Shown here: positions 1-64,000 of the stretch, piece by piece
Position numbering within the stretch: the stretch's first letter is position 1
How the letters are laid out: every line of letters begins with the position of its first letter
Assembly (NCBI GenBank): GCA_963799845.1
Contig: CAWCYI010000006.1
Span: forward strand, 864,001 to 928,000
Direction of reading: 5' to 3'
From: an uncultured Nitrososphaerota archaeon
GTDB lineage: Archaea; Thermoproteota; Nitrososphaeria; Nitrososphaerales; CADDZS01
DNA length: 64,000 nt
The notes under the pieces: generated by a model
The model's database searches: none
The model's input: the letters and a program-made list of their open reading frames with translations, nothing else
Told to the model about the DNA's origin: nothing
Made by a program: the position numbers and the translations under genes

Positions 1-90
1 ATACTTCCGGGCAATCTCCCGCCCGATACCACTCCCGCCTCCGGTAATCACCGCTACTTTTCCGCTGAGAATTAGGTCACGTTCTGCCAT
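1..90 (-). CDS. Short-chain dehydrogenase/reductase, N-terminus only (runs off the window)
   Basis: Reverse complement reads MAERDLILSGKVAVITGGGSGIGREIARKY, containing the SDR TGxxxGIG NAD(P)-binding motif; divergent from gcvPA. Confidence 0.85.
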   Translation of the reverse strand, partial: MAERDLILSGKVAVITGGGSGIGREIARKY

Positions 91-149
91 TGTAGATTCA
101 CTGTCATAATCACATTTTTATGTTCTCGGCCGAGACAAAAACAGGCGCG

Positions 150-1526
150 ATGACAATTCACAGTTACATTCCTAACAGCGACCCAGAGATCAAGCGTGAA
201 ATGCTCGAATTCATTGGGGTCAGTGACATAGATGAGCTCTTTGACGTGATTCCTGACCGAATAAAGCCAAAAAAATCTTTGGCACTTCCACCTGCTCTCC
301 CAGAATCAGAGGTCAAGAGAAAAGTGGAGGCGTTGCTTGCGAGGAATGCATCATGCAACGAGCTGGTCAATTTTCGTGGGGCGGGTTGCTGGCAGCATTA
401 TGTTCCTGCGGTATGCGACGAAATTAATTCTCGTTCCGAGTTTTTGACCGGGTACACTGGCGAGCCTTATTCAGATCTCGGACGGTATCAATCCCTTTTC
501 GAATTTCAAAGTATGATGGCAGACCTTGTTGACATGGACGCGGTACTCTATCCGTTGTATGATTGGCCGACTTCTGCGGGTGACGCCCTTCGAATGGCTG
601 GCATGGTGACAGAGCGAAAGGAGATACTGGTTCCAAGAACGATAAGTCCCGAGAGGTTGAAAGTGATCAGAAATTACACGGGTGATTCCATCAGGATTGG
701 TTTTGTCGAACATGATACGAATGGTCTGCTGAATCTGAAAGACCTGAAGAATAAAATTTCCCCAGCGACGGCTGCCATCTATTTCGAGAATCCGACCTAT
801 CTTGGTTTCATAGAAACAAATGGTGATGAAATCGGTGAGATAGCTCACAACAATGGATCGTTGTTAGTTGTAGGCGTTGAGCCCCTGTCCCTGGGCATCT
901 TGACGCCTCCCGGAGAGTATGGAGCCGACATTGTTTGTGGTGAATGTCAGCCGCTCGGACTACACATGGGCTATGGAGGTGTCTCTCTGGGTTTCCTGGC
1001 TTGTAGGGATGACATCCGATTTCTATCATCCACAGGACATCGATTGATTACGATAGCTGAAACAGAACGGGCCGGAGAACGGGGATTTTCCTATCTGCTC
1101 CCCCACCGGTCGATGTTCGCTGAAAGGGAAAAAGCGGCATCAATCACCGGCACGACAACAGTAATCTGGGCGATCACGGCTGCCGTTTACCTATCATTAT
1201 TGGGTCCAATCGGCATTGCAGAACTCGCCACCGTCATCATGCAAAAAACCAATCATGCAATGAAACTCATTTCAGAGATCGAGGGTGTAGAGGCGCCGCT
1301 ATTCGAATCTCCTCACTTTGAAGAATTCACCGTGAATTTTGACGGAACAGGGAAAAGAGTGCGCGACATAAATCACTCTTTGCTCGACCGTGGAATAATT
1401 GGAGGCAAGGACATCTCCAGCGAGTTTCCAGGAATCGGAGAAACTGCGTTATTCTGCATTAATGAGCTTCATCGGAAAGAAGACATTGATAGACTAAAAC
1501 AAGAAATTGAGGAGGTTGTCTCATGA
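150..1526 (+). CDS. gcvPA: Glycine dehydrogenase (decarboxylating) subunit 1-like protein
   Basis: HSYIPNS start, FRGAGCWQHYVPA, RSEFLTGY, LFEFQSMM, YFENPTYLGFIE, PPGEYGADIV motifs. ATG at 150 preferred over 120. Confidence 0.9.
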   Translation: MTIHSYIPNSDPEIKREMLEFIGVSDIDELFDVIPDRIKPKKSLALPPALPESEVKRKVEALLARNASCNELVNFRGAGCWQHYVPAVCDEINSRSEFLTGYTGEPYSDLGRYQSLFEFQSMMADLVDMDAVLYPLYDWPTSAGDALRMAGMVTERKEILVPRTISPERLKVIRNYTGDSIRIGFVEHDTNGLLNLKDLKNKISPATAAIYFENPTYLGFIETNGDEIGEIAHNNGSLLVVGVEPLSLGILTPPGEYGADIVCGECQPLGLHMGYGGVSLGFLACRDDIRFLSSTGHRLITIAETERAGERGFSYLLPHRSMFAEREKAASITGTTTVIWAITAAVYLSLLGPIGIAELATVIMQKTNHAMKLISEIEGVEAPLFESPHFEEFTVNFDGTGKRVRDINHSLLDRGIIGGKDISSEFPGIGETALFCINELHRKEDIDRLKQEIEEVVS

Positions 1527-3079
1527 CTGAGACAGGTTATAGATCGGTTTCATGGCACGAACCCATTGTTTATGAGTTGAGTAAAAAGGGGCGGCGAGGA
1601 TTCATTCCTACAAAAGCGGAGGAGGAAGTGTTAGCAACTTCGGGTGATGTAATTTCACTATTACCAACTAAGATGCGCAGAAAGAATCTGCCTTCTCTAC
1701 CGGAAATGTCAGAACCGCAGGTGGTACGGCATTATATCCATCTATCGCAAGAGAATTTTGGGGTCGATTCGGGCATCAATGTTGGAGTCGGCACTTGCAC
1801 AATGAAGTACAATCCGTGGTTGGACGAGATATTATCACGAGGTCCAAAAATCGCCGATTTACATCCACTCCAAGACGAAAGTACAGTGCAGGGGATTCTG
1901 GAAGTAATGTATACGATGGGGCAATGGCTCTGCGACATTTCTGGAATGGAGGAATGCTCCCTGCAACCGAGGGCAGGGGCTAGCGCGATATTTACGAATG
2001 CTCTAATGATAAAGGCTCATCATAGATCGAATGGGGAGCTTGAGCAGCGTCGAGAAATCATAACCACAGTGCTTTCACATCCTTCCGATGGCGCAGCTCC
2101 AGCAATGGCAGGATTCAAGGTCATCTCTCTTCATCCGAACGCAGATACAGGTACCCTGAATGCGGAGGCGCTCAAAGCAGTTGTCTCGAAACACACTGCA
2201 GGATTAATCATGACTGATCCGTACGATACGGGCATATTCGATCCGGACATTGACGAGTACGTAAAAATTATCCATGATTCTGGAGGACTGGTGGCTATAG
2301 ACCAGGCTAACGCGAACTCGATTTTGGGCAAATTGAGGATAGGGGACACCGATGCGGACATGTGCCACTTCAATCTTCACAAATCCTTTGCCGTACCGCA
2401 TGCTTCTGGAGGTCCCGGTAGTGCGCCTGTTTGCGTCAAGAAAGAATTCTCAAAGTTTCTCCCAGTACCTATCGTGCGATTTGACGGTACAAAATATGAC
2501 CTTGACTACGAACGTCCCCAGAGCATAGGCAAAGTTGGTGGTTTTTTTGGGGTTGCGCCAAATGTGTTGCGAGCCTATGTTTGGATACTGAGCATGGGCA
2601 GTGAAGGCCTGAAGGAAGTGTCTGATGTTGCCGTGATTAACAACAATTATTTGATTAAGATACTCCAGAATGTGAAAGGGATCAGCCTCCCTTGGAGCAA
2701 AGCCCAACCGATTAGACTTCAAGAGGCGAGATTCAGTTTGGAAAATATGAAGAAAGAAACCGGTGTTGGCATCGACGATGTAAATCGAAGGATAGTAGAT
2801 TTTGGTGTTCAGAGATGCTTTACCAGTCATGAGCCCTGGCTTGTCCCCGAACCATTTACCCCTGAACCCGCTGAATCTGCGACGAAGGAGGACCTAGATA
2901 GATTTGCCGAGATTTTCAACGAGATTTCATATGAGGCATACACAAATCCAGAAGTGTTTACGCACTCACCGCATAACTGCGCAATCGGCAGGATCGATTC
3001 AACATATAGTACAGATCCGAAAAAATGGGCCACGACGTGGAGGGTCCATCTGAGAAAAAGATTGAAAAACGGAAATTAG
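1523..3079 (+). CDS. gcvPB: Glycine dehydrogenase (decarboxylating) subunit 2-like PLP enzyme
   Basis: GTCTMKYNP, HPLQ and the PLP-lysine motif HFNLHKSF..PH..GGPG; ATGA overlap with gcvPA. Confidence 0.9.
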   Translation: MTETGYRSVSWHEPIVYELSKKGRRGFIPTKAEEEVLATSGDVISLLPTKMRRKNLPSLPEMSEPQVVRHYIHLSQENFGVDSGINVGVGTCTMKYNPWLDEILSRGPKIADLHPLQDESTVQGILEVMYTMGQWLCDISGMEECSLQPRAGASAIFTNALMIKAHHRSNGELEQRREIITTVLSHPSDGAAPAMAGFKVISLHPNADTGTLNAEALKAVVSKHTAGLIMTDPYDTGIFDPDIDEYVKIIHDSGGLVAIDQANANSILGKLRIGDTDADMCHFNLHKSFAVPHASGGPGSAPVCVKKEFSKFLPVPIVRFDGTKYDLDYERPQSIGKVGGFFGVAPNVLRAYVWILSMGSEGLKEVSDVAVINNNYLIKILQNVKGISLPWSKAQPIRLQEARFSLENMKKETGVGIDDVNRRIVDFGVQRCFTSHEPWLVPEPFTPEPAESATKEDLDRFAEIFNEISYEAYTNPEVFTHSPHNCAIGRIDSTYSTDPKKWATTWRVHLRKRLKNGN

Positions 3080-3295
3080 AACTGATGGGAGCCAAAAAAG
3101 GGACTACGTTTTGGAAAGATCCTTTCTTCTATTTAGGTAATGGAACTACGGCAAAATTTGAATGAGCACTCCTGGTCCATTCCCAAATAATGATAGATTA
3201 ATAGGAGAGGATTTTACGGAACGACGACAAGAATTGATTCGCGATAAAGCTCCGAGATCAGACCAGCATTCAGAACTCCTTCTAAGAGGGTTTAG

Positions 3296-4522
3296 GTGAA
3301 ATATATGGAAGAACATCTCTTTTCAAAAGAAGCATACGAAAAACCTCTCAAGATTGGTGAGAAGCCGTCTGATGATCTTGCGTTAGACAACTATCTTACT
3401 TTCGCGTGCAGGCACAAGTTTTGTCGAGAAATATGTCCCGTTAATCAAGTCACTCGGAACGAATCCCATACGCCCTATGGATTCAATACCGCACTTCTCT
3501 CAGTTCATCAGGGAATGAGTGAATTCAAGGAGCTTGCAGATACTTTTACTCACTGTCTTCAGTGCGGGGCCTGTGAGGTCAGGTGCCCCAATACATTGTT
3601 CATGGCCGATTTTTACAAAACAGCCCTGACCACGGTCGAGCTTGTTAGAAAAGTTAGAAGCGATCTTGTAAGGGGAGGAGTTGGCTATCCCAATTCTACA
3701 CAAGTTCAAATGGAACTGGAAACGCACTTGGCTACTATCGAAAAATCCCAAGAGATGCTATCTTGGACAACTGGCTTGGATGTCCAGGTAGGTGGACAGA
3801 GCACCGCCGTTCTATACATAAGCAGGTTCACCGCTACGCAAGTAAGTGAAACTGCAAGGGCCGCGGCAAGGCTCCTGAAAGTAGCTGGAATTGACTTCGC
3901 TATTATGGAGAAGGTCAATGCCGGGATCGGCGAAGCTCTAGACGTTGCAAAGGAAGATATTTTTGTCGAACTAGCGCGCAGGGATATTGACGCATTACGT
4001 AAGATGGGAGCTGAAGTTGTAATTGTTGTCGACCCGCACGATTACTTCTTCTTCAAACGAGATTACGAAAGAATGCTGGGAAAACTTCCCTTCAGGGTCG
4101 TATTTGTTACCGATATTCTTTCGGAGCTAATCGAGGAAGGCAAGATCCTCCCAAAAAATTCAGTTCATAAGAAAATAACTTTCCACGATCCTTGCACGTT
4201 AAACAAGCTGACGAACCTCTGGGAATCGCCAAGAAAGATTCTTCGCGCAATCCCCGGAGTAGATTTTCTTGACGAAGATCACGTCGACCAATGGTACTAT
4301 TGCTGCGGAAACGGTGTATCTACCTTCAAGAAGGTGAAACCCGAGATTGCGGCCGAGATTGGACAGCGAAGATTGAGGAAGGCAAAGGATACTGGAGCTG
4401 AAAGCCTGGCATTGGCTTGTCCTCATTGCTGGGATCACTTCACAGAAGTAAAGTCGAGTTCGCGTCTCGATATCGAGTTACTAAATGTTGTTGACCTCCT
4501 AGCTCAATCTGTAGGTGTTTAA
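3296..4522 (+). CDS. Fe-S oxidoreductase (GlcF/GlpC-like, CCG domains)
   Basis: CxxxxCxxxCP and CLQCGACEVRCP ferredoxin motifs; TFHDPC, CCG and ACPHC motifs. Confidence 0.85.
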   Translation: MKYMEEHLFSKEAYEKPLKIGEKPSDDLALDNYLTFACRHKFCREICPVNQVTRNESHTPYGFNTALLSVHQGMSEFKELADTFTHCLQCGACEVRCPNTLFMADFYKTALTTVELVRKVRSDLVRGGVGYPNSTQVQMELETHLATIEKSQEMLSWTTGLDVQVGGQSTAVLYISRFTATQVSETARAAARLLKVAGIDFAIMEKVNAGIGEALDVAKEDIFVELARRDIDALRKMGAEVVIVVDPHDYFFFKRDYERMLGKLPFRVVFVTDILSELIEEGKILPKNSVHKKITFHDPCTLNKLTNLWESPRKILRAIPGVDFLDEDHVDQWYYCCGNGVSTFKKVKPEIAAEIGQRRLRKAKDTGAESLALACPHCWDHFTEVKSSSRLDIELLNVVDLLAQSVGV

Positions 4523-4718
4523 GATGCCAGAAGATTTCGTGGAACGCGACGGGCATTATGAAATAGACCAGGCTAGAATGAAAAAGGTCAGCAAGTCAGT
4601 CATCAAAGGCATGACTGAGGAAGAGGTCATGAAGATAACTGAAATGCGAAAGGAGTACATCAGATGGATGCACAATAATTTCGCAAAGAAGGTCTTGAAA
4701 CCTCCAAACGATCCTTAG
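4515..4718 (+). CDS. Small hypothetical protein within the operon
   Basis: 67-aa ORF overlapping the upstream stop, same strand, charged helical composition. Confidence 0.5.
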   Translation: MFKMPEDFVERDGHYEIDQARMKKVSKSVIKGMTEEEVMKITEMRKEYIRWMHNNFAKKVLKPPNDP

Positions 4719-4792
4719 ATAGAATTGTTGTTCGTAGCATTCAGATGCTCATTTCTGGTCTGGCAATATTCTCCTTTTCGTGTAATTGAATT

Positions 4793-5575
4793 ATGAAAAT
4801 CGCCTGTTTTGCAAAGTACGGCTTCGATCCGGCTAATCTGGTATTCAATAGCGCCAAGACTGCAGTAGATTTCGAACGATCGCCAAAGAAAATCAGTGAG
4901 GCTGATATCAACGGAGTTGAACAGGCCGTCAGAATAAAATCAACTTTGAAAGCGACTGTGAATATATTCACGCTTGGGCCCAACGAGGCCCTCAAATCGC
5001 TCAAAGAACTTGTAGCCATGGGTGCGGACAAAGCCTACTTGATTTCTGATCAATTGTTCTCAATTCAAGATTCATTTACAACTGCGACAATCTTGTGTGA
5101 AGCTCTTAGAAAATTTGGTCCGTATGATCTGATGCTCGCGGGTCATGCATCTGAGGATAGTTACTCTGGGTCTGTCGCCTTGATGGTAGCTGAGATGTTG
5201 GGGATACCCCACATCGCCTACGCTTCGAAGATTACTGTATCCCCGGATTCGATTGTCACCGAAAGGTCGATGGATGGAAGAATCGAAGTCGTGAAAGGAA
5301 CCTACCCAGTTCTCGTAACGGTGACTCGGGAACTGAATTCGCCGAGGTATGTCACGACGCTCCAATTGCTCCGGGTTTCCAGAGACTCTGTCATCATGCT
5401 AAAGTTGTCAGACGTCGTAACGACTCCCGAAAAGATTACACTCGAAGAGCTTCAACGTAGAGTCGCTATAGTACCATTAGTCACTAGTCGGAAGAACGTG
5501 GTTATCGACGGCTCAGACCCGGTATCCGCAAGCAAGAAGCTTATCTCATTTCTGAAACAAGAACAAGTGATATGA
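4793..5575 (+). CDS. etfB: Electron transfer flavoprotein beta subunit
   Basis: AMGADKA, DLMLAGHASED, LGIP and LNSPRY motifs; directly upstream of etfA. Confidence 0.9.
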   Translation: MKIACFAKYGFDPANLVFNSAKTAVDFERSPKKISEADINGVEQAVRIKSTLKATVNIFTLGPNEALKSLKELVAMGADKAYLISDQLFSIQDSFTTATILCEALRKFGPYDLMLAGHASEDSYSGSVALMVAEMLGIPHIAYASKITVSPDSIVTERSMDGRIEVVKGTYPVLVTVTRELNSPRYVTTLQLLRVSRDSVIMLKLSDVVTTPEKITLEELQRRVAIVPLVTSRKNVVIDGSDPVSASKKLISFLKQEQVI

Positions 5576-6510
5576 TGGAAAAATTATTACTATTTGCTGA
5601 AGATGACTTGCAGCTTTCTGACTTGCTTAACTTTGCAGAATCAGTTGGGGCGGATGCGGCGGATTATACGATCTTAAGTGAAGGCGGAATCGTTGATCAA
5701 AATGAGTCCACTTCGAACCAGATCCATCGCGCTGTTTTTTATGAGCCCGAAAATCTAGCAAAGGATCTATTCACCGTTGCGAAAGACAATCAATACGAAA
5801 TCATAGCGCTACCCGCTACAAAGCTTGGACGGGAAATTGCGCCGAGGCTTGCCATACTTCTTCATGCTGGATATGTCGAAGGCGTTGTCAACTTTGAAAG
5901 AGTTGGCCAGGATATTCTCTTTAGAAGACTAACCTTGGGAGGAACCTGTTTGGAGACGATTAATGTAAAGACCCAAACAAAGATAGTTACTCTCAAAATC
6001 GGGAGAGATTTGAATTTGCGAGCAACACAAATCAAGAAAAATGAAATAAGAATTTTCGATAATTCTAGAAAACATGCCAAAGAGGTAATAGAAGAACGAA
6101 CTCATCAAACTGTTGAAAATATCCAAAGCGCTGATCGGATAGTTGCAATTGGAAGAGGGATTAAGAAAAAAGAAGACATCAGTATGGTCGAAGAATTTGC
6201 AAGGGCATTGGATGCAAAGATTGGTGTCACTAGACCTCTCGTTGAGGACCATAACTGGTACCCGAAGGAGAATCAAATCGGTCTTTCCGGGAATTCCGTG
6301 AGACCTAGTTTGTACATAGGGCTTGGTATATCGGGACAAATCCAGCACATAGTTGGAATGAGGGAGTCGAAAGTTGTCGTTGCTATCAACAAAGACAAGT
6401 CTGCTCCGATTTTTGCATTTGCAGATTATTGTGTCGTCGGCGATTTGTACGCAATAGTTCCCGAAATGACGAAGCTATTGAAAGAAGAAAAATTCGGCAA
6501 AGCTGCTTGA
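5572..6510 (+). CDS. etfA: Electron transfer flavoprotein alpha subunit
   Basis: GRGI, QIGLSG, LYIGLGISGQIQHIVGM and AINKDKSAPIF FAD-binding motifs. Confidence 0.92.
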   Translation: MMEKLLLFAEDDLQLSDLLNFAESVGADAADYTILSEGGIVDQNESTSNQIHRAVFYEPENLAKDLFTVAKDNQYEIIALPATKLGREIAPRLAILLHAGYVEGVVNFERVGQDILFRRLTLGGTCLETINVKTQTKIVTLKIGRDLNLRATQIKKNEIRIFDNSRKHAKEVIEERTHQTVENIQSADRIVAIGRGIKKKEDISMVEEFARALDAKIGVTRPLVEDHNWYPKENQIGLSGNSVRPSLYIGLGISGQIQHIVGMRESKVVVAINKDKSAPIFAFADYCVVGDLYAIVPEMTKLLKEEKFGKAA

Positions 6511-6586
6511 TTGCTACCGAAGCAAAAGACTGGTTCATCAGATCTCTTCGCAAAAACTTTAAGCGCAAACGCATGTTCGAGTTAGC

Positions 6587-7648
6587 ATGGCCACACTCAC
6601 GTTTGAACAGATATCTCGGGTCTGTTCAAGCATATTGGAAGGATTTGGAACACCGCCATCTGAAGCAAAAATTGTGGGTGATCACTTGGCGCGAGCGAAT
6701 CTATTCGGACATGATTCCCATGGTCTCCAAAGCATAACCTACTACGCATTCCTCATCCGTAGTGGTCTGATGAAATCAGTAACAGAGTGGCGCGTGGTCC
6801 GAGACACCCCAAGTGTGGCCCTGATCGATGGAGGCGCGGGGCTTGGTCAGGTCGTATGCACAAATGCGACGAAGCTGGCGGTTATGAAAGCAAGAAATTC
6901 GGGCATTGGGTCAGTCGGTATATTCAACTGCGGTCACATAGGTCGTCTCGGCGAGTACACATCAATGATTGCAGACGAGAAGATGATTGGAATGGTTTTT
7001 GCAAACACCGATCCGACGATGGCGCCTTGGGGCGGAATGGGAAGGGTCCTTGGCACTAATCCAATGAGCTTTGCGTTTCCCGCCGGGGTAGAAAATCCTG
7101 TGATGGTGGATTTTGCATCCGCTGCAGTGGCTGAAGGAAAAATTAAGGCGGCTCTATACAAAGGGGAGTCAATTCCGCAGGGATGGATATTGGACAAGAA
7201 TGGAATGCCTACTACAAATCCCGCCGATTTGTACAGCCCACCACTTCCTCCTGATGGCCAGAATCTTGCCGGTACGCAACTCCCTGCGGCTGGGCACAAG
7301 GGATTTGGATTGGCGGTTGCCGTCGACATAATAGCGGGTGCTTTGACCGGATCAGGGTGTGGGTATGATGTCAAAGCCGGGAATGGAGTCTTCATTCAGG
7401 CAATCAACATAGAGTGCTTCGGATCGGTTGACAAATATGGAGAGCGAGTGGACAAGTTGATCAACGAAATCAAAACTTCTCCAAAAGCTCCTGGAGTTTC
7501 CGAAATACTGATGCCGGGAGAACCCGAGTCTAGAAGTGCTCAAAACCGCAAGAAACATGGAATCTCCATTTCCGAAAAGACTTGGGCAGATGTCGTGAAG
7601 TTAGGTAGGGAATTAGGAATAGATGTTGAAGATATTGTTGCGCGATAG
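6587..7648 (+). CDS. Ldh2-family (malate/L-lactate/ureidoglycolate dehydrogenase-like) oxidoreductase
   Basis: GHDSHG, HIGRLGEY, GTNP, DFAS and GHKGFGL motifs. Confidence 0.88.
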   Translation: MATLTFEQISRVCSSILEGFGTPPSEAKIVGDHLARANLFGHDSHGLQSITYYAFLIRSGLMKSVTEWRVVRDTPSVALIDGGAGLGQVVCTNATKLAVMKARNSGIGSVGIFNCGHIGRLGEYTSMIADEKMIGMVFANTDPTMAPWGGMGRVLGTNPMSFAFPAGVENPVMVDFASAAVAEGKIKAALYKGESIPQGWILDKNGMPTTNPADLYSPPLPPDGQNLAGTQLPAAGHKGFGLAVAVDIIAGALTGSGCGYDVKAGNGVFIQAINIECFGSVDKYGERVDKLINEIKTSPKAPGVSEILMPGEPESRSAQNRKKHGISISEKTWADVVKLGRELGIDVEDIVAR

Positions 7649-7726
7649 TATTTGAGATCCAAATTATTTTATATTTCACTCAATTGAAAACGAAACCAAT
7701 CTTTGTTTCCACGGAGTCAGTAAAAA

Positions 7727-8494
7727 ATGTCTAATGTACCACGTCGACTTGAAGGTAAATCTGCTCTTGTCACGGGATCTAGCTCGGGTATCGGAAGAGG
7801 AATAGCTATCCGATTTGCCAGGGAGGGTGCCAATGTCGCGATAAACTATTCAAAATCAAAGGAATCAGCTGACAATACTTTGAGTGAAGTCAAGGCAACG
7901 GGTGCGAAAGGTATTGCGATCAGAGCAGATGTTTCGAGAACCGAGCAGGTTGATAGGATGGTTTCTGAAACCATCCATGAATTCGGAAGACTAGATATTC
8001 TTGTAAATAACGCCGGAGTCTTCATCGAGAAATCTCTGGAAGAAACGACGGATGAAATTTGGGACACCATCCTCGGCGTGAATCTTAAGGGAGCTTTTCT
8101 TTGCGCAAGGCGATGCGTCCCAGAAATGGTAAAGCTCGGCAAAGGCAAGATAATCAACACCGCCTCTATGGACGGTCTCATTGCTGAGCCGAATATACCA
8201 GCTTACTGTTCATCCAAGGCTGGAATAATTGGGCTTACGACCTCTCTCGCGCTTGATCTTGCGAGCAAGAAGATCAATGTAAATGCGATTGCGCCCGGAC
8301 AGATTCAAACGCCAATGATAGCGGAATGGCTGAAAAATCCAGAGCTTGTCAAAGGTCTCACTTCGAAGACGCCGCTAGGTAGGCTTGGACAGCCAGAAGA
8401 TGTTGCGGCAACTGCAGCATTCCTTGCGGCGGATGAAAGTGATTTTATCACCGGTAACGTGATTCTCGTCGATGGCGGCTGGATTATTCAGTAA
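7727..8494 (+). CDS. Short-chain dehydrogenase/reductase (FabG-like)
   Basis: TGSSSGIG, NNAG, catalytic YCSSK and NAIAPG. Confidence 0.92.
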   Translation: MSNVPRRLEGKSALVTGSSSGIGRGIAIRFAREGANVAINYSKSKESADNTLSEVKATGAKGIAIRADVSRTEQVDRMVSETIHEFGRLDILVNNAGVFIEKSLEETTDEIWDTILGVNLKGAFLCARRCVPEMVKLGKGKIINTASMDGLIAEPNIPAYCSSKAGIIGLTTSLALDLASKKINVNAIAPGQIQTPMIAEWLKNPELVKGLTSKTPLGRLGQPEDVAATAAFLAADESDFITGNVILVDGGWIIQ

Positions 8495-8553
8495 TCAAGT
8501 CGTTACAGAATTTCTTCCAACCCTATTTCGACTTCACGGCTAATTAGATAATT

Positions 8554-10062
8554 TTGTCCACTTCACAAGAATTTCCGGAATCTCTCATAAAGAGCCTTAG
8601 CTCATTGCTTGGATCTAGGAACGTATTAACCGAGCCTCATCAACGAGCAATGCGATCGGTAACACCAGCTCCCTTTCCTCTTCACAGGTGGAAGGAACAC
8701 ATGCCGGATGTCGTCGTATTACCAGGAAGCACTGAAGATGTTTCGGAAATTTTGAAACTGGCAAATCAATTCAGGGTTCCTGTTGTTCCGAGAGCTGGGG
8801 GAACAGGACTAAATGATGGCGCCGTTCCGCTGAGAAAAGGGATTGTTGTCGACATCAAACGACTCGATCAGATTCTTGAAGTCGATGAAGACAACATGAC
8901 TGTCACGACTCAGACAGGAATCAACAACCAAGAACTCAGCAGGTCGCTCAAAAAATTTGATCTTTGGTGGCCCTTCGATCCGGCTTCCTTTCCAGTTTCG
9001 ATCATAGGAGGAAACATTGGGACTGGAGCATGGTCTCTGATTAGTGGCATATCTGGACACATTCCCGATCTGGTGTTGAGCATGACGTTTGTATTGCCGA
9101 CTGGCAAAATCGTCGAAATAGGTGAAGGTGGAGGGAGAAAAATAAGAAAATCCTCAACCGGTTACCGACTAAAAGACCTCTTTATTGGGCATCAGGGGAC
9201 TCTGGGGATTGCAACTGAGGCTACACTGGACGTATTCCCTCGGCCTGAAGCAGAGTTTTCTGCATTCTTCGGATTTGGAAGCTTCGAAGAAGGCTACGCG
9301 TGCCTGGGAAAAATGAGCAAATCATTTTTGCGGACGATGGCCGCCGTTGCATTGTTTGACGAAGACAAGCTAAATTTTCTTCGTCGCGATGATGAAGCGT
9401 ACATTACACTTTCCACCAAAATAAAATCGGTCATCGCAACGGCGTTTTACGGAACGGAGGGTGAAGTCAAGGCTTCATCCAAGAAGATCTTTGAAATCGC
9501 CAAACTAAACGGAGGCGAGTACCTTGGCGAGGAACTGTCCGAGGGGGACTGGGCGTCGAGACACGACAGGTACCATCTTGCCTTGCACGGAAGAGATTTG
9601 AAGGGCAATGTGATGCCGAGTACCTGGCATGATGAAGATGCTGCCATAATTTACACCGAACTTCCATCAGTGCGGACCGAATGGAAAAATGTTGTCAAGG
9701 AATACAACGACAAGTACGGAATATTCGATTATGGAGGGGCATTCTTTTACAACAATTCCCCGTTTCGTCCATGGGGCGACTATCTGGCGGAGATGGACAT
9801 TTTCATACCTGAAATGGAACTTGATGATGAAAAGTGGAATGCGTGGGTTGAGCTCACGAAGAAGATAAGTGAAATCAGCATAAACCACCAGGGGAGTATT
9901 TCAGCGGCCCACGGAGCGACGAGACCCGGGCAGGATGAAATGATCAAAATGGAACTTCAGAACGGGATGTACGATATAATGAAGATGATAAAAAAATCGA
10001 TCGATCCTAACAACATAATGAACCCTGGCAAGTTTGGTCTGGATTCGGCATACTCTGAATAG
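8554..10062 (+). CDS. FAD-binding oxidoreductase (GlcD / D-lactate dehydrogenase-like)
   Basis: PRAGGTG, DPAS..SIIGGN, GHQGTLGI.TE and C-terminal DPNNIMNPGK. Confidence 0.88.
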   Translation: MSTSQEFPESLIKSLSSLLGSRNVLTEPHQRAMRSVTPAPFPLHRWKEHMPDVVVLPGSTEDVSEILKLANQFRVPVVPRAGGTGLNDGAVPLRKGIVVDIKRLDQILEVDEDNMTVTTQTGINNQELSRSLKKFDLWWPFDPASFPVSIIGGNIGTGAWSLISGISGHIPDLVLSMTFVLPTGKIVEIGEGGGRKIRKSSTGYRLKDLFIGHQGTLGIATEATLDVFPRPEAEFSAFFGFGSFEEGYACLGKMSKSFLRTMAAVALFDEDKLNFLRRDDEAYITLSTKIKSVIATAFYGTEGEVKASSKKIFEIAKLNGGEYLGEELSEGDWASRHDRYHLALHGRDLKGNVMPSTWHDEDAAIIYTELPSVRTEWKNVVKEYNDKYGIFDYGGAFFYNNSPFRPWGDYLAEMDIFIPEMELDDEKWNAWVELTKKISEISINHQGSISAAHGATRPGQDEMIKMELQNGMYDIMKMIKKSIDPNNIMNPGKFGLDSAYSE

Positions 10063-10184
10063 TCTTGGATTTCAAAGACGAATGTTCCCAGTAGGTAACT
10101 AATTTTCTGCAACCTCTGTTTACTTTACAATCCGTATATCGGTATTATGATGGTTGTCCCTTCGTAAGGTTAGCTGAGCGATCT

Positions 10185-10490
10185 AGAACGAGGGAGAAAA
10201 GATGTACGGCAGGGGGACCCTGACATGAAGTTCGGTGTAGCCTCCGCTGCGGCAGCACTCAAAGTCGATCAAGGACTTTAGGGTTGAGCTCGAAGGAGAC
10301 CTGATATTTCCAGGAGTTGCTGATGAAGAATCCTTCGAGCCTGCTGGGACAAAGTATCTCCTCGAAAGAGGGATAAAGCTGACAATGCAATTGTCGCTGA
10401 ACCTACAGACCTTCAGATCAAACTTGCTCAGCGCGGATGCTCTGGCTAGAAGTAACAACAGAAGGAAGAGCTGCTCACGGCGGTAGACTG
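10185..10490 (+). pseudogene. Multiply frameshifted M20 metallopeptidase (ArgE/DapE-like) fragment
   Basis: Joining frames gives MYGRGT.DMKFG...FPGVADEE...GTKYLLERGIKADNAIVAEPTDLQIKLAQRG..WLEVTTEGRAAHGG. About four frameshifts; not in the ORF track on this strand. Confidence 0.75.
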
Positions 10491-10658
10491 GCAGCAGAGG
10501 TGGAGACTAGCGATCTGATAGTCTATTAGCGAGTGATGAGTTAATTCCATAGCGCGCGCGCGCTATGACAGGACTACCGCACAGCCCTTTATTGCAAAAG
10601 GCGTAGTTTAATACGCATTTACTCGGAAATCTGTCCAAATGCCTTCACTACATCATGA

Positions 10659-10958
10659 TTGGTCGTCCTTGTTTTAGACTATAACCTAGAGAGAGCGAAC
10701 AGGCCCGATTGCCAGAGCTGTGGCAACTACTGGGTTGCCTATGTGAACGTTAAGGTTCCTGAGGAGTTAGCCGAGGGCATTGACGCGGTGATAAGGGAGC
10801 GTAAGTTGGGTTACAGAAGTAGGGCGGAATTCGTGGGAGAGGCTAGCAGACAGAGGCTCATCGAATCAAGAAGATCAAATGAAGCTTTTTTGCTATTTCG
10901 TTCCCGACTTTTCTTAGATAATAGCCAAAAACGTAGAATCTACTTGGAGCAACAGTAA
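10659..10958 (+). CDS. Ribbon-helix-helix (CopG-like) regulator
   Basis: YVNVKVPEELAEGIDAVI...GYRSRAEFV pattern; true start probably near 10730. Confidence 0.7.
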   Translation: MVVLVLDYNLERANRPDCQSCGNYWVAYVNVKVPEELAEGIDAVIRERKLGYRSRAEFVGEASRQRLIESRRSNEAFLLFRSRLFLDNSQKRRIYLEQQ

Positions 10959-11023
10959 TCCCTTCGAACAGTGCATGGAAAGGGTAGTAATGCATATAGA
11001 CCTCTTATTTGCGGCGTCGATAG

Positions 11024-12582
11024 GTGTCGTCTACGAGACCATTCAAAAAGGGTATTTCGGGTCAATTTTTCAGGGGAGTTAGACAAGAGAAAGTCATCGT
11101 AACAATTTTAGCTGCTTTATTGATAGTGCTTGGAGCATTACAAATGTTTAGCACAATCAGCGTCGCAAAAAGCGGAGCCACTCAAAGTAAAGTCGTCTCG
11201 AATCAATTCAATCCCTCAACGTTGCAGATTCCATTAACAGATCCCACTATTGAGTTGAGCACGGCTAATGGTGCGACGGTCTGCCCCGTGACTTTGAATG
11301 GCATCTGGACAGCTCAAGTGACACTTGTACGGTAAGTGGGGGCGATATTCCGCTGGGAACGACGCTACAAATAGACTCGGGTGTAACGCTTGTCAATTCC
11401 TGTTGCATGTCCTTCTCCGATGAAGGGACGATTGACAACTACGGGACGATTGTTAACTCAGGAGGATTTTTCATCAACGCGGGTATCGTCAACAACTATG
11501 GAACTATTGACAACTCAGGTGGAGGTGGCGTCACAATCGGTGGCGTGTTTACCAATTACGGAACCTTCGCAGATTCAACCCAAATCTTCGACGTGGACGT
11601 TGGTGGTGCAGGTAGTGCACTCGTCAACTATGGATCCATAGATGTCTTCGGCGGCATCCTCGTTGAAGCTGGCGGCGGCGCTATCACCAACGAGAACAGC
11701 GGGGTGCTGACAGTCGAGAGCAGTGGGACTATCGGAACTGGTGGTTGCTCCCATGGAATCATCCCCCCTTCGATCAACAACTATGGCACAATCATAGTCT
11801 TGAGCACTATTAGACATGGGGGTTTCGGAATCGGAAACTGCTTCTCTGTTACACTCAATAACTATGGATTCATCAACATAGCTGGTACTGATGGACTTGG
11901 CATCAATTTCAACGGTGTTCTCAACAATGAGAATGGGGGCAGTATCACAATCACCAGTAATCTTGACGATGAAGGGATACTCACAAACTATGGTGTTATT
12001 AACAACGAAGGGGGTGCACCAGGGGGTCTCACTATCGACAATGGTGGCCCTGGTACACCCGAAGGAATTCTTAGTAACTATGGGATCATCGATAACGAGA
12101 ACGGTGCATTTCTCGGAAGCTCAGGATTCATCACTAATGGAGGCATTATCATTTTTGAATGTGGTGCAACATTCGTTAACACGGGTACATTTACAGGCAA
12201 TCCTGTGTTGATGAATGCATGTCTCTCATGTCCTCAAGTTCCAAACACTGGTGGCGTCAACCTACAATGGGCTGACCTCCAAGACTGTAATCTTGCTGGA
12301 TAAAACATGGCAGGCGATAATCTGCAACATGCAGATCTCTCTGGTGCAGATCTCTCTGGTGCGAACTTTGCAGGAGCCAACATGCAACACGCAGATCTTT
12401 CTGGAGCATTCATCCAGGGTGTTTCTGGCCTAAACCCTACTAACTTCAATGGAGCAAACATGCAACAAGCCAATCTTGAAAATGCGTTTTGCGGCAGTCC
12501 TAACTATATCGTGGCATCAGGAGCAAATACACAACATATAGACTTGACAGGATCTATAGGTGTCTGTGACCCCCCGCTATAA
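11024..12582 (+). pseudogene. Secreted/surface protein with INNYG-type Asn/Gly repeats and a C-terminal pentapeptide-repeat module; one frameshift (~11308) and an in-frame TAA (12301)
   Basis: N-terminal hydrophobic helix; ORFs 11024-11335, 11407-12303 and 12307-12582 join into one gene by comparison with paralogs at 15800 and 15121, which has TAC where this copy has TAA. Confidence 0.75.
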
Positions 12583-12681
12583 TCACTCGGTACCTGCATA
12601 ATAGTCTGAGATTCCATACTCGCCTATTTTTTTGGTGGGGAGCCTGGCGGTCTCTTCTCAGATTATCATCAAAATATTATG
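12229..12681 (+). repeat. ~450-bp direct repeat copy 1 (pentapeptide module plus ~100 bp downstream)
   Basis: Near-identical to 15121-15572; coding differences mostly at third codon positions. Confidence 0.95.
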
Positions 12682-12934
12682 ACAACCTCAGGATCAGTCA
12701 TCTTTACTTTCACGACTCGGATTCTTTATAGCCAGCTCTAGGAGCGTCAATCTACTTGTTCAAGTCTTTGATCTGACTGAAACTACGGCCCTAATCCCGT
12801 CTTCTCCACATTTTAGGAGACTTTGTACTCTGTCTTTCTCCTAGTCTCATCTCTTCCTAGCTGAAAAGTCCGCAAAAATTGCTGAAAAGTTCCATGATAA
12901 TCAGTAACTCATTCTAATCAGTTTCTATCACGAT

Positions 12935-13972
12935 TCTCTTTTCCGACAATTATTTCGCAAGCTGGTAAACAGGAGTAGACTGGGAGAGTTTTGGAAGAGC
13001 GTAACAAAGCGTTACGAGAAACATGTGCCCGCGAAGCTTGATAGCGACAAGATCAGTTACCTCTTCAGAGCTGAGAGAAAGGGGCGAGAGCTGCGCAAAC
13101 ATTGCTCTCCAGCTCGGGGTGTCAAAGAGGAGGGTTGAGCAGATACTTGCCCAGCATAGGAAAGGTGGGGGTGTGCCTCTCCTCCTCAAGAAACCAGGAA
13201 GGAAAAGCATTCCAATTACCGACGAGGAAACTTCACTCGTCATTGATGCTTATCAGAGATATAGGGCAAACGCCCTCTACCTTGAACGAAAGATCGAGTG
13301 CGATAGCAAGATTCACATCAACCACAACAGGATACACAGGGTGCTCCTGATGAACTCCTTTGCGTCAAACTCTAGGAAGAAGTGGATAAGGAGGAAGTGG
13401 GTCAGATACGAGAGGGAACACTCGAATTCATTATGGCATACGGACTGGCACGAGGTAAAGGATCCGAGGTGGAAGGGCAAGTGGCTCACCTGCTATGAGG
13501 ATGATGCTTCTCGTCTCATTACCGGATTTGGGGTCCATGAAACGCTGACCTCGGAGTACTCTGTTTCCTGTCTTGAGAGTGCCATGAAGGAACACGGCAA
13601 ACCTGCATCGATCCTATCCGACCACGGAACCACATTTTACACGATGGAATCTGAGAGGAGGGAGAAGGGGATGACAGAATTCGAGAGGTGTCTCTTGAAG
13701 CACAAGATAAGATTCATCCTCGGAAGAGTCAACCACCCCCAGACGAACGGCAAGATCGAGAAGTTCTTCGACATATTCGAGAGCAAGATCAAGTGGTTCT
13801 CCTCGATAGATGAGTTCATGAAGTGGTACAATGAAGTGAGGCCTCATGGAGCCCTTGACCTCAAGACGCCAACCCCGGCTTACTACGAGAAGATGCCGCA
13901 GTTAGATGCTCTTGAATATCCTTTGTCTATGGAGGTCTCCTGACAGATGCGAAATGATTTCTGGAAAAAACA
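12935..13972 (+). mobile_element. IS481-family insertion sequence
   Basis: Imperfect 25-bp terminal inverted repeats (TCTCTTTTCCGACAATTATTTCGCA / TGCGAAATGATTTCTGGAAAAAACA); direct repeat GTTTCTATCACGAT at 12921-12934 and 13973-13986. Confidence 0.85.
13023..13943 (+). CDS. IS481-family DDE transposase
   Basis: N-terminal HTH; WHTDW, DDASR, SDHG, PQTNGKIE and YNEVRPH motifs. A frameshift near the start is possible. Confidence 0.88.
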   Translation: MCPRSLIATRSVTSSELRERGESCANIALQLGVSKRRVEQILAQHRKGGGVPLLLKKPGRKSIPITDEETSLVIDAYQRYRANALYLERKIECDSKIHINHNRIHRVLLMNSFASNSRKKWIRRKWVRYEREHSNSLWHTDWHEVKDPRWKGKWLTCYEDDASRLITGFGVHETLTSEYSVSCLESAMKEHGKPASILSDHGTTFYTMESERREKGMTEFERCLLKHKIRFILGRVNHPQTNGKIEKFFDIFESKIKWFSSIDEFMKWYNEVRPHGALDLKTPTPAYYEKMPQLDALEYPLSMEVS

Positions 13973-14030
13973 GTTTCTATCACGATAGTAATGCTTATAG
14001 TCCACTATACTGCCGCTTTGATGAGCTTTA

Positions 14031-15474
14031 TTGTTAGATATCCACAAAGCTGCATCTGGTCAGAGTCGCTTGATGAAATTGTCAGGGTTGAAATCCAAAA
14101 CATCCGGCTTTAGAATGGCGCCTTTCATCGTCTTGATTATGCTCACACTCATCTTGTTCTCATTTACCAGTGCCCTCTATTTTCGGCCCGCGAGCGGAGA
14201 ATCCATCAATCCGTGGGGAAGTACCACAAGCTATCCCACGAGCATAACCTCACCATCATGCGCGATATACCAGAGCTACATCTATTGCGTGGCAGGAGCT
14301 ACCTCGGGCGGCGGTGTCGCCACTAACGCCGTCTACTACGCCACAATATCTTCATCGGGTGTAGGCACGTGGATAAGCACCACGAACTATCCCGCTAACC
14401 TGTACGCCCCGTCATGCGCGATATACTCGGGCTACATCTACTGCGTTGGAGGAAATGCCAACTCTGGAACGCAGGAGACCAACGCCGTATACTTCGCCTC
14501 AGTATCTTCCTCCGGTGTGGGCACCTGGACTAGCACTACGAGTCTATCCAACCACGATATACTCCCAATCATGCGCTATATTTTCGGGCTACATATATTG
14601 TGTTGGAGGGGACAATACAGAGTCTAGCCAAACGAACGCTGTCTACTATGCCACAGTATCATCCTCCGGTGTGGGCACCTGGGCTAGCACCTCAAGTTAT
14701 CCAACTACGATAACTTCATTTCCGTGTGCGGTAGACTCGGGCTACATCTACTGCGTCGGGGGATATACCGGTTCTAGCGTCACCGACGCCGTCTACTACG
14801 CCACAGTAGGGTCTTCCGGCGTGGGCACCTGGACTAGCACCTCAAGTTATCCCTCAGACGTATACTATCAATCATGTGCGACATACTCGGGCTACCTCTA
14901 CTGCGTGGGAGGAGCTACCACCTCTGTCCTCACCGACGCCGTCTACTACGCCACAGTAGGGTCTTCCGGCGTGGGCACCTGGACTAGCGCCTCCAGTTAT
15001 CCCACTGACATATTCACTCAATCATGTGCGACATACTCGGGCTACCTCTACTGCGTGGGAGGAATAATTACCGGCTCTGGCCTTACAAACACAGTTTACT
15101 ATGCCGAAATAACATCTCCCTGTCCACAGGTGCCAAACACTGGTGGCGTCAACCTACAATGGGCTAACCTACAAAACTGCAATCTTGCTGGATACAACAT
15201 GGCAGGCGATAATCTACAACATGCAGATCTCTCAGGTGCAGATCTCTCTGGTGCGAACTTTGCTGGAGCTAACATGCAACATGCAGATCTTTCTGGAGCA
15301 TTCATCCAGGGTGTTTCGGACTTGAATCCCACTAACTTCAACGGAGCAAACATGCAACAAGCCAATCTTGAAAATGCGTTTTGCGGAAGTCCCAACTATA
15401 TCGTGGCATCGGGTGCGAATACACAACACATAGACTTGACAGGATCTATAGGTGTCTGTGACCCCCCGCTATAA
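14031..15474 (+). CDS. Secreted kelch-like beta-propeller protein with C-terminal pentapeptide module (frameshift ~14543)
   Basis: Signal-like helix; six ~50-aa repeats (W.STTSYP...SCA.YSGY.YCVGG...AVYYA); ORFs 14031-14627 and 14446-15474 join. Confidence 0.8.
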
Positions 15475-15572
15475 TCACTCGGTACCTGCATAATAGTCTG
15501 AGATTCCATACTCGCCTATTTTTTGGTGGGGCGCCTGGCGGTCTCTTCTCAGATTATCATCAGAATATTATG
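15121..15572 (+). repeat. ~450-bp direct repeat copy 2
   Basis: Matches 12229-12681, including the non-coding 3' flank. Confidence 0.95.
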
Positions 15573-15799
15573 GCGACCATCACCCGCAACTAATTGGAAT
15601 GAGTGAGTTATCGACGCTCGTTCCTGCTCACTTCTGAAGTGATTTGGAGCATACTTATTGAGGCTCTTATCCTGTGGCTTGATGAATGGTTCTGTTTCGT
15701 TATTGGGCGATTTCTAATGGGTTTCATGTTGGGTAGCAACAATAAAGAGTCAGGCTATGGAGCAATGACCTTATCCGTTTTGAGTCAATATGAGGTGTA

Positions 15800-16987
15800 A
15801 TGCTATATGCGAACATGGACTCTCCGCCGATCATGAGTGAAAGAAACTCATCAACGAAACACGAGGGTGCCCCTGGTCAAGTCTTCAGAGGAAATAGACT
15901 AATATCAAGTTCCCTTTTTCATGTTCATCCGAATATTAAGTTAGGACGTATTGCCGCCCTAATTTTATTATTCATTCTGGTTTCAGCAGCCATAGGTGTT
16001 CAAATCCCTTCAAGCTTCTTTCGTTCGGCGCAGGCTACCTCGGTCATCGAGTTGAGCATTTCAGACGGCCCGACGGTCTGTCCCGCAGCACCTTTGAACG
16101 GCATATGGGCACCGTTCGGTGAGAATGTATGCTTAGTAAGTAGCGTCGTTATTCAGTCAGGAACGACCCTACAGATTGACTCTGGTGTAAACCTTACAAT
16201 TGGTCAAAGCCCTACCACGGGCGACCCTGGAACTTTCACCAACCAAGGGACGATCGATAACTACGGGAGTCTAACGAGTTTTGGAGGCTCTCTCCAAAGT
16301 TCAGGTGTGATTACCAACGAGAATGGCGGCATAATCTCAGTCATCGATAACCCTCTGGATATCGACATCACGGTCACTGGTACCTTCAACAACTACGGCA
16401 CTATTGACATCTCACTCCCTGATGACTTCGGTGGAATACTCGACATCTCAGGCGGTACAATCATCAACGAGAACAGCGGCACAATCGACAATATCGGTAC
16501 TATTGACAACCAAGGTACGGTCATAAACTATGGTACTATTGACAAGGTAGGTTCGTTATCGACAGGTTTCGGACAGACAATCCTCAACAACTACGGCTTT
16601 ATTGACAACTATGGAACCATCATTAATGAGAACGGAGAACTCATCAATAACGTCGGTACGATCGTCGACGAATGCGGAGCGATCTTCATCAACTCCGGTA
16701 CGCTGGAGGGCAATCCTGTGCTGAATGTATGCGATCCAGCCCAAGCTATCTCTGGTCTGATTAGCTTGAAAGATAGCATGAATCTTCCCAATGGTATTAC
16801 TAACAGCCTGGATGCCAAGCTGAACGCGGCACTAGACTCAGTAAACCGGGGGAATGATAATGCAGCCGTGAATCAGCTCAACGCGTTCATCAATGAGGTG
16901 AATGCTCAAACAGGAAATAAGATAACCGAGGCTCAGTCCCAATTATTGATTACAGACGCGCAAGCCATCATAAACGCGCTTGGTTAG
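15800..16987 (+). CDS. Secreted/surface protein with INNYG-type repeats and a C-terminal FIMAH-like helical domain
   Basis: TM/signal helix; IELS..GPTVCP..LNGIW segment shared with the 11024 gene; C-terminal SLDAKLNAA...NQLNAFINEVNAQ.G.KI. Confidence 0.75.
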   Translation: MLYANMDSPPIMSERNSSTKHEGAPGQVFRGNRLISSSLFHVHPNIKLGRIAALILLFILVSAAIGVQIPSSFFRSAQATSVIELSISDGPTVCPAAPLNGIWAPFGENVCLVSSVVIQSGTTLQIDSGVNLTIGQSPTTGDPGTFTNQGTIDNYGSLTSFGGSLQSSGVITNENGGIISVIDNPLDIDITVTGTFNNYGTIDISLPDDFGGILDISGGTIINENSGTIDNIGTIDNQGTVINYGTIDKVGSLSTGFGQTILNNYGFIDNYGTIINENGELINNVGTIVDECGAIFINSGTLEGNPVLNVCDPAQAISGLISLKDSMNLPNGITNSLDAKLNAALDSVNRGNDNAAVNQLNAFINEVNAQTGNKITEAQSQLLITDAQAIINALG

Positions 16988-17441
16988 CATCAAAATCTCC
17001 TTACCCACTAATCTCGCCCTTTTCTCTTAGCCTCAAGTAAATCTATTTCTCTCTGCTGAATGACGAGTAGAGACATGAAGAACGCCTCAGTCTGATATTT
17101 CTCAGGCATTGCCTCTATTGCTTCCTTGAAACGCAAGACTGGGCCATAGAGATTCTTTTTCAGGAGGGTTAGATCTTCAATGCGGAGTGCATTTTCAAAA
17201 ACCGTGTCAAGATGCTAGTTCGATGTCTAGAGAAGACATTGTAGGAGTTACTGTAGCGCAGTAACTTAACTATTTTGAATTCCTGTTGTGTTCGGGGAGA
17301 AAGGGGTCTCCAAACGTGTTTCTGATACTCAAAGAACTGCCCTTAGTCCTTTCAGACAATTAGAGCAATGGAAAGAGCTAAATATTGTCTAAAGAAATTG
17401 GGATGACCGCGCAGTTGTTCTCCGCGCGGCGAAGTTATCGA

Positions 17442-18801
17442 TCATGAGGTGGGGGTTATGTTGACGAATGATGGTATATCCAATGGTGCCAATAATCCGG
17501 AGGTGACCGTCTCCGTGAATCCGGTTAGTGTCACCGTGGCGGGTTCTACATTGGTCCCTGCAAATGAATTTCCACTAGGAGCATCGTTGTAAGCCGTCAC
17601 TTGTATCGGCGCTGTTGAAAATGAACCCTTGAAATTGTTGCCCAAGAGGGTAGCAGAGGTTGGATTCGCAACGAAACCGTCCGAGACTATGGCTATCCCT
17701 ACCAGGCTGCCTGAGATTCTGTTGTTAGAAGCTGTATAGGTTCCATCATTCAAATACATTCCTTCGTACCTGTTGTTTTGAACAACATTGTTCGTGGACA
17801 TCACTGCGTCACTGGAAGTAAGGATTCCAATATCGTTGCCGCTGACCGTGTTGCCACTCACCCTAGTGCCGGCACCCGACTCGTAGGTGAGAATCCCCGC
17901 GCTTTGCGTTTGAGTAACATAATCCGAGCCGCATGTTGTAGGTACATTGCATTCGTTGCCGCTGACTGTGTTGTCCGACACGGTGCCCACCGCTCCGAAG
18001 CCAATCTGGATGCCATTAGGGGCGATATAATCGGTATAGGCCGAATAAAACGACACTGTATTCTTGGTGATAGTGCAAGTGGTTCCCACATCATTGCAGG
18101 TAATCCCATTCTTGTTGTAGTTCAGCACTTGGTTATTCGATATTACAACAGTCGAGGATAAACTAACACCTGTCTGGACTTCGACGGCATTACCAGGTTG
18201 ACAACCAGCAGAGCCTAATGGAAGGTAGACGTTCTGTACAGTATTGCCAGTAATTGTACCACCTGCGTTGAGAAATAGAACTCCCTCATAGTCAAAGGGA
18301 TCGCCTGTTATGGGTAAACCACAACTGAAACCAGCTGAGGTAAAGAAAGCAGGAAGAAGGGAACCATCAACTACTAGATTAGTGATTGTTACTCCCGTTA
18401 TTGAAGAGCCCCCTGCAAGTATGATGTTGTATTCAGGAGTGGTGGTATCAGGGTCTGCTGAATTTTGAACAACAGACGTTGGCTCTATGGTCGCTTGCTG
18501 GTGCCCACCGGTACTCTCCAAAGTAACGGAGCTGAGATGTGATCGTAATCTGTGTGTTGTAGGTCGCGCCCGCGGTGAAGCAGTAGGTTCCTGGGCTGGT
18601 TATTGAGATGGGAACCATTGGATTTGCCTCCAAATAACTGCTGGATAAATAAGTGGTAGTGCAGTGAGGGTCAGCTGAGCTCGAGCTCGCGCTCACGAAA
18701 ATCGTTGGGATGAAAAGAAAGGATGCCGTTGCTAACAAAGCAATTCCTATTGTCGCGAATAACATTGTTCTGTGGACTACGATTTGATTGGTGAATCTCA
18801 T
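17442..18801 (-). CDS. Secreted right-handed beta-helix (pectin-lyase/NosD-like) protein (frameshift ~18530)
   Basis: ORFs 18448-18801 (signal peptide) and 17442-18521 join; repeated GNTVSGN-type rungs; paralog of 20656-22134. Confidence 0.8.
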
Positions 18802-19948
18802 ATCCGAGTGGTTCGGGTAGGTATTATAAGAACGAGACGCTCACTCAAATGGCTCAATAACGAAGAAAAGTCCATGATCTTTCATCATAGAGACCCAGAA
18901 TGTCATTTCGGCTATGACACCAAAATACAGAGTTTTTGATTGGGCTGGCGATGGGAGTGGATAGATGTATGAAAGAGAAACAAAAGGACGATGACGGAAA
19001 TATTTTGGTAGCATAAAGGAGTGTCTATGAATGTTGCTTCGAAATGCGCGCGAGCTCGCTCAGGTATGAATGTCTATCTACACAAGACAATATTTCCGCT
19101 CGGTAGGACGACGTCAATCGCCTAATCTTCATCAAAGTATTCAAGTAAGTGATCTTCCGCCGTTAGGTTGGAAAACTTTATTCCAGAACGCCTCAAAGCA
19201 CGAGATGTGTTCACTGTCGGAGTCTGACTCTGATAAAGTGAAAGTTCAAGTTCCCGATATTGGTCAGAGACCCCCCGAAGATCGAGGAATAGCCGACGTT
19301 TCTTGACTACACAACTAGAAAATATTACCATGTAATGATGTCTGTAACTGTAAAAAAGGAGCCTCTGGGAGGGGAGACCCCTTTACTCCCAGAGTAGGTG
19401 ACTGGCAAGCTGACGCAGATTAGACTATGTCGACCGTAGAATCTCCAGAAACGGTGTAGGTGTGTCCAGGGGAGAAATGATAGATTTTTGAAAATAGAAG
19501 TTGCGTGCGTTCTAGCCTCAAACCAAAACGCACTCCTGATCGCCGTCAGTTCGCTATTTTCAGGTGATACAGAAGTACGATAGACCGAGTTAAAAATCCT
19601 CTCTCGACTGAGAGCGGAGGACAATCAAGTTCCGTAAATCAAGACAGTTTATCGTCGGCTAGCAACCAATTGACCAGTTCTTGGCCGGATACAAAGCAAA
19701 TCGATTTCAGTGATGCACCGAGTTTTCGAATAAACGAATCTTGGTACTGTATTCACATCGACTATCCCTTTGTCGACGGGCAGGCAATCGATACTTTCCG
19801 CATCAATGCCGGCGATACCTGCGAGATAGGATTAGAAGCTCGGTACTGGTTTTCCAAAAATATGTCGAATGATAATAGAATATCGCGTATGCCGAGTAAA
19901 GAATCCGACCTTGAACGAGGATAGTTATCGCTTCTTTACCTACTAGGA

Positions 19949-20233
19949 CTAGATCCCTGTTTTTCTCTTCTCGTCATCGATTCGTCTTAGCATTTCCCGT
20001 ACTTTCATTTCGACCAGCTCCTCGATATTCTCACCGTGTTTTATTCTGGAGCTCCTGAACGCTTCAAGACCTTGGCTGATTTTATCGCCCAATTCTTCCG
20101 ACGGTAGCCCTTCATTCCGGTCTATTATACCATCAATCAAGTTTCTTTCTTCCTGATCACTCGCGCTCAGTTTCGACATCGAGCGAACAAGCTCGATCTG
20201 ATTTTCTCCCAGCTCTTGATTTTTCAGCTTCAA
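19949..20233 (-). CDS. Hypothetical charged helical protein
   Basis: 94-aa ORF with protein-like composition; no recognised motif. Confidence 0.4.
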   Translation of the reverse strand: MKLKNQELGENQIELVRSMSKLSASDQEERNLIDGIIDRNEGLPSEELGDKISQGLEAFRSSRIKHGENIEELVEMKVREMLRRIDDEKRKTGI

Positions 20234-20555
20234 CTGCTTAGAAAGTAAATTAAGTAATCCAGATTAACAGCTTCTAGTATAGCAGCAATAATCTCGATAA
20301 TTTTACGGTCGATAACATTCTCCCAAATCATTGGATGGCGCTGGAAGTACATAAAGCCCGGATTACGGATTACCGCGCTCTGTTACTTCACTCTCTTTGT
20401 AGGCTTTATCGGAATGAGCAACGCGCCGTTCGGTCTCACGTACGGCATTCGAAAAAGAATGGATTAGACAGCTTGGCTTGGGATATTGACTTCCTGCTTT
20501 CCAGGTTCCTACACGTCAATCCGAGAGCACAACACTAGTCGCACTTGAGACTTGT

Positions 20556-20595
20556 AAAAAGAAGAAAGAACGCTGAGCTTCTCACTCAGCGTTCT
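20556..20595 (-). terminator. Hairpin plus T-rich tail downstream of the beta-helix gene
   Basis: AGAACGCTGAG (20567-20577) pairs with CTCAGCGTTCT (20585-20595); followed by TTCTTCTTTTT on the minus strand. Confidence 0.55.
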
Positions 20596-20655
20596 CATTG
20601 CGATTGGATGTAGTGACTTGCTGGGACACTGCTAAATCTCGGTGGTTTCCTACGA

Positions 20656-22134
20656 TCAGAGGCTTGTTATATCCACGGTGGTTAGGTAGGGTGACACTCC
20701 GGAGACCGTTTGAGACAACCCATTTATCGTCAACACCACTGCGGGCGTGGGATTGTTAGGTCCTCCATAGGTCCCGCCTGACAGGGCAATCACCTGAACG
20801 ATGGCCGTAGAGAAGTGTCCGTTAAAGTCGTTTCCGTTGAGAGTGGAATAAGTTGCAGTAAGGATGAAACCGTCCGATACTACCGCTACGCCTATTGGAC
20901 TGCTGGATATCTGATTTTTCGAAGCAATGTAGTTACCGTCGTATTGCAATATGCCTTCATACGTGCTGTCTTGAATAGTGTTTGATGTAGCTGTGACCGG
21001 GGCTGTATCGTCGTATGAGGAAACTCCGATATCATCCTGTTGGAGCTTATTGCCCGTCACTGTGGCACCGCCCGACCAATAAGTGCCAATTCCTGTCGCG
21101 GTGGCTTCACCGTTATACAAATTGGAACCGCATGCAGGGAAGTAAGTGCATAGGTTTTCAGTGACTGTGTTACCGGATACGGTCCCCTTGGCACCATCTG
21201 CTATCAGGATACCGTTGGTCGCGACTCCAGCGCCAGCTGTTGAGAGAGGTGAAACTTTGTTTTTATCAATGGTACAAATAGTCCCCTCATCATTGCAGCT
21301 GATGCCGTTTTTGGTGTACCCCGTCACAGTGTTGCCACTAATCGATACTACAGATCCAGCGGAGGCGGTGCTCTGGACCCAAATTGCCTCGCCACAATTG
21401 TCCAATGATGATCCAGCGATGTTCACTACCTGCGTGTTTGTAACAGCTCCGGAAGCACCTGAGAAGAGTATTCCCATGAAATCTGGAGGAGGTTGTGTTG
21501 GACTATTGCAGTTTGTAGGATCGTTAATACCATTAACCACCAGATTCTGAATTTTGACTGATGATGATCCCGCGACAAGAATTATTGCGACCTGGGTTGG
21601 AAAGGCCCACACCTCGTCGCATATGTTCAGGGTGCTACTGGTACACCCACTCGGGTACGTAGGAGTGTACGTGGTAAGCGAAGCAATAGAACTAGGCTCT
21701 ATTATAGCCTGCCCTAGCTTTGTCCCTGGCGCAGTCGTTAACACCACGTTGCTTGCAGTGACAGTTATTTGTGTGTTGTAGGTTCCCGCTTCGAAACAGT
21801 ACGTTCCCGAGCTACTAATTGAGATAGGCGTGAAGCTAACGTAAGAGCCTGGTAAGTAGGTAGTGGTACATGGATCGCTGGCGGAAGCTGGCGACAGGGA
21901 ATACATTGACAGAGCCGATAGCAAAAATAATGCAGCTATCGAGACTGCCATTATTGAGTATGTTAGATTCTTCATAGGATTTCGTCGAGAATGGTGCATC
22001 ATAATAAGATATCGACGATTCTCAATGATGAGAACTGCCTTCACTTTCGAGCCACAAGTTTTGCCCGAGCTCGATTCCAAGTCTATTGGAAGGAATCTTT
22101 GAAAAAGGCTATTTTTAGCATCTGACATTCTCAA
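20656..22134 (-). CDS. Secreted right-handed beta-helix protein
   Basis: Signal peptide (likely start ~21975-22002); DPCTTTYL..TYCF..GTYNTQIT and KNGI.CND.GT.CTI shared with the 17442 paralog. Confidence 0.82.
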   Translation of the reverse strand: MRMSDAKNSLFQRFLPIDLESSSGKTCGSKVKAVLIIENRRYLIMMHHSRRNPMKNLTYSIMAVSIAALFLLSALSMYSLSPASASDPCTTTYLPGSYVSFTPISISSSGTYCFEAGTYNTQITVTASNVVLTTAPGTKLGQAIIEPSSIASLTTYTPTYPSGCTSSTLNICDEVWAFPTQVAIILVAGSSSVKIQNLVVNGINDPTNCNSPTQPPPDFMGILFSGASGAVTNTQVVNIAGSSLDNCGEAIWVQSTASAGSVVSISGNTVTGYTKNGISCNDEGTICTIDKNKVSPLSTAGAGVATNGILIADGAKGTVSGNTVTENLCTYFPACGSNLYNGEATATGIGTYWSGGATVTGNKLQQDDIGVSSYDDTAPVTATSNTIQDSTYEGILQYDGNYIASKNQISSSPIGVAVVSDGFILTATYSTLNGNDFNGHFSTAIVQVIALSGGTYGGPNNPTPAVVLTINGLSQTVSGVSPYLTTVDITSL

Positions 22135-22880
22135 ACTCTAAGCTTTTCTCTGTGTGCGGCGAAGCTTCGGACGGTTTCTTTTTCGAATCTTATCCTAATA
22201 CTCCTAACTTCTCCGCTTCGCCCTCATTCTCCAGAAAATATCCTTGTTTCGATGAGCCCGGATTTCGCCCAAGATGACTCTAATTTGTACAGCCAGATAT
22301 AGCGGAATCCGATATACCGGAATTCGCTATATTTCTGGGATAAAAGGCGACAGATGATTAATTTTATTACAATTCTGGCCCAAATGTAAATTCTACACTA
22401 ATTCTCTCAAAATGATGTGAGGCCAGTAAGTGCCGGAAAATCAAGCTTTCCTTAGCCTTGAATGGACGACATCCCCCAAGGCTACTGCCCTAAATTGTCG
22501 GTGGTTGCCGCGATGAGCAGGTCGTGACCACTGAAGGATTTGAAGCAGCGAGTGATATGGGACTGGGTGATGGCAGATCTGACAGTTGTTGAACCTTGTT
22601 TGAATTTGTACATTTGTTCGTCTCCTATGGTGGACAGATTGCCGTCAGACTGTAGAAAACATCTACGATGCCAGATGCGACGGAAATATCTAGATAGAAT
22701 AAGTTTCCTGAGTAAGTCATTGTGTATCCATTCAAATCAGGAGGAGCGATTTGTGCATCCTCGACAATAGAACCACTACTGGTCAGAAAATCCAGAAGGA
22801 GTGTATTACTTCCTTCAAAAAATTCTTCGCTCCAGCTCAGACCTCACGAGTGCGAACGAAGCGGACCCCACAATCTGGAA

Positions 22881-23987
22881 TCAGCTGCTAATGAAGAAGC
22901 ATTGAATTAGGGCAGGGCTGGTGAGATTATTGTTAATGAAGGTTAACACCTCCCACTCGCCAAGGTCGCTTGCTGCAGGATATCCGTTTATGTCTATAGT
23001 CGCAGCGGCATTGAAAGCTGGAACCGGGCCTGTGATGTTGCCTGCATTGACAGTAGCATAGCCAGCTCCCTGTGGTGTAATGATGTTAAAAGTAACGTTG
23101 TAGCTACCCGAACCCACATTTGTAAATAAAACATAGAGATTAGCTTCCGTGCTGTTCGAAGTGTAATATAGTGTGCTGTTTATCGGGTAACCGTTAGAGT
23201 CGAATGAAGGCACCACCTCATTCTCCGAAATTGTCAGTGGTGAGATATAAGTGCCGACACGAAATGGCACAGTCAAGAAATTAGCACCACCGACATAGAC
23301 CAGTACATACCATGCCCCTGTTACGTTCGCAACTGATGTGCCTGCTAGAGGCATGTTGGCATATCCAGCATCCCACGGGTACCCGGTCGGAAGGCTGCCT
23401 CCTGTCGATTGATAATATTCTGAACCGTTTGGAAGGTACCAGTAGAAATCTATGCTCTCAGAAATTTGAACATTAGTAAAGTTCACCCATATGTAAACAT
23501 CTGGGGTTTGAGCAGTGAAAGACGATGTCTCGTTGATAGGCGCAAGCGATGTCGAATTAACGCCCAGCGCGGTTGCCTCACCACTTATTCCCAACACGAA
23601 AGTTAAGCTAGATGAAGAGGAATTAGATGTCGAAGAGCTTGACGTAGATGAAACGTTCGAGCTTGATGATGAACTCGAGCTTGATGATGATGAACTCGAG
23701 CTAGTCAAAATAAGCGATGATGAGGAAGAGGAAGTGACAACAGATGAACTGACCCCGACCGAAGAACTTGATGCGGATGAGGACGAGATTGTAGAAGGTG
23801 AACTGGAACTAGACGAAGATGAGCTTGAAGAAAGGGAGGAGCTAGAGGAGGAAGAACTTGATGAGGAAGTAGACGTAGAGGGCCTCGTCGCAAAGTAAAT
23901 ACCGGCACTAGCGATTAGAATTACTATAATGACAACTACCGCGACAATACTTGTGGCGATTGCTGTTTTCTTCCTTGAAATTTCCAT
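22881..23987 (-). CDS. Membrane-anchored surface protein with poly-Ser linker
   Basis: MEISRKKTAIA followed by a hydrophobic helix (class III signal-like), ~75-aa Ser-rich tract and two similar beta-rich domains. Confidence 0.8.
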   Translation of the reverse strand: MEISRKKTAIATSIVAVVVIIVILIASAGIYFATRPSTSTSSSSSSSSSSSLSSSSSSSSSSSPSTISSSSASSSSVGVSSSVVTSSSSSSLILTSSSSSSSSSSSSSSSNVSSTSSSSTSNSSSSSLTFVLGISGEATALGVNSTSLAPINETSSFTAQTPDVYIWVNFTNVQISESIDFYWYLPNGSEYYQSTGGSLPTGYPWDAGYANMPLAGTSVANVTGAWYVLVYVGGANFLTVPFRVGTYISPLTISENEVVPSFDSNGYPINSTLYYTSNSTEANLYVLFTNVGSGSYNVTFNIITPQGAGYATVNAGNITGPVPAFNAAATIDINGYPAASDLGEWEVLTFINNNLTSPALIQCFFISS

Positions 23988-24308
23988 CGATACCGGCGGC
24001 AAATTTTGCCCCAGAAGTATGATTATTAAGGATTTCCACAGGTGTACCTGCGGTGACCGGTTCCACACTCGCCGTACTTATGCCAGATAGTAAACTCAAT
24101 GCAGCAATCATTCATCTTAGTCTTACTTAGTGCTAAATTTGGAAAAGTAGTAAAGAATGAGTATCGACTATTGGAGATATTCTGTTTTCGTACTCTCTCG
24201 GAGAAGATCAATTCCCCAAGCGTCCGGTGCATCACGATTTGTGGGACATGTCACTCATCATGGTGGGATGATTCACAATAGTTATTACCCACTTGATATC
24301 CTATGTAG

Positions 24309-24638
24309 GTGGGAAAGGAAACAATGTCTATTACAGTGACTGAAAGACAGTTGGACGAAAAGCATCGGATCACCGTACCTGCTAACTTTGCTTCAAATCT
24401 GAAGGAGGGAGGCAAGGTAATCATTGTTAGTTATGAAGATCAGGCGGTCATAATTACACAAGATAAACGGGTCGCTGACGAACTTTTCGCTCAGCTTCGC
24501 CAGAATGAAGTCAAGCGCAAGATGGGAGCGCTAGACGAGTGGGAGAACTTGATTGACAAGGCCGGACTCTCAAAACTAACAGCGCGGAATATAGACCGGG
24601 CCGTGGAAAAGGCCATCAGGAGACCGAAGAAGCTCTAG
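24309..24638 (+). CDS. AbrB/MazE-like antitoxin
   Basis: ERQLDEKHRITVP swapped-hairpin motif; abuts the PIN gene. Confidence 0.7.
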   Translation: MGKETMSITVTERQLDEKHRITVPANFASNLKEGGKVIIVSYEDQAVIITQDKRVADELFAQLRQNEVKRKMGALDEWENLIDKAGLSKLTARNIDRAVEKAIRRPKKL

Positions 24639-25079
24639 ATGTCGAGCAACGATGGTATGCGCGAGATCGTCGTTGACACATCTGCTTTTTTCGCAAAGAT
24701 CACTGACTTGAGAAATATTATCATCGAAGGAAAGACCAAGCTTTCCACGGTAGACCTGGTCGTTTTCGAGTTTGCAAAATTAATGCAAGCAGAGCTGAGG
24801 GAAGCCGCGAAAACGAAAAGAGGTGAGAGGAAGAAGATGCTGGTTGCAGTAAGAGATCGCTTTCCTGGGCTACTCGCTGATCTTGGAATCGAAATCAAAT
24901 CCCCGGTTTTTGCTTGGGACGACCTGTCAATGCTCTACGATGAAATTGCAAAAGGACAAGATGCCGGGGACTGCATGATTTGGCTGAAGATGCAGAAAAT
25001 AGGATTAAAATCGATACTGACTCAGAACACTGCCGACTGGAAAAAGCTCGGTGCTGCAGTGATGTCTCTGTCACCATAG
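24639..25079 (+). CDS. vapC: PIN-domain (VapC-like) toxin
   Basis: IVVDTS, VFEF, DAGDCMI and ILTQN..D acidic PIN motifs. Confidence 0.75.
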   Translation: MSSNDGMREIVVDTSAFFAKITDLRNIIIEGKTKLSTVDLVVFEFAKLMQAELREAAKTKRGERKKMLVAVRDRFPGLLADLGIEIKSPVFAWDDLSMLYDEIAKGQDAGDCMIWLKMQKIGLKSILTQNTADWKKLGAAVMSLSP

Positions 25080-25148
25080 AAATTTAATTCCGTACCCGTC
25101 CTACGAATGCGATTGGATGCCAGCTGATGGAAATCTACATCGTCATGA

Positions 25149-25201
25149 ATGGAAACTAGACTCTCTACGAGAATCCGCGAAGAGAATCCGAGAGAGAATA
25201 G
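25149..25201. repeat. Intergenic repeat family 2, copy 1
   Basis: ATGGAAACTAG..TCTC..GAGAATCCGCGA..GAGAATAG, shared with 28061-28099 and 34129-34170. Confidence 0.7.
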
Positions 25202-25370
25202 TCAATCTTCGTCGAATAGTTGGCTCACCCAACCAAATCGCTTACGCGCGCGCGCGCTGAAAATAAAGCACTACTACGAAGAGTTCGACGACGGACACAT
25301 GAATATCCAGTATAGGTACGACACCTCTCTTCCCATGATTTACAAAGCTTTGACCTATCCAACGTAATAA

Positions 25371-25640
25371 TCAGAGCATCCTCCCAAAGTCGTCATACAC
25401 CTTGCTTCTGTGTCCAACAAAAAGCACTATGACCAAGTTGTCCTTTCTTTCAATCGAGTATATTGCCCTGTAATCGCCGATTCTAATTTTCCAGTATTCG
25501 GATGGATGCAGAGGTTCTCCCTTAGTTTCTGGGGAGTCCTCCAGTTCATTCAGAGCGGACTTTATTCGCCCCCGAATGATGCTGTCGATCTTGTTAAGGG
25601 ACTTTGCCGCCCGCGGATCGAGCATGACCTTGAATTTCAA
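25371..25640 (-). CDS. relE: RelE/ParE-family toxin
   Basis: WKIRIGDYRAIY..VGHRSKVY signature. Confidence 0.9.
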   Translation of the reverse strand: MKFKVMLDPRAAKSLNKIDSIIRGRIKSALNELEDSPETKGEPLHPSEYWKIRIGDYRAIYSIERKDNLVIVLFVGHRSKVYDDFGRML

Positions 25641-25864
25641 GGAATCTTTTTGAGCGGTACTAGTCTTTCCGGCTTTTCTCTCGCTTCCTTGCTCCGAGCT
25701 TCGAGCATTTCATAGAATTTTCTCGTTTTCTCTCTCTCTGTGTACAGAGAGACAATAGCCTTGATAGCTTCACTCCTGTTCACAAACTTCCCCTCGCCCA
25801 CCCACTTGTCCAATTGTCGTGCCAGCTCTTCCGGGAGTCTTACCTGAACCTGGACAGTAGTCAT
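25637..25864 (-). CDS. RHH antitoxin
   Basis: VQVRLPEEL..LD..V..G.F.NRSEAI; overlaps the relE start. Confidence 0.85.
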   Translation of the reverse strand: MTTVQVQVRLPEELARQLDKWVGEGKFVNRSEAIKAIVSLYTEREKTRKFYEMLEARSKEAREKPERLVPLKKIP

Positions 25865-26142
25865 ACGGCGTAAACATAGCTGTTTACAGGCTAAAAAGAT
25901 TTCCCGGGATTCTGAAGTAAGTGATTTGATCTCATTTTAATTGGAAACGAGCTTTTCCAAGCTCTTCTGAGCTTACAGAGCTCGGTTTCTCGAAGAATTT
26001 ACGCGTATCTGGGCGACATACCTTGGGGATTCTACTCACGATCAATGTCTGGGAACTTTCAAACTCAAGATCACTTGAGAATTCTTACGAAACCACTAAC
26101 CTAAAAAGAATCGCGTAAGATACATCTTACGACTCGATCATC

Positions 26143-26415
26143 ATGGCACTTGACTTTACTAGGTTGTCGGAGAAGGGCCAGGTTGTAATTCCAAGCGAGA
26201 TGAGGAAGAGAATGAAGCTGAAGGAAGGCACGCGGTTCGTCATTCTAGGTCTTGAGGATACGATAGTGTTGAGGCGTGTGCAGTTATCGGCAGAGAAGAG
26301 CGCCTTAAGAAAAACCTTGACGAGATTTCGAACAGTTGCGCAAAAATCGGGATTTAGCGGACTTGAAATTGCGCGAATCATCGAAGCTTCCAGAAAGAGC
26401 GTTCACTGTATCTAG
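26143..26415 (+). CDS. AbrB/MazE-family antitoxin (no adjacent cognate toxin)
   Basis: TRLSEKGQVVIPSEMRK motif. Confidence 0.8.
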   Translation: MALDFTRLSEKGQVVIPSEMRKRMKLKEGTRFVILGLEDTIVLRRVQLSAEKSALRKTLTRFRTVAQKSGFSGLEIARIIEASRKSVHCI

Positions 26416-26420
26416 TATAC

Positions 26421-26750
26421 TTGGTGGAGAAAGTGTCCGAAACAATAAAGGTTTCAAAGCAAACGAAGCAGTCGCTTATCAAAATTGCAGCCAGACTGCA
26501 AGAGGATACTGGAAAGAGGGTTGACTTCGACGAGGCAATCCAACACTTCATGTCTCTCACCGAGAAGAGACCTGACCTATTGAACAAGGTATTCGGTTCT
26601 GTTCCAAAATTGAATATTCAAGACCTGTACAAGGAGAGGCAAATCGATGAGCTCAGAGCCAAGCGGAAATATCCATTTCTTCTTGACTCGCAGGGAATGG
26701 ATCGGGGATACCCCCCTAAACTGCCAGAACGACCTCGAGCATTTCTTTGA
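26421..26750 (+). CDS. VapB-type antitoxin-like protein
   Basis: ETIKVSK.TK..L...RVDFDEAI pattern typical of archaeal antitoxins. Confidence 0.6.
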   Translation: MVEKVSETIKVSKQTKQSLIKIAARLQEDTGKRVDFDEAIQHFMSLTEKRPDLLNKVFGSVPKLNIQDLYKERQIDELRAKRKYPFLLDSQGMDRGYPPKLPERPRAFL

Positions 26751-27126
26751 CGGGAAGAATCTTGATTCCTCTGAACTGTTTGAAATCAAGTAGATGTTGG
26801 TCTCCGGATACTATGTAATCTGCCTTTCCTTCATGGGCTGAAGCGAGGACTACGTTGTCATCAGGATCTTCCTTGATAATGCCGAGTGGTTCGTTAATGG
26901 TCACGATCAAAGATTTGCTCGCGACAATTGAGACAAACAAGTTCATCTGATCTTTCTCTATTTCCCGGAACTTTTCTCTTGACAGTACGTCAAGTAGTTC
27001 GGCTAGCATTTCCCACGAGGATATCACTATATGATTCTTGAGTAATTCTAATACCAAACGGCGTGGATTACCGTGACCGACGATCGCTGAGACGAGCACA
27101 TTCGTATCCAGTACGACTCTTAGCAT
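26716..27126 (-). CDS. PIN-family putative toxin
   Basis: RVVLDTNVLVSA, DPDDN and IVSGDQHLL. Confidence 0.9.
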   Translation of the reverse strand: MLRVVLDTNVLVSAIVGHGNPRRLVLELLKNHIVISSWEMLAELLDVLSREKFREIEKDQMNLFVSIVASKSLIVTINEPLGIIKEDPDDNVVLASAHEGKADYIVSGDQHLLDFKQFRGIKILPVKEMLEVVLAV

Positions 27127-27414
27127 TCAGCGCGCCTTGGCCATTCGTGCTTCTTTCCTGAAGGCCTGAATCTCTTTTAGTATCTCCTTTTCTGTAGGCT
27201 TCTTCTTTCCTCTGTACTGTTCATCAATTTGAACGAATGTGGCATTCAGTTTCTCATCGAGGGACGGTACGTCTAGTTTTGTTAATACCAATTTGTTTCC
27301 CCTCCTGTAGATTGCGATCCGATTATTCGGCTTAATGTTCAACTTGGTTCTCAGACGCTGCGGGATTACAATCTGACCCTTTGTTCCCACTACTGCTATT
27401 TCTGGTTCTGACAA
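27127..27414 (-). CDS. AbrB/MazE-family antitoxin
   Basis: VGTKGQIVIP motif; directly upstream of the PIN gene. Confidence 0.85.
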   Translation of the reverse strand: MSEPEIAVVGTKGQIVIPQRLRTKLNIKPNNRIAIYRRGNKLVLTKLDVPSLDEKLNATFVQIDEQYRGKKKPTEKEILKEIQAFRKEARMAKAR

Positions 27415-27572
27415 TTTCGCGCAAGTATGATTTTCATACTTCCTCCATAAAATAGTTTCCTAACTATTGAAGCTCGTTTTCATCCCACGAATTCATTAGT
27501 GGGAGGACGCAACCAAACGACCGATCCTTCAATTTCAGCTTGATGGCGTGAACCAACGCCATAAAGGCGAAG

Positions 27573-27887
27573 GTGTTTATCCTCGGGAGAAAAACGAGGA
27601 GTGAAACCTTGACACGTCCCGCGAAGACACCCGAAGAAGTGGCTATTCACAATGAGACAAAGAAAACCACGGAATTCCTCAAGAGAATCAAGCAAGTGAA
27701 ACTCGATCCGGCAATCAGGAGTTACTCTGACCTGGTATCCGGGCTTTTCGAGAACTCTCAGTGGATGTTCGTTCGCAGTCAGCATGTCTCGGCGCGTTTC
27801 TCAGATGAGGAGGAATTGAAGAAGCATTTCAAGAACGAAGCACACAGTCTTTCGAAGTTTGGTCGATCTCAGTCTATGTACGATTAG
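27573..27887 (+). CDS. Hypothetical protein
   Basis: 104-aa ORF with protein-like composition. Confidence 0.45.
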   Translation: MFILGRKTRSETLTRPAKTPEEVAIHNETKKTTEFLKRIKQVKLDPAIRSYSDLVSGLFENSQWMFVRSQHVSARFSDEEELKKHFKNEAHSLSKFGRSQSMYD

Positions 27888-28060
27888 GATTACCTTGTTT
27901 GGAAGGATATCTCGGGATCGGAATCCTAGGATGGGTCCTAACTGAAAAGTACGCTGTGGGTGTCATGCACATCGGCTGGGCTATTGCCGGCTCGATCATG
28001 TTTACTGTTTTCTGCTACAGTGATTTCTTTCGGAACGATCTCCCTTTATGAAAAGGAATT

Positions 28061-28099
28061 GAATCTAGAATCTCGAAGAGAATCCACGAAAGAGAATAG
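28061..28099. repeat. Intergenic repeat family 2, copy 2
   Basis: CTAGAATCTCGAAGAGAATCCACGAAAGAGAATAG. Confidence 0.65.
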
Positions 28100-28388
28100 A
28101 TTCTGTCTGCGTTTCGGTTGAATAGATAACAATCGAATACAAGATTTTCCGAAATCGCAAACCGGCATGAGCTCTGGCCGCAACTGATACAGACACGACC
28201 GTTACGGGATCTACGATCTCAACTTCTCGTATTCGTTCTACATCGACTACGACAACCGCCACGACGGGCCTCTCGTAGCCATCGCTCAAACGCTGGGCAT
28301 CATATTTCCGCACAGATTGCTGAAATATTAGTTAACAGGATTAACCTTTGAGATCAGATTTGCAAAGCACCTGCAATATCTTAATTGA

Positions 28389-29796
28389 TTGACTCTACGA
28401 AAAATTGGCAACGATTTGTCTACTAATCTCCCCTTGACTACAACGCTTTACTTCGACAAGGGTAGCATAGTTGTGAGAGGACAGTTTGGAGTTCCCAACG
28501 CTGTGTGGGATGAAAGAATCAGAGCCTTCCGGACCCAAGCTTTTCACTACAAAGAAATACTCAATTATCTGGACCAAAGCCGCCTCCAATTTCAGGACAA
28601 CGTGCAGGATTTAGTGCCGTGCCCGCACCTGAGTTGTGACGCGCTCCTCCTTAGAGGTTACCAGAAAAAGGCTCTGAAATCTTGGGAAAGTGCCGGCGGG
28701 CGAGGGGTGATAGTTCTTCCAACTGGAGCGGGCAAGACCGTAGTCGCCCTAAAGGCAATCGAGCTCGTAAACAAGCCAACCATAGTGATCGTTCCCACGC
28801 TAGACCTCTTAGAGCAGTGGAGGAAGAGGATCAGCAAGGAGTTCAACATCGAGACTGGAGTCCTCGGCGGAGGTGAAAATATCATCAGGGCTGTTACCGT
28901 TTCAACCTATGACTCGGCATATCTCAGGGCGGGAGAGATCGGCAACAAGTTCAGCCTGCTTGTCGCGGATGAAGTCCACCATATCGCATCCGAAGGATAT
29001 AGACAGATCGCTGAGATGTTCAGCGCTCCATTCAGGATGGGTCTCACCGCGACACTCGAGCGAGAGGACCTTCTTCACAACGATATTCCAAGGCTCATGG
29101 GAGGGACAGTCTTCAGGCTTGAACCAGAAGACCTTGCCGGCCGATATCTATCGGATTACTCTCTTGAAAAAATAAATGTGGATCTCTCAGACGAAGAGAG
29201 GGAAACGTACACAAGACACCACAAGATATTCACTGACTTTCTTGCCTCAAGAAAGATTCGGATTTCGAGTCCCCTTGAGTTCCAGCGCTTCATAATGAGA
29301 AGCGCTTCGGATAGAGAGGCTAGAAAAGCTCTACTTGCAAGAAACAAAGCGCTTGAGATTTCACTCAACTCTGACGCAAAAATAGAGGCCCTTGAAAAGA
29401 TCTTGCAGTCGAATCCAAATGAAAGAATACTGATTTTCACCCAGCACAATCAATTGGTGTACAAGATTTCAAGGAGATTTCTTCTCCCGTACATCACTTA
29501 CAGGACAGACAAAGATGAGAGGCACAAAATCCTTGACGGCTTCAGAGACGGTAGCTACAGGGCGATTGTGACCTCCAAAGTCCTGGATGAAGGAATAGAC
29601 GTCCCGGAAGCTTCCCTAGGGATAATACTGAGCGGGTCGGGTAGCTCGCGGGAGTTCGTCCAAAGGCTCGGAAGATTGCTCAGGAAGAAGGAAGGAAAGG
29701 GTAAAGCTGAAGCTTATCGAGTTGGTCTCGAGAGAGACTTCCGAGGTTTCCACGAGTTCAAGAAGGAAAACAAAGAGGTCGAGAGAAAGTAAATGA
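28389..29796 (+). CDS. xpb: XPB/Rad25-type SF2 DNA helicase (frameshift near the C-terminus, ~29708)
   Basis: LPTGAGKT, DEVHH, GLTAT, LDEGID and QRLGR; the shifted frame gives KLIELVSRETSE..SRR to TGA at 29794-29796. Confidence 0.88.
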
Positions 29797-29884
29797 GGAA
29801 AAAATCGAAGTTTCAGAAAGAGAAATGGCGTCGACTCAACTCTAATGAAGCAATGATATTCAGTTAGAAACCGGTTCTTGAACG

Positions 29885-31546
29885 ATGCTTCCATCTCCTC
29901 TTCTACGAGCCCGCGTATCGAAGGGAAGGCTGAGCCCTAAATATGTGACATTAAACGATGAAACAAACGCGCTGTCTAAGAGCGTCATCAACTCATACGA
30001 AGCCAGCACCGGGAAGAAGAAAGAGCACCTCCTTCGGATGCTCAAGGAGCTCGAAGAAAAGGAGCCTGATTACAAGCTTGTCAGGGGATTGGCGGAGCTT
30101 TTGGAGAGACGATGCAACTATCTTATCGAGAGCCCGATAGATCCAAAACATGCTAGGGACCTAACTTTCAGAGAAGCGAGCAAAAGAAGAGCCGTCAGCT
30201 TTCCAGAACGGAGCCAGGTCATTCAAGATGTTAGCGATAAGCTAAAGGTAGATCCGAATGACATTGAGAATTCTTTGTGGAAGGATCTAGAGGAAGAACA
30301 GATACTGGAAGGATTTTTGACTATCGACTCCAAGACGCTCATCAAACAGTACAACTTTGCCCTAGCTCAGACAGCTCTTTTCAAAAGCACGAAGATGGAG
30401 TTCACGGCCAGCGGCAACTGGAAGAACATTTTCAGAGACCTAAAATATCTTGGTCTCATGTACGCCGTAGAAAGGAAGAAGGGTAATGACGATGGAAAGA
30501 TAAATGAGGAGGGATACACCGTCTCGATTGAGGGTCCACTATCTCTTTTCAAACTAACCGATAGGTATGGCACTTCATACGCCAAACTCTTGAATCAAAT
30601 TATCCTCAGTGATTCGTGGAGCTTCAAAGCAGAGCTCTTTGACAGAATCAGGAATAGAATCCTTTACTTTGAAGAGGATAGCGGAAGTGTTTTTGGGTTG
30701 TTCGAATCGAACTGGACACCTACCGAACCAACCAAGTATGACGGTGCGGCGATTGTGTCATCGCCAAAGAAATCGCCATTCATGTTTCAGCGGCAAAACA
30801 TTCATCTTTATGACAGCAAGGTCGAAGAAAAATTTGCATCCGGATTCAACGCCCTGAGAACAGGATGGGCGCTCAAAAGAGAGCCGGAGCCATTGGTTGC
30901 GGGAAGCCATGTACTTATTCCGGATTTTAGTTTTGAGAAGGAAGGCCTGAAGGTCTATCTCGAAATTGTCGGATTCTGGACAACAGATTACCTTGAACGC
31001 AAGCTTGCAAAGCTTTCCTCCCTTTCGCCAGATATTGAAATGATCGTCGCGGCAGACGAAAGTCTCGCCTGCTCAACGAAATTTGAAAGAATTAAACAAA
31101 ATAGTAAAAGGCTGTTGTTATTTTATTCCAAGGTGGTTCCAATCTCCCCTATACTAGGCTATCTAAATGGGTTGGACGCGGTAGCGAGAAAAAGACGGGT
31201 TGAGATCCTTCGCAAGGAGAGGTTCGAGTTCCATGAAGATATCATCACTATCAAGCGTCTTGCAGACGAACGTCAAGTTTCTCTGGAAAGTATGAACGAG
31301 ACATTCTCTCAAATCCGGATAGATGGATACGCAAAAATTGGAGATTATTTGGTGAGTCTATCTAAAATTTCCAAATTGAAAAGAGAGCTGAGAGCTCTTG
31401 GAGATGACTCCAGTCTAGCCCGTGCGGTAGAGATGATCGAATCTGAAGGGCTGCAGAATCCTCAACAAGTGCTCAGCACTCTCGGTTACACCATAGACTG
31501 GCAAGGATTAGACTACGAAAAAAGTAAGATAAGGTTGGCTAATTGA
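29885..31546 (+). CDS. bax1: DUF790 / Bax1 nuclease, partner of XPB
   Basis: YNFALAQTAL, GLMY, GPLSLF..T.RYG, REPEP..IPDF and EIVGFWT.DYL.RK; canonical position downstream of xpb. Confidence 0.88.
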   Translation: MLPSPLLRARVSKGRLSPKYVTLNDETNALSKSVINSYEASTGKKKEHLLRMLKELEEKEPDYKLVRGLAELLERRCNYLIESPIDPKHARDLTFREASKRRAVSFPERSQVIQDVSDKLKVDPNDIENSLWKDLEEEQILEGFLTIDSKTLIKQYNFALAQTALFKSTKMEFTASGNWKNIFRDLKYLGLMYAVERKKGNDDGKINEEGYTVSIEGPLSLFKLTDRYGTSYAKLLNQIILSDSWSFKAELFDRIRNRILYFEEDSGSVFGLFESNWTPTEPTKYDGAAIVSSPKKSPFMFQRQNIHLYDSKVEEKFASGFNALRTGWALKREPEPLVAGSHVLIPDFSFEKEGLKVYLEIVGFWTTDYLERKLAKLSSLSPDIEMIVAADESLACSTKFERIKQNSKRLLLFYSKVVPISPILGYLNGLDAVARKRRVEILRKERFEFHEDIITIKRLADERQVSLESMNETFSQIRIDGYAKIGDYLVSLSKISKLKRELRALGDDSSLARAVEMIESEGLQNPQQVLSTLGYTIDWQGLDYEKSKIRLAN

Positions 31547-31628
31547 AAGTGTTTGACATTTGAAGAAAATATATCCTCGTGAACTTGAGAACGATTGAAC
31601 TAAGGGTCAACATAGCGGACGAAACTGA

Positions 31629-32439
31629 ATGCCCAAATACCTCTGTAGAACTTGTGGCGTGCAAATTGAGGAAGCAAGAGAACCGCCAGATAGCTGCCAG
31701 ATTTGCACGGACGATAGACAGTACGTGGGGCGGGATGGTCAGCAATGGACTACTCTTGAGAAGTTGAGACAGAGTGGATTCAAAAACAGAATCGAAGCGG
31801 TAGACGACGAACTCTATAAAATAATCACCGACCCCTCCTTCGGAATCGGCCAGAGAGCTTTTCTAGTTAGAACGAGATCAGGCAATCTCCTTTGGGATTG
31901 CATCTCATACTTAGACGATGAAACCGTAACATCGGTTAAGAAACTCGGTGGAATAGATGCCATCGCGATATCCCATCCGCACTACTATTCGTCCATGATT
32001 GAATGGAGTGAAGCATTTGGAGGCGCGCCAGTTTACGTCCACAGTCTTGACAGAAAGTGGGTGCAGAGGAAGAGTCCAAAGATCACCTTCTGGAAGGGGG
32101 AAAAAACTTCACCGCTGGGTGGGCTCGAGATCGTCAATCTGGGTGGACATTTTGACGGCAGCAGTGTACTTTACCTCCGTGAAGGTGCACATGGAACGGG
32201 CGTTCTATTATCAGGGGACACCATCAGCTGTTGTCACGGACCGTCGTTGGACAACCTTCATGTACAGCTACCCAAACGAGATTCCACTTCCAGCCCGCGA
32301 GGTGAGGAAAATTGCATCGCGAATCAAACCGTACAAGTTCGCAAATCTGTACGGCGCGTTTGAAGGAGGAGAAATCGTCGGGAACGCTGATCGCAGGGTA
32401 CAACTCTCGGCGGAGAGATACGTCAATCATTTGAGATAG
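31629..32439 (+). CDS. MBL-fold metallo-hydrolase with N-terminal CxxC pairs (frameshift ~32226)
   Basis: CRTCG...CQICTDDRQY, SHPHYY, GGHF.G and SGD; ORFs 31629-32363 and 31999-32439 join. Confidence 0.82.
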
Positions 32440-32579
32440 AAGTGATCGGGCCGGTGGAAGCGCTCTAAAATTACGCAAGTGATTGGAATAACTAGTACAA
32501 AGTAAATCTGATCGGTATGCCGATCTCCCACTGATCAATGAACAAGATTAGATCGATGGTGGCAATTCCCTCACCCCGT

Positions 32580-32875
32580 CAATTGTCATTGTCGAACTCA
32601 GAAAATGGTACCTAGGGGAGATTGAATCTGGTCGTAGAGACGAACGAGAAATGCAAAAGCACTTTGCGTTTATCGAGTCGAGGTCGCGAGTTGTCCCACT
32701 TGATATGGCTTTGAGCTTGGAAGCTGGTCAGACTGACTTTATGATGAAGAAGAGGATCAAGAACTGGCCTATAGCAGATTCGATCGTCTATGCTACCGGG
32801 CGCTCTCGCGGAGCGCAAGTCATCAGTGGGGACCCGCACTTTCGAGGACTCGAGGGAGTCACATTCATCGAGTAA
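32580..32875 (+). pseudogene. 5'-truncated PIN/VapC remnant
   Basis: WPIADSIVYAT and VISGDPHF motifs; the N-terminal D motif is missing. Confidence 0.7.
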
Positions 32876-32947
32876 GCAGCCCATGAACACTTTTTATTTA
32901 GCGCCTTCCGGCCCAAGCCTAGTCTGAATTATTCCGGTAGAAAGAGG

Positions 32948-33328
32948 GTGGACTTGCAAGAATTCGTTAGCCTAATCGAGTCCAGGATGCGGTGCGTATA
33001 CGTGACTGAGCGGCCCATAGACCTGAAGAAACTCGACGAGCCGAACACCATCTTCGTGCTCCAGCTCCCCGAAGGATTCTCCACCGCCACGGGAAGCAGT
33101 GGAGGTGGCTCGGGCGATAGGCACATCCTCAAAGTCTATCAGTACATGTGCGGTCAGGGAGACTGCAGGAAGGTCAACGAGTTCGAAGACAAGGAAGTAA
33201 CCGAGATGTTGGACCTTCCCTATCACGCAGCGGCGTTTCCGATCATACTACCCGACGGCAAAGAGAAGCTTGTATCCGGGGTCGCTGACCTTGAGCTTGT
33301 CGCTGCATACCTGCGAGCTCTCACTTAG
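32948..33328 (+). CDS. Hypothetical protein
   Basis: 126-aa clean ORF preceded by a GAGGG RBS-like sequence. Confidence 0.65.
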   Translation: MDLQEFVSLIESRMRCVYVTERPIDLKKLDEPNTIFVLQLPEGFSTATGSSGGGSGDRHILKVYQYMCGQGDCRKVNEFEDKEVTEMLDLPYHAAAFPIILPDGKEKLVSGVADLELVAAYLRALT

Positions 33329-33491
33329 GGACTGAAGGAATTCGGGTCATCCTTTACAATCCCAATCGCTGCAATACTCGATGCACAATAACGAGGCCAT
33401 CGCGAAGTGCGCACTTTCCAGCATTGGCATCGAGATTTCTAGAGTCTGATACCGACAGGCTTAATTTAGCCATAGTCCATAGTTCATAACA

Positions 33492-33692
33492 ATGTCGACC
33501 ACGGTTGAAGTGAAGCGGACGACGGCGAAGCTTCTGGAAGAGATCAAAGAGAAGTACAAGGCAAAGAGTCTGGACGAGACGATACGAAAACTGGTGGAGA
33601 AGGCGGAGAACGTCCCTGAAACAATGTTCGGCGCGCATCCAAAGATGAGATCATTCAAAAAGTCAGATGAGTCCAATGTCCATGAATTATGA
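33492..33692 (+). CDS. VapB-type antitoxin
   Basis: TTVEV...T...L..IK.....SLDETIRKL; overlaps vapC. Confidence 0.8.
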   Translation: MSTTVEVKRTTAKLLEEIKEKYKAKSLDETIRKLVEKAENVPETMFGAHPKMRSFKKSDESNVHEL

Positions 33693-34068
33693 GACCGTAA
33701 TTGATTCGTATGCATGGATAGAGTACTTCAAGGGTTCTTCCTCTGGAGTGAAGGCCAGAGGTTTCATCGAGAAAGGTTCAGCAGCCACTTCGTCAATATC
33801 ACTGGCAGAACTGCAGGAGAAATATCTTCGGGAAAAATGGGACTCATTCGATACTGATGTCAAGTTCATCACGACCAAGACGACTCTGGTCTCGCTTGAT
33901 CGCAAGATCTCGATTCTCGCCGGTCAGATAAACTTCCAGAGCAAGAAGAGAAAGAAAGACTGGGGAATGGCTGATTCTATTATCCTATCCACCGCTCGGA
34001 TAGGATCGGCAAAAGTAGTAACGGGCGATTCTCATTTCAAAGATGTCCCTGAAGCAATCATGATCTAG
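33667..34068 (+). CDS. vapC: PIN-domain (VapC) toxin
   Basis: VIDSYAWIEYF, LAEL, GMADSII and VVTGDSHF. Confidence 0.9.
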   Translation: MSPMSMNYETVIDSYAWIEYFKGSSSGVKARGFIEKGSAATSSISLAELQEKYLREKWDSFDTDVKFITTKTTLVSLDRKISILAGQINFQSKKRKKDWGMADSIILSTARIGSAKVVTGDSHFKDVPEAIMI

Positions 34069-34128
34069 GAATATCGAAACTTATAGCGCGTCGATTGAAG
34101 ACTCCAAGTCTGTGAGTGCAACAGACGG

Positions 34129-34170
34129 ATGGAAACTAGGTTCTCGAAGAGAATCCGCGAGAGAGAATAG
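34129..34170. repeat. Intergenic repeat family 2, copy 3
   Basis: ATGGAAACTAGGTTCTCGAAGAGAATCCGCGAGAGAGAATAG, 60 bp after vapC. Confidence 0.7.
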
Positions 34171-34249
34171 TTCGTCCTAGTTGTCTTCTAATCCGTTTTC
34201 TGCAAACAATCCTTTTCAACAAGTCTGACCAACTGATCATTGAGCCAGC

Positions 34250-34471
34250 TTGACTGTTGTCACTCTGCGGAAAGTTTCGAGCGGGAAGTGGCACATTCGG
34301 AACCCTGAAAGAAAACTGGAAGGCTGGAAATCATATTGTAACCGCGAGATGTTTGGAGAGAATAAGGAAGTAACGCTGGATCAAGCCGCGAAGCAAAGTC
34401 AGTCTGGAACGGTCTGTCGAACCTGCGTCAGAAGAGCTGAATGGAAACTTGCAGCAAATTCACCCGATTAG
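34250..34471 (+). CDS. Small hypothetical protein, possibly metal-binding
   Basis: WH...C...CRTC pattern. Confidence 0.45.
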   Translation: MTVVTLRKVSSGKWHIRNPERKLEGWKSYCNREMFGENKEVTLDQAAKQSQSGTVCRTCVRRAEWKLAANSPD

Positions 34472-34613
34472 CTCAAAGTTGGGAAGCGCTTTGAAATTTT
34501 GATAATCTTACCTTTGTGGCAATCGCGGTCATAGTTTCTCAGATTGTAGGCTCAAAGCTAAGGAAAAAATAATAAAAATCAATGATTAAGCTCGATTCAA
34601 GCCGTCGATTTAT

Positions 34614-34829
34614 TTGAGAAGATATCTTTTCACAAGTCTAGAGAGAAAGATCCTGCATTCTTATTTGAAGAATGGCCGTAAAGAGAAGAATTTCGGTGTG
34701 TTATTGAGCCTTATCCGCAGAAATCAAAACAATCTGACGAGCGACTTTGCTCTCTTGCTCAAAGTTTCAAATAAGGCTGGACCCGTGACTGGAAACAAAA
34801 AGTCCAAGTCTCGTTCTCTGAAGAAATAA
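34614..34829 (+). CDS. Small basic hypothetical protein
   Basis: MRRYLFT..ER..L..YL pattern; 71 aa. Confidence 0.5.
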   Translation: MRRYLFTSLERKILHSYLKNGRKEKNFGVLLSLIRRNQNNLTSDFALLLKVSNKAGPVTGNKKSKSRSLKK

Positions 34830-35110
34830 TAGTTTGCGGAAAATGATAATCATTACTAATGAACTCTTCAACGCCTAAAATCGCAAGAATCAGTTTCAAA
34901 TGTTCGAGAGAAACAAGGTTCTTACAATGAGGTAACATGCCTCGACGGAACGACTGTGACTGACGGGAGTGAGAGATTTTCGCTCTTTTCTGAGAAAAAT
35001 GGTCTGGTCTCGATCAGATAAAGCCGTCACCATGCACTTCGGTGTGCTAACAACATCGTCTCTGATAGCAAAAATTAGGGCATAATTTTTAGATTAAGAG
35101 AACAAGAAGA

Positions 35111-35503
35111 TTGTCAACCGTTAGCCAGTCGCTTAGTACGAACATGAAAGCTGCTATTGGCTTGCTCGAAGTGTTTGTCGTTGCCATTATCATCGCACTC
35201 TTAGTTACAATCTCAAGCGTCTCATCTGGAGTCCAGCTATTCGCAACTATTGTAGTATCTCCAATCATCATTCTAAGTATCGTTTTCATTTACTATTGCA
35301 GAAAGAGGAAGATTTGGAGTTACGCTGGGGCTTCGATCTTAGGTGCCATTGGAGCCATTCTAAGAGTGATCGTAAGCACTAAACCAAGTCTTGAGGTTGG
35401 AGGTGGCCTGCCAGTAGGAGTAACTGTGCTGTACATAGTCATAGGAGCACTCGTATCACTAAAAAATTACGAATCTGTGTTAGAGTTGAGGATTCCCCAC
35501 TGA
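35111..35503 (+). CDS. Four-helix membrane protein
   Basis: Four hydrophobic segments. Confidence 0.7.
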   Translation: MSTVSQSLSTNMKAAIGLLEVFVVAIIIALLVTISSVSSGVQLFATIVVSPIIILSIVFIYYCRKRKIWSYAGASILGAIGAILRVIVSTKPSLEVGGGLPVGVTVLYIVIGALVSLKNYESVLELRIPH

Positions 35504-35515
35504 ATGACGAACATA

Positions 35516-35540
35516 GGTGGGGGAGGTGGGATTTGAACCC
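35516..35540 (-). other. tRNA 3'-end-like fragment (T-loop plus acceptor strand), att-like
   Basis: Minus strand GGGTTCAAATCCCACCTCCCCCACC; no 5' tRNA half; abuts a palindromic-repeat core. Confidence 0.55.
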
Positions 35541-35558
35541 CAATTTACTGCATCTTCA
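35541..35558. repeat. Palindromic repeat family 1, half-site A
   Basis: CAATTTACT followed by GCATCTTCA; preceded by GGGATTTGAACCCC as in copy B. Confidence 0.7.
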
Positions 35559-35664
35559 ACTTGAGTCAATTCTTGAATAGACCATACAGTAGCTGAAAGT
35601 GATTATCGAAAGTGAACTAACATTATACTCTTCCCGAGCCAAATGCCTAATGGTAAATAACTGA

Positions 35665-36369
35665 ATGTCTAGAGAAACAGTTGATGCCCGAGGTCCAGTT
35701 TCACCGCCCGAGAACAGAAAAGGGTACAAGGGCGTCGCAATGGAAGGATTCATTGCAAGATGGTATACGAAAACCACTCGAAACAACACTGAGCAATACA
35801 AATCTTGGGCGAAGATTGCGAGTGGTCATATTTTTGAAAATGGTCATTTCCTTGAGCTTGCCCCTGGCCCCGGATATCTATCCATAGAAATAGCGAAACT
35901 AGGAAAGTATGAAATTGTTGGGTTGGACATAAGTAAGACATTTGTGAACATTGCTAGCGAGCATGCAAGAGCTGCTAATGTCAAGATAGAATTTCGACAG
36001 GGCGATGCCGCTTACACACCATTCCCAAGCGATACTTTTGATTTTGTCATCTGCACGTCAGCGTTCAAGAATTTTCCCGAGCCCGTAAGAGTAATTGACG
36101 AAATTTTCAGAGTCTTGAAGAGGGGTGGTGAAGCTTTGATAATAGATCTGCGCAAGGATGCTTCGAAAGCTGGAATCAACGATTATGTGGACAGCTTGAA
36201 ATTGAGCAGAATCAACTCGTTCTGGACTAGGTTTACTTTCAATCATATGTTACTAAGAAGCGCCTACACGAAACTCCAATTCCAAGATTTCGCTGCCAGA
36301 TCGCTCTTTGGAACATGCAAGACTGTGGATGAAGGAATAGGTCTTGAAGTATGGTTCCAAAAACCATGA
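35665..36369 (+). CDS. Class I SAM-dependent methyltransferase
   Basis: LELAPGPG, GLDIS, GDA..PF..DTFD and RVLKRGG. Confidence 0.88.
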   Translation: MSRETVDARGPVSPPENRKGYKGVAMEGFIARWYTKTTRNNTEQYKSWAKIASGHIFENGHFLELAPGPGYLSIEIAKLGKYEIVGLDISKTFVNIASEHARAANVKIEFRQGDAAYTPFPSDTFDFVICTSAFKNFPEPVRVIDEIFRVLKRGGEALIIDLRKDASKAGINDYVDSLKLSRINSFWTRFTFNHMLLRSAYTKLQFQDFAARSLFGTCKTVDEGIGLEVWFQKP

Positions 36370-36478
36370 TCAGTAAGTCAATGTCTCTTTCCTCTGGCTC
36401 CTACGTAACACGATCGCTGAGTATTTGAAGAGCGACCAACTATAACTGACAGCATCGAATCAAAAAATTGAACTGCTC

Positions 36479-36535
36479 TTTACTAGTAAATCCCGAGTGC
36501 GAGATTTGGGATTTGAACCCCAATTTACTAGTAAA
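36479..36535. repeat. Palindromic repeat family 1, unit B (two TTTACTAGTAAA cores)
   Basis: TTTACTAGTAAA-TCCCGAGTGCGAGATTTGGGATTTGAACCCCAA-TTTACTAGTAAA. Confidence 0.9.
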
Positions 36536-36622
36536 AATAATACGAGGGAAACAAGAAATGGACTTCACGCTCCATATCGGTTAGGAAGCAAAATTCCTCC
36601 TGGTAGGGACAAGGCGTACGTT

Positions 36623-36920
36623 TCAAATTCTTGGATCTGTTTCGGTTACCGTCGAGACGTTTCTCCCGAGCTGGAATAACTTTCGGGCAATCAGGATCCA
36701 CCAGATGAACATCAAAATCGTGGCACAACCGACGAGAATTGTTGACACGATGGATGTAGCTGACACAAAGACGGAGCCGATGTAATTGATCAAAAATAAT
36801 CCATTCGCGAGGATTCCCACCCAAGCGGTTGCTGTGCCGAAGAGCTTGCCTGTGCGCATAACTGCTGCGACGATCAGTCCCGCAACCGCCACGAAAATGA
36901 ACCCTGTACTCCAAAACAAG
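36623..36920 (-). pseudogene. C-terminal fragment of a membrane protein (DUF4386-like)
   Basis: Three TM helices ending WWILIARKLFQLG; upstream sequence switches to AT-rich unrelated DNA. Confidence 0.5.
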
Positions 36921-37346
36921 ATAAAAGGAAATAGAAAGAAAAAGAAATATTCTGTCATGATGAAAGATGGATTTGTGCATGAATTTGATTACATCGTCTT
37001 TAGTCTTGCTGAACTCAAGAAAGTAATTGAGAAAGCACCAAAAGGATCTGCGATTTTATGGAATGATACTACTCGATCGTCATTTAATAAAATTCCAGAT
37101 TTAGATCAAAGTGATTCTAAATTTCATTTTGTTCAATCAATATCATTATCTCATAATGATAAGGAAACATATCCTCAGAAATGGTGGAAGATTGAGTGAA
37201 ATCATTAATTTACCTGATCATGGAATCAAGAAATGGGCCTCTAGGCAGGGCTTGCTGGGCTTCCCAAACTTCATCGCTTTTCATCATCAATCTTTTCTAC
37301 GTAATCGTAGCGGAAGCCGATATGCTGGATTTAAATTATCGATTAT

Positions 37347-38886
37347 TTGGTGATAAATTCATTGGTTCGTAGCAATTTCGACAAAGGATTATCGCACCTG
37401 ATCATTTTATGTTCCGTTTTCATACTGGTCATCTTTTCAACTTCTTCGTATCAAACGTATAATTTTGCGTCTAGCAGGGTAGTATTTTCACCACCATCCA
37501 ATACTCCGATCAAACACATCGTCATCATCATGCAAGAGAATCATGCTTTCGACAACATGTTTGGTACTTACCCAGGATTGCCCGCTGGATACGGATTGAG
37601 CTTGTCAACCTGTATGCCAAACAGTTTGACGCAGAAAAAGAAAACACCATGCACCAAGCCTTGGAATGCGGACAGTAAGCAACTGACAATTCAGGGCCTT
37701 GATATTTCGCACACCAGATCTTCGGCGCTGAAAGCTTATGATGACGGAAAGATGAATGGCTTCATCGCAAACGATCCACTTGATTGTAAAAACTGTTCCA
37801 TGGCATACTTCACCAATGCGACGATTCCGGCGTACTGGGATTACGCTCAGTACTACACCCTGAACGATCTGATGATGTCAAGCGCACTGTCATTCAGTTT
37901 ACCGAATCATCTCTATGCGGTAGCAGCGCAAGCGGGTTTTGCAGGGACTTGTCTAAATGCATGTACCACAGAATACAACTTAACTTTTCCACAGATAGGC
38001 GAATCACTGACAAACGCCGGGGTTAGCTGGGGTTACTACCAGCAAAACTGGAATGACTTGAAGGACTGCACGGGGCCGATCAATGCGAGCGCGATCAGCT
38101 CTTATTACAATAAGGGCGGATATGATGGCTTCTGGTCCGGGCTCACCGATTTTACACAAGTCCAAACAACGGCGGTTGAATGTTCAAGTTTATTGAATCT
38201 CAAGGATCTGCAACATAATATCTCGACGGATACTCTACCAGCTGTGTCGTGGGTAGAGCCGCAACCCAAGAACAGTGATCATCCAAACCAGGGAACGTGG
38301 GATGCAGGGCAGAATTACGTCACTTCGATAATTAATTCAATCGAAGAAACTCGGCCTGGAATTCACGGTCATCTTCCTGACCTGGGATGATTGGGGCGGA
38401 TATTATGATAACATCACGCCGATTCAGCTTGACCCGGCTGGAGAGGGTTTCAGAGTACCATTTATCGCAATTTCGCCGTATTCAATTCAAGGCGCAATCG
38501 TTCAGGCTCCAGCGTACAACTATACTACAAAATTCACGAATATCCATCAGGAAGACTTTAGCTCACTTCTCTCAACAATAGAATACAACTGGAATCTGAC
38601 AGGAACATCCAGTCTGGGAAACCTCACTGACCGAGACGGGTACGAACCAAATCTTTTCTACATGCTAAATTTCAGTCAACCTCTCTTAAAGCCGCTGATA
38701 CTTGGAACAGTTCCCGGCGTAGTCTATCCCTACCAGACTTGCATAGTTAAAGGAGAATGCAGCATCGCTCCCTTCGCTACGAATACCATAACTCATCCTC
38801 AATTCAATATTCCATTGACTTCGCCTTACAATGAATCATCAACGGAGGCTCTAAGTTATTCTGGAGATGGAGACGCAGGAGATTGA
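37347..38886 (+). CDS. Secreted phosphoesterase / phospholipase C family protein (frameshift ~38360)
   Basis: IKHIVIIMQENHAFDNMFG, SLPNHLY and SDHP; the shifted frame gives LTWDDWGGYYD..GFRVP, in frame with 38662-38886. Confidence 0.85.
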
Positions 38887-39040
38887 AAGCCGAGGAATCG
38901 ACTGAAAGAGGTAAATGGCATCGATATCGTATTGTTTCTTACGTATCTCATAATTTTCAGCTGACAATGAGAGAAACAAGAATTGATGTTTGGCTGGTTG
39001 AAGGAGAAATGTTTGAAGTTTTAGCTGGAGAAAAACAAAT

Positions 39041-39247
39041 ATGAAGAGAAAATGTCCTTTGATTGTAGATTGTAAAGATGCAACAGATTATCTCACCTTA
39101 CAAGGAATAGCTGAACATATTAGATTAGTTCATCCTCATGAAGCGAGAGTTGCAATTAAGAAAGCATTAATTGATGCAGAAAAAGCATGTCGAGGAGTCG
39201 TGCCCTTGTGGGCAATAGGTGGCTCAAGACATTTGGAACGTTTCTAG
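39041..39247 (+). CDS. Small C2H2-zinc-finger-like ORF in AT-rich DNA
   Basis: CPLIVDC...EHIRLVH spacing; lower GC than its surroundings. Confidence 0.4.
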   Translation: MKRKCPLIVDCKDATDYLTLQGIAEHIRLVHPHEARVAIKKALIDAEKACRGVVPLWAIGGSRHLERF

Positions 39248-39549
39248 TCATGGGCATAATCATCGCAATTGCTGCTGCGATCGTGAGTTTGATCAGCGCA
39301 GCATTTGGAGCTGCAGACTCGGTGGTTAGCGGGCTTCTTTCGGCATTCTATCAACCCCTCATTCCGATTCTGCTTGCTGTCTACTATTACTCTAACCGGG
39401 CCAGACTTGCACCAATCGCTCAAAACCAAATTCCACCTCCGCCGCCTCCTGGAAAGGCAACCGGACCGAGGTTCTGTCCTAACTGTGGTACCCAACTTGC
39501 GGCCAATCCTACTTTCTGTCCGAGTTGCGGGGCAAGAGTAACCACTTAG
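39187..39549 (+). pseudogene. C-terminal fragment of a membrane protein with a zinc ribbon
   Basis: SRALVGNRWLKTF, two TM helices, poly-Pro and FCPNCG...FCPSCG; N-terminal part apparently missing. Confidence 0.65.
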
Positions 39550-39755
39550 GATGTTGGCTCATCATTGTGCACGGTGGAGGACTTGCTTTCACGAACGCGC
39601 TGTTCGCGATTCTCGACGAAATCGTTACGAAGTTGCTTGAGCGATAATTTGTCACTCTAGAATATACTAAAATGGGACTCGCACCCTTGGGCCTCATCTT
39701 TTACTAGGTGACATGATCGACCGTATTAAAGGAACGTAAAGCCACAGCCAAGCAC

Positions 39756-40732
39756 ATGTACGCAGCAATAGACTTGCACCAAAAAACTGTACAGCTAGTA
39801 CTCAAGGATGAAGGGGGAAGGATAGAAAACGAGCTGAAGATCAACAAGGATGCAAAAAGCATACTCGAATTTCTTGATGGTACTGATGCTGAAATAGTCA
39901 TGGAGTCTGGTTACAACCACGAACACATCTATGATCTTCTAAAGGAGGAAGGATACGATGTCAAGGTAGCTCATCCATTGATGGTTAAGGCGATCGCATA
40001 CGCAAAAGTGAAAAATGACAAGGTAGACGCAAGGACACTTGCAGATCTACTGAGACTGGACATGATACCGGAGTGCTACATCCCCAGCCAAGAGATAAGA
40101 GAAGTAAGAGACCTGGCAAGGAGGAGACATTATTTCGTCTCGACAAGAACGATGTTCAAAAACAAAATCCATGCAGAGCTCAGCAGGAGATGGATTGATT
40201 ACAGTAAAGATCTCTTCACGCAGACTGGGATGGACCATCTAAAATCGCTTCATATCGCAGCGGTAAATGACTACCTCGACTCAATTCAGTTCCTCGATGA
40301 GAAGATACGAGAGCTTGACGGCCAAATCAAGGAAAAGCTCTTGGCGACAAATATGCGAAGCTCCTTGTGACGGTGCCAGGAATATCCTACTACGGTGCGC
40401 TGCTGATTTCAAGCGAGATTGCAGACATCAACAGATTCCCAGACCCAGAACACCTGTGCTCCTATGCAAAACTGGCACCCGGAACTCATCAATCGGGAGA
40501 GACACAATACCAGAAAGCAGATCGTAACAAGGGCAATCACATGCTCAACTGGATATTGATCCAGTGTGCTCACATACACGTCCTAAACTGCAACTCGTCG
40601 ATTACTGGGCATTACAACAGGATCAAGGAAACGAGGGGAAACAAGATCGCCATCGTCGCAGCAGCAAGAAAACTGACGTGCGCAATCTACATGATGCTGA
40701 AGGAAGAAAGAGCCTTCAGGCTGGACGGCTAA
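39756..40732 (+). CDS. IS110-family DEDD recombinase (frameshift in an A-run, ~40335)
   Basis: AAIDLH, VMES and KNDKVDA catalytic motifs; TVPGI, HQSG serine and AARKL. Restoring one A gives KALGDKYAKLLVTVPG. Confidence 0.9.
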
Positions 40733-40740
40733 AACCATAA

Positions 40741-40887
40741 ACTGGGCTCGAGAATTTACTGCATCTTCAGGATGCGTTTACTAGGATGAGCCAAAGGCAA
40801 TAAGCGAAAGCCACAATGCTCTTTTGGAGCGAATGGGAGTATGCTCGTCCAGCATGACAAAAGAGATATTAAGAAATGTAGCCCAGT
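40741..40887 (+). ncRNA. Candidate bridge/seek RNA in the IS110 right end
   Basis: Loop 1: GAATTTACT-[GCATC TTCAG GATGC]-G-TTTACTAG, closed by GGCTC/GAGCC. Loop 2: GCCACAAT-[GCTC TTTTG GAGC]-GAATGGGAG. Flanking ACTGGGCT/AGCCCAGT inverted repeat. Confidence 0.75.
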
Positions 40888-40898
40888 CGACATGGGAG

Positions 40899-40964
40899 TA
40901 AAATCTACTTGCGAAGAAAATCCGTGGCGGAATGTGGGACCCCCGCACGAATTTACTAGTAAAA
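40899..40964. repeat. Palindromic repeat family 1, unit C (first core split by IS110)
   Basis: ...AATGTGGGACCCCCGCAC-GAATTTACTAGTAAA (40949-40963). Confidence 0.9.
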
Positions 40965-41130
40965 GATCGCCTCAAAAAAATCCGAAATTCACAATGGTCA
41001 CAGTAGTCGTTCTAGCTCGCTCTGACTCTGGCCTAGAAGATACCCTTCATCTTTGTCCAATTCCAAGGCTGGTTACAAGAAGATTCGATTATTGAATACT
41101 AGAATCTTGGACGTTCTTTGGGAACAAGAA

Positions 41131-43143
41131 TCAGAGGATCTGCTGCGCCTGAGTTTGGCTGTGACCTCTGATCGCTCTATCAAAACCAATTTTGCTGAGA
41201 ACCACCAGCCACCGGGGATCCTGCCAGAGATTCTCAAATGCGAAATCGACCGCTACTGAAAATAGATATCCAGATCGTTCTTCGATCGCCCTGAAGAGCC
41301 ACTCGAACGCCCTGTCATTGTCCCCGGTATTGGCGTAGACTCCTGCAATGGCAATCGGAGATCCCTTTCCGTTTTCCCAAAGGTCTAGCAGCTTGGAAAG
41401 GATCCTGATTGCCTCCTCGTTTTTTCCAGCTTTTGAATACGCGTAGGCGAGATCATTTAGGTGGAAGGGGACGCCTTCACCAGCCAAATCAATCGCCTTC
41501 TTTATCTCGGAAATTCCTTGATCGAACTCACCGGTGCGCACGTGGCAACAGCCTAGCGCGTCGAATGCAAATGCTGAGTTAGGATCCAGATAAATGGCAT
41601 TCATCAAAAACGCCTTGGCCTCTTCGACGTGGCCATTGTAGAGATGGACGACCCCGGCGATTGTAAAGGTCTCGGCGGAAAGTGGGTCGAGATCTATTGC
41701 GCGTTTTGCTTCCCTTATCGCCTCATCGGATCTTCCGAATTGTCCTAAGAATAACGAAAACAGTGTGTGGACGTAGGAAAGACTCGGATTCAGTTGGATG
41801 GCTCGCTGGAATTCCAGTTCCGCTTCAGCGAATTTCCAATCCTGTAGATTCAACACTGTAGCAAGTGCGGCGTGGGCTTCAGCGATGGAGTCATCAATTT
41901 CCAATGCTCTTTGCGCGTAGGCTCTCGCCTTGGGGAGCACTCCTCTGGTCGGAATTATTTCCCATGCGCCTAGACCTGCGTAGCAATCGGCTATCGCGGC
42001 ATATGCCCGGGCGTAGCCCGGGTCCCTCTCTATCGCCTGCTCGAAAAGTTTGATTGCATCACCGTAAGATTTCTCCGTAACGTGGAGAGAATAAAATCGT
42101 CCGCGCAGATATAGCGAGTGCGCCTCAACACTCATCGTTCCCAAATTCTCGATTCTTTCCCTGTCCCTATCCAGAAGCTTCAGTTCAAGGGAGCTCGCGA
42201 CATGCTGGGCTATCTCGCTTTGTATCGAAAACACGTCTTCAAGTGTCCTGTCATAGACCTCAGACCAGACTTGGCGGTCGGCGGCGACGTCGATCAGCTG
42301 CACCGACGTGCGCACGCGGCTCCCTGCACGGCGAATACTGCCCTCTAAGATACTTCCTACTTTGAGTTCTTCGCCAATCTCAGTTAGGCGCTTGATTTGA
42401 CCCTTGTACCGCATCACAGATGTTCGAGATACAACGCTGAGCTGAGTAATTTTCGAAACCGAGGAAATTAGCTCCTCCGTTATCCCGTCCGCGAAGAATT
42501 CGCTTTCCGGATCAGTACTCACTTTAGCGAATGGTAGAATGGCGATTCTATTTTTATCGAGTCGGGGAGTTCCGCGTTTGCTCCAGACCGCCCTCTCCCA
42601 GGGGAGAAGGATCTTGTAGATCGTGATAGGGACATTGACATTTTTTAGCTGCGTAAACTCAAGTTGGACAATTGGAAGTCCGAGTTTGTTCCTTATCTGA
42701 TCAAAAACCTGACCTGAAATGCAGATTCCCTCAGGGTCTGCGAGAGGCTGGATCCGAGAAGTGATGTTAACAGTATCACCGAATACGTCACCCTCTCGAT
42801 GGACTACATCTCCATAGTGAATCCCTATCCGTAGTTTAGTTTTCCAAGGATCAGGAACAGACCTATTGGATTCGTGAAAGGACTTTTGAATTTCTACCGA
42901 GCACTTGCAAGCCTCCAGCACGTCTTCGAATTCGATTAGAAAAGAATCCCCGATGGTCTTGACTTCCCGCGCGTGGAATTTATGAATTAACTCTCGAACC
43001 TTTCGATTGTGCATTTCCAGAGATTCAAGAGCGCGCGATTCATCCAACTGCGTCAGCGAGGTGTATCCTACCAGATCAGTGAACATGATTGCTGAGAGGT
43101 TTCGCATATCGCAGTCGCGCCTGACAACCACTTGCTTGGCCAT
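41131..43143 (-). CDS. Class III adenylate/guanylate cyclase with TolB-like and TPR domains
   Basis: AIMFTDLVGYT, KTIGDS, DVFGDTVN..SRI, IAILPF, FADGITEE and multiple TPRs. Confidence 0.9.
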   Translation of the reverse strand: MAKQVVVRRDCDMRNLSAIMFTDLVGYTSLTQLDESRALESLEMHNRKVRELIHKFHAREVKTIGDSFLIEFEDVLEACKCSVEIQKSFHESNRSVPDPWKTKLRIGIHYGDVVHREGDVFGDTVNITSRIQPLADPEGICISGQVFDQIRNKLGLPIVQLEFTQLKNVNVPITIYKILLPWERAVWSKRGTPRLDKNRIAILPFAKVSTDPESEFFADGITEELISSVSKITQLSVVSRTSVMRYKGQIKRLTEIGEELKVGSILEGSIRRAGSRVRTSVQLIDVAADRQVWSEVYDRTLEDVFSIQSEIAQHVASSLELKLLDRDRERIENLGTMSVEAHSLYLRGRFYSLHVTEKSYGDAIKLFEQAIERDPGYARAYAAIADCYAGLGAWEIIPTRGVLPKARAYAQRALEIDDSIAEAHAALATVLNLQDWKFAEAELEFQRAIQLNPSLSYVHTLFSLFLGQFGRSDEAIREAKRAIDLDPLSAETFTIAGVVHLYNGHVEEAKAFLMNAIYLDPNSAFAFDALGCCHVRTGEFDQGISEIKKAIDLAGEGVPFHLNDLAYAYSKAGKNEEAIRILSKLLDLWENGKGSPIAIAGVYANTGDNDRAFEWLFRAIEERSGYLFSVAVDFAFENLWQDPRWLVVLSKIGFDRAIRGHSQTQAQQIL

Positions 43144-43200
43144 TGATGATTTTTGTAGGGAATAAATTGATTGGGGAAAAACGCTCGTCTTCTCACTCTT

Positions 43201-43311
43201 GTGGGGGCGACCCCCGCACGAATTTACTAGTAAAAATCCATCCCGGTGCGTAACTCCACAGTCGATGAGTTTAGGCTAGAAACGGGATTCGGACGCGAAT
43301 TTACTAGCAAA
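43201..43311. repeat. Palindromic repeat family 1, cores D and E
   Basis: ACCCCCGCAC-GAATTTACTAGTAAA (43220-43234), then ATCCCGGTGCG; GGGATTCGGACGC-GAATTTACTAGCAAA (43297-43311). Confidence 0.88.
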
Positions 43312-43382
43312 GAAACGATTCCAAAGTCTGAGTGTCTGGGTGCTCCCAAGCAGGCGCGAGTACCAAAAGTTAGAATTTCGGA

Positions 43383-43664
43383 TCATGAATTGAATCGTTT
43401 GACTTGGATTACTACCCAGCTATCGAAAGTCGGAATTAGGCCAGGGAACAGCTTGTCAGGATGATCGAACTCCACATCTATTGAAAGTATCCTGCGAGAT
43501 CTTTCGAATCTTTCGAATTTGACATTGTGAAATCCATCAGATTCGATTAACTTCTCTTTGGCCGAATTCAAGAATTCCTCTTCAAAACTATTGGCCTGCT
43601 CACCTTCGCTATCGCTGAGCAACCTTTCATAGCTCGCAAGCCATTTTCTCATCGGACCGCCCAT
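43383..43664 (-). CDS. Hypothetical protein
   Basis: 93-aa ORF with protein-like composition. Confidence 0.45.
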   Translation of the reverse strand: MGGPMRKWLASYERLLSDSEGEQANSFEEEFLNSAKEKLIESDGFHNVKFERFERSRRILSIDVEFDHPDKLFPGLIPTFDSWVVIQVKRFNS

Positions 43665-43827
43665 TGTAAATCTCCAAAATTTGCTACGATCCGATCAGAA
43701 ACCACTCAATAGGTCTATTGATTCTATTTATGGCACGAATAAAAGAATAGTCCCACTTGTCTTTTAGACGTACCTACAATATAATTACTAAATTTCCCAG
43801 ATTGACTTTCCAGGGTGAGTATTTGGC

Positions 43828-44463
43828 ATGGGTTTCTGAGAAATTCTGATTCCGCAAGACAAGATATTTTTTGAGTCGTTCACGCACCAGGCGAAGAATA
43901 TCCTTCTCGCCTCGCAAAAGCTGAATGCAGCGTTTGATACGAAAGAACTTTCCATTGATGAAGCGAGAAATGCGATTCGAGAGATCGAGCATGAAAGCGA
44001 CCAGCTCGTTCACTCCATTTATGATCGATTGAACGAGTCCTTTGTGACTCCGATTGACAGCGATGATATTCTGAAACTGTCGTCAGATTATGATACCATA
44101 GTCGATTTCATCTGGGCGACCATTAATCGGTACTATCTCTACAAGATTTCCTCACCCGACGAAACGATGAAGAGGTTCTCGCAAATAGTGGTAAAATGTG
44201 GTGAAGAGATCGTGAAGCTCACTTCAGCAATGACTACGAAATCAAAACTGAAACAACAGAATGGGAGTGCTGAAGAGATCGACAGGCTCGAGAACGAGGG
44301 AGACGAATTATTGAACGGCGCGGTCGCCAAGTTGTTCGATGAGAAAAAAGATGCGCTCGAGGTAATGAAACTGAAGGAGATTTACGAGCACCTTGAGGAA
44401 ATCACCGATAGGTACGAAGACGCTGCTCTACTCATAAGGGATATCGCCCTGCGGTATTCCTAA
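43828..44463 (+). pseudogene. DUF47 (PhoU-like) phosphate transport regulator with an in-frame TGA at codon 4
   Basis: ATG GGT TTC TGA GAA ATT CTG ATT CCG CAA GAC reads MGF*EILIPQDKIFF...IEHESD...FVTPID..D; in frame with ORF 44029-44463. Confidence 0.8.
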
Positions 44464-44572
44464 AATCTGATTTTACAAACTCCCATACAATCGTTGAAGA
44501 CGAACAGAGAATTTGGACCGCAAGCCTTGGCTATGCGAAATTTGTTTAATCTCCTCGTGGTAGGGTAAGAAA

Positions 44573-45609
44573 TTGGTGATCGATCAGACACTTCTCATTG
44601 TTGTTGGTCTCATCTTTCTCGCATTAGCATTCGATTTTGTGAACGGTTTTCATGATACTGCGAATTCCATTTCCACAGTCGTTTCAACAAGGGTACTTTC
44701 TCCCAGACTCGCAGTGTTGGTCGCGGCAACCTTCAATTTTGTCGCGTTTTTTGTGGTGGGAGCACCCGTCGCGAAATTCATAGGAGGAAGTATCATTTCT
44801 TCACCGTTGTTTGTCGGTAACCTGATTCTAGAGCTGGTATTTGCAGCGCTTATCGGAGGAATAACCTGGGACCTGATAACATGGTATCTAGGTCTTCCTT
44901 CCTCTTCTTCCCATGCGCTTATTGGCGGCTTGGTAGGTGCTGGCGTCGCTGCGGCTGGAACCAGCGTCGTAAAACTTGCTGGACTCGAAGTCGTTCTCGA
45001 ATACATGGTGCTTTCTCCCATCATCGGAATGATCGTGGCTTTTGGTATAATGATTGGACTGCTCAATCTTCTGAAAAAACTGGCTCCAGCCACCGTGAAC
45101 AAATATTTTCGTAGATTACAGATCGTTTCTTCAAGTGCAGTTTCATTCAGTCACGGATCCAATGACGCTCAGAAAACCATGGGAGTCATAACATTCCTTC
45201 TTATCGGGACAAATTACCTCTCTTCTGGCGGTAATGCGTCTACTGCTTTCCAAGTTCCAGTCTGGGTTGCTCTTGTATGTTTACAACAATTGCATTGGGC
45301 ACGTTTACAGGAGGTTGGAGAATCATAAGAACGATGGGCATGCGTATTACTCATCTCGATCCTATTCATGGCTTTGCTGCTGAGACGGCTTCAGCGGCTG
45401 TGATTCTTGGTGCGAGCTTTTCTGGGATTCCTGTCAGCACTACTCATGTTGTTTCGGGTTCGATTATGGGAGTTGGATCAACAAAGAGATTTTCGGCGGT
45501 TAGATGGGGGATAGCAAGGAGAATTGTTTGGGCGTGGATCATTACCATTCCAATGTCAGCTCTTGTAGCTGGAGGAGTCTTCATACTGACGAAATTTTTG
45601 GTGGGATAA
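44573..45609 (+). CDS. pit: PiT-family inorganic phosphate transporter (frameshift in a T-run, ~45281)
   Basis: NGFHDTANS, GLPSSSSHAL, HGSNDAQK, GGWRII.TMG and PVSTTH. Confidence 0.9.
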
Positions 45610-46119
45610 ATCAAACAGTTTTGTTAAATAGATAGTCGTGAAGGCCCTAAATCCCGCAGACTAGATGACTAGAGAAATCAAGATAGCTGAACCTGTCTGG
45701 GAATCAATCAAAGAAGTATCTGAACTGACTGGAATCAGGAAACAATCCCTGGCAAATGTAGCTTAGCAACTATATTTCTGAAATCAAGACAACCGACTTA
45801 GTCTCGTCAATTTCATCCAAAGGAATAATTTGACAGAAAAGAGAGCAAAGGATTTAGAAGAGATGACTTGGTAGGAATTCTGGCGTTTAAAGAAAATTCC
45901 TCTTTTTTTTGCGACCAATTCCTGCAATGATAATGGGTTCGAATAGTACGGGGTTGGACACGAATCCCAAAGCAGCACACTTCTAGCGAACAGTTCGCGA
46001 AAATATGCGGAGTGACTCAGAACTCGCAAAAGTTACGGTGAAACTATGGGATAAATCGGCTATCAATACGAACATGACTTCTGACTCACCTATGACCGAT
46101 CCAAAAAAAGTCGTCGCTG

Positions 46120-46133
46120 CAAAAGCTAAATAT
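46120..46133 (+). promoter_or_regulatory. Possible BRE/TATA promoter for the transporter leader
   Basis: CAAAAG-CTAAATAT about 25-30 nt before the structured segment starting ~46155. Confidence 0.35.
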
Positions 46134-46154
46134 GTCATACGTCATGCTTGTTTA

Positions 46155-46403
46155 GCTGACCCCTGTGAAGGAGATTGATCAACTACGTGGAGCTCTCGGT
46201 GCCGTAGTTGGCTTCACGATCTCTCTCGGTTTGCCTTGGCCGCAGTTCAGAACATGGGTTCCAAGAAGGGAGTACTTTTCCAAGACTTCTGGGATGGGAT
46301 CTTGGTTTCCCTGACAGTCGACTATTCAGGCCGGACTATGTGACAGATCTGCAAATACAAATCGCACTGCTTCGTGTGAGCAGTGATTCGAGGAAGCAGT
46401 GAC
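46155..46403 (+). ncRNA. Structured 5' leader, candidate cis-regulatory RNA
   Basis: Stems GTGAAG/CTTCAC, CAACTACG/CGTAGTTG, CCAAGA/TCTTGG, AGAAG/CTTCT and AGTC/GACT; CACTGCTTC can pair with AGCAGTG or with GAAGCAGTG next to the RBS. Confidence 0.5.
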
Positions 46404-47597
46404 ATGAAGGAATCGCAGTCTTCCGTCGTTGATCGGCTGAAGAACTTGGGTCCGGCCTGGCTTGTCATGATTGCAGATATCGACGTAGCATCCATTGTCA
46501 CTGGGTTGCAGGCAGGATCAGTATGGGGCAATAGGATGATCTTCATCATGCTTGCGCTCACCGTACCATTATTCTTCATCCAAGACGCAGCAGGTCGTCT
46601 GGGGATAGCTTCAGGCGTCGGACTAGGCGAAGCGATACGGAAGTACATGGGGAGAAGGATAGCTATACTTGCAGCCCTTCCAATGGGAATAAGCGACTTT
46701 CTTGAGTATGTCGCGGAATACGCGGGGATCGCCGTCGGCCTCTACCTTCTCAAACTTCCGGTGTTGCCGGGGCTACTCATAGTCTACGCTGTGCACACGA
46801 TTATAGTGATTGGACGGCAGTACAGGCAGGCGGAGATAATCCTGCTTCCACTCAGCTTCCTCGTCGTGGCAGGAATCGCACTTTCTGTGTTTGCATTCCA
46901 CTTCGATGTGAGGGAAGTATTTTACGTAGGTCTTTCACCATTCCAGCCTTACGGGAACCCCTCATTCGATTATCTCTTGGCTGCAAGCACCGGAGCGGTG
47001 GTCATGCCCTGGATGCTCTACTTCCACTCCGGCGCAGTCTCCAGGAAGGGAAAGAAACCCCAGGCAATGAAGGACGAGCGCATCGAAACGTTCCTTGGAG
47101 CGGTTGTGTCCGAAGTGCTCATGGCCGTGATTGTCATTGACGGATCGCATCTTCCCAGCGCAGGGAATTTCATTGGCATAACTGAGTTGTCTAACGCACT
47201 TTCCTTATTTGGTGAAAATGCTTCGCTCCTAATGGGAATAGGTTTCATCTCTGCGGGCTTTCTGGCGCTAGTTGTTGTTTCGCTGGGCTCGGCGTGGGGT
47301 GTGCTGGAAGCAATCAATGCAAAGTCCAGGAAATCATTCCTGATGGTCTATGCACTGGAGAGCGTCCCTGCTCTCTTGCTAGTCGCAATCTCCACGAGCT
47401 ACCTGCAACTGATACTCGACCTTATGGTGATCTACACCATAATCATTTTGCCCTCTCTCTTTTTCCTCGGCATGCTTGTCTCACGACGAGATGTAATGAA
47501 TGGGCATCAGCACGGTCCCTATTGGATGGGAATGTTTTGGATCATGTCTGTGCTGATTGCGATTGGAGGCTTGTTCGGGATTGCGTCGCTAATCTAA
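46404..47597 (+). CDS. NRAMP-related divalent metal transporter (non-canonical motifs; NRMT-like)
   Basis: LGPAWLVMIADIDVAS in place of DPGN, QD..GRLG..SG.GL and GAVVMPWMLYFHS; ~11 TM helices. Confidence 0.85.
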   Translation: MKESQSSVVDRLKNLGPAWLVMIADIDVASIVTGLQAGSVWGNRMIFIMLALTVPLFFIQDAAGRLGIASGVGLGEAIRKYMGRRIAILAALPMGISDFLEYVAEYAGIAVGLYLLKLPVLPGLLIVYAVHTIIVIGRQYRQAEIILLPLSFLVVAGIALSVFAFHFDVREVFYVGLSPFQPYGNPSFDYLLAASTGAVVMPWMLYFHSGAVSRKGKKPQAMKDERIETFLGAVVSEVLMAVIVIDGSHLPSAGNFIGITELSNALSLFGENASLLMGIGFISAGFLALVVVSLGSAWGVLEAINAKSRKSFLMVYALESVPALLLVAISTSYLQLILDLMVIYTIIILPSLFFLGMLVSRRDVMNGHQHGPYWMGMFWIMSVLIAIGGLFGIASLI

Positions 47598-47743
47598 TCT
47601 CGCGATTCACGTTAAGGCAGAAATGAAATGTGCAGAGGACGCTTGTAGGCCTTTGGAGTGTAAGTAAAGCAGTTCTCCGAGAGATTATCCAAATTGTTAA
47701 TTGAAAGAATGCTCCCGGCTTATCGAGAATTGTGGGTTTGGGC

Positions 47744-47784
47744 TTACTAGTAAATCCCGAGTGCGAAATGTGGGACCCCCGCAC
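47744..47784. repeat. Palindromic repeat family 1, unit F
   Basis: TTACTAGTAAA-TCCCGAGTGCGAAATGTGGGACCCCCGCAC links the B-type and C/D-type variants. Confidence 0.9.
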
Positions 47785-47803
47785 ATGGAAATAAGCACTC
47801 TTC

Positions 47804-49822
47804 TTATTTCTCTTCCGAGATCCAGGGGAAGGCCAGTGGAGTTTGGAGAGCTCCCTTCGTCTCCTCTGATAGGGATGCCAGTATCTCATCGTAGAGAGTT
47901 GCGATCTGCCTTGTGTTCCGCGTCTTTCCCGTGGCGCCCTTTGCACTATTGATTTTCGAGAGTTTGCTGATGATGTGTTGGGGGGTGCTCGACCCGATAT
48001 GGTTGAACTTGGGCTGTCTGTTTACGAGAAGATCGCCCCCTTTCGCGTCGATTCCAATCGCTTCGATTCCGTCAACCCTGATCGGGAGCTTCACGTGAGG
48101 TAAAATCTCGGCTGCTAGGTGTGTCACGAGGAGAACTAGACTACTCCCTGTTGCGATGTGATTCATTATCGATGCGACTATCCTGCCCGCGGCACCAGGT
48201 TCGGTCAATGCCTCGAATTCATCGATCAAGATCAGTTTTGCCTGCTTATCTGCGAAAACTGGAATCAGCGCCTTCAGCGCTTGCTCCAAGCTGCCCACTC
48301 GCTTCGTTGTTCGTCTTCTAAACAGAAATATTGGAACGGGGTTGACTTCAGCATCTTCCGCAGGAACTGGTAACCCCAAGAGTGAAAGAATGTGAATCGT
48401 CGCAACAGTGGTCAGCAGTGTCGTCTTCCCTCCGCTGTTTGCCCCCGTTAACATTACGACGTTACGGGGCCGTGCGTCCAGTTTAATCGAGATCGTTTTT
48501 CCTACGCTGTAACTGATGGGAATAACCTTGCTCTCGTTGCCCTCCATTTGCTCGTGCGATAGCAAGATGTTTTGTCCGTTTACAAATCCAATCCCGTCCG
48601 TCCCGATAATGGGGACAGACAAGGAATATTTTCTCGTGACGATCGCAACTGCAAGCATCTGATCAAATAGGACTACCTTCTCTACAGCCGCGGATACTGC
48701 CGCCCAATATTTCTTTAGGGCGCTCTCGGTTTTCAAAACTTTTCCCTCTAGTTCTGAAAAGAGCCTAGTGCGCCAGGTTTCAATCACGCTCCTGACGGAT
48801 CGGGAGTTTAGCTCTATCGGGATGGTTAGGTTATCAAGTACCGCTTTCCTGAATTTGTTTTCCTCATCCAGGTTCATTTTCAAGCTGGCCGCGATCTCGC
48901 TAACCTGGCTCTCAATGATGCTTTTTGCGGCATATTGATCCGCTCCTCTTCCACCTCTTCGGAATCTCTCGTTGATCGCTAGTTCTACGTCAGAGATTAT
49001 GGCATTAGCGTCTGGTACTTCGAGCCTGGCAAGTCCGTCCAAGAGGCGAATGACTTCTCTTAACGCAATTAGGTCGATGCCTCCGAGCAGAGATGTTATC
49101 GAGTTCGAATTCCCGAACTCAGCCAGGATAGTTAGGACGATATCAATCGCTTTTCGACGAGAGACAAAATAACTGATCGTGTCCGAGTAATTAGAAGGAC
49201 CAGAAGTAGATCTACTAGTTTTCCTGCTTGCAGATTTCTCGGATAGTGACGATGCCTTTGAAGCCAGCTGTATGCCCGAGAGCAGAGATTTCAGCCGATC
49301 GAGAAGACCCAGAGCCTCAGCTTCTTCCAGCATGCTCTTGCCGAGTTTCCAATTGTCCAGTCTTTTCCGAAGCAGGTCCCTCGGGAGCATCTGCCTCTGG
49401 TCAAGTAGGAGTATTCCGTCGCGCGCTACGGCAGAAGAAGCTTCGCTAGCGAAAATTGTCAGTATCTCCTTCGCAAGCCTCCGGGAGTCAGGAGTCCTCA
49501 ACATTTTTCGGACCGTCTGGCCCGATGAGGATTTCTCATGGAATGCTTTCATTGCCCGAAGAGCGTGGTTCCTCGAGGTCTTTGAGTAAGCGCTTAAGCC
49601 TTCAACGTCGCTGAGCTTTATTCTCTCTATAATATCCTGAATTTTTTCTTCGCTGAAGACCGATACATCAATCCTCAGATCTTTTCCGAGACTGTTTTGA
49701 AGTTCGTTTTTGCTCAGAGAACCTTTCTCTACGCTGATAGTAGCCAAAGCCAGCTTTAAACGCATTGAAACCTCGCATAAAGAAGCTTCGTTTAGAAAAA
49801 CTCTAAGAGTGTGAAAAATCAT
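47804..49822 (-). CDS. Archaeal MutS-related ATPase (domain V recognisable; no mismatch-binding domain seen)
   Basis: LTGANSGGKTT, LGLPVPA, ILIDEFE.LTEPGAA and LVTHL; likely start ATG ~49764. Confidence 0.8.
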   Translation of the reverse strand: MIFHTLRVFLNEASLCEVSMRLKLALATISVEKGSLSKNELQNSLGKDLRIDVSVFSEEKIQDIIERIKLSDVEGLSAYSKTSRNHALRAMKAFHEKSSSGQTVRKMLRTPDSRRLAKEILTIFASEASSAVARDGILLLDQRQMLPRDLLRKRLDNWKLGKSMLEEAEALGLLDRLKSLLSGIQLASKASSLSEKSASRKTSRSTSGPSNYSDTISYFVSRRKAIDIVLTILAEFGNSNSITSLLGGIDLIALREVIRLLDGLARLEVPDANAIISDVELAINERFRRGGRGADQYAAKSIIESQVSEIAASLKMNLDEENKFRKAVLDNLTIPIELNSRSVRSVIETWRTRLFSELEGKVLKTESALKKYWAAVSAAVEKVVLFDQMLAVAIVTRKYSLSVPIIGTDGIGFVNGQNILLSHEQMEGNESKVIPISYSVGKTISIKLDARPRNVVMLTGANSGGKTTLLTTVATIHILSLLGLPVPAEDAEVNPVPIFLFRRRTTKRVGSLEQALKALIPVFADKQAKLILIDEFEALTEPGAAGRIVASIMNHIATGSSLVLLVTHLAAEILPHVKLPIRVDGIEAIGIDAKGGDLLVNRQPKFNHIGSSTPQHIISKLSKINSAKGATGKTRNTRQIATLYDEILASLSEETKGALQTPLAFPWISEEK

Positions 49823-49838
49823 CCGAGCGTAATATCAA

Positions 49839-50297
49839 ATGCCTGGCAAAACGAAAACGCAAACATATCATCTCTCAAAGATAATCGAAGCCCCTATGCC
49901 GTTCGTGTACGAATGGTGCACCGACTTTAGGGAGGATGATGGAAAACTTACAGGTTCCACGCGGGAACGGAAAATCCTCGAAAAAACAAAAACTAGAGTA
50001 ATCAGTTCTCAGTCGTATATGGAAAATGGAAAGGAATCGGGTCAAGTTTCCATTATTACTCTAAAGGCCCCCAACGCTTGGCATCTGGACACCGCGGGAA
50101 ATACTCGTGAACAGGAAACCGGAGACTATAAGCTGACTAGGCTCGGCAAGAGCAGAACTCGTCTTGACATGGTGTTCGAAGTTAGGTACTGCGGAGGCGC
50201 TCGAATCCCCTCTAAAAAGTGGTGGGAGGACGACTCGAACAAGTTCTGGGATAAGCTGATAGTTGCTCTAATCAGCGATTACTCAAAATCAAAGTAA
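49839..50297 (+). CDS. Hypothetical protein, START/SRPBCC-like
   Basis: IEAPMPFVYEWCTDF start, beta-rich core and C-terminal helix. Confidence 0.6.
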   Translation: MPGKTKTQTYHLSKIIEAPMPFVYEWCTDFREDDGKLTGSTRERKILEKTKTRVISSQSYMENGKESGQVSIITLKAPNAWHLDTAGNTREQETGDYKLTRLGKSRTRLDMVFEVRYCGGARIPSKKWWEDDSNKFWDKLIVALISDYSKSK

Positions 50298-50621
50298 GAG
50301 ACCTTGGATTACGAGACGACATCTGAGAAAGTAAGAAAGATATTGATGACATGAACTTTAAATCAGAGGGAATCCAAGCTTGTGTTGATAGTTGAAGAAA
50401 CTACATCCTCGTGAACTAGAGAAGGACGGGACTATGAACAGCGAGGGCATACTTGCCCGACACGAAACGGAATCAAGGAGCGCCATGATCTCCTATGCGT
50501 TCAAGAGTTTCTCTCCTGTTCCGAGCGACACGGGCACTCAGGGAAAGAAGCCACTCAGATTCTACGCAGCGAACTTCTTCAAGCGATTTGAGGAGCTCCA
50601 GCGAAAGAGAGGCCAGGTTTC

Positions 50622-51227
50622 CTAAGCTAAGACTAATTCCTCATGACCACCGTTTTTTTCTCCACTTGATTTTTGACCGTCACCACTTACGGTCTCCCGC
50701 TGGCCTTGCTTATCGTCTTGAGACTGAGCAATCTTTTGGTTTTCGTCTATCTCCCCTAACAGAAAGGGAAACAAGTCTTTGTCTTCTTCCTCCTTGAGGT
50801 AGAGTAGGAGAACTCTTTCAAACTTCTCGAAAGCCGAAAGCTTCTCCTCCCGAGTCAAAACTGCTGCCAATCCATAGATCTCTCTGAATGAATCAGACAT
50901 TGCCTTGTGTTTTTGGATTGTGGATTCAACAACGTCGCTTTTGCTGAAAGCGGTATTGTTGTCAGAGATAGAGGAGAAAGAAACACTTTGAGAACCCGCA
51001 AGAACGTCACGTGTCCTAGACTCTTCTTTTGCGAAATGCGCTCCGAGTAGAGTTCCAAGTTCGACGGTCCGTTTCTCAACGATGTCAAAATCGGCATCAG
51101 TGCCACTAGAAACAAGCGTTTGCAGAATCCAGATGCGTCGTCGGATTTCCTCGTGATCATTTTTCAAAGCCGCAATGAGATCTTTCAGCCGTAATTCGCG
51201 TTCGAGTTGCATCATTCCCACAGCCAA
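50622..51227 (-). CDS. Hemerythrin-like helical protein
   Basis: L..DH, HFAKEE, QKH and EEE..LFP pattern. Confidence 0.55.
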   Translation of the reverse strand: MAVGMMQLERELRLKDLIAALKNDHEEIRRRIWILQTLVSSGTDADFDIVEKRTVELGTLLGAHFAKEESRTRDVLAGSQSVSFSSISDNNTAFSKSDVVESTIQKHKAMSDSFREIYGLAAVLTREEKLSAFEKFERVLLLYLKEEEDKDLFPFLLGEIDENQKIAQSQDDKQGQRETVSGDGQKSSGEKNGGHEELVLA

Positions 51228-51427
51228 GCACCTCCCAATTTCTTAATTCATCAAAAAAGATACTTTTCCCGCGACAGAGTATAAGAATTACTAGTATATA
51301 CACGTTCTGCCCTAACAAAGACAGTTTCGAGACATTTCAGATCAAGACTCCGTAAGATCTCAAGAGACGGCTTGAACTGCGGGAATTTGTTGGAACGAGA
51401 TGCAGCTTTCGAAAGAATCTCATTGAC

Positions 51428-51825
51428 GGGAGACAATACAGAAGGGGAAAGAAGAAGACTACCATGATGCATCGCAGCTCGAAAGACTCGAAAAAGAAGG
51501 TTGGTTGCAGACAGTTGAACTCTCAGCAAAATCTATCCGGCTTGCAATAGATCTTTCTGACGTGTTGGGTGAAGGGGAGGCGCAAGCTATCGCATTGGCC
51601 TTGGAAAGGAAAGATAGGTTGTTCATTGACGACCTGAAGGGAAGACGCCTCGCGACGATGTATAAAATAGAAAATTCGACGACGCTTGCTATCATCTTCG
51701 AGCTGCTGGTAACTGGCGCCCTTTCAAAGTCAGATTACTTGAAGAATGTGAAAAACTACTGAGCGCAGGGATGGATAAGCGGGGAGATAATTCAAGAATT
51801 CATCCAGAAAGGTCAAGAACTTTGA
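51428..51825 (+). pseudogene. DUF3368-type PIN toxin remnant with an in-frame TGA at 51760
   Basis: LGEGEAQAIALA...IDD..GR; reading continues past TGA as AQGWISGEIIQEF; 5' end missing. Confidence 0.7.
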
Positions 51826-52133
51826 GCGAGAGAATATCCTTTGTTATACCAAAGCAAATGAAGAAATCGCTAAAGGAGCTACAGAAGCTGACTGGAGAGG
51901 ATCAATCAACACTTTTGAGAAAACTGGTGAATAAGGGCCTGAGCGAGACCAAGATGGACATCGCCGTGGATCAGTATGAAAAAGAAAAATCATCTCTGGA
52001 GCAATCTTCGGCCATTGCGGGCGTGTCTCTCTGGAAATTTCTCGATGAGCTTCACCGAAGAAACGTAGGGCTAAAATATTCTATCGCCGACGCTGAATCT
52101 GAAATCAACGAGGGGTTGAAGAGAAGGCATTAA
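51822..52133 (+). CDS. UPF0175-family antitoxin-like protein
   Basis: RHH-like N-terminus, then AVDQY....SL...AIAGVSLWKF; TTG start overlaps the PIN stop. Confidence 0.75.
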   Translation: MSERISFVIPKQMKKSLKELQKLTGEDQSTLLRKLVNKGLSETKMDIAVDQYEKEKSSLEQSSAIAGVSLWKFLDELHRRNVGLKYSIADAESEINEGLKRRH

Positions 52134-52502
52134 TTTTTTTTAAACGTATCCTCACTGGCCACGTAAAATCCATACCGATGGTAAGAATCGTTTTCTCGCA
52201 CTTCTGGGACTTGCCCTTGCGCGGTTTCTTGAATCGACGCACGAAACGACTGTAACGAGCCTGGCTAAAGAGCGATGGATGAAGGCAGGTTTCTTTAGGC
52301 GCGGGTCTTGGTTCCTCCCATGTCCCAACGAATAATCATGACTCAACGCGCCACGGGAGGCTCCCAATGTATGTCCAAAATAGTCAAGTCGTCGGAAACT
52401 GCGTGACAAACTGCTCTGCTGTGAGAAAGTCCCCCCTTTGGGAGTGGTCGAGTCTGCAGATCAGTGAAATTGATACATAATATATCTTATATTATGTAAA
52501 TC

Positions 52503-52711
52503 GTGACAACCGTAGCCGTAAGCAATCAACGCTGGAGAAGCTGAAGCGTATCATGAAACAGGAAGGGGCGAGCAGTTTGGATCAGACAATAAACGATCTG
52601 ATAGAGAAAAGCGAGGGTGTCCCAAAAACCATGTTTGGGGTTGACCGAGAAACGAAACTGAAACTAACCAGAAAGGAGTACGAAGAATTCCAGCGATCTC
52701 ATTTCTCTTAA
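52503..52711 (+). pseudogene. VapB-type antitoxin, frameshifted; paralog of 33492
   Basis: VTTVAVS / TLEKLKRIM....SLDQTINDLIEK.EGVPKTMFG; no toxin follows. Confidence 0.65.
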
Positions 52712-52795
52712 ACGGAGGCGCGCCCTGCATTTACCAGATTGTGCAAGAAAGCCCATGTTTTAAAACATGGGATGAATTGCGCTTGAGAGAGTCGG

Positions 52796-54232
52796 ATGTC
52801 TCTCAAGAATGACGCCATACGCGGCTCGCTCAAGAAAACTAAGGAGAGACGGAGGACTCAAACCTGTAAGCAATACGAGCTGAAAATAGATACTTCCCAT
52901 CTCAGCGACAAGACACACAAACATCTCGACAGATTATTTCTCGAAGCCAAGTGGTTCTACAATCATGTGCTTGCAAACGGAAACATATTCGAGGCCGACT
53001 ACAGGTTGGGCGCGGTCCGTGTCAAGGCAAAGAATGGTTTCGAAACAAGAGAAATCCGATGCCTATCATCCCAGATGAAACAGGAACTCATCGACAGGAT
53101 GAGAGACAACATCAGATCACTTTCCAGGCTGAAGAAGAGCGGACACAAAGTTGGTGCGCTCAAATTCAAAAGTGAAATCTGTTCCATCCCACTCAAGCAG
53201 CAAGGGATGACGTACAAGATCATCGATAAGCACTACGTCCACATTCAGGGAATCAAGCAGGGACTCAAAACAAGAGGGATTTTTCAGCTTCCTGCGAGTG
53301 CCGATCTTGCATCCGCTCTTCTGGTCCGAAAGCATGGAGACTACTATCTACATGTGACGACATACCAGACTAAAGTAGTTCCGAAGCATCGGGAAGAAGA
53401 ACAGCCATCAAAAAGCGTAGGCATAGACTTGGGAATCAAAAACCAGCTCACGCTATCAAGCGGGATCAGAATCAACTACGAAGTGCCAATAACAGACCAT
53501 ATGAAGAAGCTGTGCAGGAAGCTAAGCAGAAAGAAATACCACAGCCACAACTGGTGGAAGGCAAAAACGAAACTGGATAAAGCCTATGACGAGACGACGA
53601 GCGTCAAAAAGGATATCCAGAACAAGCTTGTGCGCGGACTCACAAAACAGTTCACAACGATTTGCTATCAGGATGATACAATCAAAGCCTGGCAGCGGAT
53701 CTGGGGAAGAAGAATCTTGAACACCTCGCTCGGCGGAATAATCAGTGCGCTTGAAAAGAAGGCACAAACGCCGAGGAAAGTGGATAGCTTCATTCCCACG
53801 ACCCAGAAATGCTCGCGTTGCAACGCAAGGAATCAGGTCACTCTTGCGGATCGAATCTATGAATGCACATACTGTGGTCTCGTAATGGACAGAGACTTGA
53901 ACTCCGCGATAAACATCGAAAAGGAAGGAGGAGTACCTATGGTGCATAGGGAATTAACGCCTGCGGACACTCTTGCCTATACTCTCTTGGAATACTTCAA
54001 CAGCATTCCACACATCAGAGCAAGCATGGTGGTTGAAACAGGAAGCCCTGCTATGGTCGTGGAGAAGCCCACGATCTTCACAGTAGTTGCGAATCAAGTA
54101 TGCTTTCCTTTCATGTCAAATGACTTGTTCATGATTAGACCGATGAGAAGGAGTTTCATTTGTATTACTTCCACCGATTCGTTCGGATGGAGCAGCTCTT
54201 GGTTGGCATTGTACATGACCCACGAATTGTAG
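52796..54232 (+). CDS. tnpB: TnpB RNA-guided endonuclease-family protein; native last codons displaced by the nested IS
   Basis: VGIDLG, CSRC/CTYC zinc finger and DRDLNSAINI; native end EKPTIFSRG* has its stop at 55269-55271. Confidence 0.9.
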   Translation: MSLKNDAIRGSLKKTKERRRTQTCKQYELKIDTSHLSDKTHKHLDRLFLEAKWFYNHVLANGNIFEADYRLGAVRVKAKNGFETREIRCLSSQMKQELIDRMRDNIRSLSRLKKSGHKVGALKFKSEICSIPLKQQGMTYKIIDKHYVHIQGIKQGLKTRGIFQLPASADLASALLVRKHGDYYLHVTTYQTKVVPKHREEEQPSKSVGIDLGIKNQLTLSSGIRINYEVPITDHMKKLCRKLSRKKYHSHNWWKAKTKLDKAYDETTSVKKDIQNKLVRGLTKQFTTICYQDDTIKAWQRIWGRRILNTSLGGIISALEKKAQTPRKVDSFIPTTQKCSRCNARNQVTLADRIYECTYCGLVMDRDLNSAINIEKEGGVPMVHRELTPADTLAYTLLEYFNSIPHIRASMVVETGSPAMVVEKPTIFTVVANQVCFPFMSNDLFMIRPMRRSFICITSTDSFGWSSSWLALYMTHEL

Positions 54233-55256
54233 ACAAGACATGCAAAGAGATAGTAGAACAATCTTACCACGTAGTTCCTTGATGTTGTTTTTATCAGGAA
54301 TTGATTTGACATTCGGTAGCTTGTCTCTATGCCCCAGCGGTTCTTGAATAGCCTTAGGATTGTTTCAGCTTTGTAGGGAAGATTTGTTGCAAACAGGTAC
54401 TTGTAATCCTTTGTCTTGTCATATGCCACTACAACTTCAAACGAGGCTTGTTCAGATTCCCTCCTCCTGTGTCCGCTAGTAGTGTACGTGAACCTCCTAC
54501 CCTGCCAGAGCCTCATTTTCTTTGTCTTGTAGGTTGGAGCCATTCGCACGATGTACTTGAGTCCAGATTCCTCAAGAAATCTGAGTAGGTTTGTGTGAAA
54601 GAATCCGCCGTCAAAAACCAGATAGCGAATTCTTATTTTCAGCTCTTCTTGCAGTTTTCGGACAATTTGTGTGGTAGACGAGACAAGTTCCGAGCCTGAT
54701 GCTAATCCTGTAACAGCTACGATCAGTCTTTCTCCATCTGCTAGAACAGAAGCTGTAAGGTACTTGAATGAATAATTGCTTCCGTCCCTGTGCATGGTTC
54801 CAATGACCATCGGTGTTTCTTCATGATTACCGTAGTACATGACATCATGCAGATCCAAAGCGACAGGGACTGGTAGGCGTAATTTTCTTCTTTTTCTAAG
54901 ATCCTTCACATTCCCGTCTATCAAATTATCGAAGATTTGTTTGACTCTCGCTTCTCTTTGTGATTTAATGTACGAAAGAAGAGTTTCTGCAGTCGGTGAT
55001 TCGCCTAGAGATTTCGAAACACCTTCAGCAAATCCATTTACCAAGCTCGCCGAGATGAGCAGGTTTAGGTGTTCATTCTTGGAATAAATCGCTCTCTCCT
55101 TCAGCTCATATGTCAGCAGTCCTGAGATGTTTTTCTTTACGAATTCATACAGCTTTCTCGAATTGAACCTCAATTGGAACGTCGGAAACAAGCCCTAAGG
55201 CGGGCTGGCCATAATAATTGCGGCCGGAAATCGCCTAGATTCGTTCGCATCTACTG
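54081..55256 (-). mobile_element. ISH3-like (IS4 superfamily) insertion sequence
   Basis: Terminal IRs CAGTAGTTGCGAA / TTCGCATCTACTG (12 of 13 match); TTCA duplicated at 54077-54080 and 55257-55260. Confidence 0.85.
54094..55191 (-). CDS. DDE transposase (ISH3/IS4-like)
   Basis: VALDLH..YYG, VFDGGF, RWGIETSYR and R.FY..FA...YN.W. Confidence 0.88.
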   Translation of the reverse strand: MFPTFQLRFNSRKLYEFVKKNISGLLTYELKERAIYSKNEHLNLLISASLVNGFAEGVSKSLGESPTAETLLSYIKSQREARVKQIFDNLIDGNVKDLRKRRKLRLPVPVALDLHDVMYYGNHEETPMVIGTMHRDGSNYSFKYLTASVLADGERLIVAVTGLASGSELVSSTTQIVRKLQEELKIRIRYLVFDGGFFHTNLLRFLEESGLKYIVRMAPTYKTKKMRLWQGRRFTYTTSGHRRRESEQASFEVVVAYDKTKDYKYLFATNLPYKAETILRLFKNRWGIETSYRMSNQFLIKTTSRNYVVRLFYYLFACLVYNSWVMYNANQELLHPNESVEVIQMKLLLIGLIMNKSFDMKGKHT

Positions 55257-55420
55257 TTCAGTCGTGGGTAGTTCACTTTCGCAACCGTATACTTCGCCAT
55301 TAAGCGAATCATATGCGGTCGCAAATGGAGTCGCGGTAATACTAGTTTGGTTGAGGTTTCCCGGAACGAGTTTATCATTCTGAAGTAGTAGAGTGCTGCA
55401 ATCGTCCAAGCATTAAACGA

Positions 55421-55448
55421 GGGATTCGCACTCGAATTTACTGATAAA
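55421..55448. repeat. Palindromic repeat family 1, degenerate copy G
   Basis: GGGATTCGCACTC-GAATTTACTGATAAA; resembles copy E and the reverse complement of B/F. Confidence 0.7.
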
Positions 55449-55487
55449 ACTGCGGAGTCTCCAAAGATCCGGTTTTATTTTTTCTCC

Positions 55488-56639
55488 TCAAGTAGGATAC
55501 CTGAGGACTCTATTGTTGGCAGAATCCGCGACCCAGAGGGCCCCCACCGGTCCGATCGTGACATCGGCTGGACCGCGCAACCCGGTAGGGGTCGTAGCGG
55601 CTATCTTAGTGGTCAAGCTCGTCTGCCCCAGTACGATGGAAGCTGCCTCACCTTCGACAAGCCCGCTTTTGACGGGATTGAGAAACTCCAAGACTCTGTT
55701 GTTAAAATAATCCGACGCCCAGACGTTCCCCGACGAGTCGATCGCGAGTCCCTCGGGAAGATTCATTCCCGTCGCGCTCGTAGCAGCTGTATTTGAAAAG
55801 AAGCTCGGCTGACCTAGCACTATGGAAGCGGCTTCGCCATCAGTGAAGCCAGGTCCCTTCGTGAACTGGAGGACTCTGTTGTTAACCTCATCCGAAACCC
55901 AGAGATTCCCGGCTGGGCCGAATGAGAGAGCATCGGGGTAATACATGCCGGTCGGGGTCGTAGCGGCTGTATTGGTGGTCATGCTCAACTGACCTAAAAC
56001 AATGGATGCTGCCTCATCGCTCTTGAAGCCTGCCCCCTTTACGAACTCTAAAACTCTGTTGTTAAAATAATCCGCTACCCAGAGGTTACCAGACGAGTCG
56101 AAAGTGATGTCAGAAGGACCATACATGCCCGTCGCGCTCGTTGCGGGTGCATTGGAGGTGTAACTTGACTGACCCAACACAAGGGATGCAGCTTGACCAT
56201 TCTTGAAACCCGTTCCCTTTACGAACTCTAGGACTCTGTTGTTGCCGGCATCTGCGACCCATACATTTCCTGATGAATCGAGCGCTATCCCGCTTGCATC
56301 CGACAATCCTGTCTTGCTAGTAGCCATTGTCCTAGTAGTAAATGAAGATTGCCCTAAAACGAGAGAAGCTGCCTGGCCAGTTTTGACGGGGTGAACGAAC
56401 TCTAGAACCCTGGCATTAGTATTATCTGCAACCCACACATTTCCGGACGAGTCGACTACAACATCCGAGGGATCGGACATCCCGGTCCTGGTCGTGTGGA
56501 CTGTCCCAGTAGTGAGGTTCGGTTGACCTAAAACAAGAGTGGCTGCCTCACCGTCGCGAAAGGCGAAGATCATCAGGGGGCTCAAACTAAGCAGGGCACA
56601 CACGGCAAAAACAGCAACTATGACGAAGCTTCTATTCAT
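55488..56639 (-). CDS. Secreted NHL-repeat beta-propeller protein
   Basis: Signal peptide; six repeats A..VLGQ...DSSGN.WVAD..NNRVLEF. Confidence 0.9.
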   Translation of the reverse strand: MNRSFVIVAVFAVCALLSLSPLMIFAFRDGEAATLVLGQPNLTTGTVHTTRTGMSDPSDVVVDSSGNVWVADNTNARVLEFVHPVKTGQAASLVLGQSSFTTRTMATSKTGLSDASGIALDSSGNVWVADAGNNRVLEFVKGTGFKNGQAASLVLGQSSYTSNAPATSATGMYGPSDITFDSSGNLWVADYFNNRVLEFVKGAGFKSDEAASIVLGQLSMTTNTAATTPTGMYYPDALSFGPAGNLWVSDEVNNRVLQFTKGPGFTDGEAASIVLGQPSFFSNTAATSATGMNLPEGLAIDSSGNVWASDYFNNRVLEFLNPVKSGLVEGEAASIVLGQTSLTTKIAATTPTGLRGPADVTIGPVGALWVADSANNRVLRYPT

Positions 56640-57225
56640 TTGCGGATTCGGGTGCCCCTGGATTTGATAAACCTTACCAAAGTGCTCAGGGTAATTATCC
56701 TCATCGAATCCGGAATAATCCTGTTCGGGGACTTATGCGCGCGCGCGGTAGACTGGTTTCTAGCATCGAGGTAAATCTCTCGGAAGCATTGCCCATACTT
56801 CCTCTGCGGTTTGGGAGCCCTGCCTTTCATAGTTCGCAATCTACATAAGAAATGAGAGCTTAACTAGAATTCTTACTTTCATCGGTTCCAAGGGGTCAGA
56901 GCTTTCTTCGACACCGGCAATGGCGTTGCTTCCAGCTGAATACCATTCTATACTATTCAACCTCATTTAGAAAATGTGGTCTTACTCTATCGCTCTCGGC
57001 GTTGGCTTTCTTCTGTTGACGAAAGCAACTCCCGTGATTACGACTATAACGAGAACAGCTACCGCGATATAGACTAGCGCGCCTGATGACAGGCTTGTCG
57101 CAGATGAAGAGGGAGAAGTCGTGGAAGATGCTACGCTGGTGGAAACAGAATGGGATGTCGTAGTTATTGTCGAGACCTGCGCGGAAGAGGAAGACAAGTG
57201 TATCGTGCTTTGCGAAATTGAGCTA

Positions 57226-58349
57226 ACCTGGCCGACATAAGTTCATAGACACCTGTTGGTCAGAAGGAATTTCTTCATGTCAAGATGCGAGCAAAACCTT
57301 CGCGTTCGATAGTATTCTGCCAGGATTGATTTCAGTTCTTTCAATGACGTCGGAAAGGTTGGAAGCCTTGAGAGATCCTTCTCACCCTCGCGCCAACACT
57401 CCTCCATCATGTTGAACTCTGGCGAAGCTGTCGGGATCCATCTGACTCTGAGAGTCTTCCTGTTCTTACCCAAATAATCAGTTACGATCCTGGTTTTGTG
57501 GTGTTGCCTTGCTTTGTCAAGGAAGAGATAGAGTGATCCAAACTTCCTGTGCACCTTCTTCAGGTAGTCGAGGAATGTCTCGCCATTGAATTTCTCGTAC
57601 TGCCTGAAGATTTGTGTCCCGTCCAGGCTGATCGCTCCAAACACCACGGTGTTGCCGTGCGAGCCTGACACAATCCGAATCGGTCGAATCCCTTTGACCG
57701 CCCACACCCTTTTGGTTTCTATGTTCTGGACGAAGATTGATTCGTCTTCGGATGCTACGGTGAAGCCTTCCGGGATATTCCTGAGGAGTCTTGCGGTCCT
57801 TTTTTAAATTCGAGCCTCTCTTCGAGGGAAGCCTTGTGAAGTAACCTCTTGTCAGGGACAATTGCTCTCACTCCCCACTTCTGCATCAACCTGTAGATGT
57901 GTCTCTCAGTGTATGCCACGTCTGCTTCCTTGCGGATCATCTCCCTGACCTCCTTCACGGTCCAGCCGCATTCGTTCTTCACGACCTTCCTCTTCACCGC
58001 AATGAACTTGTTGTGATCGAGCTTCGGAGGTCTCCCGCTCCTTTCCATCGTCTTGAGTCCTTCTAGCCCATCTTTCTCGAAACGTCTAAGCCACGGTGTC
58101 GTCCATGATTTGTGCCGGTGAACTTCCCTTGCTACGTGCGACGCCGGGACACCCTCGTACTTGACCTTCAGAACGAGGAATATCCTCTTGCTTACGTTTG
58201 CGTCCCTCTCCTCTCTATAAGCCTCTTCAACAATCTCCTTCGGTGCCTGTAATCGAGACATACAACCTGAGATAGGAAGGGAAGTTGGCCAAAAATGAGA
58301 ATGTCTAGGTCTGTGGCCCTTTCAGTCTAATAATTTATGTCGGCCAGGT
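57226..58349 (-). mobile_element. IS630-family insertion sequence
   Basis: Perfect 15-bp TIR ACCTGGCCGACATAA; TA duplication at 57224-57225 and 58350-58351. Confidence 0.92.
57243..58261 (-). CDS. IS630 transposase, two ORFs joined by a probable -1 programmed frameshift
   Basis: HTH ORF 57755-58261 with RSGRPPKL; TTTAAAAAAG at ~57799-57808; DDE ORF with SEDES, LDKA..H and SPEFN.ME..W. Confidence 0.88.
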
Positions 58350-60366
58350 TAGATTGAACGGCTGCGGTTGAAGTTGCGGAGCTCGTAGCTACCAGGTTCT
58401 GGAATTCTAACACCCTGTCGTTTAGAGCGTCCGCCACCCACAAGCTACCGGAGGAGTCGAACGCCAGTCCCGTGGGAGAAGAAAGACCAATCTGACTTTC
58501 ATTGTTATAGGCATACGATGTCAGGTTAAACGCGCCGATTGCCAGAGATGCATTCTCGTCGTTCTTGAAGGGAGGCAGGTATTCAACTACCCTGTTTGCC
58601 TGCGTATCCGAGACCCAGAGATTTCCTGATTTGTCGAAGGTTAGATCCTTCGGCCCATCGAGACTGCTCGCGTTGGGCTTAAGCGGGCTTTGTGCTGAGA
58701 AGAAACCAGCCTGCCCTAAAACTAGACTAGCGTTTTCGCCATTTGAGAAAGGAGGTTTGAACTCCAAGATCCGGTGTTCATACTGGGCGGCTATCCACAG
58801 ATTGCCTGATTGGTCGACTGCGATCCCTTCCGGGTTCGCGATTGAAGATTGTGTCACATTGCTTGCGGTTGATCCTGCGGAAGTAAAGTTCGGTTGACCA
58901 AGTACCAGGCTTGCGTTCATTCCGTCGGAAAAGGGCGGCTTGAATTCAAGAACCCTTTCAGCTCCAATATCGCCAGCCCATAGATCCCCGCTGTGGTCGA
59001 AAGCAAGGCCCGTCGGGGCTTCAACGCTGAACTGGGTCGTGTTGTATGTAAAATCCAGAGACGCTGTGAAATTAGGCTGGCCGATCACCAGACTCGCGTT
59101 CTCCGAATTCGTGAACGGCGGTTTGAATTCTAATATTCTCGCATTCCCGAGGTCTGAGATCCATAAATTACCGGAAGGATCGAACGCCATCCCTGAAGGG
59201 TTCGAGAGACTGGCCGCGGTCGGAGAGGCGAGGCAGCAAATCTGGGTAAAATTGAACTGACCTATTACGATGCTGGCATTTTCTCCGTTGCTAAACGGGG
59301 GCTGAAACTCTAGAGCCCTGCCGTTGTTGCTGTCCAGCACCCAGAGATTACCCGAGGAATCGAAAGCCACTCTTTGGGGACTAAATAATCCGGCCTGAGT
59401 GGACGGAGCAGGAGTAGAGTTTGCAAAAATGGGAGTAATGTCTGTAGTAAAATTTGGCTGACCAATAACCAATAAAGCGTTCTCCCCATTCCGAAAAGCA
59501 ATCGAGCGAAAAGGAACGAAACTGATTGTGAGAGTTAGAACAAGCAAGGAGAATATCAATATTGGAGGAAGGAGCTTCCTCTTGTATTCCATACCGATGA
59601 CCGGGAAAACGGCTCTTCTTAAAGATTTGAGTCTTGTAGAGCTTGTCAAGTAAGGGAGTTATGTTGAAACGGAGAGAAAGACTCAGAGTTTGATAAACTT
59701 CACGTTTTACTGTCAGCTGCTAGAAGAACCTTTTCTCAAAAATCCCTCCATCTTCTCGATAAATTCCCTGGACTGAACATCCTTCGTCAAAACTATTGAT
59801 CGATCCTTGACCGTTACCTTGAGCTTGGAACCTGATCTTATTCCGGATCGCCGCCAGACAGTCTGAGGTAAAACCACTCTGTGTTTGAATCGAATTTGAC
59901 TGTCTCTCCCAAGATTCCCACTTCAGTTCCCACTGCAATTGATATATGCTCTATTCAGTTTATTCACTTGAGCTGGGAGGACGGACAGACTATCATTGAT
60001 GGCTGTCTCAAAGAATCCCGTTACTTTCAGAGGCTTTTTGATCGGATAATTTCTACTGATTCAAACACTAGTTCCCATTGATTCTTATATTGAAAAAATT
60101 CTGCCGTTTCGCAACCGCGCGTGTTTCCTGAGTGGTGAGCCACGTTCAAGCTCTGTAAGCTCAGAATCAGCTTGGAAAAACTCGTTTCCCAGCACAAGAT
60201 TAGACAAAACTAAGTTCAGTATCGAGGCATTCGCGCAAGTTTTCTCAGGAGTTGAGCCAGTCCTTTTGTCGCTCCTGAACTGAAGGTCTCACGTTCATGA
60301 GTTTCCTTGAAGGGATGAAATACGATTGACAACCATTAAATTAATGCAAATGGAATCCTTCGACAC

Positions 60367-60606
60367 ATGGCTCACAAGACCCTGAAGGTGCCCGGAGGTA
60401 GGCGTTTTACAGTCGTCTTACAAAAAGAAAGTGTCGGCGGGTATTCTGTGAGATGCGTCGAGCTTCCCCAGGCGATTAGCCAGGGTGAAACGAGGGAAGA
60501 AGCGCTCAAAAACATAAAGGAAGCTATCGAGCTTGTTTTAGAGCATCTGGAAGAGAAGGCGAGAGCCCAGAAGGGTAAACTCGAATTCGCAGAGATCGTG
60601 GTATGA
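60367..60606 (+). CDS. hicB: HicB-family antitoxin
   Basis: GGYSV..ELP.AISQGETREEAL.NI.EAI. Confidence 0.9.
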   Translation: MAHKTLKVPGGRRFTVVLQKESVGGYSVRCVELPQAISQGETREEALKNIKEAIELVLEHLEEKARAQKGKLEFAEIVV

Positions 60607-60616
60607 GGCCAGTCGC

Positions 60617-60832
60617 TTGTCCCTACCGGTATTAAGCTGGAGGGACGTTCTGAAGGCTCTTTCGAAGAAAGGCTTCAAGCCAGTCAGGCAAAAAGGCAGT
60701 CACATCATTGTGGAGAACGCAGAAGGCGAATTCACAGTCGTTCCAAGAAAGAACGAGATCAAACCAGGTACTTTGCTTTCAATAATTGAACAGGCGGGTC
60801 TAAGTAAAGCGGAATTCCTTAAGCTGATTTAG
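60617..60832 (+). CDS. hicA: HicA-family toxin
   Basis: L.KKGF..VRQKGSH and VVP...I.PGTL.SI..QAGL. Confidence 0.9.
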   Translation: MSLPVLSWRDVLKALSKKGFKPVRQKGSHIIVENAEGEFTVVPRKNEIKPGTLLSIIEQAGLSKAEFLKLI

Positions 60833-60884
60833 AGATTGAGATAATCGAGAACACAGGGTTAGGGGTCTGCTCATCCTTTTGATG

Positions 60885-61635
60885 CTAAATGCCGTAAATG
60901 TCTCCGCATATACCGAGGAATGAGCCTGTTGCATAACTAGCCTCAACACAAATGTATGTCCCCTGGGCTCCACTTACGTATGTACGAGCGGTGCCTGAAA
61001 CAGTTGCTCCTGCTTTGATTGGAGTTGGCACTGTCACGGACATGGGAATCAAGCCGACTTGGTGTTCGGTGGCACTAAAAGATGTGATTGTCTGAGTACC
61101 AGTATTCTTGACTGTCATCTTCCCACTTTGTGTTCCCCAATAAGGGAGTGAACGACGTACTCCATACAAAATGGATTCCAGAAGAACTGTAAGATACGGG
61201 CTTAGCATTGTCAAGGACAGAACGGCACAAGTCCATAAGCCAATAGCCACTGTTGGAATATACCCCATCTACCTGTATTGCTGTTTGATTTGCTGGAAAC
61301 TCTGTAGATATGCAAATCTTGTACTACTGGTCTGTTTGAAGAATTTGATCGGATGAAGTAGAGACGGAACTACCACTTGTGATGTTGTAGCCCATGTCTT
61401 GGGAATAGGAAATACCACCTTGGCTATCAGTCGTATTGGTCAACTCGGCTGAGTTCAGGTAAGCCCATTTTGCTCCTGAATCAACTATTGTGGTTGTCCA
61501 CGCATACTGTGTCAGGGTGATTGTGACTGTTATCTGTGAAGTCTTGTCATTGTATGCACTTTCGGAAGGAAGGAGCGGGGTAAGAGCCGATGCAAGAAAC
61601 AAAACGATTAGTATTCCTGTTGTGTATTTTTTCAT
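60885..61635 (-). pseudogene. Secreted beta-rich protein with an in-frame TAG (61324-61326) and a frameshift (~61122)
   Basis: Signal peptide MKKYTTGILIVLFLASAL; frame continues past TAG as YKICISTEF; second module W.MTVKNTG...YICVEASY. Confidence 0.55.
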
Positions 61636-61797
61636 CGTTCTACTCGCATTCTTATCTCCGAAGGCCACGTAGGCTAATGAAAAGGTTGATGTTCAAGGCT
61701 ATTTGCTCGTAGTAGTTTTACTGAAGCGTTGCGATCGGAGACCTAATCATATCTCTAAGCGAAGTTCAGAGATACATTACTTGGAGCGGAAGGATGA

Positions 61798-61928
61798 TTA
61801 TAATGGTGGGCTACAAACGCCTACTGATCCTGTCAAATCAATGTCTTGTATGTTCGCGCCTGATGCTACGATATAGTTAGGACTCCCGCATACCGCATTT
61901 TCAAGATTGGCATGCTGCATGTTTGCTC
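61798..61928 (-). repeat. Third, truncated copy of the pentapeptide C-terminal module
   Basis: Translates [42 protein letters not shown], matching the ends of the 11024 and 14031 genes. Confidence 0.9.
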
Positions 61929-62175
61929 GATCTGGATGAGGAACCGTTTGAGCCAAAATTTATCCGAATCCCCAGAGACTAGATGCACGTCTCGTGAGCG
62001 AGGACGTTGCGAAAAAAGAGCGTGCACCGCAAGAGGCCTGGCGTCGCAACACTGGTAAGCGAGTGGCTCGATAGAGTCGTAGAGTGGATGCGAAATCGTC
62101 GCTGAGAATTGGAATTTCAAAATGTTTAGTTTAGTGATAGTGTTGGAGTCGTCAAAAAAGACTCCGAGCGATGAT

Positions 62176-62799
62176 TCAATTTATCGTCAGAGGCTTAGCT
62201 TTCAACAGTTTTCCGTGACTGACGAAGAGAAGCCTCACGGCGCCCATCGCAATATTGTTCTCCAAGACTTCGAGCCCGTAGGCAGAAAGGAGACCGCGCC
62301 AGTACTCTACAAGACAAGTTAGGAGTTCGACAGAAAACGATGCAACGACGTTGACCGCAAAAACCTGATCTTCTTGCCGAGAGGTCGGTGCTCTTTCCAC
62401 CATTTCGATCCTCCCTATATTGAAAGATTGCTTGAGTTGCGCTGCGAGGCTCACGACGTCTTCGATGGCCGGGAAACAGATTTGCAGATACACTCCAAAG
62501 TTGTACCCCGCCTCTCTCCACATCTGTGAAAACTTTTCAGGCTGGAGCATCCCAAACTGTCGAACGAGTTGCTCCATCAAGTTTCGTCCGACCCACTGGA
62601 AAGCACCGACATCTTTTCCTATGCGGTTCATCTCCCAAGCTCCATAGATTTCTTCTGGTTGTCCACCCTTCTCACAGATTTTCAAAGCTGCCCCCAGACA
62701 CTCGTTTGCGAAAGCGTACGAAGTCTTGTCGTCTCGTGCTGCCAACCTGCTCAATTCTTCTGCGATTTCTTCACTAACTGCTATGTTGGATCTTCCCAT
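62176..62799 (-). CDS. Hypothetical protein with an N-terminal RHH-like segment
   Basis: NIAVSEEIAEEL...KTSYAFAN pattern; clean 207-aa ORF. Confidence 0.65.
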   Translation of the reverse strand: MGRSNIAVSEEIAEELSRLAARDDKTSYAFANECLGAALKICEKGGQPEEIYGAWEMNRIGKDVGAFQWVGRNLMEQLVRQFGMLQPEKFSQMWREAGYNFGVYLQICFPAIEDVVSLAAQLKQSFNIGRIEMVERAPTSRQEDQVFAVNVVASFSVELLTCLVEYWRGLLSAYGLEVLENNIAMGAVRLLFVSHGKLLKAKPLTIN

Positions 62800-62938
62800 T
62801 GACCCTCGAAATCAGGTAAGCTAGACTCTGATTTAGGCTTTCATCTGATCGTAGATGTTTGTAGACATTCATCTACGTTTCAACAGTCCGGGAGAAATAC
62901 CCGTTGCAAGGAACTTTGCAGATTGCTGAGTTTTCTGA

Positions 62939-63262
62939 TTGAATAGGATCGATGAAGCGTTCAAGAACGCGGTCTCCAGATACATCAATGTGGTTTTGGG
63001 TACTTCAGGCGAGAAGGTGTTGTTTTCGATTCTCAAAAAGGACTATGGTGCAAACATAGAGGAAGTTGCTGAAAATCCAGAATTGTTGGTAACGGCAATC
63101 GAGAGATTGTTGGGCCCGGCCGGGCGAGATTTGTTGGTAAGATTGGTCTCGGACGAACTCGTCAAGGAATTCGATTTACCCAAATCCCCAGGAGAAGGCA
63201 ACAAAAAGCTATCCGAAATCTTGAGAGAAGCACACCAGAAAGATTCTCCAACTAAAAGCTAG
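62939..63262 (+). CDS. DUF3227/NitrOD5-like small helical protein
   Basis: LG.SG..VL...L...YG.....V..NPE....AIE.LLG.AG pattern. Confidence 0.6.
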   Translation: MNRIDEAFKNAVSRYINVVLGTSGEKVLFSILKKDYGANIEEVAENPELLVTAIERLLGPAGRDLLVRLVSDELVKEFDLPKSPGEGNKKLSEILREAHQKDSPTKS

Positions 63263-63438
63263 ATGTTATTCAGAACAATATTGTCCTGGCCACAGCATGG
63301 GAAAAGTGCGACGAATTAGAAGACCACCCCAAATCGATCGCATCTGGCGATTGTTTAGGCTCGTCCTAAAAAAGAGGTTCCGAACCTATTTCAGTCCGAA
63401 TCCCCAGCGGGCATGAAAATCTTAGATTAGCCTCTCCC

Positions 63439-63618
63439 CTCCAGCAAGAGACAGCTGGAGTTGTGGTCATGGATCCCCGCAGCCTTCGAATCTCTTGTGC
63501 CTTGTGCATGTTCCCCAGCATGGCTGCACAGTCATCGTCACAATTGACGATGATCGAAACGACCGGCCCGCTTGTCCATAATGGACGTACGGGAGATTGT
63601 CGGTCTGGGATCCATGAC
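63439..63618 (+). ncRNA. Structured RNA candidate upstream of the second IS110 gene (possible bridge RNA)
   Basis: CTCCAGC/GCTGGAG hairpin, then a 12-bp stem GTCATGGATCCC/GGGATCCATGAC enclosing arms GCAGCC/GGCTGC, TCATCGTCA/TGACGATGA and GACCGGC/GTCGGTC. Confidence 0.55.
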
Positions 63619-63659
63619 GCAAACAACCAGTCAAACAATAGGAGTATGAATCGAAACCA

Positions 63660-64000
63660 ATGACGAGAGTCGGAATAGACGCACATAAGAAGAGCTGCAC
63701 CACGCAGGTCTTCGCGGACGGAGAAGAGTCACCCATACAATCCTTCGTCTTCAAGACGAGCAGGGCAGGAGTCTCTGAGATGCTAGCAAAGATTCCGGAC
63801 AAATCTGTATTTGTCATCGAATCTAGCACAACTGGAAAGGCGGTCACGAGAATGATTTCTTCTTTCGCATCAAACCAGCACGTGATTCACATGGTTGCGC
63901 CACCAGAGAAGAAAGCATCTGTGAAAACCGATAAGAGAGACTGCGAGCGTATCGTCAAGGAGGATGCACTGGGCTACTTGAGAAGGTGCTACGTTCCCTC
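63660..64000 (+). CDS. IS110-family recombinase, N-terminal part (runs off the window)
   Basis: MTRVGIDAHKKS...VIESS...KTDKRDC...L..CYVP DEDD motifs; absent from the ORF track because it is truncated. Confidence 0.85.
   Translation, partial: MTRVGIDAHKKSCTTQVFADGEESPIQSFVFKTSRAGVSEMLAKIPDKSVFVIESSTTGKAVTRMISSFASNQHVIHMVAPPEKKASVKTDKRDCERIVKEDALGYLRRCYVP

Follow-up and report, generated by a model that had tools for sequence, protein, structure and literature searches.

Palindromic sites with tRNA-derived arms between accessory genes of a Nitrososphaerales archaeon, tentatively att-like and parasitized by an IS110 element

What are short palindromes doing between unrelated genes in the 64-kb stretch of DNA analysed here (the window)? 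An earlier note had read them as an undescribed archaeal repeat resembling REP or attC elements, possibly the recombination sites of an integron-like array that an IS110 element shuffles or parasitizes. Its archaeal assignment was correct: the DNA is from Nitrososphaerales, in a genome of 4.6 Mb that is 87% complete. The palindrome TTTACTAGTAAA occurs exactly at 36479, 36524, 40952 and 43223 and with one mismatch at 43300 and 47743, six copies against 0.11 expected, a count reached in 0 of 100 shuffles. The 10-mer TTACTAGTAA, with at most one mismatch, gives seven matches against 0.98 expected, and the enrichment bears out the sites as such. All copies lie outside Pfam-supported genes and overlap only short unsupported ORFs; they are intergenic as described, and Pfam search recovered the gene blocks named between them (Table 1). 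The first 35.5 kb hold no copy, again as the note had it. Copy B is the sole complete unit in the window and is of the GGGATTTGAACCCC type, and copies A and G are real but degenerate, consisting of a module arm with a half or mutated core. The window is part of a 48-kb array on contig C6 (C6:899.5-947.2 kb).

Table 1. Repeat copies, IS110 features and genes in the window
Feature	Window position (strand)	Contig position	E value	Description
Copy A	35516..35556 (+)	C6:899521-899549	0.014	GGGATTTGAACCCC-type arm and left half-core AATTTACT, then GCATCTTCA
Methyltransferase gene	35665-36369			
Copy B	36479..36535 (+)		8.9e-15	Exact core, 33-nt body with tRNA-like arm, exact core
PF04185 phosphoesterase gene	37347-38390			
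Palindrome, left half	39700..39707 (+)			TTTACT + AG; split by IS110
IS110, IS1111-type	39708..40896 (+)			In palindrome, AG on both sides
Bridge-RNA-like target-binding loop	40746..40795 (+)			IS110 3' end
Palindrome, right half, then copy C	40897..40963 (+)	C6:904909-904963	6e-13	AG + TAAA; long-form body, arm GTGGGACCCCCGCACGAA, exact core 40952-40963
Cyclase-TPR gene	41131-43143			
Copy D	43189..43234 (+)		1.2e-7	GACCCCCGCACGAA-type arm, exact core 43223-43234
Copy E	43235..43311 (+)			64-nt spacer module with terminal arm ACGGGATTCGGACGCGAA, one-mismatch core TTTACTAGCAAA
PhoU_div, PHO4 and Nramp genes	44029-47597			
Copy F	47743..47786 (+)		2.4e-12	GGGTTTGGGC, core CTTACTAGTAAA, unit body; no second core, end ...CGCACATGG
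MutS-V-like ATPase, weak	47804-49822			29.4 bits, below 30.2 cut-off
TnpB gene	52796-54232			
Copy G	55412..55449 (+)	C6:919414-919442	0.15, weak	Arm GAGGGATTCGCACTCGAA, degenerate core TTTACTGATAAA

The elementary site spans ~40 bp and runs from an arm through exactly 12 variable bases to the palindrome. The arm corresponds to the T-loop, T-stem and acceptor strand of a tRNA 3' end as reverse complement (...TGCGAGAT-GTGGGA). In one subtype 18 nt, CGAATCCCGTACCTCGCA, are identical to the 3' terminus of tRNA-Gly(CCC) (C7:113855-113947), and TGAT follows in both the repeat and the tRNA gene, there after the last base C. The remaining arms are similar to TTCAAATCCCAC and the acceptor strand of Leu and Ser tRNAs, and the reverse complement of copy A resembles a tRNA 3' end (TTCAAATCCCACCTCCCCCACC). 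To judge from these sequences, the arms derive from tRNA 3' ends. Of 38 pairs, 29 keep the GGGA-N12-core spacing; their 12-mers comprise 16 distinct sequences and fall into three classes. Where two good arms are present the site is CGCACGAATTT-ACTAGT-AAATTCGTGCG; many sites have a single good arm only. A site may stand alone, form part of a 57-bp core-arm-core hairpin unit, in which the two palindromes are spaced 45 bp apart, or belong to a ~150-bp composite with imperfect terminal inverted repeats, a form present at no fewer than nine places. The composite of copy E is found again at C4:1963066-1963215 and in eight further places, and the truncated subtype of copy F at C6:1035235 and C6:1746663.

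Folded as single-stranded DNA, four of four units form the imperfect hairpins that had been claimed (-9.7 to -12.4 kcal/mol, z -4.0 to -5.4; copy B, -9.7 kcal/mol, z -5.05). The fold of the GGGACCCCCGCAC-type unit contains an asymmetric internal loop, and of the two main unit types one has no inner stem. RNAalifold on 17 units gave -1.5 kcal/mol and no conserved RNA structure. Comparison of the copies upheld their description as mosaics of common sub-blocks, identical arm types being joined across the core to different partners. The composite sequence put forward in the earlier note equals the family consensus but is not contiguous in the window, where it joins the left part of copy F to the right part of copies C/D. 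No target-site duplication beyond the core itself was found at the sites, and searches of Rfam and the literature gave no described family matching the repeat, in agreement with its being undescribed.

Across the genome, TTTACTAGTAAA occurs exactly 40 times against 0.12 expected and TTACTAGTAA 58 times against 1.33; nine control palindromes have 0-2 copies each. One of the 58 ten-base cores falls inside an ORF of at least 150 aa, a class that makes up 73% of the genome (P = 7e-32). For 51 of the 58, another core lies no more than 10 kb away; 1000 random trials gave 12.6 such cores on average and 26 at most. The ~57 copies are limited to ~10 clusters, and nearly all gaps between accessory genes or operons in the arrays hold sites. 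Adjacent sites no more than 20 kb apart lie on one strand in 34 of 37 pairs (P = 6e-8), some of these pairs falling within one composite element and hence not being independent. Strong hits (E<=1e-3) form same-strand runs of 4/4 in the window, 6/6 at C6:940-947 kb, 7/7 on C7 and 5/5 at C4:927-935 kb. The genes between them face both directions, and convergent, tandem and divergent gaps are all occupied. Each module is a single gene or an operon, 0.7-5 kb long, and some inter-core segments measure 33-64 bp. Module genes are accessory in type, with paralogues in several arrays; methyltransferases, SDR, ABC-2 pairs, cyclase-TPR, DUF1801, RibD_C and glyoxalase recur.

The repeat family is specific to one family of Nitrososphaerales. 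A covariance model found it in 9 of 12 other genomes of that family, across two genera (best E in the other genus, 8.9e-19), these relatives being fragmented MAGs, 58-96% complete. On the six relatives' contigs inspected, the sites, some of them weak, share one strand (4/4, 3/3, 2/2, 2/2, 5/5 and 2/2). The occurrence in two genera, the co-orientation and the tRNA-derived arms were all absent from the earlier note.

Gene order adjoining the sites varies among species. On G002:C28 a nitrile hydratase operon is followed by units and then RibD_C, the orthologues of which lie 1.1 Mb apart in the present genome (G000). On G003:C136 two unit-flanked modules stand beside a block syntenic with C4:1491.8-1493.8 kb and are absent there in G000, and the genes of G004:C64 correspond to five scattered G000 locations. 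Metagenome contig L063 matches the hemerythrin gene of the window at 92% identity and diverges from ~10 nt past its stop, where it has a unit absent from G000. A point against recombination at the sites is an ABC-2 operon common to two genera (81% nt), for which similarity stops at the genes, not at a site. Beside the paralogous ABC-2 operons the units are of different types, lie in opposite orientation and have unalignable spacers, a pattern for which independent insertion would also account. No excision, inversion or empty-site products were seen in public contigs; the joints there have 26-39-nt sides, that is, repeat ambiguity.

The IS110 element sits between TTTACT-AG and AG-TAAA, and the repeat common to other IS copies begins at 39700/39701. 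Its ORFs (39756-40370 and 40367-40732) carry PF01548 and PF02371, its 5' end is short (~48 bp), its 3' non-coding end long, and its subterminal repeat is CATGATCGAC / GTCGACATG. It is 100% identical to C4:1956884-1957756 and 85% identical to C6:961378-962583. A public contig has an extra A following position 40332 (depth 14.8 of 14.8), which makes an assembly error the probable cause of the frameshift. The 3' non-coding end holds two guide-like half-site copies and has 17 nt, AATTTACTGCATCTTCA, in common with copy A; the loop runs GGCUC, AAUUUACU, hairpin GCAUC-UUCAG-GAUGC, GUUUACUAG, GAGCC. The predicted fold contains the hairpin and leaves both guide-like segments unpaired; the architecture fits the IS1111 group as given in PMC11208160. 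Other IS110 copies of the genome end against units, and an IS1111-type IS110, dedicated to these sites, occupies the palindrome centre, at its AG, in at least three genomes. Judged by its putative guides, the palindrome is the programmed landing pad of an RNA-guided IS110. The parasitism that had been suggested is borne out by this central insertion, the junction of which is repeated in two other genomes. The second loop of the RNA matches the element's own ends, not the palindrome, which leaves shuffling by IS110 unsupported. We infer that IS110 is a parasite of the sites and not their engine.

No recombinase was found linked to any array. As stated for an integron integrase, the window has no tyrosine recombinase, nor does one lie near any array; PF00589 profile search gave three weak or unlinked matches (36.7, 26.5 and 23 bits; on ORFs, 36.7, 25.0 and 22.8 bits). 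A resolvase search of the genome gave none. There is no RAYT, both Y1_Tnp genes being IS200/IS605 TnpA with copy ends unrelated to the units, and the suspected tie of such enzymes to site clusters did not emerge.

The reading that we favour, though we would give it rather less than an even chance, is that of att-like recombination sites delimiting gene modules and parasitized by IS110. Its main rival, unlikely but far from negligible, is a selfish or neutral mosaic intergenic repeat of REP/BIME kind, spread or homogenized outside essential regions by gene conversion or by some enzyme acting in trans, and acting as portable homology. Breaks in synteny would then be ordinary homologous recombination between copies, and IS110 would use an abundant, conserved, safe target, as IS110-family elements do on bacterial REPs (REPs are cited as IS targets in PMC11208160). 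Strictly intergenic, hairpin-forming modules in several combinations suit such a repeat, as do the ~150-bp composites, the discordant units at ABC-2 paralogues and the 80-95% similarity of units vs ~70% for neighbouring paralogous genes. It sits badly with co-orientation here and on the relatives' contigs, unexpected for MITEs or REP doublets, with the missing RAYT and target-site duplication, with so few, clustered copies, and with gene-site associations kept across species, for example upstream of nitrile hydratase. An improbable alternative is that the sites are inactive scars, decayed attL/attR of many tRNA-targeting elements (proviruses, plasmids or casposon-like) piled up in tandem, their integrases lost and the palindrome belonging to the element-side arm. 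The arms are tRNA 3' fragments, followed in one subtype by TGAT as in the tRNA-Gly gene, and co-orientation would result from tandem accretion at a single att site; thaumarchaeal elements are described as preferring tRNA 3' ends and forming arrays (PMC6563490). At C4:236-241 kb and C6:1747-1748 kb, sites have casposon genes (pPolB, Cas1) and a Cas1 fragment 0.9-4 kb away. However, modules are small and no viral or plasmid genes were found in them, no intact tRNA gene anchors the arrays or their ends, viral contigs searched for the site gave one chance-like match only, and the perfect palindrome in 40 copies with its kept 12-nt spacing argues for constraint or recent activity.

Less probable again is a DNA- or RNA-level signal for a host protein, kept by selection and not mobility: an operator of an accessory-gene regulon, a bidirectional terminator, or a chromosome-architecture, polar or insulator site. 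Site-to-start-codon distances of 17 to ~240 bp and occupied convergent gaps speak against it; divergent gaps, where a terminator is needless, are occupied too, and the RNAalifold result, the tRNA-derived arms and the mosaicism are left unexplained or adverse. A perfect 12-bp (up to 16-28-bp) palindrome would nonetheless fit a dimeric binder, and T and A runs on either side of it, fixed arm-to-core spacing and conservation over two genera are in keeping with a signal. On C6, GC skew and gene-strand bias change sign locally where the sites switch orientation, near 950 kb, but the switch on C4 has no such coincidence with a skew change. We find it scarcely credible that the sites are attC sites of a true integron or CALIN, with an IntI integrase as their recombinase. 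Archaeal integrons are known, mostly as CALINs (PMC9668308), and hairpin units of attC-like length with an asymmetric internal loop, in co-oriented arrays of small accessory genes, recall them; yet the three weak PF00589 matches all lie away from arrays, units end in TTTACTAGTAAA and not RYYYAAC / GTTRRRY, multi-gene modules occur, and one main unit type lacks the inner stem. A true integron is not supported, on the absence of IntI and of attC (R''/R') boxes and on mixed gene orientation.

Among known systems, attC/CALIN sites come close in being ~57-bp imperfect hairpins with conserved ends and a variable middle, co-oriented between small accessory genes and often without a linked integrase. 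They are moreover targeted by dedicated IS1111-family elements (the IS1111-attC group), as the sites here are by IS110. Unlike them, the present sites have no IntI or R/L boxes, perfect-palindrome ends, tRNA-derived arms, an archaeal host and own-promoter, multi-gene modules in both orientations. Another parallel is provided by the pdif (XerC/D) modules of Acinetobacter plasmids, with IMEX elements at dif: modules are bracketed by short 11+6+11 palindromic sites, in varied contexts, and the host recombinase is unlinked. The pdif sites alternate in orientation, whereas the archaeal sites are co-oriented and most have one good arm only. Thaumarchaea are reported to be without xerA (PMC2958812). 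Bacterial REP/BIME, targets of IS621 and other IS110-family elements, are likewise intergenic palindromic mosaics and programmed bridge-RNA targets, but the copies here lack a RAYT, number tens and not hundreds, have tRNA 3'-end arms and are clustered and co-oriented instead of dispersed. Thaumarchaeal att sites as described by Krupovic et al. (2019, PMC6563490) share the tRNA 3'-end junction, short att and tandem arrays; different from that description are single-gene modules without integrase or element backbone, ~57 sites per genome, an invariant palindrome at fixed spacing and array ends without an intact tRNA.

Some observations count against the att-like reading as well: the 33-64 bp between some cores are too short to be former circular modules, and there is no array-linked recombinase, no anchoring tRNA and many one-armed sites. 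The recombination sites of the earlier note are suggested, by co-orientation, differences in gene order and mixing of arm partners, in a form that is no true integron. Of 68 integrated elements of Thaumarchaeota, 39 target tRNA 3' regions and att sites are short; such elements are also known in tandem arrays (PMC6563490). The usual integrase targets in this phylum are tRNA 3' ends, and the 11+6+11 layout of the two-armed sites is typical of tyrosine-recombinase cores. If the sites are att-like, they would serve as attachment or recombination sites at which modules have been inserted and reshuffled by a site-specific recombinase acting in trans and encoded outside the arrays, with co-orientation following from an oriented site and modules in either direction from its symmetric core.

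The palindrome is strongly enriched both in the window and in the genome as a whole. Its 12-mer form has six matches in the window against 0.11 expected, a number reached in 0 of 100 shuffles, and its 10-base core, with up to one mismatch allowed, has seven against 0.98 expected. The positions given for it in an earlier note, made from the sequence alone, hold. No copy was found in the first 35 kb. Copies A and G of that note are real but are not full sites, and the 57-bp composite it described is the consensus of the family and not one contiguous sequence of the window. The neighbouring genes it had named were borne out by Pfam (a methyltransferase, a PF04185 phosphoesterase, the IS110 recombinase with both PF01548 and PF02371, an adenylate cyclase-TPR gene, PhoU_div/PHO4/Nramp, a weak MutS-V-like ATPase and TnpB); Pfam also supports a DDE transposase.

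The window corresponds to C6:864001-928000 of a 4.60-Mb assembly in 9 contigs, 87% complete. Genome-wide, there are 40 copies of the 12-mer against 0.12 expected and 58 of the 10-mer core against 1.33 expected, while nine control palindromes have 0-2 copies each; one core copy on contig C8 belongs to a duplicate of a C7 region (99.8% identity). Only 1 of the 58 cores lies within an ORF of at least 150 aa at an ORF coverage of 73% of the genome (P = 7e-32; gene maps are longest-ORF maps), and 51 have a neighbour within 10 kb, against 12.6 on average and 26 at most under random placement. The genome scan that the note had proposed thus returned an enriched and clustered motif. A profile built from 17 aligned units gave 98 matches at E<=10 and 57 non-overlapping oriented matches at E<=1e-3, in about ten clusters.

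Coordinates of the repeat copies, site forms and associated features (window positions unless a contig or extracted stretch is named)
Feature	Location	Strand	Description
Exact palindrome TTTACTAGTAAA	36479, 36524, 40952, 43223	+	exact 12-mer match
Palindrome with one mismatch	43300, 47743		one-mismatch 12-mer match
Copy A	35516-35556	+	degenerate: arm and half or mutated core
Copy B	36479-36535		only complete unit of the window
Copy G	55412-55449	+	degenerate: arm and half or mutated core
IS110	39708-40896		splits palindrome: TTTACT-AG / IS / AG-TAAA
GGGTTT-type repeat	47733-47743; C7:11970; C6:1021899; L027
PF00589 matches	C4:2115564; C7:200823; C2:35074
Site form 1			single site
Site form 2			unit: core, 33 (or ~50) nt, core
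Site form 3			~150-bp composite: core, 64-nt module, core, arm, core; recurs at at least 9 places

A site comprises an arm, a spacer and the palindromic core. Three arm types lie 5' of the palindrome (GTGGGA-CCCCCGCACGAA, GTGGGA-TTTGAACCCCAA and ACGGGA-TTCGCGCACGAA, read towards the core), and in 29 of 38 cases exactly 12 nt separate GGGA from the palindrome, these spacers comprising 16 distinct sequences in three unrelated classes. The arms correspond, in reverse complement, to tRNA 3' ends. One type has 18 nt (CGAATCCCGTACCTCGCA) identical to the 3' end of tRNA-Gly(CCC) at C7:113855-113947, followed in a subtype (C4:1371957 and C6:947191) by TGAT, as in the tRNA-Gly gene after its last base C; the remaining arms resemble TTCAAATCCCAC plus the acceptor strand of Leu/Ser tRNAs. 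Since the T-stem 5' strand is not kept, no arm is a functional tRNA, and ARAGORN called none at the repeat arms. A general tRNA-gene terminator motif was ruled out by the absence of the palindrome from the downstream flanks of 29 predicted tRNAs. In default mode ARAGORN called no tRNA within the window. When introns were allowed it called only 35 in the genome, nearly all of them intron-bearing and several with introns of implausible length; tRNA genes are probably under-called.

Sites flanked by good arms left and right read CGCACGAATTT-ACTAGT-AAATTCGTGCG, an 11+6+11 palindrome, but most sites retain one arm. The aligned units end in TTTACTAGTAAA, and an inner stem with an asymmetric loop is confined to units of the GGGACCCCCGCAC type. 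All four units folded as single-stranded DNA form hairpins (-9.7 to -12.4 kcal/mol, z -4.0 to -5.4). RNAalifold found no conserved RNA structure among the 17 units (-1.5 kcal/mol), and Rfam, searched with 23 kb from the window and 60 kb from other arrays, gave only group II intron matches and none to the units. About seven copies of the palindrome have a short GGGTTT-type repeat (GGGTTTGGGATTGGGC and variants) directly against one flank, as is also seen in another MAG.

It is the arms that lend each site its direction. Neighbouring sites no more than 20 kb apart lie on the same strand in 34 of 37 pairs (P = 6e-8), some pairs falling inside one composite and so not being independent; the strand switches three times, at C4:1952-1957 kb, C6:947-961 kb and C6:1591-1593 kb. 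All four strong sites of the window (E<=1e-3) are on the plus strand, as are its three weaker copies, A and G among them. Replication-linked polarity was rejected, GC skew being weak and following gene strand, with a sign change at the C6 switch (~950 kb) and none at that on C4. The genes between sites face both directions. Sites are present in convergent, tandem and divergent gaps, and the usual interval is one gene or operon, some modules holding 2-5 genes.

Modules are accessory in type, and diverged paralogues recur across several arrays: methyltransferases, SDRs, ABC-2 pairs, cyclase-TPR, DUF1801, RibD_C, glyoxalase, cupin, TetR, hemerythrin, nitrile hydratase and MFS genes. Their order varies between species, with sites at or beside the points of divergence. 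In one relative (G002:C28) a nitrile hydratase operon is followed by units and RibD_C, whereas our genome has the orthologues (62-75% aa) at C4:247.9-249.8 kb and C4:1374.2 kb; 5' of nitrile hydratase, a site abuts the same conserved promoter-proximal sequence in both species, but in inverted orientation. A second (G003:C136) has two modules with units on their flanks next to a block that is syntenic (83-88% aa) with C4:1491.8-1493.8 kb, at which our genome lacks both modules, and the genes of a contig from a third (G004:C64) fall at five scattered places in our genome. A metagenome contig matches the hemerythrin gene of the window at 92% identity and diverges ~10 nt past the stop codon, where it carries a unit that is absent there from our genome. 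The comparison with related genomes is in this respect suggestive, but an ABC-2 operon common with another genus (81% nt) stops matching at its genes and not at a site. This limit, the lack of a site downstream of the nitrile hydratase block in our genome, and the differing type and orientation of units at paralogous ABC-2 operons weaken the neat cassette picture. Co-duplication of units with those paralogues was ruled out, the spacers being unalignable and the orientations opposite. The window block compared with five same-genus MAGs gave matches too scattered over short contigs for single sites to be compared. One ABC-2 transporter pair (G011:C53:3465-5182 against C6:1593763-1595476) is 81% identical in DNA and 84-88% in amino acids between two genera; since the other genes of that contig are 61-69% identical (aa), its lateral transfer is possible.

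The exact 12-mer is scarce in 40 relatives (0-3 copies within the genus, at most six in a second genus). With a covariance model the unit was detected in 23 of the order's 151 genomes, our own included. Among them are 9 of 12 others of the same family (its two main genera contributing 5 of 6 and 4 of 5; best match in the other genus, E 8.9e-19), with weaker arm-plus-core matches in seven other families and none in three large ones (0/24, 0/23 and 0/11 genomes). As the relatives' genomes are incomplete MAGs, these misses are not absences. On six relatives' contigs the sites, several of them weak matches, are all on one strand (4/4, 3/3, 2/2, 2/2, 5/5 and 2/2) and are flanked by the same kinds of gene. 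Eight short metagenome contigs have the same unit architecture and no visible linked recombinase; viral contigs gave one chance-like match, within coding sequence. Contigs from 4 public soil/wetland runs terminate at units, and the repeat family explains such short-read assembly breaks in these genomes. Joints between unit copies in these contigs have sides of 26-39 nt, which is repeat ambiguity, and so are uninformative on rearrangement. One unpublished genome (G001) is the basis of no finding.

That an IS110 element parasitises the sites, as the earlier note proposed, is very probable and our best-supported single claim. The element splits a palindrome in the window, with AG on both sides; its copies in another Nitrososphaerales MAG (83-89% identical) have the same junction (...CCCCAATTTACTAG/GTGACATG and ...GGGCTTACTAG/GTGACATG); and an IS end adjoins a unit at the start of G002:C28. 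Further copies at C4:1956884-1957756 (100% identical) and C6:961378-962583 (85%) both end against a unit, and distant relatives (60-70% aa) have other targets. A group II intron (L001:9959-11883, C4:1954959-1956883; RF02003 and RF00029, with an RVT_1 and GIIM ORF at L001:10595-11791) interrupts the C4 copy. Public soil-run contigs have an extra A behind window position 40332 (depth 14.8 of 14.8) and an extra G at 38349 (5.1 of 5.1), hence the split IS110 and phosphoesterase ORFs are probably assembly indels and not pseudogenes.

The group definitions in PMC11208160 assign to the IS110 family a DEDD recombinase, a 3' non-coding bridge RNA, subterminal inverted repeats and a 2-nt core in target and donor, and to its IS1111 group a bridge RNA in the right end, with a short 5' and a long 3' non-coding end. 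Judged by its sequence, the inserted element is of this family and group: its non-coding ends are ~48 bp (5') and ~164 bp (3'), and it has the subterminal inverted repeat CATGATCGAC / GTCGACATG. The 3' end holds guide-like copies of the half-sites, AAUUUACU and GUUUACUAG, around a GCAUC/GAUGC hairpin within a GGCUC/GAGCC stem; both are unpaired in the predicted fold, which at z -1.8 is by itself weak evidence. A second loop has its match in the ends of the element itself (AAUGGGAG), which suggests an RNA set to join the element to the palindrome and not two palindromes to each other, and which speaks against the idea that IS110 shuffles the array. An origin of the units from IS110 ends was ruled out, there being no similarity beyond one 17-nt stretch (AATTTACTGCATCTTCA; copy A, 35539-35555, and the 3' guide region, 40753-40769), which may be a related-IS remnant or a captured target sequence.

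No enzyme linked to the arrays was found in the genome, nor a clear XerA or a resolvase. The absence of an integron integrase from the window stands, and at 87% completeness the genome has no IntI-type gene and three weak PF00589 matches (36.6, 26.5 and 23 bits), none near an array; these tyrosine-recombinase candidates are a fragment on C4, an ORF at C7:200460-201530 and a 492-aa ORF on C2. Thaumarchaea are reported in PMC2958812 to be without xerA. The suggested link of motif clusters to a tyrosine recombinase or RAYT was not seen, both Y1_Tnp genes (C4:750843 and C6:729242) lying inside 2.8-kb IS200/IS605 copies with ends that bear no relation to the units; a PATE or IS200/IS605 origin was ruled out on the same ground. 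Cas1 genes 0.9-4 kb from a few sites are in casposon-like or defence contexts. The genome has a casposon-like pair of protein-primed PolB and Cas1 (L046:5133-9844, C4:199.1-203.8 kb), a second Cas1 adjoining TIR and SLATT genes (L047:10433-11419, C4:236.4-237.4 kb) and, at 0.9 kb from a unit, a Cas1 fragment interrupted by a TGA (C6:1748317-1748640). A 1.18-kb DDE_Tnp_1 insertion sequence (window 54080-55257; ~9 related copies in the genome) is inserted where the TnpB element has its 3' end; it is missing from one public contig, in which 54077 is joined to 55257, the shorter side of the joint being only 22 nt. An IS630-like element (57223-58352; HTH and DDE_3, 28-bp terminal inverted repeats) has at least 11 copies elsewhere at 99.9-100% identity, one of which interrupts a repeat module (C6:966.8-968.0 kb). 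Long, internally repetitive NHL-repeat/adhesin-like genes with 150-180-bp periods occupy 11400-16700 and 55500-59400, and 12229-12528 is duplicated at 15121-15420 (92% identity).

We consider it plausible, at somewhat under an even chance, that the sites are oriented att-like recombination sites with a symmetric core, which would explain co-orientation, mixed gene direction, mosaic arms and species-specific module order. This reading is limited because no enzyme, recombination product or anchoring tRNA was found, and the inter-core segments of 33-64 bp are too short ever to have been circles. According to PMC6563490, integrases of this phylum favour tRNA 3' ends as targets (39 of 68 elements). 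Of what marks attL/attR of tRNA-integrating elements, the direct repeats and the 18-nt tRNA-Gly identity with TGAT are seen here, but no integrase, element backbone or intact tRNA was found at the array ends. That the sites are inert scars of ordinary integrated elements is improbable. Xer/dif and pdif sites have 11-bp arms around a 6-bp spacer, an arrangement present here only where good arms meet. A true integron has IntI, attC boxes with L''/L' pairing and extrahelical bases, and co-oriented sites that each follow one mostly promoterless gene of like direction; here the sites are co-oriented, but R'' (RYYYAAC) and R' (GTTRRRY) boxes are absent from the 17 aligned units and the genes face both ways, so that a true integron is scarcely credible. 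The archaeal integrons of PMC9668308 have canonical attC sites, its main text being without Nitrososphaeria.

A selfish REP/BIME-like repeat is a weightier alternative, although still an unlikely one. REPs and REPINs are likewise extragenic, but they are dispersed, often as inverted doublets, and flank a RAYT, whereas the present repeats are clustered and co-oriented and the genome has no such Y1 gene. MITEs share the terminal palindromes; they would be expected in random orientation and with a target-site duplication, of which there is none besides the core itself, and no IS with unit-like ends was found, those of IS110 and IS605 being unrelated. Neither REP/RAYT biology nor random MITE insertion predicts the co-orientation. 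A protein-binding signal, operator or terminator, would leave the variable distances, the divergent gaps and the tRNA-derived arms unaccounted for and is distinctly improbable.

Taking the att-like reading further, we propose tentatively, and as a rather unlikely whole, that this Nitrososphaerales family runs a chromosomal system of gene-module exchange with its own bridge-RNA IS110 parasite. The att site would be a perfect palindrome held 12 nt from a mimic of the tRNA acceptor and T-arm and thereby oriented, modules would enter in either direction, and the recombinase would be unlinked, perhaps a tyrosine recombinase in place of the XerA missing in these archaea. Such exchange would have had a part in enlarging the lineage's 4.6-Mb genome. 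The system would be analogous to integrons or to pdif modules, but differently built. Bacterial IS1111-attC elements are a group of dedicated IS elements on attC sites, a pairing that palindrome and bridge-RNA IS110 would mirror here.

No description of the repeat family was found in the literature on Nitrososphaerales MITEs or on Nitrososphaera IS110 and repeats, and even on the REP-like reading it would be the first such family found for this order. As a natural archaeal IS1111-type element with a palindromic target and both guides visible, the IS110 is useful for the rules of bridge-RNA targeting. If the sites are recombination sites, they would constitute a second, independently built cassette platform in Archaea and a concrete mechanism for the gain and shuffling of accessory genes in soil Thaumarchaeota.

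What the first reader, a model, noticed from the sequence alone, without database searches (positions are those of the whole stretch)
39701..40964. Archaeal IS110 whose bridge RNA is programmed against a multicopy palindrome, with guides and insertion site all readable
Seen: the 3' non-coding end has an internal loop with GAATTTACT (40752-40760) and TTTACTAG (40777-40784) on either side of a small hairpin. A second loop carries ATGGGAG (40833-40839), identical to the element's own right end. Deleting the element at the shared AG core restores TTTTACTAGTAAAA, which on the minus strand reads GATTTTA-CT-AGTAAA, one mismatch from the loop. Established: IS110/IS1111 bridge (seek) RNAs use left and right target guides around a 2-nt core (CT in IS621); IS621 targets REPs and some IS1111 elements target integron attC sites. 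Inference: this recombinase targets GAATTTA-CT-AGTAAA. Exact copies lie at 40949 and 43220, and near copies at 36479, 36521, 43297, 47744 and 55434. Because the target is palindromic, each site could accept either orientation. The left donor guide match is only partial (GCCAC vs GTCAC).
Basis: partly seen in the sequence, partly recalled or inferred. Interest (0 to 1): 0.92.

Follow-up and report, generated by a model that had tools for sequence, protein, structure and literature searches.

The report
Archaeal IS1111-type insertion sequence with bridge RNA
This is a mobile DNA element in a soil archaeon that appears to use its own small guide RNA to insert into a short palindrome repeated between genes, an archaeal example of a mechanism already known from bacteria.

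Summary
Window 39708-40898 is a 1191-bp IS110-family element of the IS1111 type in a Nitrososphaerota genome. It has a short left end, a 325-codon DEDD transposase, a 166-nt 3' non-coding region and subterminal inverted repeats.

The 3' region folds into two stem, internal-loop, hairpin modules. Loop 1 carries GAAUUUACU and UUUACUAG, which match the right and left flanks around an AG core. All four copies in this genome sit in TTACT-AG-TAAA.

Across 55 parsed homologous elements, both loop-1 strands covary with their own flanks (0 of 10000 permutations each). The four helices show compensatory changes (0 of 500 shuffles). Loop 2's 3' strand tracks the element's right end in 50 of 50 cases. Its 5' strand is invariant and does not covary with the left end.

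The target is one arm of a ~57-nt intergenic REP-like unit: 40 exact palindromes against 0.4 expected. Natural insertions occur in both orientations.

The frameshift is probably an assembly error: a public contig identical over 40000-40855 apart from one extra A gives an intact 325-aa ORF.

RNA expression is untested. This is a new member of a known kind, of moderate interest.

The parts
39700..39707 (+). Left half of the target: left target TTTACT (39700-39705) plus core AG (39706-39707).
   Evidence: Read directly. All four left junctions in this genome read TTACTAG|GTGACATG.
39708..40898 (+). The insertion sequence itself: 1191 bp, counting one copy of the AG core at its right end.
   Evidence: Copies in the genome define both ends. 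The conserved ends AG|GTG.. and ..ACATRGGAG| recur in homologs.
39708..39755 (+). Short left end. It holds the left subterminal inverted repeat CATGATCGAC (39712-39721), a TATA-like TATTAAA (39724-39730) about 30 nt before the ATG, and the conserved AAAGCCACA (39738-39746).
   Evidence: The promoter reading is inference only.
39756..40370 (+). Transposase N-terminal part (DEDD/RuvC-like domain), 204 codons, as written in the assembly.
   Evidence: Pfam DEDD_Tnp_IS110, E=3.2e-19.
40333..40336 (+). A-run where the assembly's reading frame breaks.
   Evidence: A contig of run X1 (857 nt, depth 14.8 of 21, identical over 40000-40855 apart from this) has one extra A behind 40332. With that A the ORF from 39756 runs 325 codons. 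The 84% identical copy has one more base here.
40367..40732 (+). Transposase C-terminal part, 121 codons, with the ..P....SG motif (LAPGTHQSG).
   Evidence: Pfam Transposase_20, E=8.4e-18. Translation.
40744..40844 (+). Predicted bridge/seek RNA core of about 100 nt. Its true 5' and 3' ends are unknown.
   Evidence: Conserved across 35 aligned homologs. Four helices: 98.8% of cells paired, 9 of 16 pairs changed on both sides, 0 of 500 shuffles. G-U pairs in 35 of 35 rows at two positions fit only this strand.
40746..40791 (+). Target-binding module. Closing stem GCTC 40746-40749 with GAGC 40788-40791; 5' guide GAATTTACT 40752-40760; hairpin 40761-40775; 3' guide TTTACTAG 40777-40784.
   Evidence: Guide-flank covariation.
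40804..40844 (+). Donor-binding module. Closing stem GCG 40804-40806 with TGC 40842-40844; invariant 5' strand AAAGCCACAA 40807-40816; hairpin 40817-40831; 3' strand with ATGGGAG 40833-40839, identical to the right end.
40886..40898 (+). Right subterminal inverted repeat GTCGACATG (40886-40894) and the terminal GGG-AG.
   Evidence: The repeat changes together with the left end in the major clade: TCGAC/GTCGA here, TCGC/GCGA there.
40899..40964 (+). Rest of the disrupted target unit: right target TAAAATC (40899-40905), inner tRNA-T-arm-like segment (about 40927-40951, reverse orientation) and the second palindrome TTTACTAGTAAA (40952-40963).
36479..36535 (.). Uninterrupted two-palindrome repeat unit (palindromes at 36479-36490 and 36524-36535).
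43223..43311 (.). Further target copies (43223-43234 exact; 43300-43311 one mismatch).
47743..47754 (.). Further target copy (CTTACTAGTAAA), 20 nt downstream of a gene on the minus strand.

Best explanation
Window 39708-40898 is an IS1111-type member of the IS110 family in an archaeal (Nitrososphaerota) chromosome. Its DEDD transposase probably works with a roughly 100-nt RNA made from the 3' non-coding region, on the same strand as the gene.

The RNA has two internal loops. [quoted passage not shown] Together these direct insertion at the AG of TTTACT-AG-TAAA(TTC).

In loop 2, the 3' strand AAUGGGAG pairs with the element's own right end (CATGGG-AG) at the circle junction. The 5' strand (AAAGCCAC) is a fixed motif that can pair with at most GTG(G) at the left end.

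The target is the palindromic arm of a multicopy, intergenic REP-like unit of about 57 nt, so the element lands between genes and in either orientation.

Shown here: the ends, the target, the conserved fold, guide-flank covariation, and agreement between loop 2 and the right end. Inferred from the IS621, ISEc11 and other characterised systems: that the RNA is made, binds the transposase and drives recombination.
For: Family and architecture:
- Pfam DEDD_Tnp_IS110 and Transposase_20.
- 48-nt left end against a 166-nt 3' non-coding region, and subterminal repeats CATG(A)TCGAC.

Insertions in this genome:
- Four events, all at TTACT-AG-TAAA.
- Two copies are 99-100% identical to each other, which suggests recent movement.

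Covariation across homologs:
- 63 loci had a transposase C-terminus. 55 were parsed by the hairpin-1 pattern, 48 had a right flank and 44 a left flank. They carry 26 distinct 5' guides and 29 distinct 3' guides.
- Guide-flank matching: 5.33 of 7 against 3.27, and 4.58 of 6 against 2.07, each with 0 of 10000 permutations reaching the observed value.
- Core AG occurs in 55 of 55 3' guides and 49 of 51 right ends.
- Loop 2 ATRGGAG agrees with the right end at the variable R in 50 of 50 cases.

Fold:
- 35 sequences, 16 pairs, 98.8% of cells paired, 9 pairs changed on both sides, 0 of 500 shuffles. Slid controls reach only 18-60% paired.

Agreement with published work:
- The order of the strand matches is the one published for IS1111 seekRNAs (PMC11187229, abstract and section 9).
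- The location in the right end is as published for IS1111 bridge RNAs (PMC11208160, section 12).

Target pool: 14 exact and 44 one-mismatch 15-nt sites in the genome, against 0 and 1 in a reversed-genome control.

Host: the SSU rRNA fragment is best matched by the archaeal model at 776 bits. All 16 genome-contig loci come from Nitrososphaerota or archaeal MAGs.
Against: - No RNA evidence. The two metatranscriptome runs laid cover only 39699-39812 (X20 also 39929-40079), at 8 to 16 differences, so they come from a relative. Nothing covers the non-coding region.
- No Rfam family matches.
- The second donor strand does not covary with the left end, so full bridge-RNA style donor recognition is not shown.
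- As assembled, the transposase is frameshifted. The other copies are damaged: one is interrupted by a group II intron, one carries several frameshifts, and one is a 120-nt fragment.
- No empty-site or circle-junction contig was seen.
- The homologs are related, so covariation counts are not fully independent events, although 24 distinct guide sets were used.
Confidence: 0.88

Rival explanations
1. The transposase protein itself recognises the palindrome or the DNA hairpin of the repeat unit, as was once thought for elements that target REP or attC sites. On this view the loop matches are incidental.
For: The target is a perfect palindrome inside a unit that can fold into a long hairpin. One donor-loop strand is invariant, which would fit protein recognition.
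Against: Relatives with other loop sequences insert into unrelated, non-palindromic sites that match their own loops, for example TGGCG-CT with AG|CGCCA and GGGATT-CT with AG|AATCCC. The permutation tests gave 0 of 10000.
Confidence: 0.04
2. The element is an inactive relic. The frameshift is real, and the guide matches only record past activity.
For: The assembly shows a frameshift in both the window copy and the C4 copy, which are 100% identical over 869 nt. The other copies are degraded or interrupted.
Against: A contig of run X1 at depth 14.8 of 21, identical over 40000-40855 apart from one extra A, gives a 325-codon ORF. The DEDD and SG positions are conserved. Two near-identical copies imply recent transposition. 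A phosphate-transporter gene in the same window is also split between two frames, which fits indel errors in the assembly.
Confidence: 0.15
3. The repeats are recombination sites of another system, either integron-like attC cassette arrays or att sites of tRNA-integrating elements. On this view the insertion sequence is an archaeal counterpart of the IS1111-attC group.
For: The units lie next to single accessory genes and are co-oriented in long runs. Their inner part resembles a tRNA T-arm plus acceptor strand. The units are imperfect palindromes.
Against: Only 3 Phage_integrase matches exist in the genome, none near a repeat cluster. The window has no tRNA gene. The T-arm-like segment does not form a proper 5-bp T stem (read directly). 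The units are most often between convergent genes, 22 of 47, as REP-like or terminator-like elements are.
Confidence: 0.07

Closest known systems
IS1111-family insertion sequences with a seekRNA (ISEc11, ISPa11, ISKpn4, ISPst6; Siddiquee et al. 2024, PMC11187229)
   Same: Transposase of about 330 aa with DEDD and ..P....SG motifs. Long non-coding region downstream of the gene. Subterminal inverted repeats with short terminal extensions. RNA segment complementary to the top strand lies 5' of the one complementary to the bottom strand. Natural reprogramming among relatives.
   Different: Archaeal host (Nitrososphaerota). Only about 22% identity to IS4321/IS5075 over 84% of the length. The subterminal repeat is short, 9-10 bp with a 1-nt bulge. 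The target is a palindrome, so orientation specificity is relaxed. No experimental RNA data.
IS621 bridge RNA system (IS110 group; Durrant et al. 2024, PMC11208160; Hiraizumi et al. 2024, PMC11208158)
   Same: Two internal loops, each flanking a hairpin, the first for the target and the second for the donor. A 2-nt core is read by both target guides. The core is CT on one strand (AG in this element's frame). It targets an intergenic repeat (REP).
   Different: The RNA lies at the 3' end rather than the 5' end, and the guide order is reversed. Only one donor-loop strand tracks the element's end. Similarity to the IS621 protein is weak (E=7.6e-8, partial).
ISHvo9-family and other haloarchaeal IS110-family transposases
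   Same: These are the closest annotated relatives in the plasmid collection: 35.6-38.9% identity over 98-100% of the length. They are archaeal.
   Different: Different phylum. I did not examine their non-coding regions or targets. PMC11187229 (section 13) reports no clear target consensus for ISHvo9.
IS elements that target REP sequences or attC sites (ISPpu9/ISPpu10, IS621, IS1111-attC group)
   Same: Site-specific insertion into a multicopy intergenic palindromic repeat, which acts as a safe harbour.
   Different: The repeat here is an undescribed 57-nt unit: two 12-nt palindromes around a tRNA-T-arm-like 33-mer. No integron context.

Membership tests
IS110 family (DEDD transposases) | Transposase with a DEDD_Tnp_IS110 (RuvC-like) domain and a Transposase_20 domain | tested here: met
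   PF01548 E=3.2e-19 and PF02371 E=8.4e-18. Full-length 325-aa homologs carry both domains.
IS110 family (DEDD transposases) | Site-specific insertion with no target duplication beyond a shared 2-nt core | tested here: met
   AG lies on both sides. Four insertions in this genome are at TTACT-AG-TAAA. The same pattern holds in homologs.
IS1111 group | The longer non-coding region lies downstream of the transposase gene | tested here: met
   Left end 48 nt; 3' non-coding region 166 nt.
IS1111 group | Subterminal inverted repeats (7-17 bp) set in from the termini | tested here: met
   CATG(A)TCGAC at 39712-39721 against GTCGACATG at 40886-40894, four nt in from each end. It changes in step in the major clade. 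It is imperfect, with a 1-nt bulge.
IS1111 group | Transposase falls inside the IS1111 clade in a phylogeny | not tested
   Only pairwise figures: 22.5% identity to IS4321/IS5075 over residues 4-276, and weak partial hits to IS621 and ISCro4. No tree with ISfinder references was built.
Bridge RNA / seekRNA-guided recombination | [quoted passage not shown] | tested here: met
Bridge RNA / seekRNA-guided recombination | Guides covary with target sites across relatives | tested here: met
   0 of 10000 permutations for each guide; 24 distinct guides each.
Bridge RNA / seekRNA-guided recombination | A second loop with both strands matching the donor (the joined element ends) | tested here: inconclusive
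   The 3' strand matches the right end in 50 of 50 cases. The 5' strand is invariant, and only CAC/CCAC can pair with the left end GTG(G).
Bridge RNA / seekRNA-guided recombination | The RNA is expressed, binds the transposase and is required for transposition | not testable with these tools
   The RNA runs laid gave no cover of the non-coding region. This needs wet-lab work.
Integron attC / IS1111-attC association | Target repeats belong to a cassette array served by an integron integrase | tested here: not met
   Three Phage_integrase matches in the genome, none near a repeat cluster.

The most novel reading that the evidence does not exclude
This Nitrososphaerota clade may use a simplified donor rule. 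Only three guide segments are read by base pairing: two for the target and one for the right end. The fourth strand is a fixed AAAGCCAC motif that is also present, in the same sense, between the TATA-like box and the start codon in the left end of nearly every relative. That motif could be a protein-binding or self-regulatory site linking RNA loading to transposase expression. The palindromic REP-like target, a possible bidirectional terminator derived from a tRNA, would let the same ribonucleoprotein insert in either orientation. Over time this could invert or shuffle the single-gene modules that lie between the repeats.
Probability: 0.15. Interest if true: 0.6.

Novelty: new member of a known kind. 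Interest (0 to 1): 0.4.

Why it matters
This is a fully readable archaeal case of RNA-guided transposition: the ends, the core, both target guides, one donor guide and many unoccupied targets all sit in one genome. Its relatives form a natural reprogramming series in soil and peat Nitrososphaerota, with 26 distinct 5' guides and 29 distinct 3' guides among the 55 elements parsed. This extends the bridge/seekRNA picture to a mesophilic archaeal phylum. It offers compact candidates (a 325-aa recombinase and an RNA of about 100 nt) for tools in archaea. It also points to an undescribed REP-like repeat family that may mark the ends of transcription units. It does not change the known mechanism.

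Tried and rejected
Rfam: no family reached its threshold in the window. Around the element only chance-level hits appeared, with E of 0.36 or higher.

Integron/attC idea: rejected, because no integrase lies near the repeats.

tRNA att-site idea: not supported. ARAGORN finds no tRNA in the window. My genome-wide ARAGORN runs gave intron-rich and partly doubtful calls, and I did not use them further.

Orthologous empty site: a search of 30 relatives with the left flank found only weak gene matches in 2 genomes, so there was no empty-site comparison. The uninterrupted paralogous palindromes serve in its place.

Public runs: no contig joins across the element, and no circle junction was seen. The RNA runs X18 and X20 cover only the 5' part of a diverged relative. 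This says nothing about whether the non-coding RNA is expressed.

Donor loop 5' strand against the left end: no covariation. The same motif in the left end also does not change together with the loop copy.

The palindrome with up to 2 mismatches is dominated by noise, 201 sites against 321 in a reversed-genome control, so only sites with 0-1 mismatch were used (79 against 11).

The split phosphate-transporter gene shows no obvious homopolymer at the frame change. It is therefore only weak support for assembly indels.

Palindrome counts in relatives are low, 0-6 per genome. Those genomes are fragmented MAGs, so this says little.

Supplementary files of the papers were not opened. Supplementary Table 5 of PMC11208160 and the supplementary figures of PMC11187229 may already list archaeal IS1111 RNAs.

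G001, one of the relatives, is flagged unpublished.
Full report
What is there. The ORF list and Pfam show an IS110-family transposase written as two frames. 39756-40370 is DEDD_Tnp_IS110 (E=3.2e-19) and 40367-40732 is Transposase_20 (E=8.4e-18). The stop codon is followed by 166 nt of non-coding sequence up to ...ACATGGGAG (40898).

The window is G000:C6:864001-928000 of a 4.6-Mb, 9-contig genome. An SSU rRNA fragment in that genome is best matched by the archaeal model at 776 bits. Homologous elements in named records all come from Nitrososphaerota or archaeal MAGs, 16 of 16 genome-contig loci.

Ends and target. A search of the genome with the element finds:
- the window copy;
- a copy on C4 that is 99-100% identical but interrupted after element base 329 by about 1.95 kb encoding a group II intron reverse transcriptase/maturase;
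- an 84% identical copy at C6:961379-962579 with several frameshifts;
- a 120-nt 5' fragment on C1.

All four left junctions read TTACTAG|GTGACATG, and all three right junctions read CATGGGAG|TAAA. The element is therefore 39708-40898. It inserts at the AG of TTACT-AG-TAAA and duplicates nothing beyond the ambiguous AG. The finding's interval also includes 7 nt of left flank and 66 nt of right flank.

The non-coding region. Between the 84% copies the coding region is peppered with changes, yet the 3' region is almost identical. The few differences fall in hairpin loops or are compensatory, GCTC/GAGC against GTTCC/GGAAC.

I collected relatives. 342 proteins match at E<=1e-10, and full length is 325 aa. 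There are 16 loci from genomes and 80 from metagenomes. 63 loci held the transposase C-terminus.

An alignment of 35 distinct non-coding regions gives a consensus of four helices. Counted against an explicit structure, 98.8% of 560 cells pair. 9 of 16 pairs change on both sides. 0 of 500 shuffles reach the observed values. Partners slid by 1-3 columns pair in only 18-60% of cells. Two positions are G-U in 35 of 35 rows, which fits an RNA read from the + strand only. The window's own sequence folds with z=-2.36.

The architecture is two modules, each a closing stem, an internal loop and a hairpin:
- 40746-40791: loop strands GAATTTACT and (G)TTTACTAG.
- 40804-40844: loop strands AAAGCCACAA and AATGGGAGTA.

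Do the loops read the DNA? For 55 of the 63 loci a simple pattern located hairpin 1. The eight not parsed were L013, L024, L047, L049, L083, L084, L089 and L094: distant outgroups, truncated loci or variant hairpins. Of the 55, 48 had at least 7 nt of right flank and 44 had a left flank. They carry 26 distinct 5' strands and 29 distinct 3' strands.

Taking one representative per distinct guide:
- The 7 nt before the core complement in the 5' strand equal the reverse complement of the 7 nt right of ...GGAG at 5.33 positions on average. Mismatched pairings give 3.27 (n=24; 0 of 10000 permutations).
- The 6 nt before AG in the 3' strand equal the 6 nt left of AG|GTG at 4.58 positions, against 2.07 (n=24; 0 of 10000).

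Examples: TGGCG-CT with AG|CGCCA; GGGATT-CT with AG|AATCCC; GGTTA-AG and TGTTAA-CT with GGAGGTTA-AG-TTAACAGG. The worst cases, 3 of 7 and 3 of 6, are listed. The right-end and left-end motifs that define the flanks do not depend on the guides.

In the element's frame, the 5' strand is complementary to the top strand (core plus right target). The 3' strand is complementary to the bottom strand (left target plus core). This is the order reported for IS1111 seekRNAs, and the reverse of IS110/IS621 (PMC11187229, abstract, sections 9 and 14; PMC11208160, sections 6-7 and 12). The core is AG, which is CT on the other strand as in IS621. It is AG in 55 of 55 3' guides and 49 of 51 right ends.

Donor loop. 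The 3' strand ATRGGAG agrees with the right end CATRGGAG at the variable position in 50 of 50 elements: 33 G/G and 17 A/A, two of which have a changed core. This may reflect few evolutionary events. The 5' strand (R)AAGCCAC is invariant, while positions 4-5 of the left end vary (GTGAC, GTGGG, GTGAA, GTGAT, GTGGA, GTGAG). So only GTG or GTGG can pair, and there is no covariation.

The same AAAGCCAC occurs, in the same sense, in the left end between a TATA-like box and the ATG of nearly all relatives. I cannot explain this.

Subterminal inverted repeats exist (CATG(A)TCGAC here, ATG(C)TCGC in the major clade) and change together at both ends.

The frameshift. Contigs of four public runs were laid on 39601-41000. 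One 857-nt contig of run X1 is identical to the window over 40000-40855 except for one extra A behind 40332. X1 is the best holder and possibly the source sample. The contig's depth is 14.8 of 21. With that A the ORF from 39756 is 325 codons long, the length of the intact relatives. The catalytic D/E/D/D positions and the SG motif are present. The 84% copy also has one more base at this spot. A phosphate-transporter gene in the same window is likewise split between two frames, with no clear homopolymer at the break. I take the frameshift to be an assembly or consensus error, or a minority allele, but only raw reads can settle this.

The target repeat. TTTACTAGTAAA occurs 40 times exactly in the genome against 0.41 expected. 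With up to 1 mismatch there are 79 sites, against 11 in a reversed-genome control. The full 15-nt target predicted from the two guides (TTTACTAGTAAATTC) has 14 exact and 44 one-mismatch sites, against 0 and 1 in the control.

In 34 of the 79 sites the palindrome abuts a conserved segment. This is either TTCGTGCGGGGGTCCCACATTCCGCACTCGGGA or TTGGGGTTCAAATCCCACATTCCGC.., which resembles a tRNA T-arm plus acceptor strand. 14 complete units have a palindrome on both sides, 45 nt apart, and can fold into one long imperfect hairpin.

A profile of these units finds 56 hits, 55 of them distinct places. By crude ORF calling, 8 lie inside ORFs and 47 are intergenic. Of the 47, 22 lie between convergent genes and only 4 between divergent ones. 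Of the 40 exact palindromes, 36 are intergenic, while 21% of the genome is intergenic by the same calling. In the window, four of four units lie 0-170 nt downstream of a co-oriented gene.

There is no tyrosine recombinase near any cluster. I therefore read the units as REP-like, possibly terminator-associated repeats, not as attC or att sites. Relatives in other MAGs and metagenomes that carry the same guides are also inserted next to T-arm-like segments, so the element and the repeat family travel together.

Orientation. Relative to the asymmetric unit, insertions occur both ways. The right flank runs forward into the unit in L003 (the C6 copy), L022 and L024/L026. It runs in reverse in the window copy and L023. 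The left flank is the reverse unit in L064 and L086, and by eye in L007. The guides reach 3 nt beyond the palindrome, so one orientation at the TTC side is the perfect match (15 of 15 in the C6 copy) and the other orientations have 1-3 mismatches.

Comparison with what is known. The closest annotated relatives are haloarchaeal IS110-family transposases, including the ISHvo9 family, at 35.6-38.9% identity over 98-100% of the length. IS4321/IS5075 align at 22.5% over residues 4-276. IS621 and ISCro4 give only weak partial matches.

RNA-guided targeting by IS110 and IS1111 elements, the 3' location of the RNA in IS1111, the reversed guide order and natural reprogramming are all published (PMC11208160 and PMC11187229; I read passages and named sections, not the supplements). 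PMC11187229 states that the IS1111 family is abundant in bacteria and archaea. A preprint counts 662 archaeal IS110 recombinases (10.1101/2024.06.21.599552; passages read).

In the listings of two searches I saw no paper that combines bridge/seekRNA terms with Thaumarchaeota, Nitrososphaerota or haloarchaea. One 2012 paper mentions IS110 in soil Thaumarchaeota (listing only). The finding is therefore a new, well-documented member of a known kind.

Verdict. Confidence in the RNA-guided reading is 0.88, without expression data. Interest is moderate at 0.4. The case is a clean archaeal example with a natural guide series and an undescribed target repeat, but the mechanism is as expected.

Noticed in passing
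G000:C4:1954936-1956883 (L002:212-1408): The second, near-identical copy of the element is interrupted after element base 329 by about 1.95 kb. The insert encodes a 398-aa group II intron-type reverse transcriptase with a maturase domain (RVT_1 E=3.1e-38, GIIM E=4.9e-14).
   Followed up: partly
window 39738-39746 and 40807-40815: AAAGCCACA occurs in the same sense both in the left end, between a TATA-like box and the ATG, and in the 5' strand of the second RNA loop. Both copies are conserved in nearly all relatives but do not change together. Unexplained.
   Followed up: partly
window 44573-45328 and 45277-45609: A PHO4 phosphate-transporter gene is split between two overlapping frames (profile positions 1-251 and 253-350). 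This is either a second frameshift in the assembly or a pseudogene. The PhoU_div gene upstream (44029-44463) covers only profile positions 68-209.
   Followed up: partly
window 52796-54232 (+): TnpB-like protein (OrfB_IS605 plus Cas12f1-like TNB domain), 478 aa.
   Followed up: no
window 57243-58261 (-): IS630-like transposase written as two ORFs: HTH domains at 57755-58261 and DDE_3 at 57243-57707.
   Followed up: no
window 63915-64000 and G000:C6:927915-928658; also C4:1233981, C6:959914, C6:1073043: A second, distant IS110-family paralog (open frames of about 415 aa, E=3.8e-32 to the profile) is present in at least four similar copies. One starts at the very end of the window and one lies beside the 84% identical copy of the element studied.
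   Followed up: no
G000:C4 and C6: The repeat units keep one orientation over long runs, and the orientation flips in intervals that contain copies of the element. On C4 the flip lies between 1952558 and 1957820, and on C6 between 947229 and 961328. This could reflect gene-strand bias or past inversions.
   Followed up: no
window 28389-31546 (+): An XPB-type helicase (ResIII/Helicase_C/XPB_DRD) is followed by a DUF790 protein. From recall, this resembles the archaeal XPB-Bax1 gene pair.
   Followed up: no
tRNA annotation of this genome needs a dedicated tool.
   Followed up: no
L006 (named MAG contig, 90% identical transposase): A close relative carries GATTTTACT instead of GAATTTACT in the 5' guide. 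That is the exact complement of the window copy's right flank, AG-TAAAATC: a one-base natural retuning within the palindrome family.
   Followed up: partly
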